64,000 nt of DNA from Acidobacteriota bacterium (GCA_965217775.1 CBDCJH010000002.1:2560001-2624000), one strand, 5' to 3'; shown: positions 1 through 64,000, counted from the first letter of the stretch. The notes: generated by a model from the letters alone, not told the origin. Numbers and translations are program-made.

Positions 1-3000
1 GGTCCGGCCATTGGTCAGTCCGGTGACGGTATAGGCCAGGTCCGCGGAGCCGATGGAGGTCCACTCCCCGGCCCGGTCGATCCGGATCTGGTAGCCGGTG
101 AGGGCGGAGCGCCCGTCGCTCGCAGGCACATCCCAGGTCAGCGTCACTTCACCGTCCCCGGCCTCTGCCTGCAGGTTCAGCGGTGCCGTGGGCGCCGTCG
201 CAGCCGGCGGAGGAGGCGGAGGAGGCGGCGGAGGTGGTGGTGGCGGAGGCGGTGGCGGCGGCGGAGGGGGAGGCGGCGGTGGAGGAGGAGGGGGAGGCGG
301 CGGCGGGGCCGAGACTTCGTTGTCCTGGACCGTCACCCGGGCGTTCTGGGTCGAAGTCGGGCCCAGCCGGTACTCGGCTCCCGGCCGCAGCCGGGCGGTG
401 ACCCGGCTCGCGGATTCGGCGACGTCGTCATTGTCGGTCAACACTTCCAACGTCGCCGTCTCCTGTCCGGTCCGGAACTCCACCTCCTCCGGCGGTTCGT
501 ACCCGCCCGAGGTCTCGATCATCGATCTCGTCTCCGTGACCTCCAGGTTCACCGTCAGCGGGGCCTCCGTCGGGGGCCCCCGCGTCAGCGTGAACTCCAC
601 GGTCTCGCCTTCCGTCACCGTCTCCGACCCCTCCTTGGCCCCGATGGTGACCAGGGGCGGCTCGGCTGGTTCATTGGTCAACGTCTCGACCCCGTTCCCC
701 ACCTCGTCCTGGATCGGATTGAATCCCGGCGTATAGCTCACCATCACGGTTTCGCCGGCCGTCACTGGAGAGTTCAGCCTCAAGATGACGCTGTTTCCGC
801 TCACCCGAACCTGGACCACCGTTCGATCATCCCCGGCCACCGTCACCGCGAAATCGAACCGCGATGGTGTCGAGCCCTCATCCAGCGCCTCGTCGTAGGT
901 CAGCGCCACCCGCAAGCCATGCACCGTCACGCCCTCCAGTCCCGGCACGCTCGCATCCACCTTGTGGCCCGCCTGCGCCTCCACCGCCTCGTAACTCCGT
1001 GCCGCCGGGTTGTCCGCCAGATCCAGGATCTTTCCTCCATTGAGCGCGATGCTCCCGCGCGGGACGCTCACTCCGTCCTCGTCCTCGTCCCCTTTCTCCA
1101 CCGTGTAGACGAACACCACGGCCGGCCGGTCCGACCCTAAACTGGCGCTGGCCCGCTTCCGCCGGGTCCCTACCAGCAGGTCCAGCGTCGGCGTTCCCCG
1201 CACGGTGTCCACCGTCACAGGCTCGTCGTACCTCACCGTCACCGAGATCATGTCGTCGACCGCGTAGGTCGCGTCCGTCCCCGGGTCCGAGCTGATCTCG
1301 ATCCCTTCGATCGACGGCGCCGTCGTGTCCGGTGTCCGGTTGTCCACGAACTGGTCCCTGAAGGCTTCGGCGTCGTTGCCCACCCGGTCCTGGATCGGAT
1401 TCGATCGGGGTTCATAGGTCACCCGGATCCCCGTCTCTCCGTGTTCCGCCGCCGGGTTCACCGTGAGACGAACCTCACTCCCGCTCACCCGAAATCGGGT
1501 CACCGTGCGCGTCTCGTTGCCTCCCTCCACGGTGAAGTCACTCGTCGCCGGTCGTGAGGACGTATTCAGGGGTTCGTTGTAGGTCAGCGTCAGCGTCGCG
1601 CCGTTGACCACCGCCGGATCGGTGAGTGCCAGCAACGGGGCGACCGCGTCCACCTTGTGGCTCGAACTGGCCGCCACGGCCTCATGGTCCAGCACGGCGT
1701 TATTGCCGGCGCCGTCCTGAATCGTCCCTCCGGCTCGCGACAGCCGGTTCGCCTCGAGGCTCACTCCGTCCTCGTCGTTGTCACCAGTGACCACCCGGTA
1801 GGCGAATTTCACCGCCCGGTTCGAGACGCTCCGGTACTCCGCCGTTCGGCTTCGGCCGCCCACGTCCAGGGTCACTTCCGGCGTTCCGGTGATCACCACC
1901 GTCTCCTCGAACGTCACCGTCACCTCGATGGTCTCGTCCACGCCGTAGGTCCGGTCCGGCCCTGCGATCGAGGTGATCGCCACGTTGCTCACCGTTGGTC
2001 CCTTCGTATCTCCCGTCTCGTTCGTGACGATCTTGTTGCTCAACTGATCCGCATCGTTCCCTGCGGTGTCCTGGATCGGATTCGACCTGGGCTCGTAGTT
2101 CACCCGGAGGCGGCTCTCTCCATCCGCGACGGCCGAGCTCAGGGTCAGGAACACCGCGTTTCCGCTGACCCGGACGCCGGTGACCGTCCGGGTTTCACTC
2201 CCGCCTGTCACGGTGAAGTCGTCCGTCGCCGGCACCGAAGAGGAATCCAAAGGCTCGCCGTAGGCCAGCGTCAGCGTCGTCCCGTTCACGACCGCTCCGT
2301 CGGTCGTCGCCAAAGTGGGCTTGACCCCATCCACCTGGTGCCGGGAATCGGCCGCTACCGGCGCGTGGCTCAGCACGGCGTTGTTCCGGGCGCCGTCCCG
2401 GATCGTGCCGCCGGACAGGCGATTCGCATCGATGCTCACCCCATAGGCGGCACTGTCGCCCGAGACCGCCTGGTATTCGAACCTCACGGCCGCTCCCGTG
2501 AGGTCCTGGTAGTTGGCCGTCCGGCTCCGGCCGCCCAGGTTCAGCGTCAACCGCGGCGTCCCCGTCACCACCACCGTCTCGCTGAACGTCACCGTCACTT
2601 CGATGGTTTCGCCGGCCGCGTAGGTCCGGTCCGATCCTGCGTTCGAGGTGATCCTCACCGTCTCCACGGTCGGCCCCGTCGTGTCTCCCGTGTGGTTGGT
2701 GACCGGTTGGTCGTTCAGCTCATCCGCGGCGTTGCCCACCGGGTCCTCGATCGGATTCCCCCCCGGCTGGTAGCTCAACCGGAGGCCGCTCTCTGTGTCC
2801 TGCACGGTCGGACTCAGAGTCAGCAAGACCGCGCTTCCGCTCACCTGCACCCGGGTGACCGTCCGGGCCTCACTCCCCCCGGTCACGGTGAAGGCGCTCG
2901 CCGCCGGTCTTGAGGAGGAGTTCAGCGGTTCGCTGTAGGCCAGCGTCAGCATCGTCCCGTTCACGACCGCTCCGTCGCTGGTCGCCAGAGTGGGCTTGAC

Positions 3001-6000
3001 CCCATCCACCTGGTGCCGGGAATCGGCCACCACCGCCGCGTGCTCCAACACCGCGTCATTCTGCGCGCCGTCCCGGATCGTCCCGGTGCCCCGCGACAGG
3101 CGATTCGCCTCGATGCTCACTCCGTCCCTGTCGTTGTCACCCGGGACCACCCGGTAGGCGAACTTCACTGCCTGGCTCATGACACTTCGGAAGTTCGCCG
3201 TTCGACTCCGACCGCCTAGGTTCAGGGTCAATTGCGGGGTCCCCGTCACCACCACCGTCTCGTCGAACGTCACCGTCACCTCGATGGTCTCGTCCACCCC
3301 GTAGGTCCGATCCGACCCCGCACTCGAGGTGATCCGAACCGTCGATACGGCCGGTCCCGTCGTGTCTCCCGTCCGGTTCGTGACGCTCTTGCTGCTCAAC
3401 CGGTCCGCGTCGTTGCCGACCGTGTCCTGAATCGGATCCGACCCGGGCTCGTAGCTCACCCGAAGGCCGCGCTCACCGTCCGTTACGGCCGAGCTCAGCG
3501 TCAGGAACACCGCGCTTCCGCTCACCCGGACGCCGCTGACCGTCCGGGTCTCACTCCCTCCCGTCACGGTGAAGTCATCCGTCACCGGCACCGAAGAGGA
3601 ATCCAACGGCTCGCCGTAGGCCAGCGTCAGCGTCATGCCGCTGGCCACCGCTCCGTCGGTCGTCGCCAAAGTGGGCTTGACCCCATCCACCTGGTGCCGG
3701 GAATCGGCCGCCACCGGCGCGTGGTTCCGCACGGCGTTGTTCCGGGCGCCGTCCCGGATCGTCCCTCCCGACAGGCGGTTCGCGTCGATGCTCACCCCGT
3801 AAGCAGCACTGTCGCCGGAGACCACCTGGTATTCGAACCTCACGGCGGCCCCCGTGACGTCCTGGTAGTTGGCTGTCCGGCTGCGTCCACCCAGGTTCAA
3901 CATCAACCGCGGCGTCCCCGTCACCACCACCGTCTCGCTGAACGTCACCGTCACTTCGATGGTCTCGCCGGCCGCGTAGGTGGCATCCGACCCTGCATTC
4001 GAGGTGATCCTCACCGTCTCCACGGTCGGCCCCGTCGTGTCTCCCGTGTTGTTGGTGACCGGTTGGTTGTTCAACCCGTCCGCGGCGTTGCCCACCGTGT
4101 CCTCGATCGGATTCCCCCCCGGCTGGTAGCTCAACCGGAGGCCGCTCTCTCCGTCCGTTACGGCCGGGTTCAGCCTCAACAAGACCTCGCTTCCGCTCAC
4201 CTGGACTCGTGTGACCGTCCGCGTCTCGTTCCCGCCGGTCACGGTGAAGGCGCTCGCCGCCGGTCTTGAGGAGGAGTTCAACGGCTCGCTGTAGGCCAGC
4301 GTCAGCGTCGTTCCGTTCGCCACCGCCCCGTCGGTCGTGGCCAGCATCGGGGGCACCCCGTCCACCTGGTGCCGCGAATCGGCCGCCACCGCCGCGTGGT
4401 CGAGCTGCGCGTCATTCCCGGCGCCGTCGCGAATCCTCCCGCCGCCTCGTGACAGGCTGTCCGCATCGATACTCACCCCGTCCCGGTCGCGGTCGCCCCG
4501 GGCGACCTCGTACTCGAACTTCACGGCCGCCCCCGTGACACTCTGGTAGCCGGCCGTTCGACTCCCGCCACCCAGGTTCAGCGTCAGCCGCGGGGTCCCC
4601 GTCACCACCACCGTTTCGTCGAACGTCACCGTCACCCCGATGAGATCGCCCACCGCGTAGGTCCCGTCCGAATCCGCATTCGATGTGATCCGCACCGTCT
4701 CGACCACCGGCCCCGTCGTGTCGCCGGTGTTGTTGGCGACGCTTTGATTGCTCAACCGGTCCGCGTCGTTGCCCGCCGTGTCCCGGATCGGACTCTCTCC
4801 CGTCCCCGTCGGCACCGTGTAGCTCACTCGGAGGCTCGTCTCCCCGTGCTCCGCCGGTGGATCCAGCGTCAACTCCACCGCGCTCCCACTCACCCGCACC
4901 CCGGTGACCGTGCGCGTCCGGTTGCCCCCCGTCACCGTGAAGGCGCCCGCCGGCGGCACTGAGAACCGGTCCAGCTCCTCGCTGTAGGCCAGCGTCAGCG
5001 TCGCCCCGTTCACCACCGCGGAAGAAAACACCGGCGCCGTATCGTCCACGTCCTGGAGCCGGACGATGAAGTCCGCCTCCACTGGGTTGAACCCGTCGGT
5101 GACCTGCACCCGGACTTCGTAGTCTCGGTCTCTATTGGCGTCGTCCGGCCTCTCGTAGTCCTTGGCCGTCTTGAAAGCGAGCTCGCCGTCAGCCGTCACC
5201 GTAAACCTGTTCCGGTCCGCACCCCCCGCAATTTTCCACTCCAAATCCTCCACCGGGCCATCCGCGTCCGCCGCCGTCAGTCTCACCACCGCCGTCTGGT
5301 TCTCCGGCACGAGAATCGGTGAGGTCGTCGTGATCACCGGCGCCGCATCGTCATCGACGATCGTCAGCGTCAGGGCAGACGGTGGCGTCAACCCATTGAT
5401 GTTTTCCGCCGTCGCCGACACCGTCACCATCTTGTTGGGTGCGTCCACCTTGTTGTCCACGGCCCCTACCGTCACTTCCCCGGTGCTCGAGGTCTCGCCC
5501 GCCTTGATCGTCAGGGTCCGGTTCGCACTCAGCCTGAAGTCTCCCGCCACTGCCGGGGCTACCGTCACCGCCGACACCGTCACCGTCGTCACCGCGTTTG
5601 ACGCCCGTTCCAGGCTCGCCGTCACCGTGCTGACGCCGCCGTTCTCAGTGATCGAATCCGGCGTCAAATTCAGCGTCACCAGCACCGCTTCGTCCTTGAC
5701 GATCTTGAGGATCCGGTCCGTGCCGCGGCCGTTCGAGGTGGTCACATACAGGGCTCCGTCGGGGCCCAGCATCGGAGTCCGGAGCCGGCCGAATGCGTCT
5801 TCGAGCTCGGGTACGACGACCTGACTCACATAGCTGCCATCCGAGGTGAACTCGAAGAGGCGCAGCTTCGTGTCCTTGAGCGTGGCCACCGCCAGTCGTC
5901 CCTCCCAGACCCCCCACTGGTCACCCTCGAGGAAGATGCCTCCGCTGGTGGCCAAGGTCGGGAACCCCGACGACCACTTGGCCTCAACCGCGCCGGGAAA

Positions 6001-9000
6001 CTTCACCAGGTCGGTCATGGAAACCGATTCGTCGTAGCCCGGCACCGGATCCCAGCCGTAGTTGCGGCCGGCGGCCAGCAGGTTGATCTCGTCGTCCACC
6101 GACGGGCCGTGCTCCACCGACCACATCTGGCTGGTGCCGGGGCGGAGCGCCAAGCCCTGCACGTTCCTGTGGCCATAGGTGTAGACCCGTGAGGGAGCGA
6201 ACGGGTTGACCGGCGCTCCCGCGCCCGTGGACGGGTCGACCCGAAGGACCTTCCCTCCGAGCGAATTCAGGTCCTGCGGGACGGTTCCGGTTACCGCGTC
6301 GCCGGTCGCGATCCACAGATAGCCGTCCGGTCCGAAGCGCAACCGGCATCCGCCGTGACGGCTGCTGCCGGCGGGCATGCCCCCGACCAGCGGATCGTCA
6401 GTTCGGGTGGCGGTGGTGTAGGCAGCATCGATGGTCCAGGCGATCACCTGTATCTCAAGCCCGGTGTGGCCCTGGCAGGTGTAAAAGCGCCGGTTGGAGG
6501 TGAAATCCGGATCGACGGCGATTCCCATCAACCCGTTCTCTCCGGTGCTGAACAAGTCGCCGAAATCGGCGTTGACGGTCTGAACCGTACCGTCGACGAG
6601 TCGACTGCTCAGAACACCCCTACGCTGGGTGAACAGCATCGTCCCGTCGGGCGTGAAGGCGAGATCCCAGGGGATGGACAGGCCGGAGACGAGGGTGGAA
6701 ACCAGGAGTTTGGGCGGGGTGATCTCGTAGCTGCTGACGCCCCGCGCCCGCTTGCCGGAACCCTGCCTGTCGCTGTAGGACACCGTGGCTCGCAGATACA
6801 TTTCCTCGTCGGCGCCGGTCGGGCGGTAGCTGTCCGAGGTGGCGCCATCGATGTTCACCCATCCCCTGCTCCGGTCCGAAGATCGGGCCCATTGCCAGCT
6901 CGCGCCGCTCACACCGCCGTCCGGATCGCTCAATTTCGCCTCGATACCGGCCCCGGGCTTGGAAAAGCTCACCGTTCCGTCTTCCTCCAGATTGCGCACG
7001 GCAACGGTGACCGTCTGCTCTGCCGTCAGCGCCCGATCGTCCCTGCCGCCAGTCGCCGTCACGGTCACGACGTATTCGTTGTTCCCCGCGCCGTTGGGAG
7101 GATCCATGCTGGCGAGATCCGCCGCTCGCTCGTAGTTCGGCGGCGTCGCGAAGGTCAACTCGCCCGTGGTTTCACCGATCTCGAACCAGGAGGCGTCGGC
7201 GCCGCCGCTGACCGTATAGGTGACCCCGTCGCCGCTGTCCCGGTCCACGGCGACCAGGGTGGCGACCTCCGTCCGGTTCTCGTCCACCGTGAAGCTCGCG
7301 TTGCTGGTGAAGGAGGGCGCGGTGTTGACCGACTGGCGAGTGAAGGTCAGGGTCGCGATCGGCGCGTTCGAGAACTTGACCCGCCCCCGGAGGCTGGTGA
7401 TGGTTCCCCGCGGCGAGGTGTCGGCGTTCGACAGCGAAAATTCGGTTCCCTCCTCGGTCCCGGCGTCCCAGGGATACAGGTTCAACGCGCGCGACCGCAC
7501 CCAGCGTCCCTGCGCATCGAGCAGGGACAGCCCGGAGACGCCCACGAACCAGTCCGGACTCGGCGCGACCATCGTGAGCAGGGTGACCCGGGGATGTTCG
7601 GTGGTGAGCGAGACCGTCCCGATGGTTGACGAGCTGGTTGGGAGGATATTGCCGTCGCTGCCCTGAAGGACGGCGAGCGCATTCGGCTCGGCTGCCCGGA
7701 CTTCATTGGCCAGGATCCGGGTTCCCCCGAGTTCCGCCATGGACTCGACCCCCTGGCTGGCCATGCCGCCCTCTCTCAGGAAGGTCACGCCGGCGTCGTG
7801 GACACCGCCGATCAGGGTCGTGAAATGGGCTCCGGATGGAACGCCGCCGGAGCTGACGGAGGAGGTCCAGGTTCCCCGGAAGGTCACACTGTAGGTGGCT
7901 GTCGACGCGACCGAGACCGTCGGATCGCTCGCCGCCGGGTTCAGCCACATGTTGGGCAGCGCCTCGTCGTCGTCCTCGATCGTCAGCGTCAGGTCGGAAG
8001 GGTCGGTCACTCCCTGGCTGTTGGCGGCGTCCCCGGACACCCGGACCGTCTTGTCGGGGCCCTCCACATCGTTGTTGTTGGCGGTGATAGCCACGGTCCC
8101 CGTGCTGCCGGTCCGGCCCGCCGTGATGGTCAGCGCCTGGTTCGTGCTCAGGGTGAAGTCCCCCTCCACCGCAGGATTCACCGGCGTCACCGATACGGCC
8201 ACCGTCGTCGTCTCGCTCGACGCACGGTCCAACCTCGCCGTCACGGTGGTGGATCCTCGATTCTCAGTAATGGAGGTCCGCGACAGCCGGAGCGTCACCT
8301 TCGGAGCGGGGTCGTCGTCGGTGAGCGTGAGCGTCACTTCAGCCGGACCCATCACCCCCAGGCTGTTGCCGGCCATCCCCATAACTCTCACCGTCTTGTC
8401 GGGCGTGTCGACGTCGTTGTCGTTGGCGGTGATCGTCACCGTCCCCGTGCTGGTGGTCTGACCGGCAGTGATCATCAGCGTCTGGTTCGAGGTAAGCGTG
8501 AAGTCCCGCGACACCGCCGGGGCCACCGCCGTTGCCGACACCGACACCGTCGTCGTCTCACCCGACGGATTGCTCAGCCTCGCCGTCACGGTAGTGGACC
8601 CTCGATTCTCACTAATGGAGGTTTGCGACAGCTCCAGCATCACCGTCGGAGTGTCGTCATCCACGATCGTCAGCGTCACGTCGGCCGGACCCGTCACCCC
8701 CTGGCTGTTGCTGGCGGATCCCGACACCCGCACCGTCTTGTCCGGTGCGTGCAGGTTGTTGTTGTTGGCTCTGATCGTCACCATCCCCGTGCTGTTGGCC
8801 TGACCGGCCGCGATCGTCAACGTCCGGTTCGCGCTCAGCGCGAAGTCCCCCATCAGGGCCGGGGAGTTCGCCGTGGCGGACACGGTCACCGTCGTCGTCT
8901 CGCTCGAGGTATGGCTCAGCTTCGCCGTCACCATGGCGGACCCGCCGTTCTCGCTGATGGAGGCCGGGGACAGCTCGAGCGTCACCGTGGGCAGGACGCC

Positions 9001-12000
9001 CGGCATCGGCACCTCCACGGAAACCCGCGGACTGCGGCTCCCTTCGCCGCCGTTGACCACGGCCGCCACCTGGTAGACGTAGGTGGCGCCGGCAGTCACG
9101 TCGGTGTCGACGTAGGTGCGGTTGGAAGTGTTCTCGGAGAGGATCTCGACGGTGGTTCCGGCGGTGCGATAGAGGTTGTAGGTCCCGCCGGAGATTGCGG
9201 ACCAGGTCAGCGTCACTTGGCCCACCGTGGGTGTCGCCATCAGGTTCGGGCCGGCGCGAACCTGCCGGCCGAACTCCTGCCAGGTCGCTCCCCCGACCCC
9301 ATTGGTGTCCACGGAAAGCGCGGGGTACTGGCTGGAGGTCCCGAAGACCCAGGGATCATCGTTCATGCCGTCGCCGTCCAGGTCCAGGTTCCAGGCCGAA
9401 TAGATGCCGCTGGCGGCCGTGGGCAACTGCAACTCCGCCGTGGTCTTTGCTTGACCGGAGAAGCCGGTGGTGCGCCCCGACGTGTCGGAATCCCAATAGC
9501 TGTCGGTGACGCCGCCGCCGCTGGCGTTCCAGCCGATCAGGCCGCCGATGGCGCTTCGACCCGAGACCAGACCGGTTGCGTAGCTGACGTTGACGTCACC
9601 GCTGTTCCGGCCGATCAATCCTCCCGCCTCGAAATCTCCCACGACTCGGCCCGTCGCGTAGGCGGCGGTCAGGTTCCCGCTGTTGGACCCGGCGAGGCCG
9701 CCGACGCGGTCGTCTCCCGTCACCTGAACGGTGGAGAAACTGGCCGACACGGATCCGTCATCCAAGTTGGCCCCGACCAACCCGCCGACGTCGTCGTCGC
9801 CGGATACCTTGCCCGTGGCGAAGCATCCGCTGACGGCGCCGCCGTTGGACCCGACCAGGCCGCCGACGTTGTCCGTTCCCGTCAGCTGGACGGAAACCAG
9901 CTCCAGGTTACGGATGACAGCGGAGGATACGGCGCCGGACCGGGTCGCGCCGAACAATCCGATATCGTTTTCGCTACTGTCGATAAACAGATTGGTGATG
10001 GTCCGGCCGTTGCCCTCGAAGATGGCGGCGAAGCTGGAGAAGCTGTCGGATGAGTCACCGATGGGCAGCCATCCGGCGCCGTCGTTCCAGTAGGCGTCGC
10101 CGGCGTCGGCCTCACCGCTGCCGTCGGTGTCGAAGTCCAGATCGGCGTTCAATTCATATCCCACACAACCGAGCAGGCCGCCGCAGGCCAGGGAACCGCC
10201 CCCCCCGTCGGTGAACGCTTCGAAATAGGCTGTGGCATAGCTGAAGCCGTCCCCGGTCAGGTCAAGACGGACGGCATCGAGCTGCGCCAGATTACCGATT
10301 TCGATGAGGCCGTCGTCGTCGGTGTCGTAATCAACCGCCGTGGTGGGCCGAACCGACACCCAGAACCGCTGAGTCCTGCTCCGGTTGGACCCATCGTCGG
10401 TAGCGGTCACCGTGATTAACGTACGGCCTTCGGCGACCGGGATGATCGTCACCCGCGTCCCCGAAAGGGTCACCCGGGCGACGCTGGTGTCCGAGGAGGA
10501 CACGGCGTAGGTGATGGTGTCGCCCTCCGGATCCTTGAACGCCCCACCCACCTCCGTCATCGCCGAGTCTCCCACGAGCAGCACCCGCCACCTCAATCTG
10601 CCCACCGCCACCGGACGCTTGTTGCCGGCCACCGTCACCGATCCCGTGGCGCTCCGCACGGGTTCGCCGCCGTCCACCACCGCCACCACCTGGTAGATGT
10701 AGGTTTCACCGGCGACGTCGGTGTCCGTGTAGTCGAGCACGGTGAGGTTTTCGGCGATGGTCTCGAGGTCCTCGTCGTCTTCTCGGGTCACGGCGTAGGA
10801 CACACCCGGCGCCGGGCTCCATGCACTACTCAACGGCACTTCGGTCCATTCCAGTTCGACCTGGCTTTGCCCGGCGCTCGTCGTCGGTGTCGCGGTCAAG
10901 GTCGGACCGGACCGAAGCTGATAGCCGAACTCCTCCCACGTCGCATCGTCGTCTCCATTCATGTCCGCCTTGAGGGCCGGATACTCGCTGGACGTCCCGA
11001 AGTCCCAGGGGTTATCGTTTATTTTGTCTTCGTCGATATCCACGTTCCAGCTTCCGTAGATGCCGCTGTAGCTCCGGGGCGACTGCAGTTGCGCCGTCGT
11101 CCTGCCCGAGCCGGGTGATCCCGATCCCTGCCCTGACGTGCGCGTATCCCAGTAGCTGTTGGTGACGGTCCCTCGCTCATTTCGTCCCACCAGCCCACCA
11201 GTCCTGGAGCCCGCGACGCGCCCCGTCGCATAGCTGGCAGTGATAATGCCCTCGTCGTAGACACGACCGACCAGCCCGCCGGCAGTCCCCCCATCAACGC
11301 TGCCGGTCGCATAGCTGGCCCTGATCGTTGCCTCAGCGCGTGGCGTCGCGATCGTGCCGACGAGTCCGCCCGCGGGCGACCCGCTGACCGGACCCGTCGC
11401 ATAGCTGCCACTGATCAATTTACTTTGGTGGTAACCGACCAACCCGCCGGCTGAACTGTCCGAGGTGACCGGACCGGTCGCAAAGCTGGAGATGACGAAA
11501 CCGGTGTTGTAACCGACCAACCCGCCGGTGGCGGCTAGCGGCCCGAACGTAAGGACGAGGCCTGTGCCGGGAGGCCGTGGCGGCCTCTTTCCCGTTACCG
11601 CCGCGGAGCTGCGGGAGAGGTAGACGAGCTTCAGATTGAGCCCGACCAGTCCCCCGACGTGAAGCTCCCCAGATACTTGCCCCGACGACTGGATGCCGAT
11701 GAGAAGGCCTTGGTTCTCCCCGACCAGCGCCCCGGCAGCCTCCGTGCCTGTCACGTTCACGTCGCTCAACGTGAGGTTGCCGACGACGCCGTCCAATCCG
11801 ATTCTGCCGAACAACCCCGAGTACGCACGACCCGCAGTGAAGAGGTTGCTCAGGGTGTGTCCGTTGCCGTCGAACGTCGCGTTGAAGAACAGGGCATACT
11901 CGTAGGTGGAATCCCAGCCGATGGGCACCCAGCCGTTGCCGTCGTTCCAGTAGTCGTCGTCTGAATCGACCGCCCCATCCCCGTCGGTGTCGAAGTCCAA

Positions 12001-15000
12001 GTCCGCGAGGAGCTCATACCCCGAGCAACCGTTCACGCCGCAGCCGAAACGATCAAGCGCCGAGGGGAACGCCGCCGCGTACGCCGCCACGGTGCCGGCG
12101 TAGCCATTCCCGTCCAGGTCATGGCGCATGGCGTCGAGCTGCGCCAGATTGCTGATGCCGATGAGGCCGTCGCCGTCGGTGTCGTAGTCGTGGCCGACCG
12201 TCACTCTGAAACGCTGCGACGCACTCATATTGGACCCGCCGGCGTCGGTTGCCGTCACGGTGATGATCGTCCGGCCTGCGGCCACCGGCGTGATCGTCAC
12301 CATGGATCCCGAGCGGCTCAACGTGGCGACGGATGTCAGCGACGAGGTTGCGCCATACGTCAGCGTGTCGCTGTCTGGATCCTGGAAGGCCGCCGCGACG
12401 TCGACCTCGACCGCCATGGACCCCACTGTCAGCTGCTGATCTGCAATAATCCCCACCGATACCGGGGGCTGGTTCGCCCCGCCCGCGATCACCGACACTG
12501 GCGCACTGCGAGCCGCTTCGCCACCACCCACCACGGCAGCCACCCAGTAGGTATAGGGGTCGCCAATCGTCACGCCGGTGTCGGTGTGGGTGAGCCCGGT
12601 GAGATTCGTCCCGATGGCCTCAATGGTGGCGCCGTCGTCGCGATATAGGGTGTAGCTGACGTCCGGCGCCGGGCTCCAGGAACTTGTCGATATCGCGTTC
12701 CAGCTCAGGACCACTTGTGCCTGGTTGGCCGTCGTCGTCGCCCTCAGAGTCAAGCTGGTGCGGACCTGGTAGCCGACCTCCTGCCAGGTCGCTCGATTGT
12801 CATCATTCAGATCCAGCGACAGGACCGGATACTGCGTCGCCGTCCCGAAATCCCAGGGATCGTCGGGCTCCCCGTCGTCGAAAAACGGGTCGCCCAACTC
12901 CACGTTCCACGCCTCGTAGATGCCCGTGTAGTCCGTCGGGGTCTGCAACTCCGCGGTGGTCTTCCCGCCCACGCCCAGCCGCAGCCGCTCCGTACCGTCG
13001 ATCACGCCATCGTCGTTCGCATCGTCCTCGCCCACTCCGACGCGCACCCCGGAGGTCTCCAGATTCCAGTAGCTGGATTGGGGCTTGGCAAAGCGGCCAC
13101 TACCGACAAGCCCGCCGACTGCCGTCGTTCCGGAGACGGCACCCGTGGCATAGCTCGCCTGGACATGACTGCAGGAACTGCCGACCAGACCACCGACACC
13201 GCCGCCGGTGCTGGTCGTGGTTTCTGCGGGTCCGGATAAGGTCAAGGCCCCGACGAGATCACAAATGATGAACCCGGAATCCGAATCCGTGAGTCGAGCC
13301 CCACGGCCCGACACGTTCCCGGTGGCATAGCTGGCCTCAATGAACTGGGTCACATCGCTGACGGCGCCGACCAGTCCGCCGACCGCATCCATCCCTTCCA
13401 CGTTCCCGGTGGCATAGCTGGCGACGGTGGCGTTCAGAGTCTGGTGCCCCACCAACCCGCCGACCGCATCATTGCCGGACACATTGACGGCGGCGGAGCT
13501 GTACCACACCGTGCCCCAGGTCCGGCCCACCAGGCCGCCGACTTCATCCTGGCCGGACACCTGGCCGGTAGCGTGGTTGTCAATGACCGTCCCATAGACG
13601 CTGTTCCCCCGCAGGCTGCCCACCGCATGGCGCCCGGTCACGTCGGCGCCGGCCAGGGTGACGCCACTGATTCTGCTGCTGTCGCCCGTCCCGAACAGAC
13701 CGACCTCGTCCTCCGTGTCCCGGTCGATGAACAGGTTGGACACGGTGTGACGATTGCCCTTGAAGTCCGCAGTGAAGGGCGTGTCGGCTTCACCGATCGG
13801 CTCCCAGCCGTCGCCGCCGTTCCAGTAGTCGTCGTCCGAGTCGACATCTCCATCGTCGTCGGTGTCGAAGTCCAAGTCCTCCGTCAGCTCGTAGCCCGTG
13901 CAGCCGTCGTCGCTGGGACACCCCATTCCCAGAGCACCCATGGGGTAGGCGGTGTAATACGGCCTCCAGATCGCACCGTCTACTTGGCCATCGCCGTTCA
14001 GGTCGTACCGCAGGGCGTCCAACTGCGCCAGATTGGCGACGTCGATGAAACCGTTGTTATCGGCATCGTAGTCCCTGTTTCCCGCCGTGACCGTGACCGA
14101 GAACGAGTCGGTGACACTCATGCCGTCGGGGTCGATCGCGCGCAAACTCACCCTGACTCGGCCGGGCGAGCCCGCAGTGATCGTCACCTGTGCGTTGCTC
14201 CGCGTGATGCTCAGCCGGTCGGGGTCGCTCGATATCGCCTCGTAGGTCAGCGTGTCGTCGTCCGGATCGTCGAAGACGTCCTCCAGATCGATGTCCACTG
14301 CGGCGTCACCCGGGGCGAATGTCCGGTCGGATTCGGCGTTCTCCACGGTTGGCGCCCCATTGCGGTCCGCCTCGGCGACATCGACGGCATCCACGGCGCC
14401 AGGCGCCATCACGATGCCGGCTCCGGAATCACGATCGACGCCGGCAGCCTCGATGTCCAGGACCGCAGCCCCGGTCGTCATTTCCGTACGGAGCTGGGCG
14501 AAGGTGACTTGGTTGGGACCACCGGCCGCCTCCAGCATCAAAGCCGCGATGGCCGCCGCGTGCGGCGCCGCGGATGAAGTGCCGCAGAACGTCGAGAAGC
14601 CGGGCGTCGCCGTCGACACGCAGGTCGCAGCGGTGAGATCCGGCTTCTGCAGCAGTTCCCCGCCAGTCGAGGAAAAATTGCCGGCCGTGATCGCGGTGCC
14701 GTCCGGTTCGAAGAAGATCCGGCGCGGTCCGTCCGAATTGTTTGCCCGGACGGACTCGGTCCCGTTGAAAACACTGCCGGTCCCGGCAGCGGTCCCCACG
14801 TCGACCATCGCCACAACGACCGCGTTCTCTGCCGCTGCGTGGCCGTACAGGTTGCCGGCGGTCCGGATCTCCAACCCCCCGTCGAAGGCGTGCACCCGCA
14901 GGTACCGGTCCGATCCGGAGGCCTTGACGACGACCACACTGTGTCCGGAATAGTCAAAAAACGATTGTATGGACTCGATCGGATCTTGGGTTCCGTCCTG

Positions 15001-17238
15001 AGTGTCCGTCGAGCTGGCGATCACGTCGCCGTCTTCATTGACCAGGAACAAGTCGTAATCGTTCGCTGAAGCCCCCAGCGGGTCGGCCCACTGAAGGACA
15101 ATGGCGCTGACCCCGCCAAACCCGGAGCCGCTCACTTCGTTCGCTTCCACCCCGTCACCGAAGTCGTGCCGGACACCGAGCGTCTCACCGTCCACGACCA
15201 GCGTGCTTCCTGCGGCGTAGTCCCCCTCCCAGACCCCGGTCGTGCCATAGGTCAGATTGCCGTCGTTGCCGCCCGCCGAGAAGAAGAAACACCCGTCAGC
15301 GACCGCCGCATTGACTCCTTTCGATACGATGCCGTCCTGAAAAACGGGTTCCGTGAGGTATCCGATGTCGTCGACGATGACGTTCGCACCGGCCTCGCAG
15401 AGCGCCTCGATGTTCTCCGCCATCCGGGCCTCGCCTCCAAAGCCCGTCGCGAAATACAGCTCTGCTCCCGGCGCGAGGTCGTGGACGATCTCGAGCAGCG
15501 CCGTCCCTTCGTCTCCCCTGCCCCCCTGGCCCGGCAGCACCGTGACCCGGGCCGGCAGGTCGTCCGATGCCTGCCGGTCGGCGAGCGACCGGACACCGTT
15601 CGAGATCACGCCGATCCCGATTCCAGTGCCGTCGACGTTGTGAGTTCTGCGCGCCGAGTTCGCCCGATGAGCGACGTCACCCTGCGAGGTGTTGTCCTTT
15701 TTGGTTATCGGGGCATCCGCTGTCCGGGTCCGGGAGGCGGGCAATAGGGTCGCGGCTTGGCCGCGTGTCCTGGCCTCGTCGGCAGGCCGGATCGTGCGGA
15801 TCGCGTCCAATCCGGCGAGCATCTCGACCGCGCGCAGTGGAAGTTTTGCCCGGATGGCCTCGTACTTCGGCACGCTGTTGATGACCGTGCCGCCCAACTT
15901 CCGGATCCGGGCCAGGACGGCCGGCGTGACCTCGGCCCGGATGTCCACCATCATCCGGTCATCCGCGGTTTGCGGATCCGTCTCTTGGAGACGGCCGATC
16001 CCGGCCGCTGGCGGCTCCCGCCGCGTTTTTTCGCGGGCCTCCAGAAGCTCCGAACTCACCTTCCGCTGGGCGGGGGTCCGGCGGACCTTGGCCGACAGCA
16101 GCGACCGGATCTGCCGCACGGCCTTCGCCGGCAGTCGGCCGCCGGCCGGCTTCGTCTCCTCGCCGGTCCGGTTCGTCACCGCCTGCTCGGTGAACGCGAT
16201 GGTCTCGTTGCTCCCCGGGTCCCGGACCGTCTGCGCCGCCTCGCCGTCCACGAGAGCAGGCTGGACGCCGAGCACCCCCTGTCCAGCTTGGTCCGGCAGT
16301 CCCGCACGGTCCAGGTCTGCGGCGTTTTCCGAACCGTCCTCGATCGCTCCGTCGTCCACGGAAAGGCTGTCCGCGATCGTCGGGGCAACCCCAAGCCGTC
16401 CATCCTTGACTGCCGCGCGGAGTTCTTCCAGCGAGGTGTTGTGGGCGCCACCGGCCGCCTCCAGGGTCAGGGCCACCATCGCCGCCACCTGGGGAGGGGG
16501 CGCCGAGCTGACGCAGAAGGTCTCGAAATCCGGATTGGCCGCAGTCACGCAGGTCGTCCCGGTGAGGCCAGCGCTCAACCCTGCCGAATCTCCGGTGGTC
16601 GAGAGATCGTCCGGTAACGGCGGCAATCGGTCGGGAGCGGTTTCGCCTTCCCTGACCCTGGAATGGACTGGGTTGCCCCGAGCGGAGACGTAGACGCAAC
16701 CGTTGCGGACCGCCGCTCTGACCGCCTGGGCCATGAGGCCGCCCTGATAGACCGTCCCCTGATAGTCGAAAAGGTCGTCGACGATGACGTCCGCCCCCGC
16801 TCGGCAGAGCGCCTCGAGGTTGGCTGCGAACCGCGCCGGTCCGCCCAGTCCGGTCGCGAAGTAGAGGTCGCCGCCCGGAGCCAGGTCGCGGAGGATTGCG
16901 AGGGTCGCCGTTCCCTCGTCCCCTTCCCCCGCCTGGCCCGGCAACACCGTCACCCGATCCGACAGGTCGCCCGCCGCCTCACCGGTCATCAGCGTCGCCA
17001 CACCGCTTGAGAGCACGCCGATCCCGACGCCTGTGCCGTCGACACCGTGACTCCGGCGCACCGCTACGACTTGCCGGGCGGCCCACTTCCGGATTCCACC
17101 TCCAGCGGCGGCCGCCGGCTGCTCGGTTCGGATCGGCTCGATCAACAGGGAGATCGCCACCAGCGCCCCCAGCAATCCACGCCACCCACCACCGCGGGCC
17201 CACGATGCGATTCCTGTCAGGCGGATCTTCTTCATCAT
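1..17238 (-). CDS. Giant modular secreted/surface protein G1, 3'-partial, >=5746 aa: leader, degenerate S8 copy, prodomain, S8/S53-like protease, 3 GLUG-type modules with FN3/Ig linkers, 3 Calx-beta-like, spondin_N, cadherin, PQQ sugar dehydrogenase, Calx-beta-like, cadherin, 6.5 stalk units, Calx-beta-like, Pro34, FN3
   Basis: ATG at 17238 reads MMKKIRLTGIASWARGGGWRGLLGALVAISLLIEPI, homologous to the G3 and G4 starts. The same frame reads ...DLAYTVTGLTNGRT at base 1. Manual translation gives coherent domains throughout. It is missing from the ORF track because there is no stop in the window. Confidence 0.93.
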   Translation of the reverse strand, partial: MMKKIRLTGIASWARGGGWRGLLGALVAISLLIEPIRTEQPAAAAGGGIRKWAARQVVAVRRSHGVDGTGVGIGVLSSGVATLMTGEAAGDLSDRVTVLPGQAGEGDEGTATLAILRDLAPGGDLYFATGLGGPARFAANLEALCRAGADVIVDDLFDYQGTVYQGGLMAQAVRAAVRNGCVYVSARGNPVHSRVREGETAPDRLPPLPDDLSTTGDSAGLSAGLTGTTCVTAANPDFETFCVSSAPPPQVAAMVALTLEAAGGAHNTSLEELRAAVKDGRLGVAPTIADSLSVDDGAIEDGSENAADLDRAGLPDQAGQGVLGVQPALVDGEAAQTVRDPGSNETIAFTEQAVTNRTGEETKPAGGRLPAKAVRQIRSLLSAKVRRTPAQRKVSSELLEAREKTRREPPAAGIGRLQETDPQTADDRMMVDIRAEVTPAVLARIRKLGGTVINSVPKYEAIRAKLPLRAVEMLAGLDAIRTIRPADEARTRGQAATLLPASRTRTADAPITKKDNTSQGDVAHRANSARRTHNVDGTGIGIGVISNGVRSLADRQASDDLPARVTVLPGQGGRGDEGTALLEIVHDLAPGAELYFATGFGGEARMAENIEALCEAGANVIVDDIGYLTEPVFQDGIVSKGVNAAVADGCFFFSAGGNDGNLTYGTTGVWEGDYAAGSTLVVDGETLGVRHDFGDGVEANEVSGSGFGGVSAIVLQWADPLGASANDYDLFLVNEDGDVIASSTDTQDGTQDPIESIQSFFDYSGHSVVVVKASGSDRYLRVHAFDGGLEIRTAGNLYGHAAAENAVVVAMVDVGTAAGTGSVFNGTESVRANNSDGPRRIFFEPDGTAITAGNFSSTGGELLQKPDLTAATCVSTATPGFSTFCGTSSAAPHAAAIAALMLEAAGGPNQVTFAQLRTEMTTGAAVLDIEAAGVDRDSGAGIVMAPGAVDAVDVAEADRNGAPTVENAESDRTFAPGDAAVDIDLEDVFDDPDDDTLTYEAISSDPDRLSITRSNAQVTITAGSPGRVRVSLRAIDPDGMSVTDSFSVTVTAGNRDYDADNNGFIDVANLAQLDALRYDLNGDGQVDGAIWRPYYTAYPMGALGMGCPSDDGCTGYELTEDLDFDTDDDGDVDSDDDYWNGGDGWEPIGEADTPFTADFKGNRHTVSNLFIDRDTEDEVGLFGTGDSSRISGVTLAGADVTGRHAVGSLRGNSVYGTVIDNHATGQVSGQDEVGGLVGRTWGTVWYSSAAVNVSGNDAVGGLVGHQTLNATVASYATGNVEGMDAVGGLVGAVSDVTQFIEASYATGNVSGRGARLTDSDSGFIICDLVGALTLSGPAETTTSTGGGVGGLVGSSCSHVQASYATGAVSGTTAVGGLVGSGRFAKPQSSYWNLETSGVRVGVGEDDANDDGVIDGTERLRLGVGGKTTAELQTPTDYTGIYEAWNVELGDPFFDDGEPDDPWDFGTATQYPVLSLDLNDDNRATWQEVGYQVRTSLTLRATTTANQAQVVLSWNAISTSSWSPAPDVSYTLYRDDGATIEAIGTNLTGLTHTDTGVTIGDPYTYWVAAVVGGGEAARSAPVSVIAGGANQPPVSVGIIADQQLTVGSMAVEVDVAAAFQDPDSDTLTYGATSSLTSVATLSRSGSMVTITPVAAGRTIITVTATDAGGSNMSASQRFRVTVGHDYDTDGDGLIGISNLAQLDAMRHDLDGNGYAGTVAAYAAAFPSALDRFGCGVNGCSGYELLADLDFDTDGDGAVDSDDDYWNDGNGWVPIGWDSTYEYALFFNATFDGNGHTLSNLFTAGRAYSGLFGRIGLDGVVGNLTLSDVNVTGTEAAGALVGENQGLLIGIQSSGQVSGELHVGGLVGLNLKLVYLSRSSAAVTGKRPPRPPGTGLVLTFGPLAATGGLVGYNTGFVISSFATGPVTSDSSAGGLVGYHQSKLISGSYATGPVSGSPAGGLVGTIATPRAEATIRASYATGSVDGGTAGGLVGRVYDEGIITASYATGRVAGSRTGGLVGRNERGTVTNSYWDTRTSGQGSGSPGSGRTTAQLQSPRSYSGIYGSWNVDIDEDKINDNPWDFGTSSEYPALKADMNGDDDATWEEFGYQLRSGPTLTATPTTSAGQSQVELEWTEVPLSSAWSPAPGVSYAVTREDDEDLETIAENLTVLDYTDTDVAGETYIYQVVAVVDGGEPVRSATGSVTVAGNKRPVAVGRLRWRVLLVGDSAMTEVGGAFKDPEGDTITYAVSSSDTSVARVTLSGTRVTIIPVAEGRTLITVTATDDGSNRSRTQRFWVSVRPTTAVDYDTDDDGLIEIGNLAQLDAVRLDLTGDGFSYATAYFEAFTDGGGGSLACGGLLGCVGYELNADLDFDTDGSGEADAGDAYWNDGAGWLPIGDSSDSFSSFAAIFEGNGRTITNLFIDSSENDIGLFGATRSGAVSSAVIRNLELVSVQLTGTDNVGGLVGSNGGAVSGCFATGKVSGDDDVGGLVGANLDDGSVSASFSTVQVTGDDRVGGLAGSNSGNLTAAYATGRVVGDFEAGGLIGRNSGDVNVSYATGLVSGRSAIGGLIGWNASGGGVTDSYWDSDTSGRTTGFSGQAKTTAELQLPTAASGIYSAWNLDLDGDGMNDDPWVFGTSSQYPALSVDTNGVGGATWQEFGRQVRAGPNLMATPTVGQVTLTWSAISGGTYNLYRTAGTTVEILSENTSNRTYVDTDVTAGATYVYQVAAVVNGGEGSRSPRVSVEVPMPGVLPTVTLELSPASISENGGSAMVTAKLSHTSSETTTVTVSATANSPALMGDFALSANRTLTIAAGQANSTGMVTIRANNNNLHAPDKTVRVSGSASNSQGVTGPADVTLTIVDDDTPTVMLELSQTSISENRGSTTVTARLSNPSGETTTVSVSATAVAPAVSRDFTLTSNQTLMITAGQTTSTGTVTITANDNDVDTPDKTVRVMGMAGNSLGVMGPAEVTLTLTDDDPAPKVTLRLSRTSITENRGSTTVTARLDRASSETTTVAVSVTPVNPAVEGDFTLSTNQALTITAGRTGSTGTVAITANNNDVEGPDKTVRVSGDAANSQGVTDPSDLTLTIEDDDEALPNMWLNPAASDPTVSVASTATYSVTFRGTWTSSVSSGGVPSGAHFTTLIGGVHDAGVTFLREGGMASQGVESMAELGGTRILANEVRAAEPNALAVLQGSDGNILPTSSSTIGTVSLTTEHPRVTLLTMVAPSPDWFVGVSGLSLLDAQGRWVRSRALNLYPWDAGTEEGTEFSLSNADTSPRGTITSLRGRVKFSNAPIATLTFTRQSVNTAPSFTSNASFTVDENRTEVATLVAVDRDSGDGVTYTVSGGADASWFEIGETTGELTFATPPNYERAADLASMDPPNGAGNNEYVVTVTATGGRDDRALTAEQTVTVAVRNLEEDGTVSFSKPGAGIEAKLSDPDGGVSGASWQWARSSDRSRGWVNIDGATSDSYRPTGADEEMYLRATVSYSDRQGSGKRARGVSSYEITPPKLLVSTLVSGLSIPWDLAFTPDGTMLFTQRRGVLSSRLVDGTVQTVNADFGDLFSTGENGLMGIAVDPDFTSNRRFYTCQGHTGLEIQVIAWTIDAAYTTATRTDDPLVGGMPAGSSRHGGCRLRFGPDGYLWIATGDAVTGTVPQDLNSLGGKVLRVDPSTGAGAPVNPFAPSRVYTYGHRNVQGLALRPGTSQMWSVEHGPSVDDEINLLAAGRNYGWDPVPGYDESVSMTDLVKFPGAVEAKWSSGFPTLATSGGIFLEGDQWGVWEGRLAVATLKDTKLRLFEFTSDGSYVSQVVVPELEDAFGRLRTPMLGPDGALYVTTSNGRGTDRILKIVKDEAVLVTLNLTPDSITENGGVSTVTASLERASNAVTTVTVSAVTVAPAVAGDFRLSANRTLTIKAGETSSTGEVTVGAVDNKVDAPNKMVTVSATAENINGLTPPSALTLTIVDDDAAPVITTTSPILVPENQTAVVRLTAADADGPVEDLEWKIAGGADRNRFTVTADGELAFKTAKDYERPDDANRDRDYEVRVQVTDGFNPVEADFIVRLQDVDDTAPVFSSAVVNGATLTLAYSEELDRFSVPPAGAFTVTGGNRTRTVTGVRVSGSAVELTLDPPAEHGETSLRVSYTVPTGTGESPIRDTAGNDADRLSNQSVANNTGDTTGPVVETVRITSNADSDGTYAVGDLIGVTVTFDETVVVTGTPRLTLNLGGGSRTAGYQSVTGAAVKFEYEVARGDRDRDGVSIDADSLSRGGGRIRDGAGNDAQLDHAAVAADSRHQVDGVPPMLATTDGAVANGTTLTLAYSEPLNSSSRPAASAFTVTGGNETRTVTRVQVSGSEVLLRLNPAVTDGESGLRLSYQPGGNPIEDTVGNAADGLNNQPVTNNTGDTTGPTVETVRITSNAGSDATYAAGETIEVTVTFSETVVVTGTPRLMLNLGGRSRTANYQDVTGAAVRFEYQVVSGDSAAYGVSIDANRLSGGTIRDGARNNAVRNHAPVAADSRHQVDGVKPTLATTDGAVASGMTLTLAYGEPLDSSSVPVTDDFTVTGGSETRTVSGVRVSGSAVFLTLSSAVTDGERGLRVSYEPGSDPIQDTVGNDADRLSSKSVTNRTGDTTGPAVSTVRITSSAGSDRTYGVDETIEVTVTFDETVVVTGTPQLTLNLGGRSRTANFRSVMSQAVKFAYRVVPGDNDRDGVSIEANRLSRGTGTIRDGAQNDAVLEHAAVVADSRHQVDGVKPTLATSDGAVVNGTMLTLAYSEPLNSSSRPAASAFTVTGGSEARTVTRVQVSGSAVLLTLSPTVQDTESGLRLSYQPGGNPIEDPVGNAADELNDQPVTNHTGDTTGPTVETVRITSNAGSDRTYAAGETIEVTVTFSETVVVTGTPRLTLNLGGRSRTANYQDLTGAAVRFEYQAVSGDSAAYGVSIDANRLSGGTIRDGARNNAVLSHAPVAADSRHQVDGVKPTLATTDGAVVNGTTLTLAYGEPLDSSSVPATDDFTVTGGSETRTVTGVRVSGNAVFLTLSSAVADGESRLRVNYEPRSNPIQDTAGNDADQLSNKIVTNETGDTKGPTVSNVAITSIAGPDRTYGVDETIEVTVTFEETVVITGTPEVTLDVGGRSRTAEYRSVSNRAVKFAYRVVTGDNDEDGVSLEANRLSRAGGTIQDGAGNNAVLDHEAVAASSSHKVDAVAPLLALTDPAVVNGATLTLTYNEPLNTSSRPATSDFTVEGGNETRTVTRFRVSGSEVRLTVNPAAEHGETGIRVTYEPRSNPIQDRVGNDAEAFRDQFVDNRTPDTTAPSIEGIEISSDPGTDATYAVDDMISVTVRYDEPVTVDTVRGTPTLDLLVGTRRKRASASLGSDRPAVVFVYTVEKGDEDEDGVSVPRGSIALNGGKILDLADNPAARSYEAVEAQAGHKVDASVPGLEGVTVHGLRVALTYDEALDEGSTPSRFDFAVTVAGDDRTVVQVRVSGNSVILRLNSPVTAGETVMVSYTPGFNPIQDEVGNGVETLTNEPAEPPLVTIGAKEGSETVTEGETVEFTLTRGPPTEAPLTVNLEVTETRSMIETSGGYEPPEEVEFRTGQETATLEVLTDNDDVAESASRVTARLRPGAEYRLGPTSTQNARVTVQDNEVSAPPPPPPPPPPPPPPPPPPPPPPPPPPPPPPPPPPAATAPTAPLNLQAEAGDGEVTLTWDVPASDGRSALTGYQIRIDRAGEWTSIGSADLAYTVTGLTNGRT
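205..306 (-). repeat. Poly-proline tract of G1 (34 Pro)
   Basis: 34 consecutive NGG triplets on + (CCN on -), mixed codons. Confidence 0.97.
670..5040 (-). repeat. G1 stalk: 6.5 tandem ~680-bp units (Ig-like + SwmB-type domain)
   Basis: Recurring ITSxAGSDxTY...VTVTFxETVVVTGTP...NGTTLTLAYxEPL...FTVTGG...NPIxDxxGNxA; unit starts near 4720, 4040, 3365, 2685, 2010, 1325. Confidence 0.9.
5700..6710 (-). other. PQQ-dependent glucose/sorbosone dehydrogenase (GSDH) domain within G1
   Basis: GLSIPWDLAFTPDGTMLFT, GLMGIAVDPDF, HGGCRLRFGPDGYLWIATGD, YGHRNVQGLA, EHGPSVDDEINLL, NYGW, GRLR motifs. Confidence 0.88.
7340..7900 (-). other. Spondin_N (F-spondin/mindin) domain within G1
   Basis: ATYSVTFRGTW, AHFTTLIGGVH, ASQGVESMAELG, TMVAPSPDWFVGVSG, LYPWDAGTE motifs. 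Confidence 0.88.
9260..14075 (-). repeat. Three GLUG-type beta-helix modules in G1, each with an acidic DxDxDG-rich cap and followed by FN3/Ig-like domains
   Basis: DYDxDxxGxIxxxNLAQLDA...C..C.GYELxxDLDFDTDxxG...YWNxGxGWxPIG followed by YATGxVSGxxxVGGLVG repeats; module starts near 14075, 12190, 10330. Confidence 0.8.
14400..15690 (-). other. S8/S53-like serine protease domain within G1
   Basis: DGTGIGIGVISNG, DEGTALLEIVHDLAPGAELYF, VIVDDIGY, SAGGNDG, QKPDLTA, FCGTSSAAPHAAAIAALML. Confidence 0.88.
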
Positions 17239-17272
17239 CTTCCGGGGGTCGGGGACAGGTGAGGATCGCGGC

Positions 17273-17349
17273 GTAGGGGCACCCCTTGTGGGTGCCCGCT
17301 GTCGCCCCTACGAGCCCGGGGAGGGCGACCACACAAGGGTCGCCCCTAC
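17273..17349. repeat. GTAG-type REP cluster (inverted doublet plus partial copy) in G1 leader
   Basis: GTAGGGGCACCCCTTGTGGGTGCCC at 17273 (+) and GGGCGACCACACAAGGGTCGCCCCTAC at 17323-17349 (GTAG on -). Confidence 0.8.
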
Positions 17350-17389
17350 GGGTGTGCGAGCGTCCGCTGCTCCATCCTCTATCCGTCCA

Positions 17390-17499
17390 CGTGTCGATTT
17401 TAAGGAGCAACCCGGACAAATTTGGAGCTAATCCGTGAAATTAGGATGATATTTTGGTCTGTATAGTGGTTCTTCAGTGAAATGTTCCACCCGGACCGC
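17390..17499 (-). promoter_or_regulatory. Conserved promoter block, copy 1 (G1)
   Basis: -10 TAAAAT on - at 17397-17402; boxes GTGAAAT 17435, ATGATAT 17446, GTGGTTC 17466, GTGAAAT 17477. Confidence 0.75.
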
Positions 17500-17560
17500 C
17501 CTCAGCGGGGGCAACCGAGGGATTCAGGGAGGGAATCGTCTTCCGACGACTCTCGGCGGA

Positions 17561-20500
17561 TCATCTTTGAATCGGCACCACCGGCAGCGTGGTGAAGATC
17601 CGGTTGCCGGTGTCCAGCTCCACCGCGACTCCCGTGAACAGGCCTTCCCCGAGAGCCGTGCATCTCACCGATCCGACGAAGTCTCTGGTATCCGTCCGGG
17701 TGAAGACCTCTTCGATGAAACGGGCTTGCTGTCCGTGGGCGTTGAGACGGATGTCCGCCTCTTCCAGGGGCTCGCCCCCGCTCATTAACCGGCACCGCAC
17801 CGTTGCGCGCTGCGCCGCCAAGTTGCGGATCGCCGCTGCGGTGCGGATCCCGCCTGCCTGCCGCCGCGCCGGGAACAGCGCGTCCGACGTGGGTTGACTC
17901 GCGCCCACGCCGGCCACGCCGACGCCGGGAATGTCGAAGCGCAGGACGCCGCCGATGGGCCCGTTCGCCACCACCCGCACCGATCCGGTGACCACGTCTC
18001 CGCGGCCGTGAGTCGAGATCGTCAACTCGCCCAGACGGGCCATGGCGGTTCGCAGGGTCAGACCTCCGTCCTCTCGGACGAGAAGATGGTCTTCGACCTC
18101 CACCATCGATTCCGGCTCCAGCAGTTCGCCGCCGTGATCGTAAAAGTAGATGGCGGGACGGGCCGTTGACGCCGCCACGTTCACCAGCACCAGGTCGGAG
18201 GTGATCAAGGTCCCGTCGCCGGAGGTTCCATTGGCGAAATGGGCGAGGTTGAGGGTCGTTTCCTGGTCTTCGATAGCCTCCGGGCCGATCGGCACCACCG
18301 GGAGGGTGGTGAAGATCCGGTTGCCCGCATCCAGCTCCACCGCCACTCCCGAGAACGACTCACCGGCCGGGACCGTACAACGCACCGACCCCACGAAGTC
18401 CGTGGTGTCGGTCGCGGTGAACAGTTCCTCGATGAACTGGGCGGCCTGGCCGTTGGCGCTCAACGGGATCTCCCCCTCTTCCAGCACCCTGCCGTCCTTC
18501 ATCAACCGGCACTGCACGTCGACGGCCTCCAATCCCAGGTTGTGGATGGCCGCCGCGGTGCGGATCCCTCCGGCCTGCCGCCGGGCCGGGAACAGGGCGT
18601 CCGCCGTGGGTTCGCTGGCGCCCACGCCGGCGACGCCGATTCCGGGGATGTCGAAGCGGACTACGCCTCCGATGGGGCCGTCCGACACGACTCGGACCGA
18701 TCCCGTCACCACTACGCCCCGGCCGTGCGTCGAGATCGTCAGCTCGCCCAGCGATGCGATCTCCTTCCGGGGCGACAGCCCACCGTCCTCCCGGATCTCC
18801 AGATCCTCCCCGACATCTACCACGGACTCGGCTTCAAACAGATCTCCCGCCCGGTCGAAGAAGTAGATGACGGGACGAATCTCTGACTCGGCTACGTTCA
18901 CCAGCACCAGGTCGGAGGTGATGAGCACGTCATTGCCCGAATAGCCGTTTCCGAAATGAGCGAACTCCAGGATCACCTCCTTGGCCATGGGCGTGGCCTC
19001 GACCGGGCTCGAGGGAGGACTTGGACCGACCGAATTCACCGCCCGCACCTCGAAGACGTAGGTCCGGCCGTTCGTCAGTCCGGTGACCGTATGGGTCCGG
19101 TCCGTGGAACCGATGGAGATCCAGTCCCCGGCCCGGTCGATCCGGACCTCGTAGTCCATGATGGCGGCGCGGCCGTCGCTCTCGGGGGCCTCCCAGAAGA
19201 GCGTCATTTCACCGTCCCCGCCTTCTGCCTGCAGGTTCAACGGCGCCGTGGGTACCGTCGCAGCCGGAGGCGGAGGAGGTGGTGGCGGCGGCGGTGGCGG
19301 TGGAGGTGGCGGCGGCGGTGGCGGTGGAGGTGGCGGCGGCGGTGGGGGAGGAGGGGGAGGAGGTGGTGGTGGGGGCGGGGCCGAGACTTCGTTGTCCTGG
19401 ACCGTCACGCGGGCGCTCCGGGTCGAGGTCGGTCCCAGCCGGTACTCGTCTTCCGGCTGTAGCCTGGCGGTGACCCGGCTGGTGGATTCGGCGACATCGT
19501 CATCGTCGGTCAACACTTCCAGCGTCGCCGTCTCCTGTCCGGACCGGAACTCCACCTCCTCCGGCGGTTCGTACCCGCCCGAGGTCTCGATCATCGATCT
19601 CGTCTCCGTGACCTCCAGGCTCACCGTCAGCGTGGCCTCCGTCGGCGGCCCCCGCGTCAGGGTGAACACCACGGTGTCGCCTTCCGTCACCGTTTCGGAT
19701 CCCTGCTTGGCTTGGATCGTGACCAGGGGCGGGTCCACCCGGTGATCGATCAACCCCTCCACGGCGTTACCCGCCTCGTCCTGGATCGGGTTGAACCCTG
19801 GCGTATAGCTCACCATCACGGGTTCGCCCGCCGTCACCTCTGAGGTCAGCGTCAAGATGACGCTGTTTCCGCTCACCCGAACTTGGACCACCGTTCGATC
19901 ATCCCCGGCCACCGTCACCGCGAAATCGAACCGCGATGGCGTCGAGCCCTCATCCAGCGCCTCGTCGTAGGTCAGCGCCACCCGCGAGCCATGCACCGTG
20001 ACGCCCTCCAGTTCCGGCACGCTCGCATCCACCTTGTGGCCCGCCTGAGCCTCAACCGCCTCATAGCTCCGCGCCGCCGTGTTGTCCGCCAGATCCAGGA
20101 TCTTTCCCCCGTTCAGAGAGATGCTCCCGCGCGGGACGCTCACTCCGTCCTCGTCCTCGTCTCCCTTCTCCACCGTATAGACGAACACCACCGCCGGCCG
20201 GTCCGGCCCCGCACTGGCGGCGGCCCGCTTCCGCCGGGTCCCCACCAGCAGATCCAACGTCGGCGTTCCGCGAATGGTGTCCACCGTCACCGTCTCGTCG
20301 TACCGCACCGTCACCGAGATCATGTCGTCGACCGCGTAGGTCTCGTCCGTCCCCGGGTCCGAGCTGATCTGGATCCCTTCGATCGACGGCGCCGTCGTGT
20401 CCGGCGTCCGGTTGTCCACGAACTCGTCCCTGAACGCTTCGGCATCGTTGCCGATCGCATCCTGGATCGGATTCGATCGCGGCTCGTAGCTCACCCGGAT

Positions 20501-23500
20501 CCCCGTCTCTCCGTGCTCCGCCGCTGGATTCACCGTCAGCCGAACCTCACTCCCGGTCACCTGAACCCGAGTCACGGTGCGCGTCTCGTTGCCTCCCTCC
20601 ACGGTGAAGTCACTCGTCAACGGTCGTAAGGAGGTATTCAGGGGTTCGTTGTAGGTCAACGTCAGCGTCGCGCCGTTGACCACCGCCGGATCGGTCAGCG
20701 CCAGGACCGGGGCCACCGCGTCCACCTTGTGGCTTGAACTGGCCGCCACGGCCATATGGTCCAGCACGGCGTCATTGCCCGCCCCGTCGCGGATCGTCCC
20801 GCCGGCTCGCGACAGCCGGTTCGCCTCAAGGCTCACTCCATCCTCGTCGTTGTCATCCGTGACCACCCGGTAGGCGAACTTCACCGCTTGGTTCGAGACG
20901 CTCCTGTATTCCGCCGTTCGGCTTCGGCCGCCCACGTCCAGGGTCACTTCCGGCGTTCCGGTGATCACCACCGTCTCGTCGAACGTCACCGTCACCTCGA
21001 TGGTCTCGTCCACGCCGTAGGTCCGGTCCGACCCCGCACTCGAGGTGATCCGAACCGTCGACACGGCCGGTCCCATCGTGTCTGCCGTCCGGTTCGTGAC
21101 GCTCCTGTTGCTCAACCGGTCCGCGTCGTTCCCTGCGGTGTCCTGGACCGGATTCGATCCCGGCTCATAGTTCACCCGGAGGCGGCTCTCTCCCTCCGCG
21201 ACGGCCGAGCTCAGCGTCAGGAACACCGCGCTTCCGCTGACCCGGACTCCGGTGACCGTCCGCGTCTCACTCCCTCCCGTCACGGTGAAGTCGTCCGTCG
21301 CCGGCACCGAAGAGGAATCCAACGGCTCGCCGTAGGCCAGCGTCAGCGTTGTGCCTTTGGCCACCGCTCCATCGCTGGTCGCCAATGTGGGCTTGACGCC
21401 ATCCACCTGGTGCCGGGAATTGGCCACTACCGGCGCGTGGTTCAGCCCGGCGTTGTTCCGGGCGCCGTCCCGGATCGTGCCGCCGGACAGGCGGTTCGCC
21501 TCGATACTCACCCCGTAGGCGGCGCTGTCGCCCGAGACCACCTGGTATTCGAACCTCACGGCGGCCCCCGTGACGTCCTGGTAGTTGGCCGTCCGGTTCC
21601 GGCCGCCCAGGTTCAGCGTCAACTGCGGCGTTCCCGTCACCACCACCGTTTCGTTGAAGGTCACCGTCACTTCAATGGTCTCGCCGGCTGCGTAGGTTGA
21701 ATCCGATCCCGCATTCGAGGTGATCCTCACCGTCTCCACGGCCGGCCCCGTGGTGTCCCCCGTGTGGTTCGTGACCGGTTCGTTGTTCAACCCGTCTGCG
21801 GCGTTGCCCACCGTGTCCTCGATGGGGTTCGTCCCCGCCTGGTAGCTCAACCGGAGGCCGCTCTCTGCGTCCGTCACGGCCGGGTTCAACCTCAGCAGGA
21901 CCGCGCTTCCGCTCACCTGCACCCGAGTGACCGTTCGGGCCTCACTCCCCCCGGTCACGGTGAAGGCGCTCGTCGCTGGTCGAGATGACGACCTCAGCGG
22001 CTCGCTGTAAGCCAGCGTCAGCGTCGTTCCGTTCACCACCGCCCCGTCCGTACTCGCCAGCATCGGGGGCACCCCGTCCACCTGGTGCCGGGAGTCGGCC
22101 GCCACCGCCGCGTGGTCCAAAGTGGCGTCATTCCCGGCGCCGTCGCGAATCGTCCCGCCGCCTCGTGACAGGCTGTCCGCATCGATACTCACCCCGTCCC
22201 GGTCGCTGTCGCCCCGGGCGACCCTGTACTCGAACTTCACGGCCGCCCCCGTGACATTCAGGTAGTCGGCCGTTCGACTCCGGCCGCCCAGGTTCAACGT
22301 CAACCGCGGCGTCCCCGTCACCACCACCGTCTCGCCGAACGTCACCGTCACCTCGATGGGATTGTCCACTCGGTAGGTCCGATCCGAACCCGCATTCGAG
22401 GTGATCCGCACCATCTCGACCGTCGGCCCCGCCGTGTCTCCCGTCCGGTTCGTGACGCTCTGGTTGCTCAACCGGTCCGCGTCGTTGCCGGCCGTGTCCC
22501 GGATCGGATTCGATCCCGGCTCATAGTTCACCCGGAGGCGGACCTCTCCGACCGCGACGGCCGAACTCAGCGTCAGGAACACCGCGCTTCCGCTCACCCG
22601 GACTCCGGTGACCGCCCGCGTCTCACTCCCTCCCGTCACGGTGAAGTCGTCCGTCGCCGGCACCGAAGCGGAATCCAATGGCTCGCCGTAGGCCAGCGTC
22701 AGCGTCGTTCCGTTCACCACCGCTCCGTCGGTCGTCGCCAGTGCGGGCTTGACCCCATCCACCCGGTGCCGGGAATCGGCCGCCACCGGCGCGTGATTCA
22801 GCACGGCGTTGTTCCGGGCGCCGTCCCGGATGGTCCCACCGGACAGGCGGTTCGCATCGAGGCTCACGCCGTAAGCAGCACTGTCGCCCGAAACCACCTG
22901 GTATTCGAACCTCACGGCGGCCCCCGTGACGTCCTGGTAGTTGGCCGTCCGGTTCCGGCCGCCCAGGTTCAACGTCAACCGCGGCGTCCCCGTCACCACC
23001 ACCGTCTCGCTGAACGTCACCGTCACTTCGATGGTCTCGCCGGCCGCGTAGGTTGAATCCGATCCTGCGTTCGAGGTGATCCTCACCGTCTCCACGGTCG
23101 GCCCCCTGGTGTCCCCCGTGTGGTTCGTGACCGGTCGGTTGTTCAGCTCGTCCGCGGCGTTCCCCACCGTGTCCTCGATCGGGTTCCCGCCCGGCTGGTA
23201 GCTCAACCGGAGGCCGCTCTCCCCGTCCGTTACGGCCGGGTTCAACGTCAGCAGGACCGCGTTTCCGCTCACCTGGACCCGGGTGACCGTCCGCGTCTCA
23301 CTGCCCCCGGTCACGGTGAAGGCGCTCGCCGCCGGCCGCGAGGAGGAGTTCAGCGGCTCGCTGTAGGCCAGCGTCAGCGTCGTTCCGTTCACCACTGCCC
23401 CGTCCGTACTCGCCAGCATCGGGGGCACCCCGTCCACCTGGTGCCGCGAGTCGGCCGCCACTGCCGCGTGGTCGAGCTGCGCGTTATTCCGGGCGCCGTC

Positions 23501-26500
23501 GCGGATCGTGCCTCCACCGCGCGACAGGCTGTCCGCATCGATACTCACGCCGTCCCGGTCGCTGTCGCCCCGGGCGACCCTGTACTCGAACTTCACGGCC
23601 GCCCCCGTGACACTCAGGTAGACGGCCGTTCGACTCCGGCCACCCAGGTTCAGCGTCAACCGCGGCGTGCCCGTCACCACCACCGTCTCGTTGAACGTCA
23701 CCGTCGCCTCGATGGGATCGTCCACGGCGTAAGTTGAATCCGATCCCGCACTCGAGGTGATGCGCACCGTCTCCACGGTCGGCCCCGTCGTGTCTCCCGT
23801 GACGTTGTTGACCGGCTGGGAGGGCAACGGGTCCGCATCGTTGCCGGCCGTGTCCTGAATCGGGCTCGCGCTCGCCCCCGTCGGCACCGTGTACCTCACC
23901 CGCAGGCCCGTCTCCCCGTGCTCCACCGCCGGATTCAGGGTCAGCTCCACCGCGCTTCCGCTCACCCGGACTCCCGTGACGGTCCGCGTTTCACTCGCTC
24001 CGGTCACGGTGAAGGCGTCGTTCCCCGGCGCCGAAGACGTATCCAGCGGCTCGCCGTAGGCCAGCGTCAGCATCGTCCCGTTCGCGACGGCACCGCCGGT
24101 GCTTGCCAGTACGGGCTTGATGCCGTCCACCTTCTGCCCGGTGTCGGCCGCCACGGCCGTATGGGTCAGGACGGCATGGTTCCTTGCGGTGTCCCGGATC
24201 GTCCCGGTGCCCCGCGACAGGCTGTCCGCCTCGAGGCTCACCCCGTCGGTGTCGCTGTCGTTGGTGGCCACCGTGTAGGCGAAGACCACCACCGCCCCCG
24301 TGACGCTCTCGTAGTTCGCCGATCGATCCCTCTCTCCCACCTTCAACGTCACCCGGGGCGTCCCGGTCACCAGGACCGTCTCGCTGAAGGTCACCGTCAC
24401 CTCGATCTCCTCGCCGGCCCCGTAGACGTCGCGGCTGTCCGGGGGATCCGACGTGAGCTCCACCGAGGTGACGGTCGGTGGGATCCGGTCCGGAGTCTCG
24501 TTCGTCACCGGCGCGCCGCTCAGCCGGTCCGCGTCGTTTCCGGCCCGGTCCTGAATCGGCGTCGCCCCCATCCCGGCCGGGACCGTGTAGCTCACCCGGA
24601 TCCCCGTCTCCCAATGCGCCACCGCGGAGGACAGAGTCAGATCCACCGCACTTCCCCTCAACGCAACATTGGAGACCGCGCGGGACGAAGACCCCCCCGA
24701 CACGGAGAAGGCGCCGGAAGGCGGCGTTGACGCCGAGTCCAGCGTCTCGGTATAGGTCAGCGTCAGCGTCGTTCCGTTCACCACCGCTCCGCGGGTCGCC
24801 GCCAACTCCGGCTGGATGCCGTCCACCTGGTGCCGCGATTGGGTTCCCAGCGCCCGGTGATCCAGATCGGCCTCGTTGTCCGAGCCGTCTTTGAGGGTTC
24901 CTCCGTTCAGCGACAGGCTGTCGGCCGCGATGCTCACTCCGTTGGCGTCGACGTCCCCGGGGACCACCCGGTAGCGGAACAGCACCTCCTCGTCGGCGAC
25001 GCTGTCGTAGTCCGCCGGTCGATCCCGGTTGCCCACCTTCAGCGTCAACTGCGGCGTCCCGGTCACGAAGACCTCCTCGCTGAAGGTCACCGTCACCTCG
25101 ATCTCGTCCCCGATCGCGTATGTTGAATCCGATCCCGCATCCGACGTGATCTCCAGCTTGCTGACCGTCGGGTCCGTCGTATCCGGGATCGGCACGAACA
25201 CCGAGACCCGCCGGCTTCGGCTCGCTTCGCCGCCATGGACCACGGCCGCCACTTGATAGACGTAGGTGGCGCCGGCGGGCGCGTCGGTATCGACGTAGGT
25301 GCGGCTTGAAGTGTTCTCGGAGAGGATCTCGACCGTGGCCCCTTCCCGCGTGACGGTGTAGGTGACGTTCGCCTCCGGGGTCCAGTGGGTCGCGTCCACC
25401 GCGGTCCATTCCAACTCCACCTGTCCCACGCCCCGCGTCGCCATCAGAGTCGGACCTTCCCGGATCTGATGGCCGAACTCCTTCCAGTCGCCGGTCCCCT
25501 TCAGCACCGGATATTCGTCGGTCATCCCGAAGTGCCAGGGGTCGTCCTCCATGCCGTCGCCGTCGAGGTCCACGTTCCAGTCCGCGTAGATGCCGCTGTA
25601 GCCGGTGGGCGCCTGCAGAGTTCCCGTGCTCCGGCCGACGCCTCCGTCGCCGGTGGATTGGCCCGACGTCGTCCTGTCCCAGTAGCTGACGCTGATCTCG
25701 CGGGAACCGAACCGTCCGACCAGTCCGCCGACCTGCTCCTCGCCCGACACCGGGCCGGTCGCGTAGCTGGCCGTGATCGCGCGGACGCCGCCGGTGAAGG
25801 ACTCCCCCACCAGCCCACCCACGCTCGTCGTGCCCGACACCCGGCCGGTCGCGTAGCTGGCCGTGATCGCGCCACCGTAGTAGTTCTCCCCGGCCAGTCC
25901 GCCGACATGGCTGTTGCCCGACACCCGGCCGGTCGCGTAGCCGGCCACGATGGCGCCGTCGTTTCTACCCGCCAACCCACCGACCCGCTCCTCACCGGAC
26001 ACCCGGCCCGCCGCGTAGCTGGCCGTGATCTTGCCGGTGTTGCTACCCACCAACCCACCGACCCAGGAGTTTCCCGTCACCTCGATCTCGATGACCCCGA
26101 CATTACGAATACTGCCGGACCGGTCGGTTTTGGCGAACAGCCCGACCCCGTTCTCCGTGGGCCGGTTGATGAACAGGTGGCGAATGGCATGCCCGTTGCC
26201 CTCGAACTCTGCTCCGTATGAGGTCCCCCCGCCGTTACTGACAGGGTCCCAGCCGGCGCCCCCGTTCCACCAGGTGGTGTCGTCCGCAGCGACCCGACCG
26301 TCCCCGTTGGCGTCATCGTTCGTATCGACCTGGCCATCCCCGTTGACGTCCAGGAAGTCCAGTTCCGCCAGCAGCTCGTAGCCAATGCACGCCCCCTGGC
26401 AGCGCAGCCGCTCCTGGTCGTCGGGGAACGCCAGGGGGAACGCCGCTCGATACACCGCTGCTCCGCGGATAGAGGGCTTGCCATTGCCGTCCAGGTCATG

Positions 26501-28831
26501 CCGGACCGCATCGAACTGCGCCAGCGTCGTGATCTCGATCAGCCCGTCATGGTCCGCGTCGTAGTGCGGCTGCGGTGTCTCGTTCGTCACCGACCGATCG
26601 GTGAAGGCCGCCGCCTTGGTGCCCGCCGCATCGCGAAGAGACCACGCTCCCGGACTGTAGCTCACCGTCACCGTTTGCCCGTGAAACACCCACCGAGACA
26701 ACCTCAGCACCAAGGTCTGCGACATCACCTCCACACCTTCCACGTGCACGGTGTTGCCGCCGCTCGTCACCGCGAACGAGGCCAAGACCCGGGTGTCGAA
26801 GCCCGAGGTCCGTTTCAGTGCCTCGTCGTAGGTCAACGCCAGCCGGGTGCCGTCGGCCACTGCCCCCTGCAGCACCGGCCGGACGCCGTCCACCCGGTGG
26901 CCCGCGTCGGCCTCCACCGCCGCGTGCGTCAGGTCGGCATTGTCGGCGCCGTCCCGGATCGTGCCCGACAGACTGTCGGCCGCGATGCCCACCCCGTCGG
27001 TGTCGCTGTCGCCCTCGACCACGGTGTAGGCGAAGGTGAGCACCTCGCCGCCGCCGCCCCGATGCGTCATCTGCCGCGTAGCGCCGCCCAGCGTCAACCC
27101 GAGTTGCGGGGTGCCCGTGACCGTGACGCTCTGGTCGAAGCGCACCGTGGCCTCGATCTCGTCGCCCAGGGCGTAGATCGCGCGCGAGCCCGGATCCGAG
27201 GTCAGGGCAACCGCGTTCACGCTCGGCGCGCCCGCCACCGTGGCTTCGTCGTCGTCGAGCGTCACCGTGGCGCTGTCCGGGCTGCCGACCGTCATCTCCG
27301 ACGGCAGCAGCGAGGTGTCGAACGCGAGCGTGACCGTCTCGCCGTCGTCGTCGGCGTCGTCGTCGACCGCAGTGACGGTGAAGGTCTGCGCGGTCTCGTC
27401 GGCGGCAAAGGCGACGCTTCCCGGCGCGGTGTAGTCGCCGGCCGTGGCGCCGCTCGCTCCCGTCGACAGCAGGGGAATGGAAACCGGGCGTCCGGGCGCC
27501 GCGCTCAAGCTGACCGTCACGGTCGCCGCGGCGCCGCTCTCGGCCGCGGTGTAGGTCGCTGCGCCGAAGGAGACCGTGACTGCGGGTGGCGTCCGGAAGT
27601 TCGCCACCGTGGCGCGCGTCCGGTTGAGCGTGCGAACCGCGTCGGCGGGGCCTTCCAAAGCGTTCGAGGGCTCGCGGCCGGCCGCGCCCAGGGGGTCCCC
27701 CCCCGGATCGGGATAGGCCTGGTCCGGGTTCGAGAAACGCATCAACCTCTGACAGTAGAAATCTCCACGGACGCACTGGTAATCGTAGGACATGATCGTG
27801 CGCCAGCGGGCGGACGCCGGGGCATCCTCGTCGAAGGCCCGCTGGTTCACATAGCCGTAGGCGTAGGCCGTCGCCCCTTCGGTGCATCTACCGTCCCCGA
27901 GGAACTGACACGCCAGATATCGGTCTTGGGCCAGGCCCATGAGGTGGCCCAACTGATGGGCAAATGTGCGGGAACCGCCGCGACGGCCTGAAACGGCAAA
28001 CGCATCGGCCGCGGAGGCATTGGCGGGCGTCAGGAACGTGTAGGCAGCGCCGGTCCGGTACCTGGCGATCAGCACGACGATGTCCGCTGCAACCTGGTCG
28101 CGGATGGTGTGGACTTCGTCCATGCGGCCGTCCGACGGATCCTGCAGACGGTCCACATCGAAACCCGGGTCCGGGTCCGGGTACTCCACCTCCTCGACGG
28201 CGGCGAGGGCGATGCGCTGGTTCACCCCGCTCGCCCGGTAGGCCCGGTTGGTCTCCGCGGCCATGAGGTCGATCTCGGCCATGATCGCGGCGGTCCCGCC
28301 GGCGCCGTTCCGGGCGGCCGGCGTGTAGAAGACCGCCACGTCGATCACGGACTGCTCCGTCGGCGGACAGGTCAGGCCGGCGAAGGAGATCCCGGCCAGC
28401 CAGGTCTGAAAGTCGGTGTCGGCCGGGGCGCACAGCTCGGTGTGGGACAGATCCACGGCCGCGAGCGCCGACAGCTCCCGCAGGCCGTCCGGGAGCGGAC
28501 CCGTCAACGCGTAGTTGCGGTCGAGCAACAGAGATTCGAGGTGGGTCAGGTTCTCCAGCTCAGTCGGGAGCGTCCCGTTCAACCCGTTTTCTTGGAGTTC
28601 CAGCCTGGTGACGCGGCCGTCGCCGTCGGTGGTCACGCCGTGCCACGTCGACAACGCCTGAGCAGTTCCCCAGTTCGTGGCGTCCGTCCAGTCCGCGCCG
28701 TTCGTGGCGTCGTACAGCGCCTGCAGCGCCGCCGTGTCGGTCGCGACACTTCCTTGCTGTGCACGAGCGCCGGCCGCCAGGCACAGCAGCACGACCGGCA
28801 ACAGGTTGTAACGATGAATACGACGGCGCAT
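17561..28831 (-). CDS. Giant modular secreted protein G2, 3756 aa: signal peptide, LRR, M12B/reprolysin-like domain with degenerate zinc motif, Calx-beta, stalk unit, GLUG-type module, FN3, 8 stalk units, Calx-beta-like, Pro38, FN3, duplicated C-terminal domain
   Basis: ORF track; Sec-type signal ending AGARA-QQ; DTAALQALYDATNG...WHGVT...RVTRLEL..NGLNGTLP LRR cap; AHQLGHLMGLAQD and TIMSY Met-turn. Confidence 0.95.
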   Translation of the reverse strand: MRRRIHRYNLLPVVLLCLAAGARAQQGSVATDTAALQALYDATNGADWTDATNWGTAQALSTWHGVTTDGDGRVTRLELQENGLNGTLPTELENLTHLESLLLDRNYALTGPLPDGLRELSALAAVDLSHTELCAPADTDFQTWLAGISFAGLTCPPTEQSVIDVAVFYTPAARNGAGGTAAIMAEIDLMAAETNRAYRASGVNQRIALAAVEEVEYPDPDPGFDVDRLQDPSDGRMDEVHTIRDQVAADIVVLIARYRTGAAYTFLTPANASAADAFAVSGRRGGSRTFAHQLGHLMGLAQDRYLACQFLGDGRCTEGATAYAYGYVNQRAFDEDAPASARWRTIMSYDYQCVRGDFYCQRLMRFSNPDQAYPDPGGDPLGAAGREPSNALEGPADAVRTLNRTRATVANFRTPPAVTVSFGAATYTAAESGAAATVTVSLSAAPGRPVSIPLLSTGASGATAGDYTAPGSVAFAADETAQTFTVTAVDDDADDDGETVTLAFDTSLLPSEMTVGSPDSATVTLDDDEATVAGAPSVNAVALTSDPGSRAIYALGDEIEATVRFDQSVTVTGTPQLGLTLGGATRQMTHRGGGGEVLTFAYTVVEGDSDTDGVGIAADSLSGTIRDGADNADLTHAAVEADAGHRVDGVRPVLQGAVADGTRLALTYDEALKRTSGFDTRVLASFAVTSGGNTVHVEGVEVMSQTLVLRLSRWVFHGQTVTVSYSPGAWSLRDAAGTKAAAFTDRSVTNETPQPHYDADHDGLIEITTLAQFDAVRHDLDGNGKPSIRGAAVYRAAFPLAFPDDQERLRCQGACIGYELLAELDFLDVNGDGQVDTNDDANGDGRVAADDTTWWNGGAGWDPVSNGGGTSYGAEFEGNGHAIRHLFINRPTENGVGLFAKTDRSGSIRNVGVIEIEVTGNSWVGGLVGSNTGKITASYAAGRVSGEERVGGLAGRNDGAIVAGYATGRVSGNSHVGGLAGENYYGGAITASYATGRVSGTTSVGGLVGESFTGGVRAITASYATGPVSGEEQVGGLVGRFGSREISVSYWDRTTSGQSTGDGGVGRSTGTLQAPTGYSGIYADWNVDLDGDGMEDDPWHFGMTDEYPVLKGTGDWKEFGHQIREGPTLMATRGVGQVELEWTAVDATHWTPEANVTYTVTREGATVEILSENTSSRTYVDTDAPAGATYVYQVAAVVHGGEASRSRRVSVFVPIPDTTDPTVSKLEITSDAGSDSTYAIGDEIEVTVTFSEEVFVTGTPQLTLKVGNRDRPADYDSVADEEVLFRYRVVPGDVDANGVSIAADSLSLNGGTLKDGSDNEADLDHRALGTQSRHQVDGIQPELAATRGAVVNGTTLTLTYTETLDSASTPPSGAFSVSGGSSSRAVSNVALRGSAVDLTLSSAVAHWETGIRVSYTVPAGMGATPIQDRAGNDADRLSGAPVTNETPDRIPPTVTSVELTSDPPDSRDVYGAGEEIEVTVTFSETVLVTGTPRVTLKVGERDRSANYESVTGAVVVFAYTVATNDSDTDGVSLEADSLSRGTGTIRDTARNHAVLTHTAVAADTGQKVDGIKPVLASTGGAVANGTMLTLAYGEPLDTSSAPGNDAFTVTGASETRTVTGVRVSGSAVELTLNPAVEHGETGLRVRYTVPTGASASPIQDTAGNDADPLPSQPVNNVTGDTTGPTVETVRITSSAGSDSTYAVDDPIEATVTFNETVVVTGTPRLTLNLGGRSRTAVYLSVTGAAVKFEYRVARGDSDRDGVSIDADSLSRGGGTIRDGARNNAQLDHAAVAADSRHQVDGVPPMLASTDGAVVNGTTLTLAYSEPLNSSSRPAASAFTVTGGSETRTVTRVQVSGNAVLLTLNPAVTDGESGLRLSYQPGGNPIEDTVGNAADELNNRPVTNHTGDTRGPTVETVRITSNAGSDSTYAAGETIEVTVTFSETVVVTGTPRLTLNLGGRNRTANYQDVTGAAVRFEYQVVSGDSAAYGVSLDANRLSGGTIRDGARNNAVLNHAPVAADSRHRVDGVKPALATTDGAVVNGTTLTLAYGEPLDSASVPATDDFTVTGGSETRAVTGVRVSGSAVFLTLSSAVAVGEVRLRVNYEPGSNPIRDTAGNDADRLSNQSVTNRTGDTAGPTVEMVRITSNAGSDRTYRVDNPIEVTVTFGETVVVTGTPRLTLNLGGRSRTADYLNVTGAAVKFEYRVARGDSDRDGVSIDADSLSRGGGTIRDGAGNDATLDHAAVAADSRHQVDGVPPMLASTDGAVVNGTTLTLAYSEPLRSSSRPATSAFTVTGGSEARTVTRVQVSGSAVLLRLNPAVTDAESGLRLSYQAGTNPIEDTVGNAADGLNNEPVTNHTGDTTGPAVETVRITSNAGSDSTYAAGETIEVTVTFNETVVVTGTPQLTLNLGGRNRTANYQDVTGAAVRFEYQVVSGDSAAYGVSIEANRLSGGTIRDGARNNAGLNHAPVVANSRHQVDGVKPTLATSDGAVAKGTTLTLAYGEPLDSSSVPATDDFTVTGGSETRTVTGVRVSGSAVFLTLSSAVAEGESRLRVNYEPGSNPVQDTAGNDADRLSNRSVTNRTADTMGPAVSTVRITSSAGSDRTYGVDETIEVTVTFDETVVITGTPEVTLDVGGRSRTAEYRSVSNQAVKFAYRVVTDDNDEDGVSLEANRLSRAGGTIRDGAGNDAVLDHMAVAASSSHKVDAVAPVLALTDPAVVNGATLTLTYNEPLNTSLRPLTSDFTVEGGNETRTVTRVQVTGSEVRLTVNPAAEHGETGIRVSYEPRSNPIQDAIGNDAEAFRDEFVDNRTPDTTAPSIEGIQISSDPGTDETYAVDDMISVTVRYDETVTVDTIRGTPTLDLLVGTRRKRAAASAGPDRPAVVFVYTVEKGDEDEDGVSVPRGSISLNGGKILDLADNTAARSYEAVEAQAGHKVDASVPELEGVTVHGSRVALTYDEALDEGSTPSRFDFAVTVAGDDRTVVQVRVSGNSVILTLTSEVTAGEPVMVSYTPGFNPIQDEAGNAVEGLIDHRVDPPLVTIQAKQGSETVTEGDTVVFTLTRGPPTEATLTVSLEVTETRSMIETSGGYEPPEEVEFRSGQETATLEVLTDDDDVAESTSRVTARLQPEDEYRLGPTSTRSARVTVQDNEVSAPPPPPPPPPPPPPPPPPPPPPPPPPPPPPPPPPPPPPPAATVPTAPLNLQAEGGDGEMTLFWEAPESDGRAAIMDYEVRIDRAGDWISIGSTDRTHTVTGLTNGRTYVFEVRAVNSVGPSPPSSPVEATPMAKEVILEFAHFGNGYSGNDVLITSDLVLVNVAESEIRPVIYFFDRAGDLFEAESVVDVGEDLEIREDGGLSPRKEIASLGELTISTHGRGVVVTGSVRVVSDGPIGGVVRFDIPGIGVAGVGASEPTADALFPARRQAGGIRTAAAIHNLGLEAVDVQCRLMKDGRVLEEGEIPLSANGQAAQFIEELFTATDTTDFVGSVRCTVPAGESFSGVAVELDAGNRIFTTLPVVPIGPEAIEDQETTLNLAHFANGTSGDGTLITSDLVLVNVAASTARPAIYFYDHGGELLEPESMVEVEDHLLVREDGGLTLRTAMARLGELTISTHGRGDVVTGSVRVVANGPIGGVLRFDIPGVGVAGVGASQPTSDALFPARRQAGGIRTAAAIRNLAAQRATVRCRLMSGGEPLEEADIRLNAHGQQARFIEEVFTRTDTRDFVGSVRCTALGEGLFTGVAVELDTGNRIFTTLPVVPIQR
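19265..19378 (-). repeat. Poly-proline tract of G2 (38 Pro)
   Basis: 38 consecutive CCN codons. Confidence 0.97.
19740..25185 (-). repeat. G2 stalk: 8 tandem Ig-like + SwmB-type units
   Basis: Eight DxxxPxVxxVxITS-type unit starts in the translation. Confidence 0.9.
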
Positions 28832-29442
28832 TAGGGGGAACGGTGCATCAGGCGGGTTCCCTCGGCTTGCGACCCCAGCACCTCACATTCCAGAGGCGGC
28901 ATCTCGACTCGGCTGACGGCGTACAGTCCATCGCCCGCCGACCGAATCCAGTAGGTCCCACCGAGTGTCCGTACCGTGCCGGCGACCGTCTCGCCGTTGA
29001 CGACGAGCGTCACCGTACCCGGCTCTTCCCCAACGAGCCGGCCCGATAATGAATAACCGCCCGAGAACGTCGGCGCCGTCCGCTCGACGATCCCTGTGAA
29101 CACCACGTCCTCGAACAGGTTCAAGGTCAAGGTCTCATCCGCCGCAGGCACCCGGTCACGCACGCCCCGACGCGGCGACACGACTTCCGTCTGCACGCGG
29201 GGGCGGGAGAGCACGGAGGCGGCGGCCCGGGCGCGCTGGAGCCGTTGCAAGTCGATCGTCACCAGCCGGCGGCGCACCACCGTGGCGTCGTGCGACGCGG
29301 GGGCGGGCGAATCCAGCCGTGCCGCCGGGCGATCGATCGTGGAAAAGAGGTCTCGGCTCCGGGCCTCGACGGCTAAGGGGGCCAGCCACGCCAGCCCCAA
29401 GACGAAGACCACTGTGATGCTCCGCACGCTTGTCCACGACAC
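28831..29442 (-). CDS. Secreted 203-aa protein resembling a stand-alone M12B metalloprotease prodomain, translationally coupled to G2
   Basis: Signal-like N terminus (VVFVLGLAWLAPLAVEA); LTLNLFEDVVFTGIVERT...YSLSGRL...VTLVVNGETVAGTVRT...YWIR and a late Cys (PPLECE); its TAA overlaps the G2 ATG (TAATG at 28833-28829). Confidence 0.75.
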   Translation of the reverse strand: MSWTSVRSITVVFVLGLAWLAPLAVEARSRDLFSTIDRPAARLDSPAPASHDATVVRRRLVTIDLQRLQRARAAASVLSRPRVQTEVVSPRRGVRDRVPAADETLTLNLFEDVVFTGIVERTAPTFSGGYSLSGRLVGEEPGTVTLVVNGETVAGTVRTLGGTYWIRSAGDGLYAVSRVEMPPLECEVLGSQAEGTRLMHRSP

Positions 29443-29613
29443 GGCACGTCCCTCCCTTGCGCGTCCCCGACGCCTCGGCGACGCCGTTCCGCAGAGAGCG
29501 AGAAAGGATGCTCGCTCCCATCCGTCTACCGTTAGGCTCGACTCCTGCCAGGCAGGGTGCTCCGAGCCGATGCGCGCTGTCTCTCCACATGATGAGTTCT
29601 GTGCGATAGACAG

Positions 29614-29722
29614 CGTGTCTATTGTAAGAAGGAACCCGGACGATATTGGTTCAAATACATGAAAATAGGGTGATATTTTCGTTGATAAAGTGATACTTCA
29701 GTGAAATGTTCCACCGGGACCA
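29614..29722 (-). promoter_or_regulatory. Conserved promoter block, copy 2 (203-aa gene + G2)
   Basis: -10 TACAAT on - at 29621-29626; boxes ATGAAAA 29659, GTGATAT 29670, GTGATAC 29690, GTGAAAT 29701. Confidence 0.75.
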
Positions 29723-29784
29723 CCCTCACCGGTGGCAATCGAGGGATTCAGGGAGGGGATCGTCTTCCGACTACTCTCGGCGGG

Positions 29785-32700
29785 TCATCTTTGAATCGGC
29801 ACCACCGGCAGCGTGGTGAAGATCCGGTTGCCGGTGTCCAGCTCCACCGCGACTCCCGTGAACAGGCCTTCCCCGAGAGCCGTGCATCTCACTGATCCGA
29901 CGAAGTCTCTGGTATCCGTCCGGGTGAAGACCTCTTCGATGAACCGGGCATGCTGCCCGTGGGCGTTGAGACGGATGTCCACCTCTTCCAGCGCCTCGCC
30001 CCCGCTCATCAACCGGCACCGCACCGTTGCGCGCTGCGCCGCCAGGTTGCGGATCGCCGCCGCGGTGCGGATCCCGGTTGGCTGCCGCCTCGCCGGGAAC
30101 AGGGCGTCCGTCGTGGTTTGACTCGCGCCCACGCCGGCCACGCCGACGCCGGGGATGTCGAAGCGCAGGACGCCGCCGAGGGATCCGTTCGCCACCACCC
30201 GCACCGATCCGGGCACCACCTCGCCCCGGCCGTGGGTCGAGATCGTCAACTCGCCCAGACGGGCCATGGCCGTTCGTACGGTCAGACTTCCGTCCTCTCG
30301 GACGAGAAGATGGTCTTCGACCTCCACCATCGACTCCGGCTCCAATAGCTCTCCGCCCTGATCGTAAAAGTAGATGGCGGGACGGGCGGTCGAAGCGGCC
30401 ACGTTCACCAGCACCAGGTCGGAGGTGATCAAGGTCCCGTCGCCGGAAGTTCCGTTGGCGAAATGGGCGAAGTTGAGTGTCGTTTCCTGGTCTTCGGCAG
30501 CCTCCGGGCCGATCGGCACCACCGGCAGCGTGGTGAAGATCCGGTTGCCCGCATCCAGCTCCACCGCCACTCCCGTGAACGACTCACCCGCCGGGACCGT
30601 ACAACGGACCGACCCCACGAAGTCCGTGGTGTCGGTCGCGGTGAACAGCTCCTCGATGAACTGGGCGGCCTGGCCGTTGGCGCTCAACGGGATCTCCCCC
30701 TCTTCCAGCACCCTGCCGTTCTTCAGCAACCGGCACTGCACGTCGACGGCCTCCATTCCCAGGTTGTGGATGGCCGCCGCGGTGCGGATCCCTCCGTCCT
30801 GCCGCCGGGCCGGGAACAGGGCGTCGGACGTGGGTTCGCTGGCGCCGACACCGGCGACGCCGATTCCGGGGATGTCGAAGCGGACTACGCCTCCGATGGG
30901 GCCGTCCGACACGACTCGGACCGATCCCGTCACCACTACGCCCCGGCCGTGGGTGGAGATCGTCAGCTCGCCCAGCGACGCGATCTCCGTCCGGGGCGAC
31001 AGCCCTCCGTCCTCCCGGATCTCCAGATCGTCCCCGACATCCACCACGGACTCGGCTTCAAACAGATCTCCCTCCCGGTCGAAGAAGTAGATGACGGGAC
31101 GAATCTCCGACTCGGCCACGTTCACCAGCACCAGGTCTGAGGTGATGAGCACGTCGTTGTCCGAAACCCCGTTGCCGAAATGGGCGAACTCCAGGATCAC
31201 CTCCTCGGCCATGGGCGTGGCCTCGACCGGGCTGGAGGGAGGACTTGGACCGACTGAATTCACCGCCCGCACCTCGAAGACGTAGGTCCGGCCATTGGTC
31301 AGTCCGGTGACCGTATGGGTCAGGTCCGTGGAACCGATGGAGGTCCAGTCCCCGGCCCGGTCGATCCGGAGCTCGTAGTCCGTGACGGCCGCGCGGCCGT
31401 CGCTCTCAGGCACCTTCCAGATCAGCTTCACTTCACCGTCCCCGGCTTCTGCCTGGAGGTTCAAGGGCGCTGTGGGCGCCGTCGCAGCCGGAGGCGGTGG
31501 TGGCGGTGGTGGTGGAGGTGGTGGCGGTGGTGGCGGCGGCGGTGGGGGAGGTGGAGGTGGTGGGGGAGGAGGGGGAGGTGGCGGAGGCGGGGTCGAGACT
31601 TCGTTGTCCTGGACCGTCACCCGGGCGCTCTGAGTCGAAGTGGGTCCCAGCCGGTACTCGTCTCCCGGCTGCAGCCGGGCGGTGACCAGGCTGGTGGATT
31701 CGGCGACGTCGTCATCGTCGGTCAACACTTCCAGCGTCGCCGTCTCCTGTCCGGTCCGGAACTCCACCTCCTCCGGCGGTTCGTACCCGCCCGAGGTCTC
31801 GATCATCGATCTCGTCTCCGTGACCTCCAGGTTCACCGTCAGTGGGGCCTCCGTCGGGGGTCCCCGCGTCAGGATGAACTCCACGGGGGCGCCTTCCGTC
31901 ACCGTCTCGGATCCCTCCTTGACCTGGATGGTCACCAGGGGCGGGTCCGCCCGGTGATCGGTCAACCCCTCCACGGCGTTACCCACCTCATCCTGGATCG
32001 GATTGAATCCCGGCGTATAGCTCACCCTTACCGTCTCGCCGACCGTCACCGTCGAGGCCAGCCTCAAGGTGACGCTGTTTCCCCTTACCCGGACCTGGTC
32101 CACCGTTCGATCATCCCCGGCCACCGTCACCGCGAAATCGAACCGCGATGGTGTCGAACCCTCATCCAGCGCCTCGTCGTAGGTCAGCGCCACCCGCGAG
32201 CCATGCACCGTCACGCCCTCCAGCCCCGGCACGCTCGCATCCACCTTGTGGTCCGCCTCCGTCTCCACCGCTTCGTAACTCCGCGCCGCCGGGTTGTCCG
32301 ACAGATCCAGGATCTTTCCTCCATTGAGCGCGATGCTCCCGCGCGGGACGCTCACTCCGTCCTCGTCCTCGTCTCCCTTCTCCACCGTGTAGACGAACAC
32401 CACCGCCGGCCGGTCCGGCCCCACACTGGCGCTGGCCCGCTTCCGCCGGGTCCCCACCAGCAGGTCCAGCGTCGGCGTTCCGCGAATGGTGTCCACCGTC
32501 ACCGTCTCGTCGTACCGCACCGTCACCGAGATCATGTCGTCGACCGCGTAGGTCTCGTCCGTTCCCGGGTCCGAGCTGATCTCGATCCCTTCGATCGACG
32601 GCGCCGTCGTGTCCGGCGTCCGGTTGTCCACGAACTGGTCTCTGAAGGCTTCGGCATCGTTGCCGATCGCATCCTGGATCGGATTCGATCGCGGCTCGTA

Positions 32701-35700
32701 GCTCACCCGGATCCCCGTCTCTCCATGTTCCGCCGCCGGGTTCACCGTCAGCCGAATCTCACTCCCGGTCACCCGAACCCGGGTCACGGTGCGCGTCTCG
32801 TTGCCTCCCTCCACGGTGAAGTCGCTCGTCGCTGGTCGTGAGGACGTATTCAGGGGTTCGTTGTAGGTCAGCGTCAGTGTCGCGCCGTTGACCACCACCG
32901 GATCGGTCAGCGCCAGGACCGGGGCGACCGCGTCCACTTTGTGGCTGGAGCTGGCCGCCACGGCCTCATGGTCCAAGGTGGCGTCATTGCCGGCGCCGTC
33001 CCGGATCGTCCCTCCGACTCGCGACAGCCGGTTCGACTCGATGCTCACTCCATCCTCGTCGTTGTCATCCGTGACCACCCGGTAGGCGAATTTCACGGCC
33101 CGGTTCGAGACGCTCCTGTATTCCGCCGTTCGGCTTCGGCTGCCCACGTCCAGGGTCAGTTCCGGCGTTCCGGTGATCACCACCGTCTCGTCGAACGTCA
33201 CCGTCACTTCGATGGTCTCGTCCACGCCGTAGGTCCGATCCGACCCTGCACTCGAGGTGATCCGAACCGTCGTTACTTCCGGTCCCTCCGTGTCTCCCGT
33301 CCGGTTCGTGACGCTCTTGTTGCTCAACCGGTCCGCGTCGTTGCCTGTGGTGTCCTGAATCGGATTCGATCCCGGCTCGTAGTTCACCCGGAGGCCGCTC
33401 TCTCTGTCCGCGACGGCCGGACTCAGGGTCAGGAACACCGCGCTTCCGCTGACCCGGACTCCGGTGACCGTCCGGGTTTCACTCCCGCCTGTCACGGTGA
33501 AGTCGTCCGTCGCCGGGACCGGAGAGGAATCCAAAGGCTCGCCGTAGGCCAGCGTCAGCGTCCTCCCGTTCACGACCGCTCCTTCGCTGGTCGCCAGTGT
33601 GGGCTTGACTCCATCCACCTGGTGCCGGGAATCGGCCGCTACCGGCGCGTGGTTCAGCACGGCGTTGTTCCGGGCGCCGTCGTGGATCGTGCCGCCGGAC
33701 AGGCGGTTCGCCTCGATGCTCACCCCGTAAGCAGCACTGTCGCCGGAGACCACCTGGTATTCGAACCTCACGGCGGCCCCCGTGATGTCCTGGTAGTTGG
33801 CTGTCCGGCTCCGGCCGCCCAGGTTCAACGAAAGCCGGGGCGTCCCCGTCACCACCACCGTCTCGTTGAAGGTCACCGTCACTTCGATGGTCTCGCCGGC
33901 CGCGTAGGTCCGGTCCGACCCTGCATTGGAGGTGATCCGCACCGTCTCCACGGTCGGCCCCGCCGTGTCCCCCGTGCGGTTCGTGACCGGTCGGTTGTTC
34001 AGCTCGTCCGCGGCGTTCCCCACCGGGTCCTCGATCGGATTCCCCCCCGGCTGGTAGCTCAACCGGAGGCCGCTCTCCCCGTCCGTTACGGCCGGGTTCA
34101 ACGTCAGCAGGACCGCGCTTCCGCTCACCTGGACCCGAGTGACCGTTCGGGCCTCACTCCCCCCGGTCACGGTGAAGGCGCTCGCCGCCGGCCTTGAGGA
34201 GGAGTTCAGCGGTTCGCTGTAGGCCAGCGTCAGCGTCGTCCCGTTCACCACCGCCCCGTCCGTCGTGGCCAGCACTGGGAGGATCCCGTCCACCTGGTGC
34301 CGCGCATCGACCGCCACCGCCGCGTGGTCCAAGGTGGCGTCATTCTGGGCGCCGTCGCGGATCGTCCCCGCACCGCGCGACAGGCTGTCCGCCTCGATGC
34401 TCACTCCGTCCCCGTCGTTGTCACCCGGGACCACCCGGTAGGCGAACTTCACTGCCTGGCTCATGACACTTCGGAAGTTCGCCGTTCGACTCCGACCGTC
34501 TAGGTTCAGGGTCAATTGCGGTGTCCCCGTCACCACCACCGTCTCGTCGAACGTCACCGTCACTTCGATGGTCTCGTCCACGCCGTAGGTCCGGTCCGAC
34601 CCCGCACTCGAGGTGATCCGCACCGTCGACACGGCCGGTCCCGTCGTGTCTCCCGTCCGGTTCGTGACGCTCTTGTTGCTCAACCGGTCCGCGTCGTTGC
34701 CGGCGGTGTCCTGAATCGGATTCGATCCCGGCTCGTAGTTCACCCGGAGGCGGCTCTCTCCGTCCGTGACGGCCGAACTCAGCGTCAGGAACACCGCGCT
34801 TCCGCTGACCCGGACTCCGGTGACCGTCGGCGTCTCACTCCCTCCCGTCACGGTGAAGTCGTCCGTCACCGGCACCGAAGAGGAATCCAACGGCTCACCG
34901 TAGGCCAGCGTCAGCGTCGTGCCGCTGGCCACCGCTCCGTCGGACGTCGCCAGCGTGGGCTTGATCCCATCCACCTGGTGCCGGGAATCGGCCGCCACCG
35001 GCGCATGGCTCAGCACGGCGTTGTTCCGGGCGCCGTCCCGGATCGTGCCGCCGGACAGGTGGTTCGCCTCGAGGCTCACCCCGTAGGCGGCACTGTCGCC
35101 CGAGACCACCTGGTATTCGAACCTCACGGCGGCCCCCGTGACGTCCTGGTAGTTGGCCGTCCGGTTCCGGCCGCCCAGGTTCAGCGTCAACCGCGGCGTC
35201 CCCGTCACCACCACCGTCTCGTTGAACGTCACCGTCACTTCGATGGTCTCGCCGGCCGCGTAGGTCCGGTCCGACCCCGCATTGGAGGTGATCCTCACCG
35301 TCTCGACCGTCGGCCCCGTCGAGTCACCCGTGCGGTTCGTGACTGGTCGGTTGTTCAGCTCGTCCGCGGCGTTGCCCACCACGTCCTCGATGGGGTTCCC
35401 CCCCGGCTGGTAGTTCAACCGGAGGCCGCTCTCTATGTCCGTTACGGCCGGGTTCAACATCAACAGGACCGCGCTTCCGCTCACCTGCACCCGAGTGACC
35501 GTTCGGGCCTCACTCCCCCCGGTCACGGTAAAGGCGCTCGTCGCTGGTCGAGATGACGACCTCAGCGGCTCGCTGTAGGCCAGCGTCAGAGTCGTTCCGT
35601 TCGCCACCGCCCCGTCCGTAGTGGCCAGCACCGGAGGCACCCCGTCCACTTTGTGCCGGGAATCGGCCGCCACCGCCGCGTGGTCGAGCTGCGCGTTATT

Positions 35701-38700
35701 CCGGGCGGCGTCCCGGATCATCCCTCCACCGCGCGACAGGCTGTCGGCATCGATACTCACGCCGTCCCGGTCGTTGTCGCTCCGGGCGACCCTGTACTCG
35801 AACTTCACGGCCGCCCCCGTGACACTCAGGTAGTCGGCCGTTCGATTCCGGCCGCCCACGTTCAGCGTCAGCCGCGGGGTTCCCGTCACCACCACCGTTT
35901 CGTCGAACGTCACCGTCACCTCGATGGGATCTTCCACCGCGTAGGTCCGATCCGAACCCGCATTGGAGGTGATCCTCACCATCTCGACCGTCGGTCCCCC
36001 CGTATCGCCTGTGTTGTTGGTGACGCTCTTGTTGATCAACCGGTCCGCATCGTTGCCGGCCGTGTCCTGAATTGGGCTCGCGCTCGCCCCGGTCGGCACC
36101 GTATAGCTCACCCGCAGGCCCGTCTCCCAGTGCTCCACCGCCGGAGTCAGGGTCAGCTCCACCGAGTTCCCGCTCACCCGGACTCCGGTGACCGCCCTCG
36201 TCTCGCTCCCCCCCGTCACGGTGAAAGCATCGTTCCCCGGCGCCGAGGATGTGTCCAGAGGCTCACTGTAGGCCAGCGTCAGCATCGTTCCGTTCGCGAC
36301 GGCGCCGTCGGTGTTCGCCAGTACGGGTTTGATGCCGTCCACCTGCTGCCCGGTGTCGGCCGCCACCGCCGTATGGGTCAGGACGGCATGGTTCCCTGCG
36401 GTATCCCGGATCGTCCCGCTGCCTCGCGACAGGCTGTCCGCCTCGATGTTCACGCCGTCCGTGTCGCTGTCGTTGGTAGCCACGGTGTAGGCAAAGATCA
36501 CCACCGCACCCGTGACACTCTCGTAGTTCGCCGATCGATTCCGTTCTCCCACCTTCAGCGTCACCCGGGGCGTCCCCGTCACCAGGACCGTCTCGCTGAA
36601 GGTCACCGTCACCTCGATCTCCTCGCCGATGCCGTAGAGGTCCCGCCCGTCCGGGGGATCCGACGTGATCTCCACCGAGATGACCGTCGGCGGGATTCGG
36701 TCCGGAGTCTCGTTCGTCACGGGCGCGCCGCTCAGCCGGTCCGCATCGTTGCCCGCCCGGTCCTGAATCGGCGTCGCCCCCATCCCGGCCGGGACCGTGT
36801 AGCCGACCCGGATCCCCGTCTCCCAATGCGCCACCGCGGAGGACAGAGTCAGATCCACCGCACTTCCCCTCAACGCAACATTGGAGACCGTGCGGGACGA
36901 AGACCCCCCCGATACGAAGAAGGCGCTGGACGGCGGCGTTGACGTCGAGTCCAGAGGCTCGGTATAGGTCAGCGTCAGCGTCGAACCGTCCACGACCGCT
37001 CCATCGTTGGCGGCCAACTCCGGCTTGATGCCGTCCACTTTGTGGCGTGATTGGGTCCCCAGCGCGCGATGATCCAGGTCGGCCTCGTTGTCCGAGTCGT
37101 CCTTGATCGTGCCGCCGTTGAACGACAGGCTGTCCGCCGCGATGCTCACTCCGTTGGTGTCGATGTCACCGGTGACCACCTGGTAGCGGAACAGGACTTC
37201 CGCGTCCGTGACGCTGTCGTAGTCCGCCGTTCGATCCTGGTCTCCCACCCTCAGTGTCAACTGCGGCGTCCCGGTCACGAAGACGTCCTCGCTGAAGGTC
37301 ATCGTCACCTCGATCACATCCCTGATCGCGTAGGTTGAATCGGATCCCGCATCCGACGTGATCTCCAGCTTGCTGACGGTCGGCTCCGTCGTATCCGGAA
37401 TCGCGACGACCACTGAAACCCGCGCACTGCGGCTCGCTTCGCCTCCATTGATCACGGCTGCCACCTGATAGACGTAGGTGGCGCCGACGGTCACGTCGGT
37501 ATCGACGTATGAGCGTCTTGAAGTGTTTTCAGAGATGATTTTGACGGTAGTTCCAGAGGTGCGGTAGAGGTTGTAGGTCACACCGGAAACGGCGGACCAA
37601 GTCAGCGTGACCTGATCCAGTGCAGGGGTCGCCATCAGGGCCGGACCGATACGAATCTGCTGGCCGAACTCCTGCCAGGTGGCTCCCCCGACCCCATTCG
37701 TGTCCACCGAAAGAACCGGATACTGGCTGGACGTCCCAAAGTCCCAGGGGGCGTCGTTCACACTGTCGCCGTCCAGATCCAGGTCCCAGGTTTGATAAAT
37801 CCCACTGTAATCGGTGGGTTCCTGCAACGCTGACGTCGTCCGGCCGGTTCCCGCCGCGCTGCTCGACAGGCCGGAGGTGACCGTGTCCCAGTAGCTGGCG
37901 GTGACGGTGGCGTTATCGGGGGAGCACTCGGTCGACCCGATCAGCCCGCCGATGTTGCTGCCACCCGAGACGGTCCCGGTGGCGTAGCCGGCTGCGAGCG
38001 AGCCGCAATGGAGTCCGATCAACCCGCCGACGTCGTCACCGCCCGAGACCCGGCCGGTCGCATAGCTGGCGCCAATCGTGCCACGATTGTGTCCGACCAG
38101 CCCGCCGACCCACCTGTCTCCCCCCGTCACGCGCGCGGTGGAATAGCTGGCACTGATCCGCCCGCTCTCCCACGTGGATCCGACCAGCCCGCCGACCCAC
38201 CTGTTCCCCGCCACGTGGCCCGTCACGTAGCTGGAGTGGATTTCACCACCATTGAGCTGGCTGACCAGCCCACCGACCCACGCACCGCCCGACAGATAGA
38301 CATCGATCAGCCCCACCCGGCGGATGACGCCACCGTTTCCTCCGAACAAGCCTGCGGAGAATTCGCGGCTGAACAGGTTTCTTATGGTGTGGCCGTTGCC
38401 CTCGAAAATTGCGTATAGGGGAGAACCGACCTTGCCGATCGGCTTCCACCCGCTTCCGGACCGCCAGTAAAGATCACCCGCCTCCACCCACCCGTCGCCA
38501 TTGGTGTCGAAGTCCAGATCTGTCTCCAGCTCGTACCCGGCGCATCCATCGCCGGTCGGACACCCCATTCCGGTGGCGGCGACGGGAAACGCGCTCGCAT
38601 AGCTTGCCGTCCCCGACTGGATCGGGACACCGTCCCCGTCCAGATCATGCCGCACCGCATCCAACTGCGCCCAGTTCACGATCTCGATCAGTCCGTCATT

Positions 38701-41700
38701 GTCGACATCGTAGTCGAAGCCGGTCCCTGTCCACACCAAGACCTGAAAGCGCAGAGTGACGCTCGTATTCGAGCCCCCGGTATCGGTCGCCGTTACCGTG
38801 ATCGTGGTCCGACCCTGAGCGATCGGCGTAATCGTCACCTGAGAGCCCGACACGCTCACCGTCGCCGCGGCCACATCCGAGGAGGACGCCGCATAGGTCA
38901 ACGAATCATCCAGATCCGAGAAAGCCCCCGCTACGTCGACGACCTCCGTGGTGCCCACTTGGAGCGCGCGATCCGGAAGCTCACCCACCACGAGGGGCGG
39001 CTGATTAGCTATGCCCGCGATGACTTTCACGAGCGCGCTACGGGTCGCTGCCCCGCCAGACACCAAGGCGGCCACCTGGTACGTGTAGGAAGCGCCGGCG
39101 GTCACGGCCGTGTCGGTGTACTGTAGCCTCGCGAGATTCGGCGCCAGGATCTTCACCGTCGTGCCGTCGTCACGGATCAGGGCGTAGGCGAGGTTCGGAG
39201 CCGGGCTCCAGGGACTCGTATCCGCGGCGGTCCACGTCAGGACTACCCCCTGCCCCAGACTCGTCGACGCCGTCAGTACCGGCCCGGCCCGCACCTGGTA
39301 GCCGAATTCCTGCCACGTCGCCTCCCCGTTCCCGTCGAAGTCGGCCACCAGGGCCGGGTACTGGGTACTCGTGCCGAAGTCCCAAGGATCGTCGGCCTCG
39401 GTGTCGCCGTCCAGATCCAGGTTCCAGGTCTGATAGATGCCGCCGAATTCCGTAGGCGCCTGTAGCTCGGTCGTGGTGCGGCCGCCTGGACCAATCGAAT
39501 GCCCGGAGGTGCGCATGTCCCAGTAGCTCGCCGTTTGGGTTGAGAGGAGGTGCGCCGCTCCGACCAGCCCCCCGACGTTCTCATCGCCCCGAACGAGGCC
39601 CGTCGCGTAGCTGGCGGTGATCGTGCTCGCGCCGAAGTTGGAGCCGACCAGCCCCCCGACGTTCTCGGTCCCCTCAACCTGTCCGGTCGCGTAGCTGGCC
39701 GTGATGTTGCTCCGGTTGTACCCGACCAGCCCCCCGACGTCCTCGGTCCCCTCAACCTGCCCGGTCGCGTAGCTGGCCGTGATCGGGCCGGAGCTGTGGC
39801 CGGCCAGCCCGCCGACTCTCCCGGTCCCCTCAACCTGTCCGGTCGCGTAGCTGGTCGTGATCGGGCCGAGGCTGCGCCCAACCAGTCCGCCGACTCTCCC
39901 GGTCCCCTCAACCTGTCCGGTTGCAAAGCTGGCCGTGAGATCGCTGGTGCTGGTGTTGAGCCCGACCAGGACGCCCACGTTGTCACGTCCCGACACCTGC
40001 GCAGTGGAATAGCTGCCGGTGATGGCTGAATGGGACTCGTCGTTGTAGAAGAACACGCCGCTGCGCCCAACCAGCCCGCCGACATAGTCATCCCCCGACA
40101 CGCTGCCCGTCACGAAACTGTCGCTGACCTCTCCGTCACTGCTGTAGCCGACCAGCCCGCCGACATACGAACCGCCCGTCACGTCGGCATCGAGCAGTCC
40201 GACCCCGCGGACGACACCGTCGCGGATCCGCCCGAACAGCCCTACGGGATAGAAGTCGTCGCTGGAATCGATAAACTCGAGGAACAGGTTGCCGACGGTA
40301 TTCCCGTTGCCGTCGAAAGTCGCCGTGAACGCATTGAAGGCATCACCAACGGGCTCCCAGCCGTCGCCGTCGTTCCAGTAGTCGTCACCTGAGTCGACGT
40401 CTCCATCCTCGTCGGTGTCGAAATCCAGGTCCGCCGTCAACTCGTAGCCGATGCATCCGGCCGGGCATCCCATGTCCCAACTGCCCTCGACGAACGCCGC
40501 GTGGTACTGTCTCCAGTCGGCCGGCTCGTCCGCCAGACCGTCACCGTCGAGGTCGTAGCGCATGGCATCGAGTTGCGCCAGATTGCCGACGTCGATGAGA
40601 CCGTCGTCATCCAAGTCGTAGTCGCGATTGCCCACCGTAACCGTGACTGCGAAGGTCTGCACGGCAATCAAACCCTCGGGATCGGTCGCGACCGCCGTCA
40701 CCACCATGCGGCCGGGAGAGAGTGGCGTCACCGTGAACGAGGTCCCCGTCAGTGCACCGACGGACAGCCTCTCGTTGTCGCTCGACCACGCCATGTAGGT
40801 CAACGTGTCGTCGTCCGGATCGCCAAAGACATTCGCCAAATCGATGGTTACAGCGGCGGCACCCGGGGCGAATGTCCGGTCGGCCACTGAGTTCTCCACG
40901 GTCGGCGCCCGATTGCGGTCCGCCACGGCGACATCCACCCCATCGACCGCACCGGGCGCCATCACGATGCCGGCGCCGGAGTCTCTGTCGACGCCGGTCG
41001 CCTCGATGTCGAGCGCCGACCCGGTCATGGCCGTGCGGAGGTCGTCCTGCGTGACGTTGGCCGATCCGCCGGCCGCTTCCAGCATCAAGGCTCCAATCGC
41101 CGCCGCGTGCGGCGCCGCCGCCGAGGTTCCGAAGAACGTCGAAAAGCCGGGAGTCGAAGTCGAGACCCCGTCGGCCGCGGTCAGGTCCGGTTTCTGCAAC
41201 ACCCGCCCGCCGGTGGACGAGAAGTTCCCCGGCGTGATCGGCGTGCCGTCGGCCTCGAAGAAGATCCGCCGGGGCCCGTCCGAGCTGAATGTTTCGACCG
41301 ACTCCGTGCCGTCGAAGACGCCGTCTGCGCCGCCCGCATCCCCGACATCGACTGCGGCCACGCCAATCGCATCCTGTGCGGCCGAATGGCCGAAGGTCCG
41401 GCCGGCTGTGGTGAACGCCAAGCCTCCTCGCGTGTAGGTGATACGCAGATAGCGGTCTTCCGCGCCGGCGTTCTTGACGATGACGAGGCGGGTGCCCCTG
41501 CGATCAGGGGAACATGAACTCAGGATGAATTCGATGGGGTCCTGCGCCCCGTCCTGGGTAGCCGTCGAGCTGGCAAGGACGTTGTTTTCCGCATCGATCA
41601 GGAACAGATCGTAGTCGTTGGCCGACCCACCGACCGGATCGGACCATTGCAGAACGATGGAGCGGGTGCTGTCCTTCGTGATCTCGTTCCCGGTCACGCC

Positions 41701-43656
41701 GCCGCCGAAGTCGTGGACGACGTCGCCGGCGCCGACGCCGCTCAGGTTCAGCGCCGGTCCCGCGGCAAAGTCGCCCTCCCAGACACTGGCTGTGCCGTCG
41801 TTCTTGTTGCCACCGTTGCCGGTCGACGAGAAGTAGTGACAGCCGTTGGCGGCCGCCGTGCTGACCGCCTGGGCGATGATGTCGTCCTGGAAGGGCGACA
41901 ACCCCGTATATCCGATGTCGTCGACGATGATGTCGGCGCCGGACTCGCAGAGGTCCTCGATGTTCTGCGCCATCTGCGCCGGCCCGGCGCCGCCGTCGGC
42001 GAAAAACAGCTCGGCGCCCGGCGCCAGATCGTGGACGATCTCGAGTAACGCCGTCCCCTCGGTGCCCGAGGTCCTGTCGCCGCAGGTCAATGGAAACGAG
42101 CCGCCCTCCTGTCCGGGCAGGACCGTGACCCGCGCCGGCACGTCGCCCGTCGCCTGCTGGTCGGCGAGGGTGTCGACGCCGTCCGAGATCACGCCGACGC
42201 CAATACCCGTGCCGTCCACGTCGTACGTGCTGCGCGCCACGTCCGCCCGGTGGGCGACGTCGCCCTCGGAGGTGTCGTCCTTGCGAAACACTGGAATGTC
42301 ATTCAGGCGGGTCCGGACACTCGATGAATTACGCTTCGTCCCGCCTCCCACGATCGGCTCTTCGGCCGGACGGATTGTCCGGACCGCGTCGAGTTCGGCC
42401 AGCGTTTCGACGGCAGCGAGCGGAAGTCGCGCTCGGATGGCCCGGTACTTCGGTACGCTGTTGATGACCTCGCCGCCCAGATCCCGGATGCGGTCGAGGA
42501 CTGCCGGCGTGACGTCGGCCCGGATGTCCACCATCACCCGTTCTTCTTTGGCTTCCGGATCCGTCGCTTGGAGCCGGCCGATCCCGGCCGCCTTTGGTTT
42601 CCGCCGCGGGTTTCGCCGCTCCTCCAGAAGCTGCGAACTCACCTTCCGTTGAGCAGGCGTCCGGCGGACCTTGGCCGATAGCAGGGATTGAATCTGCCGC
42701 ACGGCGCTCGCCGGCAGCCGGCCGCCCGCCTGGTTCGTCACCGCCTGATCGGTGAACGCGATGGACTCGTTGCCCCCCGGGTCCCGGCCCTCCGGAGGAT
42801 TCGAGTTGATCTCGACCTCTCGCACCGCAGGACCGGCCGCCACGTTCACCGGAATAGGCTCGGGCTCGAGTCCTCCACCGGTGACTGCCGCGCGGAGTTC
42901 TTCCAGCGAGGTGTTGTGGGCGCCACCGGCCGCCTCCAGGGTCAGGGCCACCAGTGCCGCGACCTGCGGAGGGGGCGCCGAGCTGACGCAGAAGGTCGCG
43001 AAATCCGGATTGGCCGCAGTCACGCACGTCGCCCCTGCCGAATCCCCGTTGGTCGAGAGATCGTCCGGTATCGGCGGCGCCGGGTCTGGAGCAAATTCGC
43101 CTTCCCTGACTCTGGAATGGACTGGGTTGCCCTGAGCAGAGACGTAGACGCAACCATTGCGGACCGCCGCTTGGACCGCCTGGGCCATGAGGCCGCCCTG
43201 ATGAATCGTCTCCTGATGGTCGAAGAGGTCGTCGACGATGACGTCCGCCCCGGCTCGGCAGAGTGCCGCGAGGTTGGCTGCGAACCGCGCCGGTCCGCCC
43301 AGGCCGGTCGCGAAGTAGAGCTCGCCGCCCGGGGCCAGGTCGCGGAGGATCGAAAGGGTCGCCGTCCCGTCGTCCCCTTCTCCCGCCTGGCCCGGAAGCA
43401 CCATCACCCGATCCGGCAGATCGGCCGCTGCCTCGCCGGTGATCAGCGTCGCCACACCGCTTGAGAGCACTCCGATGCCGATACCCGTGCCGTCGACACC
43501 CTGACTCCGGCGCATCGCTGCGCCTTGCCGGGCGGCCGCCGGCTGCTCGGTTCGGATCGGCTCGATCAACAGGGAGATCGCCGCCAACATCCCAAGCATT
43601 CCACGCCACCCACTACCGCGGGGCCAGGACGCGATTCCTGTCAGGCGGCGGGTCAT
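29785..43656 (-). CDS. Giant modular protein G3, ~4623 aa: leader, degenerate S8 copy, prodomain, S8/S53-like protease, 2 GLUG-type modules with FN3/Ig, 8 stalk units, Calx-beta-like, Pro34, FN3, duplicated C-terminal domain
   Basis: ORF 29785..44130 in track; start moved to ATG 43656 (MTRRLTGIASW) by homology to G1/G4 and an upstream purine-rich RBS; GVISDG, EGTALLEIVHDLAPG, KPDLTA, FFGTSAAAPH motifs. Confidence 0.93.
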   Translation of the reverse strand: MTRRLTGIASWPRGSGWRGMLGMLAAISLLIEPIRTEQPAAARQGAAMRRSQGVDGTGIGIGVLSSGVATLITGEAAADLPDRVMVLPGQAGEGDDGTATLSILRDLAPGGELYFATGLGGPARFAANLAALCRAGADVIVDDLFDHQETIHQGGLMAQAVQAAVRNGCVYVSAQGNPVHSRVREGEFAPDPAPPIPDDLSTNGDSAGATCVTAANPDFATFCVSSAPPPQVAALVALTLEAAGGAHNTSLEELRAAVTGGGLEPEPIPVNVAAGPAVREVEINSNPPEGRDPGGNESIAFTDQAVTNQAGGRLPASAVRQIQSLLSAKVRRTPAQRKVSSQLLEERRNPRRKPKAAGIGRLQATDPEAKEERVMVDIRADVTPAVLDRIRDLGGEVINSVPKYRAIRARLPLAAVETLAELDAVRTIRPAEEPIVGGGTKRNSSSVRTRLNDIPVFRKDDTSEGDVAHRADVARSTYDVDGTGIGVGVISDGVDTLADQQATGDVPARVTVLPGQEGGSFPLTCGDRTSGTEGTALLEIVHDLAPGAELFFADGGAGPAQMAQNIEDLCESGADIIVDDIGYTGLSPFQDDIIAQAVSTAAANGCHYFSSTGNGGNKNDGTASVWEGDFAAGPALNLSGVGAGDVVHDFGGGVTGNEITKDSTRSIVLQWSDPVGGSANDYDLFLIDAENNVLASSTATQDGAQDPIEFILSSCSPDRRGTRLVIVKNAGAEDRYLRITYTRGGLAFTTAGRTFGHSAAQDAIGVAAVDVGDAGGADGVFDGTESVETFSSDGPRRIFFEADGTPITPGNFSSTGGRVLQKPDLTAADGVSTSTPGFSTFFGTSAAAPHAAAIGALMLEAAGGSANVTQDDLRTAMTGSALDIEATGVDRDSGAGIVMAPGAVDGVDVAVADRNRAPTVENSVADRTFAPGAAAVTIDLANVFGDPDDDTLTYMAWSSDNERLSVGALTGTSFTVTPLSPGRMVVTAVATDPEGLIAVQTFAVTVTVGNRDYDLDDDGLIDVGNLAQLDAMRYDLDGDGLADEPADWRQYHAAFVEGSWDMGCPAGCIGYELTADLDFDTDEDGDVDSGDDYWNDGDGWEPVGDAFNAFTATFDGNGNTVGNLFLEFIDSSDDFYPVGLFGRIRDGVVRGVGLLDADVTGGSYVGGLVGYSSDGEVSDSFVTGSVSGDDYVGGLVGRSGVFFYNDESHSAITGSYSTAQVSGRDNVGVLVGLNTSTSDLTASFATGQVEGTGRVGGLVGRSLGPITTSYATGQVEGTGRVGGLAGHSSGPITASYATGQVEGTEDVGGLVGYNRSNITASYATGQVEGTENVGGLVGSNFGASTITASYATGLVRGDENVGGLVGAAHLLSTQTASYWDMRTSGHSIGPGGRTTTELQAPTEFGGIYQTWNLDLDGDTEADDPWDFGTSTQYPALVADFDGNGEATWQEFGYQVRAGPVLTASTSLGQGVVLTWTAADTSPWSPAPNLAYALIRDDGTTVKILAPNLARLQYTDTAVTAGASYTYQVAALVSGGAATRSALVKVIAGIANQPPLVVGELPDRALQVGTTEVVDVAGAFSDLDDSLTYAASSSDVAAATVSVSGSQVTITPIAQGRTTITVTATDTGGSNTSVTLRFQVLVWTGTGFDYDVDNDGLIEIVNWAQLDAVRHDLDGDGVPIQSGTASYASAFPVAATGMGCPTGDGCAGYELETDLDFDTNGDGWVEAGDLYWRSGSGWKPIGKVGSPLYAIFEGNGHTIRNLFSREFSAGLFGGNGGVIRRVGLIDVYLSGGAWVGGLVSQLNGGEIHSSYVTGHVAGNRWVGGLVGSTWESGRISASYSTARVTGGDRWVGGLVGHNRGTIGASYATGRVSGGDDVGGLIGLHCGSLAAGYATGTVSGGSNIGGLIGSTECSPDNATVTASYWDTVTSGLSSSAAGTGRTTSALQEPTDYSGIYQTWDLDLDGDSVNDAPWDFGTSSQYPVLSVDTNGVGGATWQEFGQQIRIGPALMATPALDQVTLTWSAVSGVTYNLYRTSGTTVKIISENTSRRSYVDTDVTVGATYVYQVAAVINGGEASRSARVSVVVAIPDTTEPTVSKLEITSDAGSDSTYAIRDVIEVTMTFSEDVFVTGTPQLTLRVGDQDRTADYDSVTDAEVLFRYQVVTGDIDTNGVSIAADSLSFNGGTIKDDSDNEADLDHRALGTQSRHKVDGIKPELAANDGAVVDGSTLTLTYTEPLDSTSTPPSSAFFVSGGSSSRTVSNVALRGSAVDLTLSSAVAHWETGIRVGYTVPAGMGATPIQDRAGNDADRLSGAPVTNETPDRIPPTVISVEITSDPPDGRDLYGIGEEIEVTVTFSETVLVTGTPRVTLKVGERNRSANYESVTGAVVIFAYTVATNDSDTDGVNIEADSLSRGSGTIRDTAGNHAVLTHTAVAADTGQQVDGIKPVLANTDGAVANGTMLTLAYSEPLDTSSAPGNDAFTVTGGSETRAVTGVRVSGNSVELTLTPAVEHWETGLRVSYTVPTGASASPIQDTAGNDADRLINKSVTNNTGDTGGPTVEMVRITSNAGSDRTYAVEDPIEVTVTFDETVVVTGTPRLTLNVGGRNRTADYLSVTGAAVKFEYRVARSDNDRDGVSIDADSLSRGGGMIRDAARNNAQLDHAAVAADSRHKVDGVPPVLATTDGAVANGTTLTLAYSEPLRSSSRPATSAFTVTGGSEARTVTRVQVSGSAVLLMLNPAVTDIESGLRLNYQPGGNPIEDVVGNAADELNNRPVTNRTGDSTGPTVETVRITSNAGSDRTYAAGETIEVTVTFNETVVVTGTPRLTLNLGGRNRTANYQDVTGAAVRFEYQVVSGDSAAYGVSLEANHLSGGTIRDGARNNAVLSHAPVAADSRHQVDGIKPTLATSDGAVASGTTLTLAYGEPLDSSSVPVTDDFTVTGGSETPTVTGVRVSGSAVFLTLSSAVTDGESRLRVNYEPGSNPIQDTAGNDADRLSNKSVTNRTGDTTGPAVSTVRITSSAGSDRTYGVDETIEVTVTFDETVVVTGTPQLTLNLDGRSRTANFRSVMSQAVKFAYRVVPGDNDGDGVSIEADSLSRGAGTIRDGAQNDATLDHAAVAVDARHQVDGILPVLATTDGAVVNGTTLTLAYSEPLNSSSRPAASAFTVTGGSEARTVTRVQVSGSAVLLTLNPAVTDGESGLRLSYQPGGNPIEDPVGNAADELNNRPVTNRTGDTAGPTVETVRITSNAGSDRTYAAGETIEVTVTFNETVVVTGTPRLSLNLGGRSRTANYQDITGAAVRFEYQVVSGDSAAYGVSIEANRLSGGTIHDGARNNAVLNHAPVAADSRHQVDGVKPTLATSEGAVVNGRTLTLAYGEPLDSSPVPATDDFTVTGGSETRTVTGVRVSGSAVFLTLSPAVADRESGLRVNYEPGSNPIQDTTGNDADRLSNKSVTNRTGDTEGPEVTTVRITSSAGSDRTYGVDETIEVTVTFDETVVITGTPELTLDVGSRSRTAEYRSVSNRAVKFAYRVVTDDNDEDGVSIESNRLSRVGGTIRDGAGNDATLDHEAVAASSSHKVDAVAPVLALTDPVVVNGATLTLTYNEPLNTSSRPATSDFTVEGGNETRTVTRVRVTGSEIRLTVNPAAEHGETGIRVSYEPRSNPIQDAIGNDAEAFRDQFVDNRTPDTTAPSIEGIEISSDPGTDETYAVDDMISVTVRYDETVTVDTIRGTPTLDLLVGTRRKRASASVGPDRPAVVFVYTVEKGDEDEDGVSVPRGSIALNGGKILDLSDNPAARSYEAVETEADHKVDASVPGLEGVTVHGSRVALTYDEALDEGSTPSRFDFAVTVAGDDRTVDQVRVRGNSVTLRLASTVTVGETVRVSYTPGFNPIQDEVGNAVEGLTDHRADPPLVTIQVKEGSETVTEGAPVEFILTRGPPTEAPLTVNLEVTETRSMIETSGGYEPPEEVEFRTGQETATLEVLTDDDDVAESTSLVTARLQPGDEYRLGPTSTQSARVTVQDNEVSTPPPPPPPPPPPPPPPPPPPPPPPPPPPPPPPPPPAATAPTAPLNLQAEAGDGEVKLIWKVPESDGRAAVTDYELRIDRAGDWTSIGSTDLTHTVTGLTNGRTYVFEVRAVNSVGPSPPSSPVEATPMAEEVILEFAHFGNGVSDNDVLITSDLVLVNVAESEIRPVIYFFDREGDLFEAESVVDVGDDLEIREDGGLSPRTEIASLGELTISTHGRGVVVTGSVRVVSDGPIGGVVRFDIPGIGVAGVGASEPTSDALFPARRQDGGIRTAAAIHNLGMEAVDVQCRLLKNGRVLEEGEIPLSANGQAAQFIEELFTATDTTDFVGSVRCTVPAGESFTGVAVELDAGNRIFTTLPVVPIGPEAAEDQETTLNFAHFANGTSGDGTLITSDLVLVNVAASTARPAIYFYDQGGELLEPESMVEVEDHLLVREDGSLTVRTAMARLGELTISTHGRGEVVPGSVRVVANGSLGGVLRFDIPGVGVAGVGASQTTTDALFPARRQPTGIRTAAAIRNLAAQRATVRCRLMSGGEALEEVDIRLNAHGQHARFIEEVFTRTDTRDFVGSVRCTALGEGLFTGVAVELDTGNRIFTTLPVVPIQR
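31489..31590 (-). repeat. Poly-proline tract of G3 (34 Pro)
   Basis: 34 consecutive CCN codons. Confidence 0.97.
31950..37395 (-). repeat. G3 stalk: 8 tandem Ig-like + SwmB-type units
   Basis: Eight unit starts in the translation, ~680-bp period. Confidence 0.9.
39640..39930 (-). repeat. Four near-identical 78-bp (26-aa) GLUG-type repeats in G3
   Basis: ATGQVEGTxxVGGLxG x4; GGTCCCCTCAACCTG recurs every 78 bp. Confidence 0.88.
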
Positions 43657-43730
43657 CCGGCAGGACCTTCCCCTTTTTTTCTGTGAGTTCGGGAGAACAG
43701 GGGAAGCAGGTTTGAACGAGGACCGCGATG

Positions 43731-43834
43731 TCGGGGCACCCCTTGTGGGTGCCCGCTGTCGCCCCTCACTGTTCGGTCCGGGGAGGGCAACCACAAGGGT
43801 TGCCCCTACGAGCCCGGGGAGGGCGACCACAAGG
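43731..43834. repeat. REP cluster in G3 leader; last REP interrupted by the IS and completed at 47057-47074
   Basis: GGGGCACCCCTTGTGGGTGCCC, GGGCAACCACAAGGGTTGCCCCTAC, GGGCGACCACAAGG|IS. Confidence 0.8.
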
Positions 43835-44381
43835 TGTTTGGTATCAAGACATCCTTTACAAGTTGTATCAGGACATCCTTTACAGCTGGTCCATGGCCGT
43901 TGTGTCAATGACCATCGAAAATTGCACACTTCGGGCCATCGAGAACTGCATACATCGCAGGAGCCCCGCCTTCTCGGTCCGGAGTCCTCTGGGCGAACCG
44001 CTCGCGCGGTCGTCGGATGGATCGTCCTGGAGCGTTCCGCGGGGCGGCGTCGCCGGTCGCTGTGGCCGCAGGACAAGTCTCGGTCCAGAAGGGCCGCCAC
44101 CACCCCCCAGGATCTGGTCCCAGGGCGCAAGACCCGGGTTCCAGGTCAGCTCCGTCGAGGTCGGCTCGTCACGCCGGTTCCCCCGTTGGACCAACCGAAC
44201 CGCGCCGCTCGGGCGGACCGGTAGGTTGAAGGGATCGCGTTTGGGTGGACGGTTGGGTCATCTGGTTCAAGTGGGTCTCGGTGGTCATTCCGCTTCGGTC
44301 AGGGGGAGGCAGGGCGGCTGCCGGTTGCAGCCAAGGGCGGGATCACGTCCATGCAAAACAGAGCCGGCGGGGGTCTGCAAC

Positions 44382-44425
44382 AGCGAGCCTGGGGCGCCGG
44401 GTGCACCCGGCGCCCCAGGCTCGCT
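44382..44425. repeat. Perfect 44-bp loopless palindrome
   Basis: AGCGAGCCTGGGGCGCCGGGTG|CACCCGGCGCCCCAGGCTCGCT. Confidence 0.95.
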
Positions 44426-44719
44426 CCGAATCGCACCGACGGCCGGCGTGACGGTTCCGGACGCTGGGGACAGGCCGGAATCCCGGCCCTGTCAATCGGC
44501 CGCGAAAATGGCATCCATCGCGGGAGACCCCGCAGCCGGCCGGGGTCCCGTCATGCCCCCCTCCTTCCCGCTCCCGCAGCCCTGGGCGGACCGTGTCCAT
44601 GGCCATTGAGAAGGGACGGCCTTCAGGACACGGTTGCTCCGACGGCGAGAGCTTCACCCCATCTTCGGAGGGCGCCCGGATGGCGCCCCCTTGGAGAGCT
44701 CGGCGGCACGGCGCCGCCG

Positions 44720-45110
44720 GTCGCTGTGGCCGCAGGGCCGAACCCGGTTCACCAGCACCGCCATCACCTGCTCTCCCAGGATCTGGCCCCAGGGCTCAAG
44801 AGCCGGGTTCCAGGTCAACTCCGTCGAGGTCGGCTCGTCACGCCGGTTCCCCCGTTGGACCAACCGAACCGCGCCGCTCGGGCGGACCCTAAGGGTGCCG
44901 ATCTCCTCCCCCTCCAGGGGTGCCGGACGGATCCGGGTCTTGGACGTTGGCCCCGCGGAGGGCTCGAGACGTTGGGCCCACCCCGGGCGGACCCCGCAAG
45001 ACGAGGTTCTCCCTTCGCTCCACGAAGCCCAGCTCGTCGAGCGAGTCGATCGGCTCCCGCTGAATCGATCGCTGGAGGCTGAAGTCGAAGTCCGGGGACG
45101 GCGTTTCGCG
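44720..45110 (-). pseudogene. istB: Decayed IS21 helper ATPase istB (frameshifted); 3' part duplicated at ~44051-44219
   Basis: DFDFSLQRSIQREPIDSLDELGFVERRENLVLRGPPGVGPT (Walker A lacking Lys) and, in another frame, GAVRLVQRGNRRDEPTSTELTWNPALEPWGQILGEQVMA. Confidence 0.8.
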
Positions 45111-45352
45111 TCCACCCTCCTCGGCCGCTTCGTCGCCGGTGACGGGAACGCCCTCGACTCCGGCAGTGAAACGAACCTGAGTCCGGCCAAGATGCCCCAG
45201 CAGTTCGCCATTCCCGCTCCCGTTCGAACCGGCCCCCCGGCCGCTCCGCCACGCCGAGCTCTCCAGGGCGATCCATCCGACCGCCGCCCGAGCGGTCGGC
45301 GCACAGGAATCCGGAGCCGAAAGGAGGGAGGCATGAAGGGACCAGATCCGGC

Positions 45353-45404
45353 CGCTGGAGACCCCGTGGCGGTCGCGGCCGCGACCGCCACGGGGTCTCC
45401 AGCG
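45353..45404. repeat. Perfect 52-bp loopless palindrome
   Basis: CGCTGGAGACCCCGTGGCGGTCGCGG|CCGCGACCGCCACGGGGTCTCCAGCG. Confidence 0.95.
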
Positions 45405-45813
45405 ATGTGTGCAATGTTCAGTGGCCATTGACATTCAGGTCCCCCATCACCTCCATGAGCACCGACGGCTGGCCCCACGGCAACCGGAAATCCGCTGCGG
45501 CCACACCGGGCGGGTGACCCCCAGGCGGCTTGATCCAGTGACCGACCGGCCGGCGGCGGACTCCCCACGGCCATGCGATCGCGGCCTGGCGCCTCCCCCG
45601 TCCCCGATCGTCTCGCACCAGCCCCCTCTCGTCGCTCCCCAACCGGGCGTCTCCTGCGGGTCCTCCAGACGCTCCGCAGCCCCATCCCGGCCCCTCGGCG
45701 AATCTCTCGAACCCCTCCTTGTGGCTCCCCCCCCGAACGGCCTCGCCAGGAACCGGAAGGGGACCGTTCTCGACGGCCACTTCGGTGCCCTCCTCCCGCG
45801 CCGCCCACACCCT

Positions 45814-46965
45814 TCAGTCCTGCCCCACCCGCCAGACCAGAGCTCGCGTCTGCCGGGTCTGCAAGTGGACTTCACGGATGTACATGTGCCGGTAGCGGAC
45901 CAGCAGCTTGTCTTCCAACTCTTCCACGCCCACCCACTCCTCCGCCAAGGACTCACACACAAAGTAACGGTCCCCGCCCGCGCTCAAACACCCCCGGCGA
46001 TTGAGCCGTTTCACCTGCAGCCCCCGGGGATACTCCCAGGGAGCCGGGTCCCGATCGTAGCCACGCGTACTGCGACGGTAGTGTTGGGCCGGGACCTCCA
46101 TCCGCAGCGACTCATGGGGTCGAACCTGATTGTATTCCTGGCGAAAGTCCTGCAGAAATCGCTCCCACTCCATCCACCGTTGCGGTCGCCCCCGGTGCGC
46201 CACCGAGTCGCTCAAAGTGCGATGAAATCGTTCCACCTTCCCCTGCGTCTGCGGGTGCCGGACTCGCCCGTAGATCAGGTCGATCCCTTGCTTGATCAAT
46301 TCCACGCTCAATCGCGTCAGCCCCCATCCATTGCTGGTACTCCACCAAGGGGCCCCATGGTCCATCAGCATGGCCTCCGGCACTCCGTAGCCCTCAAAGG
46401 TTCTTCGTAGACAGGTTTGCACCGGATCCATTTGCGTGGTCGGCAAACCATACAACCCCACCGAATACCGCGAGCAGTCGTCCAGGATCGAGAGCGGATG
46501 ACACGGCCCTTCGGGGCCCTGAAACGGTCCCTTGAAGTCCATTTGCCACAACTCGTTGGGCTGGGATCGTTCGAACCGTTGCGGTGCCGGCCGTTGCGCC
46601 TGGTATTCCCCCAACTCGCCCTGCCGCCGTAGAATCCGATTCACCGTCGGGACACTCAAGGACACGCCTTCGCGCTCCAGCAGCACCTGCAGCTTCTTGC
46701 CTCCCCACCCGTATTGCCGCCGCAGTTCCACCACCCGAGCTTCCACCGCCGCCGCCGTTCTCGCCGGACTGTGCCGGGGCCGCCGGGAGCGCTCCTCCAG
46801 TCCGGTCACGCTGTGGGCTTCCCGATACCTCTTCAGCCACTTGTAACCTGTCGGCCGACTGATCTGAAACTCCCGACACAGGGCGCTCATGTTGGCCCCA
46901 GGCTGCACGGCCCGAAGTACGAAACGGATCTTCTGATCCATCACATTCGTCACTTTCCAGGGCAT
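45814..46965 (-). CDS. IS481-family DDE transposase
   Basis: MPWK..VMDQKIRFV, HTH SALCREFQISRPTGYKWLKRY, PNELWQMDFKG, ILDDCSRY, HPQTQGKVERFHRTL, YNQVRPHESL; GGAGG RBS before ATG 46965 (track starts at GTG 46971). Confidence 0.95.
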   Translation of the reverse strand: MPWKVTNVMDQKIRFVLRAVQPGANMSALCREFQISRPTGYKWLKRYREAHSVTGLEERSRRPRHSPARTAAAVEARVVELRRQYGWGGKKLQVLLEREGVSLSVPTVNRILRRQGELGEYQAQRPAPQRFERSQPNELWQMDFKGPFQGPEGPCHPLSILDDCSRYSVGLYGLPTTQMDPVQTCLRRTFEGYGVPEAMLMDHGAPWWSTSNGWGLTRLSVELIKQGIDLIYGRVRHPQTQGKVERFHRTLSDSVAHRGRPQRWMEWERFLQDFRQEYNQVRPHESLRMEVPAQHYRRSTRGYDRDPAPWEYPRGLQVKRLNRRGCLSAGGDRYFVCESLAEEWVGVEELEDKLLVRYRHMYIREVHLQTRQTRALVWRVGQD

Positions 46966-47111
46966 CTTCACCTCCTACCCAAAGAAGGCTACTTCTCACC
47001 CTGATGTGTAAAGGATGTCCTGATACAAACTGTAAACGATGTCCTGATACCGTACACACAAGGGTCGCCCCTACTGTGCGAGCGTCCGCTACTCCACCCT
47101 CTATCCGTCCA

Positions 47112-47221
47112 CGTGTCGATTTTAAGGAGCAACCCGGACGAATTTGGGGCCTAATCGTGAACTCCGGGTGATATTTTTGTTGTTATAGTGATACTACAGT
47201 GAAATATTCCACCCGGACCGC
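47112..47221 (-). promoter_or_regulatory. Conserved promoter block, copy 3 (G3, now separated from it by the IS)
   Basis: -10 TAAAAT on - at 47119-47124; boxes GTGAAC 47157, GTGATAT 47168, GTGATAC 47188, GTGAAAT 47199. Confidence 0.75.
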
Positions 47222-47282
47222 CCTCACCGGCGGCAACCGAGGGATTCAGGGAGGGGATCGTCTTCCAACTACTCTCGGCAGG

Positions 47283-50200
47283 TCATCTTTGAATCGGCAC
47301 CACCGGCAGGGTGGTGAAGATCCGGTTGTCGGTGTCCAGCTCCACCGCGACTCCCGTGAACAGGCCTTCCCCGAGAGCCGTGCATCTCACTGATCCGACG
47401 AAGTCTCTGGTATCCGTCCGGGTGAAGACCTCTTCGATGAACCGGGCATGCTGTCCGTGGGAGTCGAGGCGGATGTCCACTTCGTCGAGCGCCTCGCCCC
47501 CACTCATCAACCGGCACCGCACCGTTGCGCGCTGCGCCGCCAGGTTGCGGATCGCCGCTGCGGTGCGGATCCCGGATGGCTGCCGGCGGGCCGGGAACAG
47601 GGCGTCCACCGTGGCCTGACTGGCTCCCACCCCGGCCACGCCGACGCCGGGGATGTCGAAGCGCAGGACGCCGCCGATGGGTCCGTTCGCTACCACCCGC
47701 ACCGATCCGGTCACCACCTCGCCCCGGCCGTGGGTCGAGATCGTCAGCTCGCCCAGACGGGCCAGGGCCGTTCGCAGGGTCAAGCCTCCATCCTCTCGGA
47801 CGAGAAGATGGTCTTCGACCTCCACCATCGATTCCGGCTCCAGCAGTTCACCGCCCTGATCGTAAAAGTAGATGGCGGGACGGGCCGTTGACGCCGCCAC
47901 GTTCACCAGCACCAGGTCGGACGTGATCAAGGTCCCGTCGCCGGACGTTCCATTGGCGAAATGGGCGAAGTTGAGCGTCGTGTCCTGGTCTTCGGTAGCC
48001 TCCGGGCCGATCGGCACCACCGGCAGCGTGGTGAAGATCCGGTTGCCCGCATCCAGTTCCACCGCCACTCCCGTGAACGACTCACCGGCCGGGACCGTAC
48101 AGCGCACCGACCCCACGAAGTCCGTGGTGTCGGTCTCCGTGAACAGCTCCTCGATGAACTGGGCGTCCTGGCCGTTGGCGCTGAGTTTGATCTCCCCCTC
48201 TTCCAGTACCCTGCCGTTCTTCAGCAACCGGCACTGCACCTTCACCGCTTCCGGGCCCAGGTTGTGGATCGCTGCCGCCGTCCGGATCCCGCCCGCCTGC
48301 CTCCGGGCCGGGAACAGGGCGTCCGCCGTGGGTTCGCTGGCGCCGACGCCGGCGACGCCGATCCCGGGAATGTCGAAGCGGACCACGCCGCCGATGGGGC
48401 CGTCCGAAACCACCCGCACCGATCCCGTCACCACCTCTCCCCGGCCGTGGGTCGAGATCGTCAGCTCGCCCAGCGACGCGATCTCCGTCCGGGGCGACAG
48501 CCCTCCGTCCTCCCGGATCTCCAGATCCTCCCCGACATCCACCACGGACTCGGCTTCAAACAGATCTCCCTCCCCGTCGAAGAAGTAGACGACGGGACGA
48601 ATCTCCGACTCGGCCACGTTCACCAGCACCAGGTCGGAGGTGATGAGGACGTCATTGCCCGTATAGCCGTTTCCGAAATGGGCGAACTCCAGGACCACCC
48701 CCTCCGCCATGGGCGTGGCCTCGACCGGGCTCGAGTGAGGACTTGGACCGACCGAATTCACCGCCCGCACCTCGAAGACGTAGGTCCGGCCGTTGGTCAG
48801 TCCGGTGACGGTATAGCTCAGGTCCGTGGAACCGATGGAGATCCAGTCCCCGGCCCGGTCGATCCGGACCTCGTAGCCGGTGAGGGCGGAGCGGCCGTCG
48901 CTCTCAGGCACCTTCCAGGTCAGCGTCACTTCACCGTCCCCGGCTTCTGCCTGCAGGTTCAACGGTGCTGTGGGTACCGTCGCAGCCGGCGGAGGAGGCG
49001 GCGGCGGAGGTGGTGGTGGTGGAGGAGGCGGCGGCGGAGGTGGAGGAGGAGGAGGAGGAGGAGGAGGAGGGGGAGGAGGTGGTGGTGGGGGCGGGGCCGA
49101 GACTTCGTTGTCCTGGACCGTCACCCGGGCGCTCTGGGTCGAAGTGGGTCCAAGCCGGTACTTGGCTCCCGGCCGCAGCCGGGCGGTGACCCTTCCGGCG
49201 GACTCGGCCACATCGTCATCGTCGGTCCGCACCGACAGTGGCGCCGTCTCCTGCCGGGCCGGGAACACCACCTCGTCCGGCGGATCGCCGCCCGACGTGT
49301 CGATCACCGATCCCCGTTCGGTGACCTCCACGTTCACGGTCAACGACGCTTCCGTGGGCGGCCCCCGCGTCAGCGTGAACTCCACCCTGTCGCCTTCCGT
49401 CACCGTCTCCGATCCCTCCCTCGCTTCGATGGTCACCAGCGGTGGGTCGGCTTCTTCATTGGTCAACATCTCGGTCCCGTTCCCCACCTCGTCCTGGATC
49501 GGGTTGAATCCCGGCGTATAGTCCACCCTCACCGTGTCACCCGTTGCCACGGCTGAGGCCAACGTCAAGATGACGCTGTTGCCCCTGACTTGGACCTGAG
49601 TGACCGGTCGGTCGTTCCCCTCCACCGTCACCGCGAAGTCGGATCTCAACGGCACCAAGCTCTCATCCAACGGTTCGTCGTAGTTCAGCGCCACTCGCGA
49701 GTCATGCACCGTCACGCTCTCCAGTTCCGGCACGCTCGCATCCACCTTGTGGCCCGCCTGCGCCTCCACCGCCTCGTAGCTCCGTGCCGCCGGGTTGTCC
49801 GCCAGATCCAGGATCTTTCCTCCATTGAGCGTGATGCTCCCGCGTGGGACGCTCACTCCGTCCTCGTCCTCGTCCCCCTTCTCCACCGTGTAGACGAACA
49901 CCACGACCGGCCGGTCCGGCCCCACACTGGCGCTGGCCCGCTTCCGCCGGGTCCCCACCAGAAGCTCCAACGTCGGCGTTCCGCGAATGGTGTCCACCGT
50001 CACCGGCTCGTCGTACCGCACCGTCACCGAGATCATGTCGTCGACCGCGTAGGTCGCGTCCGTCCCCGGGTCCGAGCTGATCTCGATCCCTTCGATCGAC
50101 GGGGCCGTCGTGTCCGGCGTCTGGTTGTCCACGAACTCGTCCGTGAACGCTTCGGCATCGTTGCCCACCCGGTCCTGGATCGGATTCGATCGCGGCTCGT

Positions 50201-53200
50201 AGCTCACCCGGATGCCCGTCTCTCCGTGCTCCGACGCTGGATTCACCGTGAGACGAACCGTGCTCCCGCTCACCCGAACCCGGGTCACGGTGCGCGTCTC
50301 GTTGCCTCCCTCCACGGTGAAGTCGCTCGTCTCCGGTCGCGAGGACGTATTCAGGGGTTCGTTATAGGTCAGCGTCAGCGTCGCCCCGTTGACCACCGCC
50401 GGATCCGTATCGGCCAGCACCGGGGCGACCGCATCCACCTTGTGGCTCGAACTGGGCGCCACCGCATCATGGTCCAAGGTGGCGTCATTCTGTGCACCGT
50501 CTCGGATCGTCCCGCCGCTTCGCGACAGCCGGTTCGTCTCGAGGCTCACCCCGTCCTCGTCGTTGTCCCCAGTGACCACCCGGTAGGCGAACTTCACCGC
50601 CTGGTTCGAGACGCTCCGGTACTCCGCCGTTCGGCTTCGGCCTCCCACGTCCAGGGTCAGTTCCGGCGTTCCGGTGATCACCACCGTCTCGTCGAACGTC
50701 ACCGTCACCTCGATGGTCTCGTCCACGCCGTAGGTCCGATCCGACCCTGCACTCGAGGTGATCCGAACCGTCGACACGGCCGGTCCCGTCGTGTCTCCCG
50801 TCCGGTTCGTGACGCTCTTGCTGCTCAACCGGTCCGCGTCGTTGCCGGCGGTGTCCTGGATCGGATTCGATCCCGGCTGGTAGTTCACCCGGAGGCGGCT
50901 CTCTCCATCCGCGACGGCCGAACTCAGGGTCAGGAACACCGCGTTTCCGCTGACCCGGACGCCGGTGACCGTCCGGGTTTCACTCCCGCCTGTCACGGTG
51001 AAGTCGTCCGTCGACGGCACCGAAGAGGAATCCAACGGCTCGCCGTAGGCCAGCGTCAGCGTCCTCCCATTCACGACCGCTCCGTCGCTGGTCGCCAGTG
51101 TGGGCTTGACCCCGTCCACTTTGTGCTGGTTATCAGCCGCCACCGGCGCGTGGCTCAGCACGGCGTTGTTCCGGGCGCCGTCGCGGATGGTGCCGCCGGA
51201 CAGGCGGTTCGCCTCGAGGCTCACCCCGTACGGGGCCGTGTCTCCCGAGACCACCTGGTATTCGAACCTCACGGCGGCCCCCGTGACGTCCTTGTAGTTG
51301 GCCGTCCGGCTGCGTCCTCCCACGTTCAGCGTCAACCGCGGCGTCCCCGTCACCACCACCGTCTCGCTGAACGTCACCGTCACTTCGATGGTTTCGCCGG
51401 CCGCGTAGGTCCGGTCCGATCCTGCGTTCGAGGTGATCCTCACCGTCTCCACGGTCGGCCCCGTCGTGTCTCCCGTGTTGTTGGTGACCGGTTGGTTGTT
51501 CAGCTCGTCCGCGGCGTTGCCCACCACGTCCTCGATGGGGTTTCCCCCCGGCTGGTAGCTCAACCGGAGGCCGCTCTCTGTGTCCTGCACGGCCGGGTTC
51601 AACGTCAGCAAGACCGCGCTTCCGCTCACCTGCACCCGGGTGACCGTACGTGTCTCGCTGCCCCCGGTCACGGTGAAGGCGCTCGCCGCCGGTCTTGAGG
51701 AGGAGTTCAGCGGCTCGCTGTAGGCCAGCGTCAGCTTCGTCCCGTTCACCACCGCCCCGTCCGTCGTGGCCAGCACTGGGAGGATCCCGTCCACCTGGTG
51801 CCGCGCATCGGCCGCCACCGCCGCGTGGTCCAAGGTGGCGTCATTCTGCGCTCCGTCGCGGATCGTCCCCGCACCGCGCGACAGGCTGTCCGCATCGATG
51901 CTCACTCCGTCCCCGTCATTGTCACCCGGGACCACCCGGTAGGCGAACTTCACTGCCTGGTTCTTGACACTTCGGAAGTTCGCCGTTCGACTCCGACCGC
52001 CTAGGTTCAGGGTCAATTGCGGTGTCCCCGTCACCACCGCCGTCTCGTCGAACGTCACCGTCACTTCGATGATCTCGTCCACGCCGTAGGTCCGGTCCGA
52101 CCCTGCACTCGAGGTGATCCGAACCGTCAATACGGCCGGTCCCGTCGTGTCTCCCGTCCGGTTCGTGACGCTCTTGCTGCTCAACCGGTCCGCGTCGTTG
52201 CCGGCCGTGTCCTGAATCGGATCCGACCCGGGCTCGTAGCTCACCCGAAGGCCGCGCTCACCGTCCGTTACGGCCGAGCTCAGCGTCAGGAACACCGCGC
52301 TTCCGCTCACCCGGACGCCGCTGACCGTCCGGGTCTCACTCCCTCCCGTCACGGTGAAGTCGTCCGTCGCCGGCACCGAAGAGGAATCCAACGGCTCGCC
52401 GTAGGCCAGCGTCAGCGTCGTGCCGCTGGCCACCGCTCCGTCGGACGTCGCCAGCGTGGGCTTGATCCCATCCACCTGGTGCCGGGAATCGGCCGCCACC
52501 GGCGCGTGGTTCCGCACGGCGTTGTTCCGGGCGCCGTCCCGGATCGTCCCTCCCGACAGGCGGTTCGCATCGATGCTCACCCCGTAAGCAGCACTGTCCC
52601 CGGAAACCACCTGGTATTCGAACCTCACGGCGGCCCCCGTGACGTCCTTGTAGTTGGCCGTCCGGCTGCGGCCTCCCAGGTTCAACGTCAACCGCGGCGT
52701 CCCCGTCACCACCACCGTCGCGCTGAACGTCACCGTCACTTCGATGGTCTCGCCGGCCGCGTAGGTCTGATCCGATCCTGCGTTCGAGGTGATCCTCACC
52801 GTCTCCACTGTCGGTCCCGTCATGTCTCCCGTGCGGTTCGTGACCGTTCGGTTGTTCAGCTCGTCCGCGGCGTTGCCCACCACGTCCTCGATGGGGTTCC
52901 CGCCCGGCTGGTAGTTCAACCGGAGGCCGCTCTCTGTGTCTGTTACGGCCGGGTTCAACGTCAGCAGGACCGCGTTTCCGCTCACCTGGACCCGGGTGAC
53001 CGTTCGGGTCTCACTGCCCCCGGTCACAGTGAAGGCGCTCGTCGCCGGCCGAGGGGACGACCTCAGCGGCTCGCTGTAGGCCAGCGTCAGAGTCGTTCCG
53101 TTCGCCACCGCCCCGTCGGTCGTGGCCAGCGCCGGCGGCACCCCGTCCACCTGGTGCCGCGCATCGGCCGCCACCGCCGCGTGGTCGAGCTGCGCGTCAT

Positions 53201-56200
53201 TCCGGGCGCCGTCGCGGATCGTCCCTCCACCGCGCGACAGGCTGTCGGCATCGATACTCACGCCGTCCCGGTCGCGGTCGCCCCGGGAGACCCTGTACTC
53301 GAACTTGACGGCCGCCCCCGTGACACTCAGGTAGTCGGCCGTTCGATTCTGCCCGCCCACGTTCAGCGTCAACCGTGGGGTTCCCGTCACCACCACCGTC
53401 TCGTTGAACGTCACAGTCACCTCGATGGGATCTTCCACCGCGTAGGTCCGATCCGATCCCGCATTCGAGGTGATCCGCACTGTCTCCACCGCCGGCCCCG
53501 TCGTGTCTCCCGTGACGTTGGTGACGGACCGGTTGCTCAACCGATCCGCGTCGTTTCCGGCCGTGTCCTGGATCGGAGTCGCTCCCGTCCCCGTCGGCAC
53601 CGTGTAGCTCACCCGCAGGCCCGTCTCCCCGTGCTCCACCGCCGGATTCAGGGTCAGCTCCACCACGCTCCCGCTCACCCGGACTCCGGTGACCGTCCGC
53701 GTCTCACTCCCTCCGGTCACGGTGAAGGCGTCGTTCCCCGGGACCGAGGAGGAATCCAGCGGCTCGCTGTAGGCCAGAGTGAGCATCGACCCGTTCGCGA
53801 CGGCACCGCCGGTGCTTGCCAGTGCGGGCTTGATGCCGTCCACCTTCTGCCCGGTGTCGGCCGCCACGGCCGAGTGGGTCAGGACGGCATTGTTCCCTGC
53901 GGTGTCCTGGATCCTCCCGGTGGCTTGCGACAGACTGTCCGCCTCGATGCTCACCCCGTCCGTGTCGCTGTCGTTGACGGCCACCGTGTAGGCAAAGACC
54001 ACATCCGCCCCCGTGACACTCTCGAAGCTCGCCGATCGATCCCGCTCCCCCACCTTCAGCGCCACCCGCGGGGACCCGGACACCGTGACGGTCTCGCTGA
54101 AGGTCACCGTCACCTCGATCTCATCGCCGATGCCGTAGACGTCCCGGCCGTCCGGAGGATCCGAGGTGATTTCGATCCCTTCGATCCTCGGCGCCTCGGT
54201 GTCCTCCCCCTCGTCCTCGACGATCGACACCGTTACATTCGGCCCCGTCAGCACGGTTTCCGCACCGGCGTTCCACACTTCATGAGTCAAGGTCACCAAC
54301 GGATCCTTGTCAGCATCGTCGTCCCGGTCCGCCGACACCTGGAAACTCTTCGGTTGACTCCAGTTGCCTCCGTCACAATTCCCGTCGCCGCTGCTGACCG
54401 GATGAGCGTATCGGTCCAAGGTTACGTCCGTACCATCCGCATGACTCACTTGGACCCACACGTCGTCACCGCACTCCACACCGTAGAGCTCGGCAGGATT
54501 CTCATTGAAAACCACGGAGTAAACCGCGGTCGTCCCCTCGCGAATCTCCAGCGCGTCCGGCGCTGCGATCAACCTGATGGACGCACGGGGGATGACCCGC
54601 GGCGCGGGAACTTCCGAAAGCGTCGTGCCGTCAGCGGTGCAGATGCCGCCCGAGGCGCAGGATCGGCCGGAGACCAGGTTGAAGGTGATGGGGCCGTCCC
54701 CGCCGGGGGTCAGAGTGAAGAGGTAGGCATTCGCCGCTTCTCCAGCCGAGACCAGGGCGCTCACAGAGTCGAGCGTTGCGCCGGTGAGACTGACCGAGGC
54801 CGTGGCGGCCGTGAAGTCCACGACCGGCCGGCTGAAGGCAACCACTACCTTCGGCTTATCGAACGTCCCGGTGTGGCCGGCGGAGTTCCAGGTGCTCTCG
54901 GCAATCTCCGCCGTCAGCGGGCCGGGCGTGTCCGTGAGCGCGTCGGCGGGGACGGACGTCGCCATCAGGTAGGGCCGCTCTTCGGTATTCTCTTCCGTGA
55001 ACCTGATGAAGAACTTCTCCTGACCCGTGGCTGGATCGACCTGCGTGACCGTCTCCTCCAGGGGTGGCTGGTCTGGCAGGTTTCGGCCCCAACTGATCAG
55101 CCAGTCGCCGTTGTCCATGGGCAGGACCTGCCCGCTGGAATGGCCGTACGCTGCTTTGTTTCCATGCAGGGAATGATCGCGGACGAAGACCGCCTCGCCG
55201 GCGTCGTGGTCCAGCGCGTACTCCACCGCACGGCTGTACACGCCGTCCGTCCGCACCGACTCGCGGGTCCAGGGATCGATCAGGCACACAGCTCCGTTGT
55301 CGTAGAGCAGGAGATGGCCGTTCGGCAGGATCGTCGCGGAGTGCTGGCCGCAGAATTCCCCCTCGGGATCCTTGACCGGGATGAGCGGCGCCGGGCCGAT
55401 ATCGCGTGACGCCCACTCCTCATCACTCAGGTTGGTGCGTCCCACTCGCCACGCCACGGCTCCGGAGGTGACGTCAATGCCGAGCACCTTTGAGCACCCC
55501 CGGAATGATCCGACAATTTGATTGCCATACTTCCGGATGGAATTGACATGGGCATACCCGGGAAACCCTGATCGTGCGAAGCGGTGCTGGACGCAATCCT
55601 CGAGCGGCATGTCGCCCCAGGAGTCCCAGGTGAAAAGCGCCTCCCTATTGTCACGAGTAATGATCTGAATAGCCGAATCGATCATGGTATGGAGTTCATA
55701 CGGTTGCCCGTCAGCATCGGTGAAGGTCAGATGGCTGAGGTTTCTCCCCCTCCGCTCATACGCCATCAGCATGTAGTCGCCGTTCGGCAGAATGGCGAAG
55801 TCATGTTGGTCTGTGCCCGACAGCGGGAAGACCACGCTGATCCGACTGTCGATCAATTCCAGGTGCTGATTCAGGACGTCGAACCTGTTGTCCTGCGTGG
55901 GGTACGCGTAACGATAGACGTCATCCGGATCGATCCGAAAGAACCATGCGCGCTCACGGGCATCGGAGTGGAGTCCGCGGAATCTCGGGACGCCGTTATT
56001 GTCCATCATCACCAGAAATCCGGCGTGACGGAACAAGAGCAGGCCCTCGAACACCCCCTCGGCACCAGGATACCGGCCCGCCTCGATATGGTAGAACTTG
56101 GCATTGAGGCAGTGGACGTAGTAGACGGTGTGGGCGCCGTTGCGGTCGGTCACGCTGATCGGCACATCGCTCGTTATGTTCACCGGTACATTGACCGTGG

Positions 56201-59200
56201 AGTTGTCGCCCAGGACCTGCCTCCCGTCGACCGCCACGCGGGCGCCCGACGGCGCACTCAGGGTCACTCGCATCGTGTCGCCGCTATCGCAGCCGATGGC
56301 GTAGTGCAAGGTCTCCGCTTCGAACGCCGGATTCATGGCGCGACCGGGGTTGGCTGTGGCGGCGTCGGTGGACACCTGAAGCGCAGTCAGCAGCGGTCCC
56401 GTCACCACCTCGGACGCCACCTTCTGAACCCTGTGCCCAGAACCGTGCTCGTCGTCGTACGTCGCCGTCACGCGCAGGAACGCGTTCGTGTCGGCAGCCG
56501 TCGGCCTGTAGCTGGCTGCCGTGGCCCCGTCGATGACCACCCAGGCGCCCGGCCCCGTCGAGCGCTCCCACTCCCACGTGACCGTCCCGGCCGTGACCCC
56601 ATCGGGATCGGTCACAGCGGCGGCCAGCGCCGTTCCCAGCCGGGGAACGGTCGAGGACAGGGTCAGCGCCCCCACCTCGTCCCGGTCGGTGACGGTGACG
56701 GTCACGTCCTTGGTGAGGTTGGAGATCCCGTCCGACGCGGCCACGGTGACCGAGTACATGTTGCCCGTGCCCACGTCGGACGGCGACTCGTAGTCGGGCA
56801 GGGAGAGGAATCTGAGAGCACCGCCGTCGATGGAGAAACCGCCGCTGTCGGCTCCCGACAACGACCAGATAACGTCCGCATTGTCTTCTGGGGAAGACGC
56901 CATGTAGGTGGCCACCCGAGTGGCCCCGTTCTCGGCGTAATCCGTGCTCGACGGTCCCGTCAACTCCGTCGACAGTTCAAGGACGTTCTGCAATGTCACG
57001 CGGATGTCCGCCGTGACCGGGTTGTCGCCGTCGCTCACCTGCACGGTGATTTCATAGGTCCGGTCGCCGTCGGCGTCGTCCGGGTTTTCATAGTCGGGGG
57101 CCGCCGCGAAGGCCAAGACACCAGCACTGCTCAGTGTGAACTGGGCTGCATCCGTCCCGCCCGCCGTCGGAATCGACCACATCAAGGGGTCGGCATCCGC
57201 ATCCGTGGCGGTCAAGGTCGCCACCGCTGTCGTCTCCTCATCGACCGTGAAGGTGGTCGCGCTAGTGATCTCGGGGGCGGCTTCCTGGAGGGTAATGGTC
57301 TGTCCGGTTCCAGCGACCGACCACGGGCTGTCGCCCTCATCGTTGGTGGCCCGCACCTGGACGTGATAGGAGCTGCCCGCCTCCAGGCCCGTGATCGTCG
57401 CGCTGGTGGCAGTCTGATCCTGCGGCCCGTTGGTCCAGGCCCCGCTGTCGCCTTTCCGGTACTGCAGATCGTAGCTCTCGATGCCCGGCTTGCCGGCGTT
57501 GGCTGGCGCAATCCAGATCACGTCCAGGCTGTCGGTCGTACCCGCCTTCGCCGACACCGTCGGTGCACTTGGCGCCGGTGGCGGCTCGTCCGTGTCCATG
57601 ACGGTGATGGTCAAAATGGTGCTGTCGTTCAAACCCTGCGGGTCGGTGGCGGTGGCTGTTACCTCGTATGAACGCCTGGTCTCATAGTCAAATGCCACGT
57701 TGGCCCACATCGCTCCAACAGTGTCATCGGGGATGCTGAAGGACGCGGCGTCGGGGCCGCTCAGCGTGTACGTGAGCGTGTCGCCGTCCGAATCAAGCGC
57801 CAGCACCTTGGCGACGAAGGTTGAGATGTCGTTGTTCTCATCCACCTTCCGGGTTTCGGTATCGGTCAGGAACGCCGGTGCTCGGCTAGCGCTGACCCTG
57901 AGTATCTTGTCCCGACCCCTGCCATTCGAGGTGGTCACGTACAGGGCACCGTCAGGACCGAGCATGGGGGTCCGCAGCCGGCCGTAGGCCCCATCGACTG
58001 CGGGTACGGCGACCTGACTCACGAAGGCGCCGCCCGTGGTGAACTCGAAGACACGCAGCAACAGGGTCTTGAGCGCGGCCACGGCCAGTCGCCCGTCCCA
58101 CTCGCCCCAGTCCTCTCCCTCCAGGAAGATGCCGCCGCTGGTGGCCAACGTGTGATTCCCCGACGACCACTTGGCCTCCTTGGCATCGGGAAACTTGGCC
58201 AGGTCGGTCATGGGAGCGCTATGGTTGTAGCCGGGAACCCAACTGTCGTCGAGCCCGTCGACTGGATCCCAGCCGTAGTTGCCGCCGGTGGCCAGCAGGT
58301 TGATCTCATCGTCCCGGCCCGTGCCGTGCTCCACCGACCACATCTGGTTCGTGCCGGGTCGCAGCGCCAAGCCCTGGGGGTGCCGGTGGCCATAGGAGTA
58401 GACCTGTGATGCGAATGGATTCCCCGGTGCTCTGGCCCCCGTCGACGCCTCGACCCGCAGGATCTTCCCGCCGCGCGAGTCCAGATTCTGCGGCAGCGTC
58501 GGGCGATACGCGTCGCCGGTCGCGATCCACAGATAACCCTCTGGTCCGAAGCGCAGCCGACATCCGGCGTGATAGGCGTTGCCGACGCGGATGCCTCTGA
58601 CGAGAGGGTCGGCAACGCGGACAGCTTCGGTGTAGGTGTCGTTGATGCTCCAGGCGATCACTTGACCCTCGGGCCCGGTGTGGGCCAGACAGGTGTAGAA
58701 CCGCCGGTTGGATGCGAAGTCGGGGTCGATAACGATGCCCGTCAACCCCGTATCATTCACGAAGTACCCGTCGTCGAGATCGGCCGAGACGGTCTGGACT
58801 GTGCCGTCGGTGAGCCGACTGAGCAGCCTGCCCCTCCCGGGGCTCCGCCGGCCCCCCCGCTCGGTGAACAGCATCGTCCCGTCGGGCGCGAAGGCGATGT
58901 CCCAGGGATGCGACAGGCCGGAGACGATTTCGACGACTGTGATTTTCGGCGCGGGTGCCTGCTCACCGACCACATGATCCCAGACGACTTTCAGAGTCTT
59001 GCCTGGCCCGAATCCGTCTCTGTAGGTCGCCGTAGCCCGCAGGTACAGTCCCCTGTCAGCGTCGGTCGGCGCATAGTTGGGACCCGGAGGCTGTTCCGAT
59101 CTCTCCCCTTCGCTGGTTATCTGCTCCCCGAAGTCGTTGATGTCGTCCCAGCCGCTCTTGTCCATGGAGCTGGCCCATTTCCAGGTCAGTTTGCCGACAC

Positions 59201-59900
59201 CGTCAGGGTCGCTCACCCTTACCTGGAGCACGGTTCCAACTCGGGGCTGGGCCGGAAAGAAGGTGATGGTGCCCTCTTCATCCACGTTGGTGACGGTGAC
59301 GCTCAGGTCCAGGGGAGAGCTGGTGCTTGTGCCGTCGCTGACCTGCACGGTGACTTCATAGGTCCGGTCGCCGTCGGCGTCGTCCGGGTTTTCATAGTCC
59401 TTGGCGGTGCTGAAAGCCAAGTCACCGGCGGAACCGAGCGTGAACTGGTCCGCGTCCGCGCCTCCCATGCCCGCCTCTGGAATCGTCCAGACCAGTTGGT
59501 CGGTTGCCGTGTCCTCGTCCGACGCGGTGAGGGTCGTCACCGCCGTCGTTCCCTCGGCGACGGTGAAGGGCCCGCCACTGGTAATCTCGGGTGCCGTCTG
59601 CGCCTGCGCGTCCGTGCTGGAGGGGAGCAAGAGCACGAGCGCAAACAGACAGACTGCACTGCGGCTCGGGATACAGCTCTTGAGGGCCGCGACGCCGAAT
59701 CGCAGAAACGCCGGCAAGGCGGCGCGAAGGACACGGAGGGTCCGGCGCGTGCACGACAAGAAAGCGACGACTGGATCAAACTGCGGCATTGGAATCGGCT
59801 CGACCCGCAGAGAAATCGCCGCCAGCGCCCCAAACGCTCCCCGCCACCCACCACCGCGGGCCCACGGCGCGATTCCTGTCAGGCGGATCCTCTTCATCAC
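47283..59900 (-). CDS. Giant modular protein G4, 4205 aa: leader, cadherins, PQQ sugar dehydrogenase, FN3, arylsulfotransferase-like domain, Ig-like, 7 stalk units, Calx-beta-like, Pro36, FN3, duplicated C-terminal domain
   Basis: ORF track; cadherin DYExPxDADGDxxYEVTV; GSDH motifs (HAGCRLRFGP, YGHRHPQG, DDEINLL); ASST motifs HDFAILPNG, HVNSI, SFR, GQHSA, LYDNG, SRAVEY. Confidence 0.95.
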   Translation of the reverse strand: MMKRIRLTGIAPWARGGGWRGAFGALAAISLRVEPIPMPQFDPVVAFLSCTRRTLRVLRAALPAFLRFGVAALKSCIPSRSAVCLFALVLLLPSSTDAQAQTAPEITSGGPFTVAEGTTAVTTLTASDEDTATDQLVWTIPEAGMGGADADQFTLGSAGDLAFSTAKDYENPDDADGDRTYEVTVQVSDGTSTSSPLDLSVTVTNVDEEGTITFFPAQPRVGTVLQVRVSDPDGVGKLTWKWASSMDKSGWDDINDFGEQITSEGERSEQPPGPNYAPTDADRGLYLRATATYRDGFGPGKTLKVVWDHVVGEQAPAPKITVVEIVSGLSHPWDIAFAPDGTMLFTERGGRRSPGRGRLLSRLTDGTVQTVSADLDDGYFVNDTGLTGIVIDPDFASNRRFYTCLAHTGPEGQVIAWSINDTYTEAVRVADPLVRGIRVGNAYHAGCRLRFGPEGYLWIATGDAYRPTLPQNLDSRGGKILRVEASTGARAPGNPFASQVYSYGHRHPQGLALRPGTNQMWSVEHGTGRDDEINLLATGGNYGWDPVDGLDDSWVPGYNHSAPMTDLAKFPDAKEAKWSSGNHTLATSGGIFLEGEDWGEWDGRLAVAALKTLLLRVFEFTTGGAFVSQVAVPAVDGAYGRLRTPMLGPDGALYVTTSNGRGRDKILRVSASRAPAFLTDTETRKVDENNDISTFVAKVLALDSDGDTLTYTLSGPDAASFSIPDDTVGAMWANVAFDYETRRSYEVTATATDPQGLNDSTILTITVMDTDEPPPAPSAPTVSAKAGTTDSLDVIWIAPANAGKPGIESYDLQYRKGDSGAWTNGPQDQTATSATITGLEAGSSYHVQVRATNDEGDSPWSVAGTGQTITLQEAAPEITSATTFTVDEETTAVATLTATDADADPLMWSIPTAGGTDAAQFTLSSAGVLAFAAAPDYENPDDADGDRTYEITVQVSDGDNPVTADIRVTLQNVLELSTELTGPSSTDYAENGATRVATYMASSPEDNADVIWSLSGADSGGFSIDGGALRFLSLPDYESPSDVGTGNMYSVTVAASDGISNLTKDVTVTVTDRDEVGALTLSSTVPRLGTALAAAVTDPDGVTAGTVTWEWERSTGPGAWVVIDGATAASYRPTAADTNAFLRVTATYDDEHGSGHRVQKVASEVVTGPLLTALQVSTDAATANPGRAMNPAFEAETLHYAIGCDSGDTMRVTLSAPSGARVAVDGRQVLGDNSTVNVPVNITSDVPISVTDRNGAHTVYYVHCLNAKFYHIEAGRYPGAEGVFEGLLLFRHAGFLVMMDNNGVPRFRGLHSDARERAWFFRIDPDDVYRYAYPTQDNRFDVLNQHLELIDSRISVVFPLSGTDQHDFAILPNGDYMLMAYERRGRNLSHLTFTDADGQPYELHTMIDSAIQIITRDNREALFTWDSWGDMPLEDCVQHRFARSGFPGYAHVNSIRKYGNQIVGSFRGCSKVLGIDVTSGAVAWRVGRTNLSDEEWASRDIGPAPLIPVKDPEGEFCGQHSATILPNGHLLLYDNGAVCLIDPWTRESVRTDGVYSRAVEYALDHDAGEAVFVRDHSLHGNKAAYGHSSGQVLPMDNGDWLISWGRNLPDQPPLEETVTQVDPATGQEKFFIRFTEENTEERPYLMATSVPADALTDTPGPLTAEIAESTWNSAGHTGTFDKPKVVVAFSRPVVDFTAATASVSLTGATLDSVSALVSAGEAANAYLFTLTPGGDGPITFNLVSGRSCASGGICTADGTTLSEVPAPRVIPRASIRLIAAPDALEIREGTTAVYSVVFNENPAELYGVECGDDVWVQVSHADGTDVTLDRYAHPVSSGDGNCDGGNWSQPKSFQVSADRDDDADKDPLVTLTHEVWNAGAETVLTGPNVTVSIVEDEGEDTEAPRIEGIEITSDPPDGRDVYGIGDEIEVTVTFSETVTVSGSPRVALKVGERDRSASFESVTGADVVFAYTVAVNDSDTDGVSIEADSLSQATGRIQDTAGNNAVLTHSAVAADTGQKVDGIKPALASTGGAVANGSMLTLAYSEPLDSSSVPGNDAFTVTGGSETRTVTGVRVSGSVVELTLNPAVEHGETGLRVSYTVPTGTGATPIQDTAGNDADRLSNRSVTNVTGDTTGPAVETVRITSNAGSDRTYAVEDPIEVTVTFNETVVVTGTPRLTLNVGGQNRTADYLSVTGAAVKFEYRVSRGDRDRDGVSIDADSLSRGGGTIRDGARNDAQLDHAAVAADARHQVDGVPPALATTDGAVANGTTLTLAYSEPLRSSPRPATSAFTVTGGSETRTVTRVQVSGNAVLLTLNPAVTDTESGLRLNYQPGGNPIEDVVGNAADELNNRTVTNRTGDMTGPTVETVRITSNAGSDQTYAAGETIEVTVTFSATVVVTGTPRLTLNLGGRSRTANYKDVTGAAVRFEYQVVSGDSAAYGVSIDANRLSGGTIRDGARNNAVRNHAPVAADSRHQVDGIKPTLATSDGAVASGTTLTLAYGEPLDSSSVPATDDFTVTGGSETRTVSGVRVSGSAVFLTLSSAVTDGERGLRVSYEPGSDPIQDTAGNDADRLSSKSVTNRTGDTTGPAVLTVRITSSAGSDRTYGVDEIIEVTVTFDETAVVTGTPQLTLNLGGRSRTANFRSVKNQAVKFAYRVVPGDNDGDGVSIDADSLSRGAGTIRDGAQNDATLDHAAVAADARHQVDGILPVLATTDGAVVNGTKLTLAYSEPLNSSSRPAASAFTVTGGSETRTVTRVQVSGSAVLLTLNPAVQDTESGLRLSYQPGGNPIEDVVGNAADELNNQPVTNNTGDTTGPTVETVRITSNAGSDRTYAAGETIEVTVTFSETVVVTGTPRLTLNVGGRSRTANYKDVTGAAVRFEYQVVSGDTAPYGVSLEANRLSGGTIRDGARNNAVLSHAPVAADNQHKVDGVKPTLATSDGAVVNGRTLTLAYGEPLDSSSVPSTDDFTVTGGSETRTVTGVRVSGNAVFLTLSSAVADGESRLRVNYQPGSNPIQDTAGNDADRLSSKSVTNRTGDTTGPAVSTVRITSSAGSDRTYGVDETIEVTVTFDETVVITGTPELTLDVGGRSRTAEYRSVSNQAVKFAYRVVTGDNDEDGVSLETNRLSRSGGTIRDGAQNDATLDHDAVAPSSSHKVDAVAPVLADTDPAVVNGATLTLTYNEPLNTSSRPETSDFTVEGGNETRTVTRVRVSGSTVRLTVNPASEHGETGIRVSYEPRSNPIQDRVGNDAEAFTDEFVDNQTPDTTAPSIEGIEISSDPGTDATYAVDDMISVTVRYDEPVTVDTIRGTPTLELLVGTRRKRASASVGPDRPVVVFVYTVEKGDEDEDGVSVPRGSITLNGGKILDLADNPAARSYEAVEAQAGHKVDASVPELESVTVHDSRVALNYDEPLDESLVPLRSDFAVTVEGNDRPVTQVQVRGNSVILTLASAVATGDTVRVDYTPGFNPIQDEVGNGTEMLTNEEADPPLVTIEAREGSETVTEGDRVEFTLTRGPPTEASLTVNVEVTERGSVIDTSGGDPPDEVVFPARQETAPLSVRTDDDDVAESAGRVTARLRPGAKYRLGPTSTQSARVTVQDNEVSAPPPPPPPPPPPPPPPPPPPPPPPPPPPPPPPPPPPPAATVPTAPLNLQAEAGDGEVTLTWKVPESDGRSALTGYEVRIDRAGDWISIGSTDLSYTVTGLTNGRTYVFEVRAVNSVGPSPHSSPVEATPMAEGVVLEFAHFGNGYTGNDVLITSDLVLVNVAESEIRPVVYFFDGEGDLFEAESVVDVGEDLEIREDGGLSPRTEIASLGELTISTHGRGEVVTGSVRVVSDGPIGGVVRFDIPGIGVAGVGASEPTADALFPARRQAGGIRTAAAIHNLGPEAVKVQCRLLKNGRVLEEGEIKLSANGQDAQFIEELFTETDTTDFVGSVRCTVPAGESFTGVAVELDAGNRIFTTLPVVPIGPEATEDQDTTLNFAHFANGTSGDGTLITSDLVLVNVAASTARPAIYFYDQGGELLEPESMVEVEDHLLVREDGGLTLRTALARLGELTISTHGRGEVVTGSVRVVANGPIGGVLRFDIPGVGVAGVGASQATVDALFPARRQPSGIRTAAAIRNLAAQRATVRCRLMSGGEALDEVDIRLDSHGQHARFIEEVFTRTDTRDFVGSVRCTALGEGLFTGVAVELDTDNRIFTTLPVVPIQR
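48987..49094 (-). repeat. Poly-proline tract of G4 (36 Pro)
   Basis: 36 consecutive CCN codons. Confidence 0.97.
49450..54200 (-). repeat. G4 stalk: 7 tandem Ig-like + SwmB-type units
   Basis: Seven unit starts in the translation. Confidence 0.9.
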
Positions 59901-59937
59901 CTTCCAGCGGGGTCGGGGGCAGGTGAGGATCGCGACG

Positions 59938-60056
59938 TCGGGGCACCCCTTGTGGGCGCCCGCTGTTGTCCGTCACTGCTCGGTCCGGGAAGGGCAACCA
60001 CAAGGGGTGCCCCTACGAGCCCGGGGAGGGCGACCACACACAAGGGTCGCCCCTAC
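59938..60056. repeat. GTAG-type REP cluster (3 copies) in G4 leader
   Basis: GGGGCACCCCTTGTGGGCGCCC, GGGCAACCACAAGGGGTGCCCCTAC, GGGCGACCACACACAAGGGTCGCCCCTAC. Confidence 0.8.
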
Positions 60057-60093
60057 TGTGCGAGCGTCCGCTACTCCCTCCTCTATCCGTCCA

Positions 60094-60203
60094 CGTGTCA
60101 ATTTTAAGGAGGAACCCGGACGAAATTGGCCCAAATAAATGAAAGCCGGGTGATATTTTGATCCGTATAGTGATACTCTAGTGAAATATTCCACCCGGAC
60201 CGC
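60094..60203. promoter_or_regulatory. Conserved promoter block, copy 4; probably bidirectional (G4 and the regulator)
   Basis: -10 TAAAAT on - at 60101-60106; boxes ATGAAAG 60139, GTGATAT 60150, GTGATAC 60170, GTGAAAT 60181; TATAGT on + at 60166-60171. Confidence 0.75.
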
Positions 60204-60310
60204 TCTCGCTGCCGTCTGCAGAGCGCGGAGCGTAGCGCCCCCGGATCCTCCCAGCGATGCTGGGGGACGGGGCACCGGGTCTTGCTCCGGGATTTGACGG
60301 GGGAGGGAAA

Positions 60311-62653
60311 ATGAAGAGTAGCGACGAATTGAGGCGAGAGAACGACGCGCTGCGAGAGCGCATCTCCCGGCTGAGCGCCGCCATCCTGCGCATCAGCGCG
60401 ACCCTCGACGTCGGCGCCGTCCTGCGCGAGGTCGTGGACAGCGCCCGCGCGTTGACCCGCACCCGCTACGGCGTGATTGCGACCCTCGACGACGCGGGGC
60501 AGCCCCAGGAGTTCGTCTCGTCCGGCCTCACTGCGGAAGACCACGAACGGCTGATGAGCTGGTCCGGCGGGAGGGAGCTCTTCGAGTGCCTGCGGGGGCT
60601 TCGGGGAACGCTGAGACTGCGAGATCTGCCCGATTATTCCACCTTGCTCGACTATCTCCCGAACCTGATGGGGTCGAAGACCATCCAGGGAGCGCCCATG
60701 CACCATCGGGGCGTGCACGTCGGCAATTTCTTTCTCGGCGGGAAGGAGGGAGAGCCGGAGTTCACGAGCGCGGACGAAGAGACCCTGGTGCTGTTCGCAT
60801 CTCAGGCAGCGACGGCCATCGCCAACGCCCGCACGCACCGGGACGAGCAGCGGGCTCGGGCCGACCTGGAGGTCCTGGTCGAGACCTCGCCGGTGGGCGT
60901 GGTGCTCATGGAGGCCAAGACCGTCAAGCCGGTATCGTTCAATCGGGAGGCGATGCGAATCGTGGAAGGTCTGTGCACACCGGGTCAATCCACGGAGGAG
61001 TTGCTGGAGATCGTGACCTGCCGGTTCGGCGACGGGCAGGAATTCTCCGCGAGAGAGTTTCCGCTGGCGCAAGTGCTGGGCAACGCTACCCCGGTACGCG
61101 CCGAGGAGATCGTCCTCCGGGTCCCCGACGGCCGGAGTGTCACGACGCTGTTCAATGCCTCGCCGGTCCGTTCCGAGGACGGCACGGTCGAGTCCGTGAT
61201 CGTCACCCTTCAGGACTTGGCTCCACTGAAGGAGCTGGAGCGGTTGCGGGCCGAGTTCCTGGGTATGGTGAGCCACGAACTCCGGGTTCCGCTGACCTCC
61301 ATCAAGGGCTCGGCCGCCACCGCGCTGCGGGCGTCGCCGACCCCGGACCCGGCCGTGGTGCAGCAGTTCCTCCGCATCATCGATGAGCAGGCCGATCACA
61401 TGCACAGCCTGATCGACGATCTGCTGGATGCGGGTCGCATCGAGGCGGGCACGCTGGCGGTCGGCCCCGAGCCGACGGAGGTGGCCCGCTTGGTGGAACA
61501 GGCCAGGAACATGTTCCTGAGTGGAGAAGGCCGGCACACCGTCCAGATCGACCTGCCGCCGGATCTGCCCCGGGTGATGGCCGACCGCGGCCGCATCGTC
61601 CAGGTGTTGACCAACCTCCTGTCCAACGCGGCCCGGCACTCGCCCGAGGCGTCCCCCATCCGGGTTGCCGCGGAGCGGAAGGGCGTTCACGTGGCGATCT
61701 CGGTCTCCGACAAAGGCCAAGGGGTACCGCTGGATCAACTGCCGCACCTTTTCCGGAAGTACGCGCGTGGCGGCGGCGATCGCGGGATCAGGGGATCCGG
61801 TCTGGGTCTGTCCATCTGCAAGGGTCTGGTGGAGGCCCACGGGGGGCGCATCCGCGCCGAGAGTGGCGGGACCGGCCTGGGCACGCGGTTCACCTTCACG
61901 ATTCCGGTGGCGGAGGACGCCGCGACCGGCTTCGCCCGGAGCTCTTCCCGCCCGCCTCGGGAAGAGCGGGAACGAACCCGCATCCTGGTGGTGGACGACG
62001 ACCCGCAGACGCTCCGCTACGTGCGGGACGCGCTGGCGGACGCCGGCTACTCCCCCCTGGTGACGGGCGATCCTCAGGAGGTGTCCGGCCTGATCAAGTC
62101 GAAGCAGCCCCGGCTGGTGCTCCTGGACCTGATACTGCCCGGGGTCGACGGCATCGAGTTGATGGAGCGGGTCCCCGCGCTGGCCGATCTGCCCGTCATC
62201 TTCATCTCCGGCTACGGACGGGACGAGACGATCGCCCGGGCCCTGGAGGCCGGGGCCTCCGATTACATCGTCAAGCCCTTCTCACCGACGGAGCTGACGG
62301 CGAGAGTCCGGGCGGCCCTGCGCCGGCGCGACGAGCCGCCCGAACCCTTCCGCTTGAGAGAATTGGCCATCCACTACGAGGAACGCCGGGTGACCGTCGC
62401 CGGCCGTCCGGTGCAGCTTACGACCACCGAATACAAGCTGCTGCGCGTGCTCTCGGTCAACGCCGGACGGGTCATGACGTACGGTTCCCTGCTGCGCCAA
62501 GTGTGGGGCCGGGAAGAATCCGGCGACATCCGACCGGTGCGCTCCTTCGTGAAGATGCTCCGCCGCAAGCTGGGCGATGACGCCGCCAACCCGGCCTATA
62601 TCTTCAACGAGCGCCGGGTCGGCTACCGCATGGCCAGACCCGGCGGCCGGTGA
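60311..62653 (+). CDS. Cytoplasmic hybrid sensor kinase/DNA-binding response regulator (GAF-PAS-HisKA-HATPase-REC-OmpR/PhoB-type winged helix), ~780 aa
   Basis: GGAGG RBS before ATG 60311; MVSHELRVPLTSIKG H-box, NLLSNA, DKGQG, GSGLGL; ILVVDDD, LLDLILPGVDG, YIVKPF; LTTTEYKLL...LLRQVWG...LRRKLGDD..NPAYIFNERRVGYR; no obvious TM helix. Confidence 0.95.
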   Translation: MKSSDELRRENDALRERISRLSAAILRISATLDVGAVLREVVDSARALTRTRYGVIATLDDAGQPQEFVSSGLTAEDHERLMSWSGGRELFECLRGLRGTLRLRDLPDYSTLLDYLPNLMGSKTIQGAPMHHRGVHVGNFFLGGKEGEPEFTSADEETLVLFASQAATAIANARTHRDEQRARADLEVLVETSPVGVVLMEAKTVKPVSFNREAMRIVEGLCTPGQSTEELLEIVTCRFGDGQEFSAREFPLAQVLGNATPVRAEEIVLRVPDGRSVTTLFNASPVRSEDGTVESVIVTLQDLAPLKELERLRAEFLGMVSHELRVPLTSIKGSAATALRASPTPDPAVVQQFLRIIDEQADHMHSLIDDLLDAGRIEAGTLAVGPEPTEVARLVEQARNMFLSGEGRHTVQIDLPPDLPRVMADRGRIVQVLTNLLSNAARHSPEASPIRVAAERKGVHVAISVSDKGQGVPLDQLPHLFRKYARGGGDRGIRGSGLGLSICKGLVEAHGGRIRAESGGTGLGTRFTFTIPVAEDAATGFARSSSRPPREERERTRILVVDDDPQTLRYVRDALADAGYSPLVTGDPQEVSGLIKSKQPRLVLLDLILPGVDGIELMERVPALADLPVIFISGYGRDETIARALEAGASDYIVKPFSPTELTARVRAALRRRDEPPEPFRLRELAIHYEERRVTVAGRPVQLTTTEYKLLRVLSVNAGRVMTYGSLLRQVWGREESGDIRPVRSFVKMLRRKLGDDAANPAYIFNERRVGYRMARPGGR

Positions 62654-62813
62654 GGGCCCCCATCGGTGTGGGCGCTCTCGCCGATCGGCCACACGCCTCC
62701 GCAAGCTGGTCGATCGGGGCTTGCAGGCATTACTTGACGCCTACCGTTCCGGTGCCACGCACGGGCTGTTGTGACGCCGCTTGGTCGAATGTCAACGTCA
62801 GGCCCGCGGCTAG

Positions 62814-62972
62814 GAGTCTGCGCGGTAGAAATGATCGTAGCGAGAAAGTGGGGAATCGAGGCCAGATTTTCTCGATTTGGAGGTGCATAGTCGTTCTATT
62901 CGCCGAGAAATCGAGGAAATATGGACCGATTCTACCGCTTTCGCAGTAGATCAATTTCTGCCGCGCAGGCTC
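62814..62972. mobile_element. 159-bp MITE-like foldback element flanked by CTAG direct repeats
   Basis: IRs GAGTCTGCGCGGTAGAAATGATC / GAGCCTGCGCGGCAGAAATTGATC; inner arms TTTTCTCGATTT / AAATCGAGGAAA; CTAG at 62810-62813 and 62973-62976. Confidence 0.82.
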
Positions 62973-64000
62973 CTAGTTGGCGACCCAGTTGTAGCCTTCG
63001 CCCCGGGATATGAAGGGACCCCAGGGGCGCTTGTCCAGTACCTGTTCGGCGAGCCGCAGGAAGTTTCCGCCGATGATCTTCCGGATTTCGTCATCGCCGA
63101 GTCCGCGGCAAACCAGTCCCACCGTGAAGTAGGGCCAGTTGCTCCAGGACATGGGCCGGGGTGGGTCGTCCGGCGTAAAAGTCACGTTCGAGGGGATGCC
63201 CACGTGGTCAATGCCGGCCACCTTGATGGCGTGTTCCAGGTGGGGGAACCAGGCATTGAAGGAAAAATTGGAGTCCGGATCGTGAGAGAAGTCTGCGGCC
63301 ATGATGCCCGCGACACCCCCCTTCCGAGCCAAAGTACGAAGATAGTCGTCGTCTTCGTTCTTGTAGTAGTCGTCGACCGCCCGGCAGGCCGTGTGGGCGT
63401 TCATGACCGGTTCGCTGGAGGCCTCGATGGCATCCAGCCCCGAGCGGTGGCCGCAATGGGCCAGATTGACGATCATTCCCAACTCGTTCATCCGGCGAAC
63501 CACCCGCCTGCCGAGCAAGCTGAGTCCTTTGTCTCTCTCTCCGTCGAATTCGTCCGAGGAGGCCAGACTGTTCTTCTCGTGAGATGTCAACTGGGAGACA
63601 CGGACTCCCAGGGCAAAGAAGAGATCCAGGGTCTGAAGCGGATCGGGAGTCATGGCGAACCAGTTGGCGCCATGGAGGTGCAGGAGTACGGCGACCTTTT
63701 CGTCCCGCCGGGCTGCATCCAGGTCGTCCACCCCCGATACCCGCCGGGCGTCGGCCTTGATCTTGTCGTAAACGAACCCGGCCCGTGCCGTGTGCTGGAG
63801 ACCGGCGCGGAAGCTGGGTTCATGGAAGTGCCCCACATCTTCCACCGCCAGGTCCATGCCGGCCAGGCGATACAGGTTCCGGTAATCCTCCCGCCATTGG
63901 GGGTCGAAGGCCGATTCAAAGGCCTTCATGTCCCGCCACCGGTTGAGCACCCGTTGCTGGATCTCGTCCCGGTCCGGACCCGCCCGCTCCAGCTTGTTTC
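62973..64000 (-). CDS. Membrane (renal) dipeptidase family M19 / amidohydrolase-fold protein, 5'-partial
   Basis: LGVRVSQLT, GLSLLGRRVVRRMNELGMIVNLAH, PVMNAHT, KGGVAGI, AGIDHVGI, EIRKIIGGNFLR; frame stays open from 63950 to the window edge. Confidence 0.85.
   Translation of the reverse strand, partial: NKLERAGPDRDEIQQRVLNRWRDMKAFESAFDPQWREDYRNLYRLAGMDLAVEDVGHFHEPSFRAGLQHTARAGFVYDKIKADARRVSGVDDLDAARRDEKVAVLLHLHGANWFAMTPDPLQTLDLFFALGVRVSQLTSHEKNSLASSDEFDGERDKGLSLLGRRVVRRMNELGMIVNLAHCGHRSGLDAIEASSEPVMNAHTACRAVDDYYKNEDDDYLRTLARKGGVAGIMAADFSHDPDSNFSFNAWFPHLEHAIKVAGIDHVGIPSNVTFTPDDPPRPMSWSNWPYFTVGLVCRGLGDDEIRKIIGGNFLRLAEQVLDKRPWGPFISRGEGYNWVAN

Follow-up and report, generated by a model that had tools for sequence, protein, structure and literature searches.

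Giant modular proteins with an unnamed C-terminal domain in an uncultured Acidobacteriota genome

Giant genes of the locus

The window (the whole 64,000-nt stretch analysed here) holds four giant ORFs on the minus strand and one divergent ORF of 798 aa. Its coding features are as follows; the shared C-terminal part of the giants is called the chassis, and the parts N-terminal to it the payload.

1..17238, minus strand: G1, N-terminal 5746 codons inside the window, running off it; signal peptide, two S8-like domains, three GLUG modules, Calx/LapA-like repeats, Spondin_N, cadherin, GSDH, cadherin, chassis
17561..28831, minus strand: G2, 3756 aa; signal peptide, LRR, M12B-like domain, Calx-beta, one GLUG module, chassis
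28831..29442, minus strand: ORF203, a small ORF of 203 aa, predicted exported
29785..43656, minus strand: G3, from its probable start ATG 43656 (TTG ORF 29785..44130, 4781 aa); signal peptide, two S8-like domains, two GLUG modules, chassis
45814..46971, minus strand: IS481 transposase (NF033577, 243.1 bits against a cut-off of 224)
47283..59900, minus strand: G4, 4205 aa counted from GTG; cadherin, GSDH, cadherin, fn3, cadherin, ASST-like propeller, chassis; no GLUG module
60257..62653, plus strand: hybrid kinase, 798 aa; GAF-PAS-HisKA-HATPase_c-REC-Trans_reg_C (Pfam)

The original prediction, made from the sequence of the window, described four tandem giants of 3.7-5.7+ kaa. These genes are present and their sizes agree (5746+, 3756, 4781 for the TTG ORF, and 4205 aa), but the array is larger: two more giants lie beyond the window start, making six tandem genes over 92 kb in a 6.4-Mb uncultured Acidobacteriota genome. 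In full, the open frame of G1 spans 6268 codons, its end lying 1,497 nt ahead of position 1 of the window. Because the TTG ORF of G3 extends into an inserted IS element, the ATG at 43656 is most likely the start of this gene. G4 has a second signal-peptide-like start ~85 codons inside its open frame. Rfam models at gathering thresholds had 0 matches anywhere in the window.

A Pfam scan, the check proposed with the original prediction, bore out that the N-terminal payloads of G1-G4 differ combinatorially. GLUG beta-helix modules number three, one, two and zero in G1, G2, G3 and G4, respectively; Spond_N (E 3e-38) is confined to G1, LRR plus Reprolysin to G2, and Arylsulfotrans to G4, whereas GSDH is common to G1 and G4 (E 1e-69 and 1e-60). 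The GSDH profile PF07995 matched G1 over positions 1-328 of 332 (235 bits) and G4 with 206-218 bits, and both matches are assigned to the full-length propeller. The S8 assignment in G1 and G3 also held, as a weak match: PF00082 scored 40.8 and 35.8 bits (cut-off 21.8) and covered profile positions 112-288 only, the Ser-motif half. The S8-like domains contain Ser motifs (GTSxAxP) and Asp motifs (DGTG), the catalytic His could not be placed, and PDB subtilases aligned around the Ser motif only (E 2e-3). The Reprolysin_4 fold match in G2 was above cut-off (44.9 vs 22 bits). Its metzincin motif, HQLGHLMGLAQD, reads HQLGH...Q rather than HExxH...H, lacking the Glu and the third His, and the zinc-binding/catalytic motif HExxHxxGxxH was not found in G2; the metzincin paralogs B1 and B3 retain HELGHIMGVRHD and HEVGHNMGLGHD. 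The metzincin-like payload of G2 thus looks catalytically dead.

Shared chassis and terminal domain

The common C-terminal order claimed for all four giants (stalk, Calx-like, polyPro, FN3) was recovered by Pfam. The chassis of ~2,100 aa consists of SWM/Ig repeats in about 7-9 double-Ig units, a Calx-like region, 24-38 prolines, fn3 and two terminal domains (TD) of ~230 aa each. Thirteen giants carry it genome-wide; together they occupy ~53,000 codons, or ~2.5% of the genome. By profile, the stalk repeats belong to SWM_repeat (PF13753/TIGR02059 swm_rep_I), with a unit of ~86-100 aa: each protein showed 7-9 SWM_repeat stretches (E 1e-74 to 4e-106; 233-348 bits vs a cut-off of 27), and the NCBIfam scan with TIGR02059 gave 158-209 bits (cut-off 40.1). 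All 13 giants have the poly-Pro run of 24-38 P, a rod of ~34 residues.

Over the last ~2,080-2,200 aa, most of the 13 giants share 75-89% identity, some pairs yielding no single HSP that reached the C-terminus, whereas payload blocks are 38-79% identical or unique. A constant chassis with variable payload, as originally proposed, therefore describes these proteins well. Synonymous divergence differed between the two parts. Chassis dS was 0.22-0.27 among G1-G4, and payload dS was 0.80 for G1-G3 and 0.68 for the GSDH of G1-G4; in the G1-A2 comparison the relation was reversed, with a payload dS of 0.17 and a chassis dS of 0.29. Because payload and chassis are discordant in this respect, modules have been exchanged through recombination between the two parts. 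The original prediction set the constant C-terminus and variable N-terminus against the reverse polarity of polymorphic toxins. This polarity is no oddity; surface proteins that are sorted or anchored through the C-terminus, such as T9SS cargo, sortase substrates and autotransporters, usually have it.

The duplicated terminal domain predicted to close G2-G4 was found in each of them, with ~230 aa per unit, at the following positions.

17564..18979, minus strand: TD1+TD2 of G2; no Pfam/NCBIfam match; AF2 model
29788..31203, minus strand: TD pair of G3
47286..48698, minus strand: TD pair of G4

Searches of the TD pair against Pfam, even at E<=1, and against NCBIfam (0 families) gave no match. 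Each unit has two conserved Cys, and the last residues are conserved as FTTLPVVPV/I. The AF2 model had a pLDDT of 90 and a pTM of 0.87. VIA-align of the C-subdomain with TM1070 (1nc7_A) gave Z 13.1/13.4 and rmsd 2.5/2.3 with 106 of 116 residues aligned, and with ASRT (2ii7_A) Z 9.8-9.9; further matches had Z<=7. The N-subdomain had generic matches only (Z about 6). A multi-Ig likeness from Foldseek of the TD-pair model vs PDB was generic (TM about 0.1) and was superseded by VIA-align. On the model, we confidently describe the TD unit as a generic beta-sandwich followed by an ASRAH (TM1070/ASRT-like) sandwich. This ASRAH identity is one of predicted fold only; the Pfam ASRT profile (PF07100) did not match the TD pair at E<=1. 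Among named Atlas clusters, DUF5719 and DUF5719+ASRT (score 0.94) were nearest. De Souza, Iyer & Aravind (2009; PMC2739507) make the case that ASRAH domains are sugar-binding and propose that extracellular versions bind cell-surface polysaccharide. From its modelled fold, TD is probably sugar-binding.

TD homologs formed 1,301, 893 and 341 representative clusters at E<=1e-3, 1e-10 and 1e-30, respectively, with TD mostly at the extreme C-terminus. In this genome TD was found in 29 of 15,857 ORFs with 150 aa or more and was at the extreme C-terminus in 27; in the other two it was internal, the order trypsin-TD-TD being followed by PKD or by 14 CARDB domains. All 31 genomes of the same order had TD, vs 3 of 185 sampled elsewhere in the phylum. 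By these searches TD is an unnamed family restricted to one Acidobacteriota order, apart from those three genomes. The four-gene array was not upheld as the unit of the system; the real unit is a genome-wide and order-wide family defined by TD. Payloads on TD proteins of this genome include LRR+Reprolysin, GLUG, PPDK_N, Cache, LRR alone, trypsin, CARDB, fn3 and GSDH. Forty TD homologs from elsewhere carried 55 Pfam families, among them fn3 (16/40), LRR_8 (10/40), Calx-beta (6), cadherin (5), astacin (3), and GSDH, Spond_N and NHL (2 each). Export had been part of the original claim, and a heuristic search favoured it: among the 29 TD ORFs, 24 begin with a signal-peptide-like segment, in many cases closing with A-x-A-Q. 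TD is thus the end module of ~29 differently loaded, predicted exported proteins per genome. A literature search at abstract level found no published description of a TD giant-protein family.

Upstream repeats and the hybrid kinase

The noncoding features between the giants are listed below.

17239..17560, minus strand: G1 upstream region; giant-specific block with TCAC-type direct repeats at ~17375-17497, then a REP-like palindromic repeat at 17305-17332
29614..29727, minus strand: ORF203-G2 distal block; four-repeat motif from 29705 down to 29659
43821..47072, no strand assigned: IS481-family element, 3,252 bp, splitting the G3 upstream block
47054..47225, minus strand: former G3 distal block, 3.4 kb from the start; four-repeat motif from 47203 down to 47157
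59901..60256, minus strand: G4/kinase divergent intergenic region; four TCAC direct repeats from 60185 down to 60139

Each giant had been credited with its own copy of one promoter block. The full block is present upstream of G1 and G4, but G2 has the distal part only and the block of G3 is split. The term promoter block fits only in part: the distal ~130 nt, with four helically phased TCAC direct repeats, are conserved and specific to the giants, but the proximal part is a REP-like repeat dispersed genome-wide. In the first alignment G2 seemed to have no block; pattern search and blastn placed the distal part 870 nt upstream, before ORF203. In the G4/kinase region the TCAC repeats are spaced by 11/20/11 bp and are followed by a TAAAAT -10-like hexamer and then by the REP-like repeat. 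The element inserted before G3 belongs by its transposase profile to the IS481 family and has five other copies in the genome, 99.5-99.7% identical.

The distal block has eight copies in the genome, all upstream of giants, including two outside the array (C2:48346 and C2:1235588), and it always begins 65-85 nt past the stop of the preceding gene. A strict four-repeat regex had five genome matches, all upstream of giants (0, 0 and 0 in three shuffles). A two-repeat regex had ten, seven of them upstream of giants (shuffles 2, 0 and 1); one match lay 74 nt upstream of a kinase paralog, C2:3711320. In a congeneric genome the four repeats persist and the spacers have diverged.

A DNA-binding hybrid kinase gene had been placed divergently at the array head, and Pfam confirmed its domain order. 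The kinase has the H-box SHELR and an acidic (Asp) pocket in REC, and with all four core domains above Pfam cut-offs it is classed as a one-polypeptide two-component protein. Its maximum 19-residue hydropathy (KD19) was 1.3, and so it has no membrane-spanning segment.

The kinase cannot be called dedicated to the array, as had been proposed. The genome has four other kinase paralogs; one of the five adjoins a TD gene, and no giant was adjacent to the other four in their neighbourhoods in this genome. The four other giant loci have no kinase neighbour. Linkage of the kinase family to TD genes is nonetheless non-random: in four genomes of one genus, and hence not independent of each other, 7 of the 27 kinase paralogs lay within 3 kb of a TD gene, vs a mean of 0.88 under random placement (maximum 6; 7 reached in 0/5,000 trials). 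In genome G006 a 91%-identical kinase ortholog sits beside a syntenic two-giant locus, and the four repeats recur at another pair of giants, next to a different kinase paralog.

In the mechanism that we propose, the phosphorylated OmpR-type domain of the soluble kinase would bind the phased repeats as a pho box is bound, and a cytoplasmic signal would in this way activate the giant genes. Three observations run against regulation by the kinase. G3 is separated from its own block by the IS element; a scan of 59850-60300 for sigma-70 and terminator consensus sequences, covering the G4/kinase intergenic region, returned 0 sites; and 20 of the 27 kinase paralogs are away from TD genes.

Proposed surface display and alternative readings

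We infer surface display, C-terminal tethering and regulation of the giants from the features described above. As a whole, the best explanation is that they are Sec-exported modular proteins, tethered through TD, reshuffling their payloads and regulated by the kinase; we give it a probability of roughly 0.45. The TD pair would bind a glycan of the cell's own envelope and so tether the C-terminus; in G2-G4 the NCBIfam sorting-signal and Pfam autotransporter profiles revealed no other anchor. With the tether at this end, the rod would keep the payload away from the surface, some tens of nanometres out, and recombination at the border of payload and chassis would reshuffle the displayed modules. 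The more specific proposal, an order-specific display system with a TD-glycan tether for dozens of exported proteins, a homogenised 2,100-aa rod along which paralogs swap enzyme and eukaryote-like adhesion cassettes by recombination, and a family of soluble one-polypeptide regulators that turn on individual members through a pho-box-like four-repeat operator, is tentative and has the smaller part of our belief. With regard to tethering, TD could equally be the distal, ligand-binding end, and it is internal in 2 of 29 proteins.

It is possible, though we doubt it, that the giants are instead released as matrix or foraging proteins, TD serving as a carbohydrate-binding module for external glycans (host, prey or biofilm polymer) and the stalk as a spacer or fibre. 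The ASRAH/CBM-like predicted fold and the internal position of TD in the two proteins mentioned would agree with release, as would the scans of G2-G4, which yielded neither an NCBIfam sorting signal nor a Pfam autotransporter match; protease, GSDH and ASST-like payloads would suit extracellular processing. For an enzyme that diffuses freely, however, a constant rod of 2,100 aa with polyproline would be expensive, 27 of the 29 proteins carry TD at the extreme C-terminus, and many payloads are of the adhesion type typical of surface proteins (LRR, cadherin, spondin, fn3). Improbable in our judgement is a third function of TD, that of a folded C-terminal secretion or sorting domain for an outer-membrane translocon, like the T9SS CTD; once exported, it could be cleaved off or linked to lipid or glycan. 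A C-terminal beta-sandwich common to dozens of otherwise unrelated exported proteins per genome, its restriction to one lineage (31/31 vs 3/185) and the conserved FTTLPVVPV/I ending all fit such a role. However, the tandem two-domain units (~460 aa) are far above the known size of sorting domains, two of the 29 proteins have further domains after TD, G2-G4 lack an NCBIfam sorting-tail match, and an ORF listing of the five giant loci revealed no obvious shared accessory or secretion gene. The SprA profile TIGR04189 had 0 matches in the genome and also 0 in 14 control genomes.

The regulatory part of the preferred reading competes with a simpler account, which we regard as rather unlikely: the kinase is at the array by chance, and the block belongs to a duplicated unit (3' flank plus the next 5' leader) with no regulatory tie. 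The constant distance of 65-85 nt from the preceding stop is as expected if the block was co-duplicated with the gene, and both the 20 of 27 paralogs not near TD genes and the sigma-70 scan are in line with it. Against this account are the blocks before giants outside the array, the phased repeats kept while spacers diverge (also at the different paralog/giant pair in G006), the half-site 74 nt upstream of C2:3711320, and the enriched adjacency (7 observed vs 0.88 expected). An artefact of assembly underlying the array itself, by a collapsed or expanded repeat or a strain chimera, is very improbable. The assembly is metagenome-derived with an estimated contamination of 7.5%, and the chassis copies are ~80-89% identical. 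Logan contigs from four runs (150-850 nt) covered all 30 bins and bridged 0 gene junctions, so that the array order is that of the assembly. However, the genome consists of two contigs and the window is inside the one of 6.29 Mb; the paralogs are diverged enough to be resolved (dS 0.22-0.3); all ORFs are intact across 3.7-6.3 kaa; a congeneric single-contig genome has the syntenic locus with two giants and the kinase; and the G2-only payload occurs at ~99% identity in contigs of runs from four studies.

If display through TD is correct, the giants suggest that bacterial cell surfaces can be built in a manner not yet described. Some 53,000 codons are invested in one protein design, yet its end domain is nameless in Pfam and NCBIfam. 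As an envelope anchor or sorting module, TD would explain how surfaces are built in a whole order of largely uncultured Acidobacteriota. It would also account for the display, on these cells, of LRR, cadherin, fn3 and spondin-type modules, most often treated as interaction domains of eukaryote-like character. With their discordant histories, payload and chassis provide a natural and tractable case of cassettes being exchanged in giant genes, and the phased-repeat block beside a soluble HK-RR fusion is a testable candidate regulator-operator pair.

Several known systems resemble the giants in part. T9SS cargo of Bacteroidota comprises dozens of exported proteins with unrelated N-terminal parts and one C-terminal beta-sandwich, and is lineage-restricted; TD proteins likewise number dozens per genome, with varied enzyme and adhesin N-terminal parts and a lineage-restricted end module. 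TD differs in being a tandem pair of ~230-aa two-domain units that can be internal, in Acidobacteriota proteins without an NCBIfam sorting-tail match. SwmB-type cyanobacterial SWM giants share the repeat family of the stalk, very large size and predicted export; here, however, the repeats serve as an invariant spacer between interchangeable payloads and a polyPro-fn3-TD end, and a motility role is not implied. Repeat-stalk adhesins (sortase-anchored MSCRAMMs; the RTX adhesins LapA and MpIBP) also present modules on a long Ig-like rod, and G1 has LapA-domain and Calx-beta-like repeats. The giants, in contrast, use an N-terminal Sec signal rather than a T1SS signal, lack an LPXTG motif and a retention module, and form a large set of paralogs whose shuffled payloads sit on a single homogenised chassis. 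From the ASRAH superfamily, whose TM1070/ASRT fold is predicted for the C-terminal half of TD, TD differs by the lack of a Pfam ASRT profile match and by its fusion after a beta-sandwich, tandem duplication and position at the end of giant proteins. Polymorphic toxins (Rhs, CDI) are likewise paralogous giants with a constant part and recombining variable cassettes; their polarity is opposite, and the giants carry adhesion and enzyme modules rather than toxins and have no immunity genes.

The kinase can be compared with hybrid two-component systems. These have a periplasmic sensor and an AraC-type output in the HTCS; neither a membrane-anchored periplasmic sensor nor an AraC-type output was found in the kinase, which is soluble, with a GAF-PAS sensor and an OmpR/PhoB-type winged-helix output. 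The likeness lies elsewhere. Like the kinase, Bacteroides HTCS (PMC11253607, PMC3404733) and Vibrio ChiS combine sensor kinase, receiver and DNA-binding output in one polypeptide and are encoded beside loci for exported proteins.

The stop of the small ORF203 upstream of G2 overlaps the G2 ATG (TAATG), and its paralogs sit ahead of the genome's two other LRR-M12B giants.

Giant proteins of the array and beyond it

The reading best supported by our analysis is that a lineage-specific family of exported modular proteins is defined by an end module, the terminal domain (TD), and that thirteen giants form a sub-family that acquired a common long rod. The giants of the window are as follows:

1..17238, minus strand: G1, ORF running off the window, 5746 codons within it
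17561..28831, minus strand: G2, ORF, 3756 aa
29785..44130, minus strand: G3, 4781 aa as a TTG ORF
47283..59900, minus strand: G4, ORF, 4205 aa

The original prediction described an array of four. A TD search of every stop-to-stop ORF ≥150 aa long (15,857 in all) in the genome (6.43 Mb, two contigs, 97.9% complete, 7.5% contamination) returned 29 carriers and revealed six giants in tandem over 92 kb, extending past the window, with open frames of 5315, 4912, 6268 (complete G1), 3773, 4786 and 4229 codons. A further seven giants are spread over four loci elsewhere in the genome, with three in tandem at 24-57 kb, single ones at 714 kb and 1,236 kb, and a pair at 2,076-2,095 kb. The window corresponds to C2:2560001-2624000, and the contig holding the array is 6.29 Mb long; the array paralogs are distinct from each other at dS 0.2-0.3, and every frame is open. 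The unique payload (variable N-terminal part) of G2 was found at ~99% identity in public-run contigs from four studies; none of these contigs, which are only 150-850 nt long, bridges a gene junction of the array.

The common C-terminal part, or chassis, showed 75-89% identity over 1,840-2,200 residues or more in most giant pairs, the range being limited to pairs with a single alignment reaching both C-termini. In each of the 13 giants, 24-38 consecutive prolines stand ~570-600 residues before the C-terminus. Whole-protein and tiled Pfam scans bore out the domains originally listed for G1-G4. Each chassis has 7-9 SWM_repeat stretches (E 1e-74 to 4e-106), also matched by NCBIfam TIGR02059, followed by a Calx-beta-like domain, the proline run, fn3 and ~470 residues that had no match in Pfam or NCBIfam. 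GSDH and cadherin domains occur in G1 and G4; Spond_N is found in G1 alone, LRR and Reprolysin in G2 alone, and Arylsulfotrans in G4 alone. GLUG modules number 3, 1, 2 and 0 in G1 to G4. The predicted S8 domains of G1 and G3 scored above the Pfam cut-off (40.8 and 35.8 bits vs. 21.8); however, the matches are weak and cover only the C-terminal half of the profile, and alignment with PDB subtilases was confined to the surroundings of the Ser motif.

In the S8-type giants (G1, G3 and four others) the first ~450 residues contain two DGTG Asp-motif domains each. The GTSxAxP Ser motif occurs at most once per giant and is absent from giants B2 and D; the first S8-like domain looks degenerate. The metzincin motif of G2, HQLGHLMGLAQD, lies at window ~27900 (residues ~292-303 from ATG; 309-320 in open-frame numbering) and has Gln in place of Glu and of the third His, whereas two paralogs (B1 and B3) retain HExxHxxGxxHD. 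The G2 module is thus probably inactive, and is probably a pseudo-protease retained for binding. A 203-aa exported ORF (28831-29442, minus strand), with no match in Pfam or NCBIfam, is translationally coupled to G2 by a TAATG overlap of stop and start. Its paralogs (69% and 63% identity) lie directly upstream of the two other LRR-metzincin giants (C2:34030-34596 and C2:57035-57601, on the same contig). Its product could be a pro-domain or a chaperone supplied by a gene of its own.

Chassis and payload histories

Payload blocks that giants have in common diverge much more than the chassis does; others are unique. Payload identity was 51-55% for G1 vs. G3, 65-79% for G1 vs. giant A1, and 48% for G1 residues 3300-3900 vs. 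G4 residues 100-700; G1 residues 2800-3300 and G4 residues 800-1900 had no partner. Nei-Gojobori dS among G1-G4 was 0.22-0.27 for the chassis; for payloads it was 0.80 (G1-G3) and 0.68 (GSDH block of G1-G4). In the pair of G1 and giant A2, the relationship was reversed (payload 0.17, chassis 0.29). Such discordance means that their genealogies differ, and this requires recombination between payload and chassis, by cassette exchange or gene conversion. With chassis dN/dS at ~0.25, selection on the genes is purifying; they are not in decay.

What remains of the G1/G3-type signal peptide (MKRIRLTGIAPWARGGGWRG...) opens the N-terminus of G4 (window 59600-59900), and a second, better signal-peptide-like segment (...LFALVLLLPSSTDAQAQ) lies ~85 codons downstream. 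The two leaders suggest that the payload was swapped and the older leader retained.

The terminal domain

Alignment of 19 TD pairs revealed two units of ~230 residues, with conserved motifs FAHFANG, STHGRG, GVAGVGAS and FTTLPVVP and two invariant cysteines per unit. The AlphaFold2 model from this alignment is all-beta (pLDDT 90, pTM 0.87). Foldseek returned only generic multi-Ig matches. In exhaustive structural alignment, the C-terminal half of each predicted unit superposed on Thermotoga TM1070 (1nc7_A; Z 13.1 and, with a single-unit model, 13.4; rmsd 2.5 and 2.3; 106/116 residues) and on Anabaena sensory rhodopsin transducer (2ii7_A; Z 9.9 and 9.8). All its other matches had Z ≤7, and the N-terminal half gave only generic beta-sandwich matches (Z ~6). 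Among neighbours in a language-model atlas, unnamed Acidobacteriota clusters ranked first; the nearest named were DUF5719 and DUF5719+ASRT. Because the Pfam ASRT model did not match TD, the link to the ASRAH superfamily is by predicted fold only. De Souza, Iyer and Aravind (PMC2739507) define this superfamily and argue that ASRAH domains bind sugars, the extracellular versions binding cell-surface polysaccharide.

A search of 1.84 billion representative proteins with the TD pair yielded 1,301, 893 and 341 clusters at E≤1e-3, 1e-10 and 1e-30, respectively. All named relatives were Acidobacteriota metagenome-assembled genomes. TD was present in 31/31 genomes belonging to the same order, spanning 18 genera with 1-34 matches each, and, in an even sample of the phylum, in 19/201 genomes (16/16 of the order, 3/185 outside it); both tallies count one match from unpublished genome G016. 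Other TD-ended proteins of this genome carry LRR + Reprolysin (2), GLUG (3), PPDK_N (2), Cache (1), LRR alone (4) or fn3 (1). Outside this genome, 40 of the closest homolog clusters together contained 55 Pfam families at E≤1e-5, including fn3 (16), LRR_8 (10), Calx-beta (6), SWM_repeat and cadherin (5 each), astacin (3), and GSDH, Spond_N, NHL and CARDB (2 each).

The PPDK_N payload (pyruvate phosphate dikinase ATP-binding domain), odd in an extracellular protein, belongs to two tandem 3,000-aa giants that are 92% identical (L039 and L040, G000:C2:2076201-2094774).

Upstream block, hybrid kinases and proposed display

Each giant had been predicted to have its own copy of one promoter block. 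The distal part proved giant-specific; however, the proximal part is a dispersed repeat, and of G1-G4 only G1 and G4 have the complete block uninterrupted. The relevant features are:

17305-17332, 43718-43831, 60010-60037 and ~35 further genome sites: REP-like repeat (GTAGGGGCGACCC...GGTCGCCCT type)
43821-47072: IS481-family element, transposase 45814..46971 (minus strand); five other genome copies, 99.5-99.7% identity
60257..62653, divergent from G1-G4: hybrid kinase, 798-aa ORF, GAF-PAS-HisKA-HATPase_c-REC-Trans_reg_C (Pfam)

The proximal ~130 nt are a palindromic REP-like repeat; some 35 copies are scattered through the genome, and this part is therefore not specific. The distal ~130-170 nt occur upstream of giants only, in 8 copies: six in the array, each starting 65-85 nt past the stop of the preceding gene, one preceding the 4389-codon giant (48 kb), and one preceding that at 1,236 kb. 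G2 has the distal part only, ahead of the 203-aa ORF; the G3 block is interrupted by the 3,252-bp IS481-family element. In an alignment of 11 copies, three from a congeneric genome, conservation was concentrated in GGTGGAAYATTTCAC-N7-TCAC-N16-TCAC-N7-TCA(C/T), i.e., four direct repeats spaced 11, 20 and 11 bp, followed by CCAAA.TCGTCCGGGTTGCTCCTTA(A/C/T)AAT-GACAC. The strict four-repeat pattern had 5 genome matches, all upstream of giants (three shuffles: 0, 0, 0). The two-repeat pattern had 10 (shuffles: 2, 0, 1), of which 7 were upstream of giants and one was 74 nt upstream of kinase paralog C2:3711320. Because a sigma-70 consensus scan of the G4/kinase intergenic region called no promoter, promoter activity of the block stays putative.

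Both an H-box and an acidic pocket of the receiver are present in the kinase, which lacks a membrane segment (maximum 19-residue hydropathy 1.3). Its output domain is of the OmpR/PhoB-family winged-helix type (Trans_reg_C); classical sites of such domains are helically phased direct repeats. Dedication of this regulator to the array was not borne out: this genome encodes four more full-length members (68-81% identity), none of which adjoins a giant, and no kinase neighbours the giants at the other loci.

As the most likely reading, at a probability of about 0.45, we propose that the TD pair binds a glycan of the cell's own envelope; that the payload, because of this tether, would be displayed at the far end of the rod; and that kinases of the same family as the hybrid kinase beside G4 would switch the giants on through the four-repeat operator. 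Alternatively, the giants may be released, with TD as a targeting carbohydrate-binding module, or TD may be a folded sorting domain for a translocon. Several observations bear on these readings. A signal-peptide-like N-terminus, often ending A-x-A-Q, was found heuristically in 24/29 TD ORFs, and Pfam and NCBIfam scans recognised no anchor or sorting signal in G2-G4. The TD match ended at or within a few residues of the protein end in most of the matches listed (e.g., 685-1155 of 1155; 4192-4661 of 4667), with exceptions (e.g., 911-1369 of 2220). In this genome, the TD pair is internal in two trypsin-domain proteins (L049 and L050, G000:C2:3650006-3667323), followed by PKD in one and 14 CARDB domains in the other. 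The constant C-terminus and variable N-terminus had been contrasted with the opposite polarity of polymorphic toxins; this arrangement is usual in surface proteins that are anchored or sorted by the C-terminus, and is not in itself remarkable.

For the proposed regulatory step, the rival reading is that the kinase neighbourhood may be incidental. In four congeneric genomes, 7/27 kinase paralogs lie ≤3 kb from a TD gene. In 5,000 trials of random placement the count averaged 0.88 and peaked at 6, never reaching 7, although the genomes are related and the statistic overstates independence. The TD genes concerned differ (5617-, 3338-, 2552-, 1936- and 843-codon frames). In the congeneric genome G006, the four repeats are kept between the 5617-codon giant and a kinase paralog, where the rest of the intergenic region has diverged. 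The G006 kinase ortholog (91% identity) adjoins a syntenic giant locus with the same block, which contains one intact 6660-codon giant and a second in three frames.

The components are of known kinds (SWM repeats, GLUG, LRR, HK-RR fusions, IS481, REP-like repeats). No description was found in Pfam, NCBIfam or the literature searched for the TD module or its use throughout the order, for a homogenised chassis whose payloads recombine, or for the block of phased repeats that is specific to giants and is linked to a family of soluble two-component proteins made as one polypeptide.

At G006 locus L056 (G006:C1:5583600-5593700), the second giant is interrupted, leaving three or more frames (2121, 1044 and 667 codons), which reflects either a pseudogene or assembly indels. 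The IS481-family element, which parts G3 from its distal upstream block, looks recently active; its ~1.7 kb outside the transposase gene contain an internal 198-nt repeat of 86% identity.
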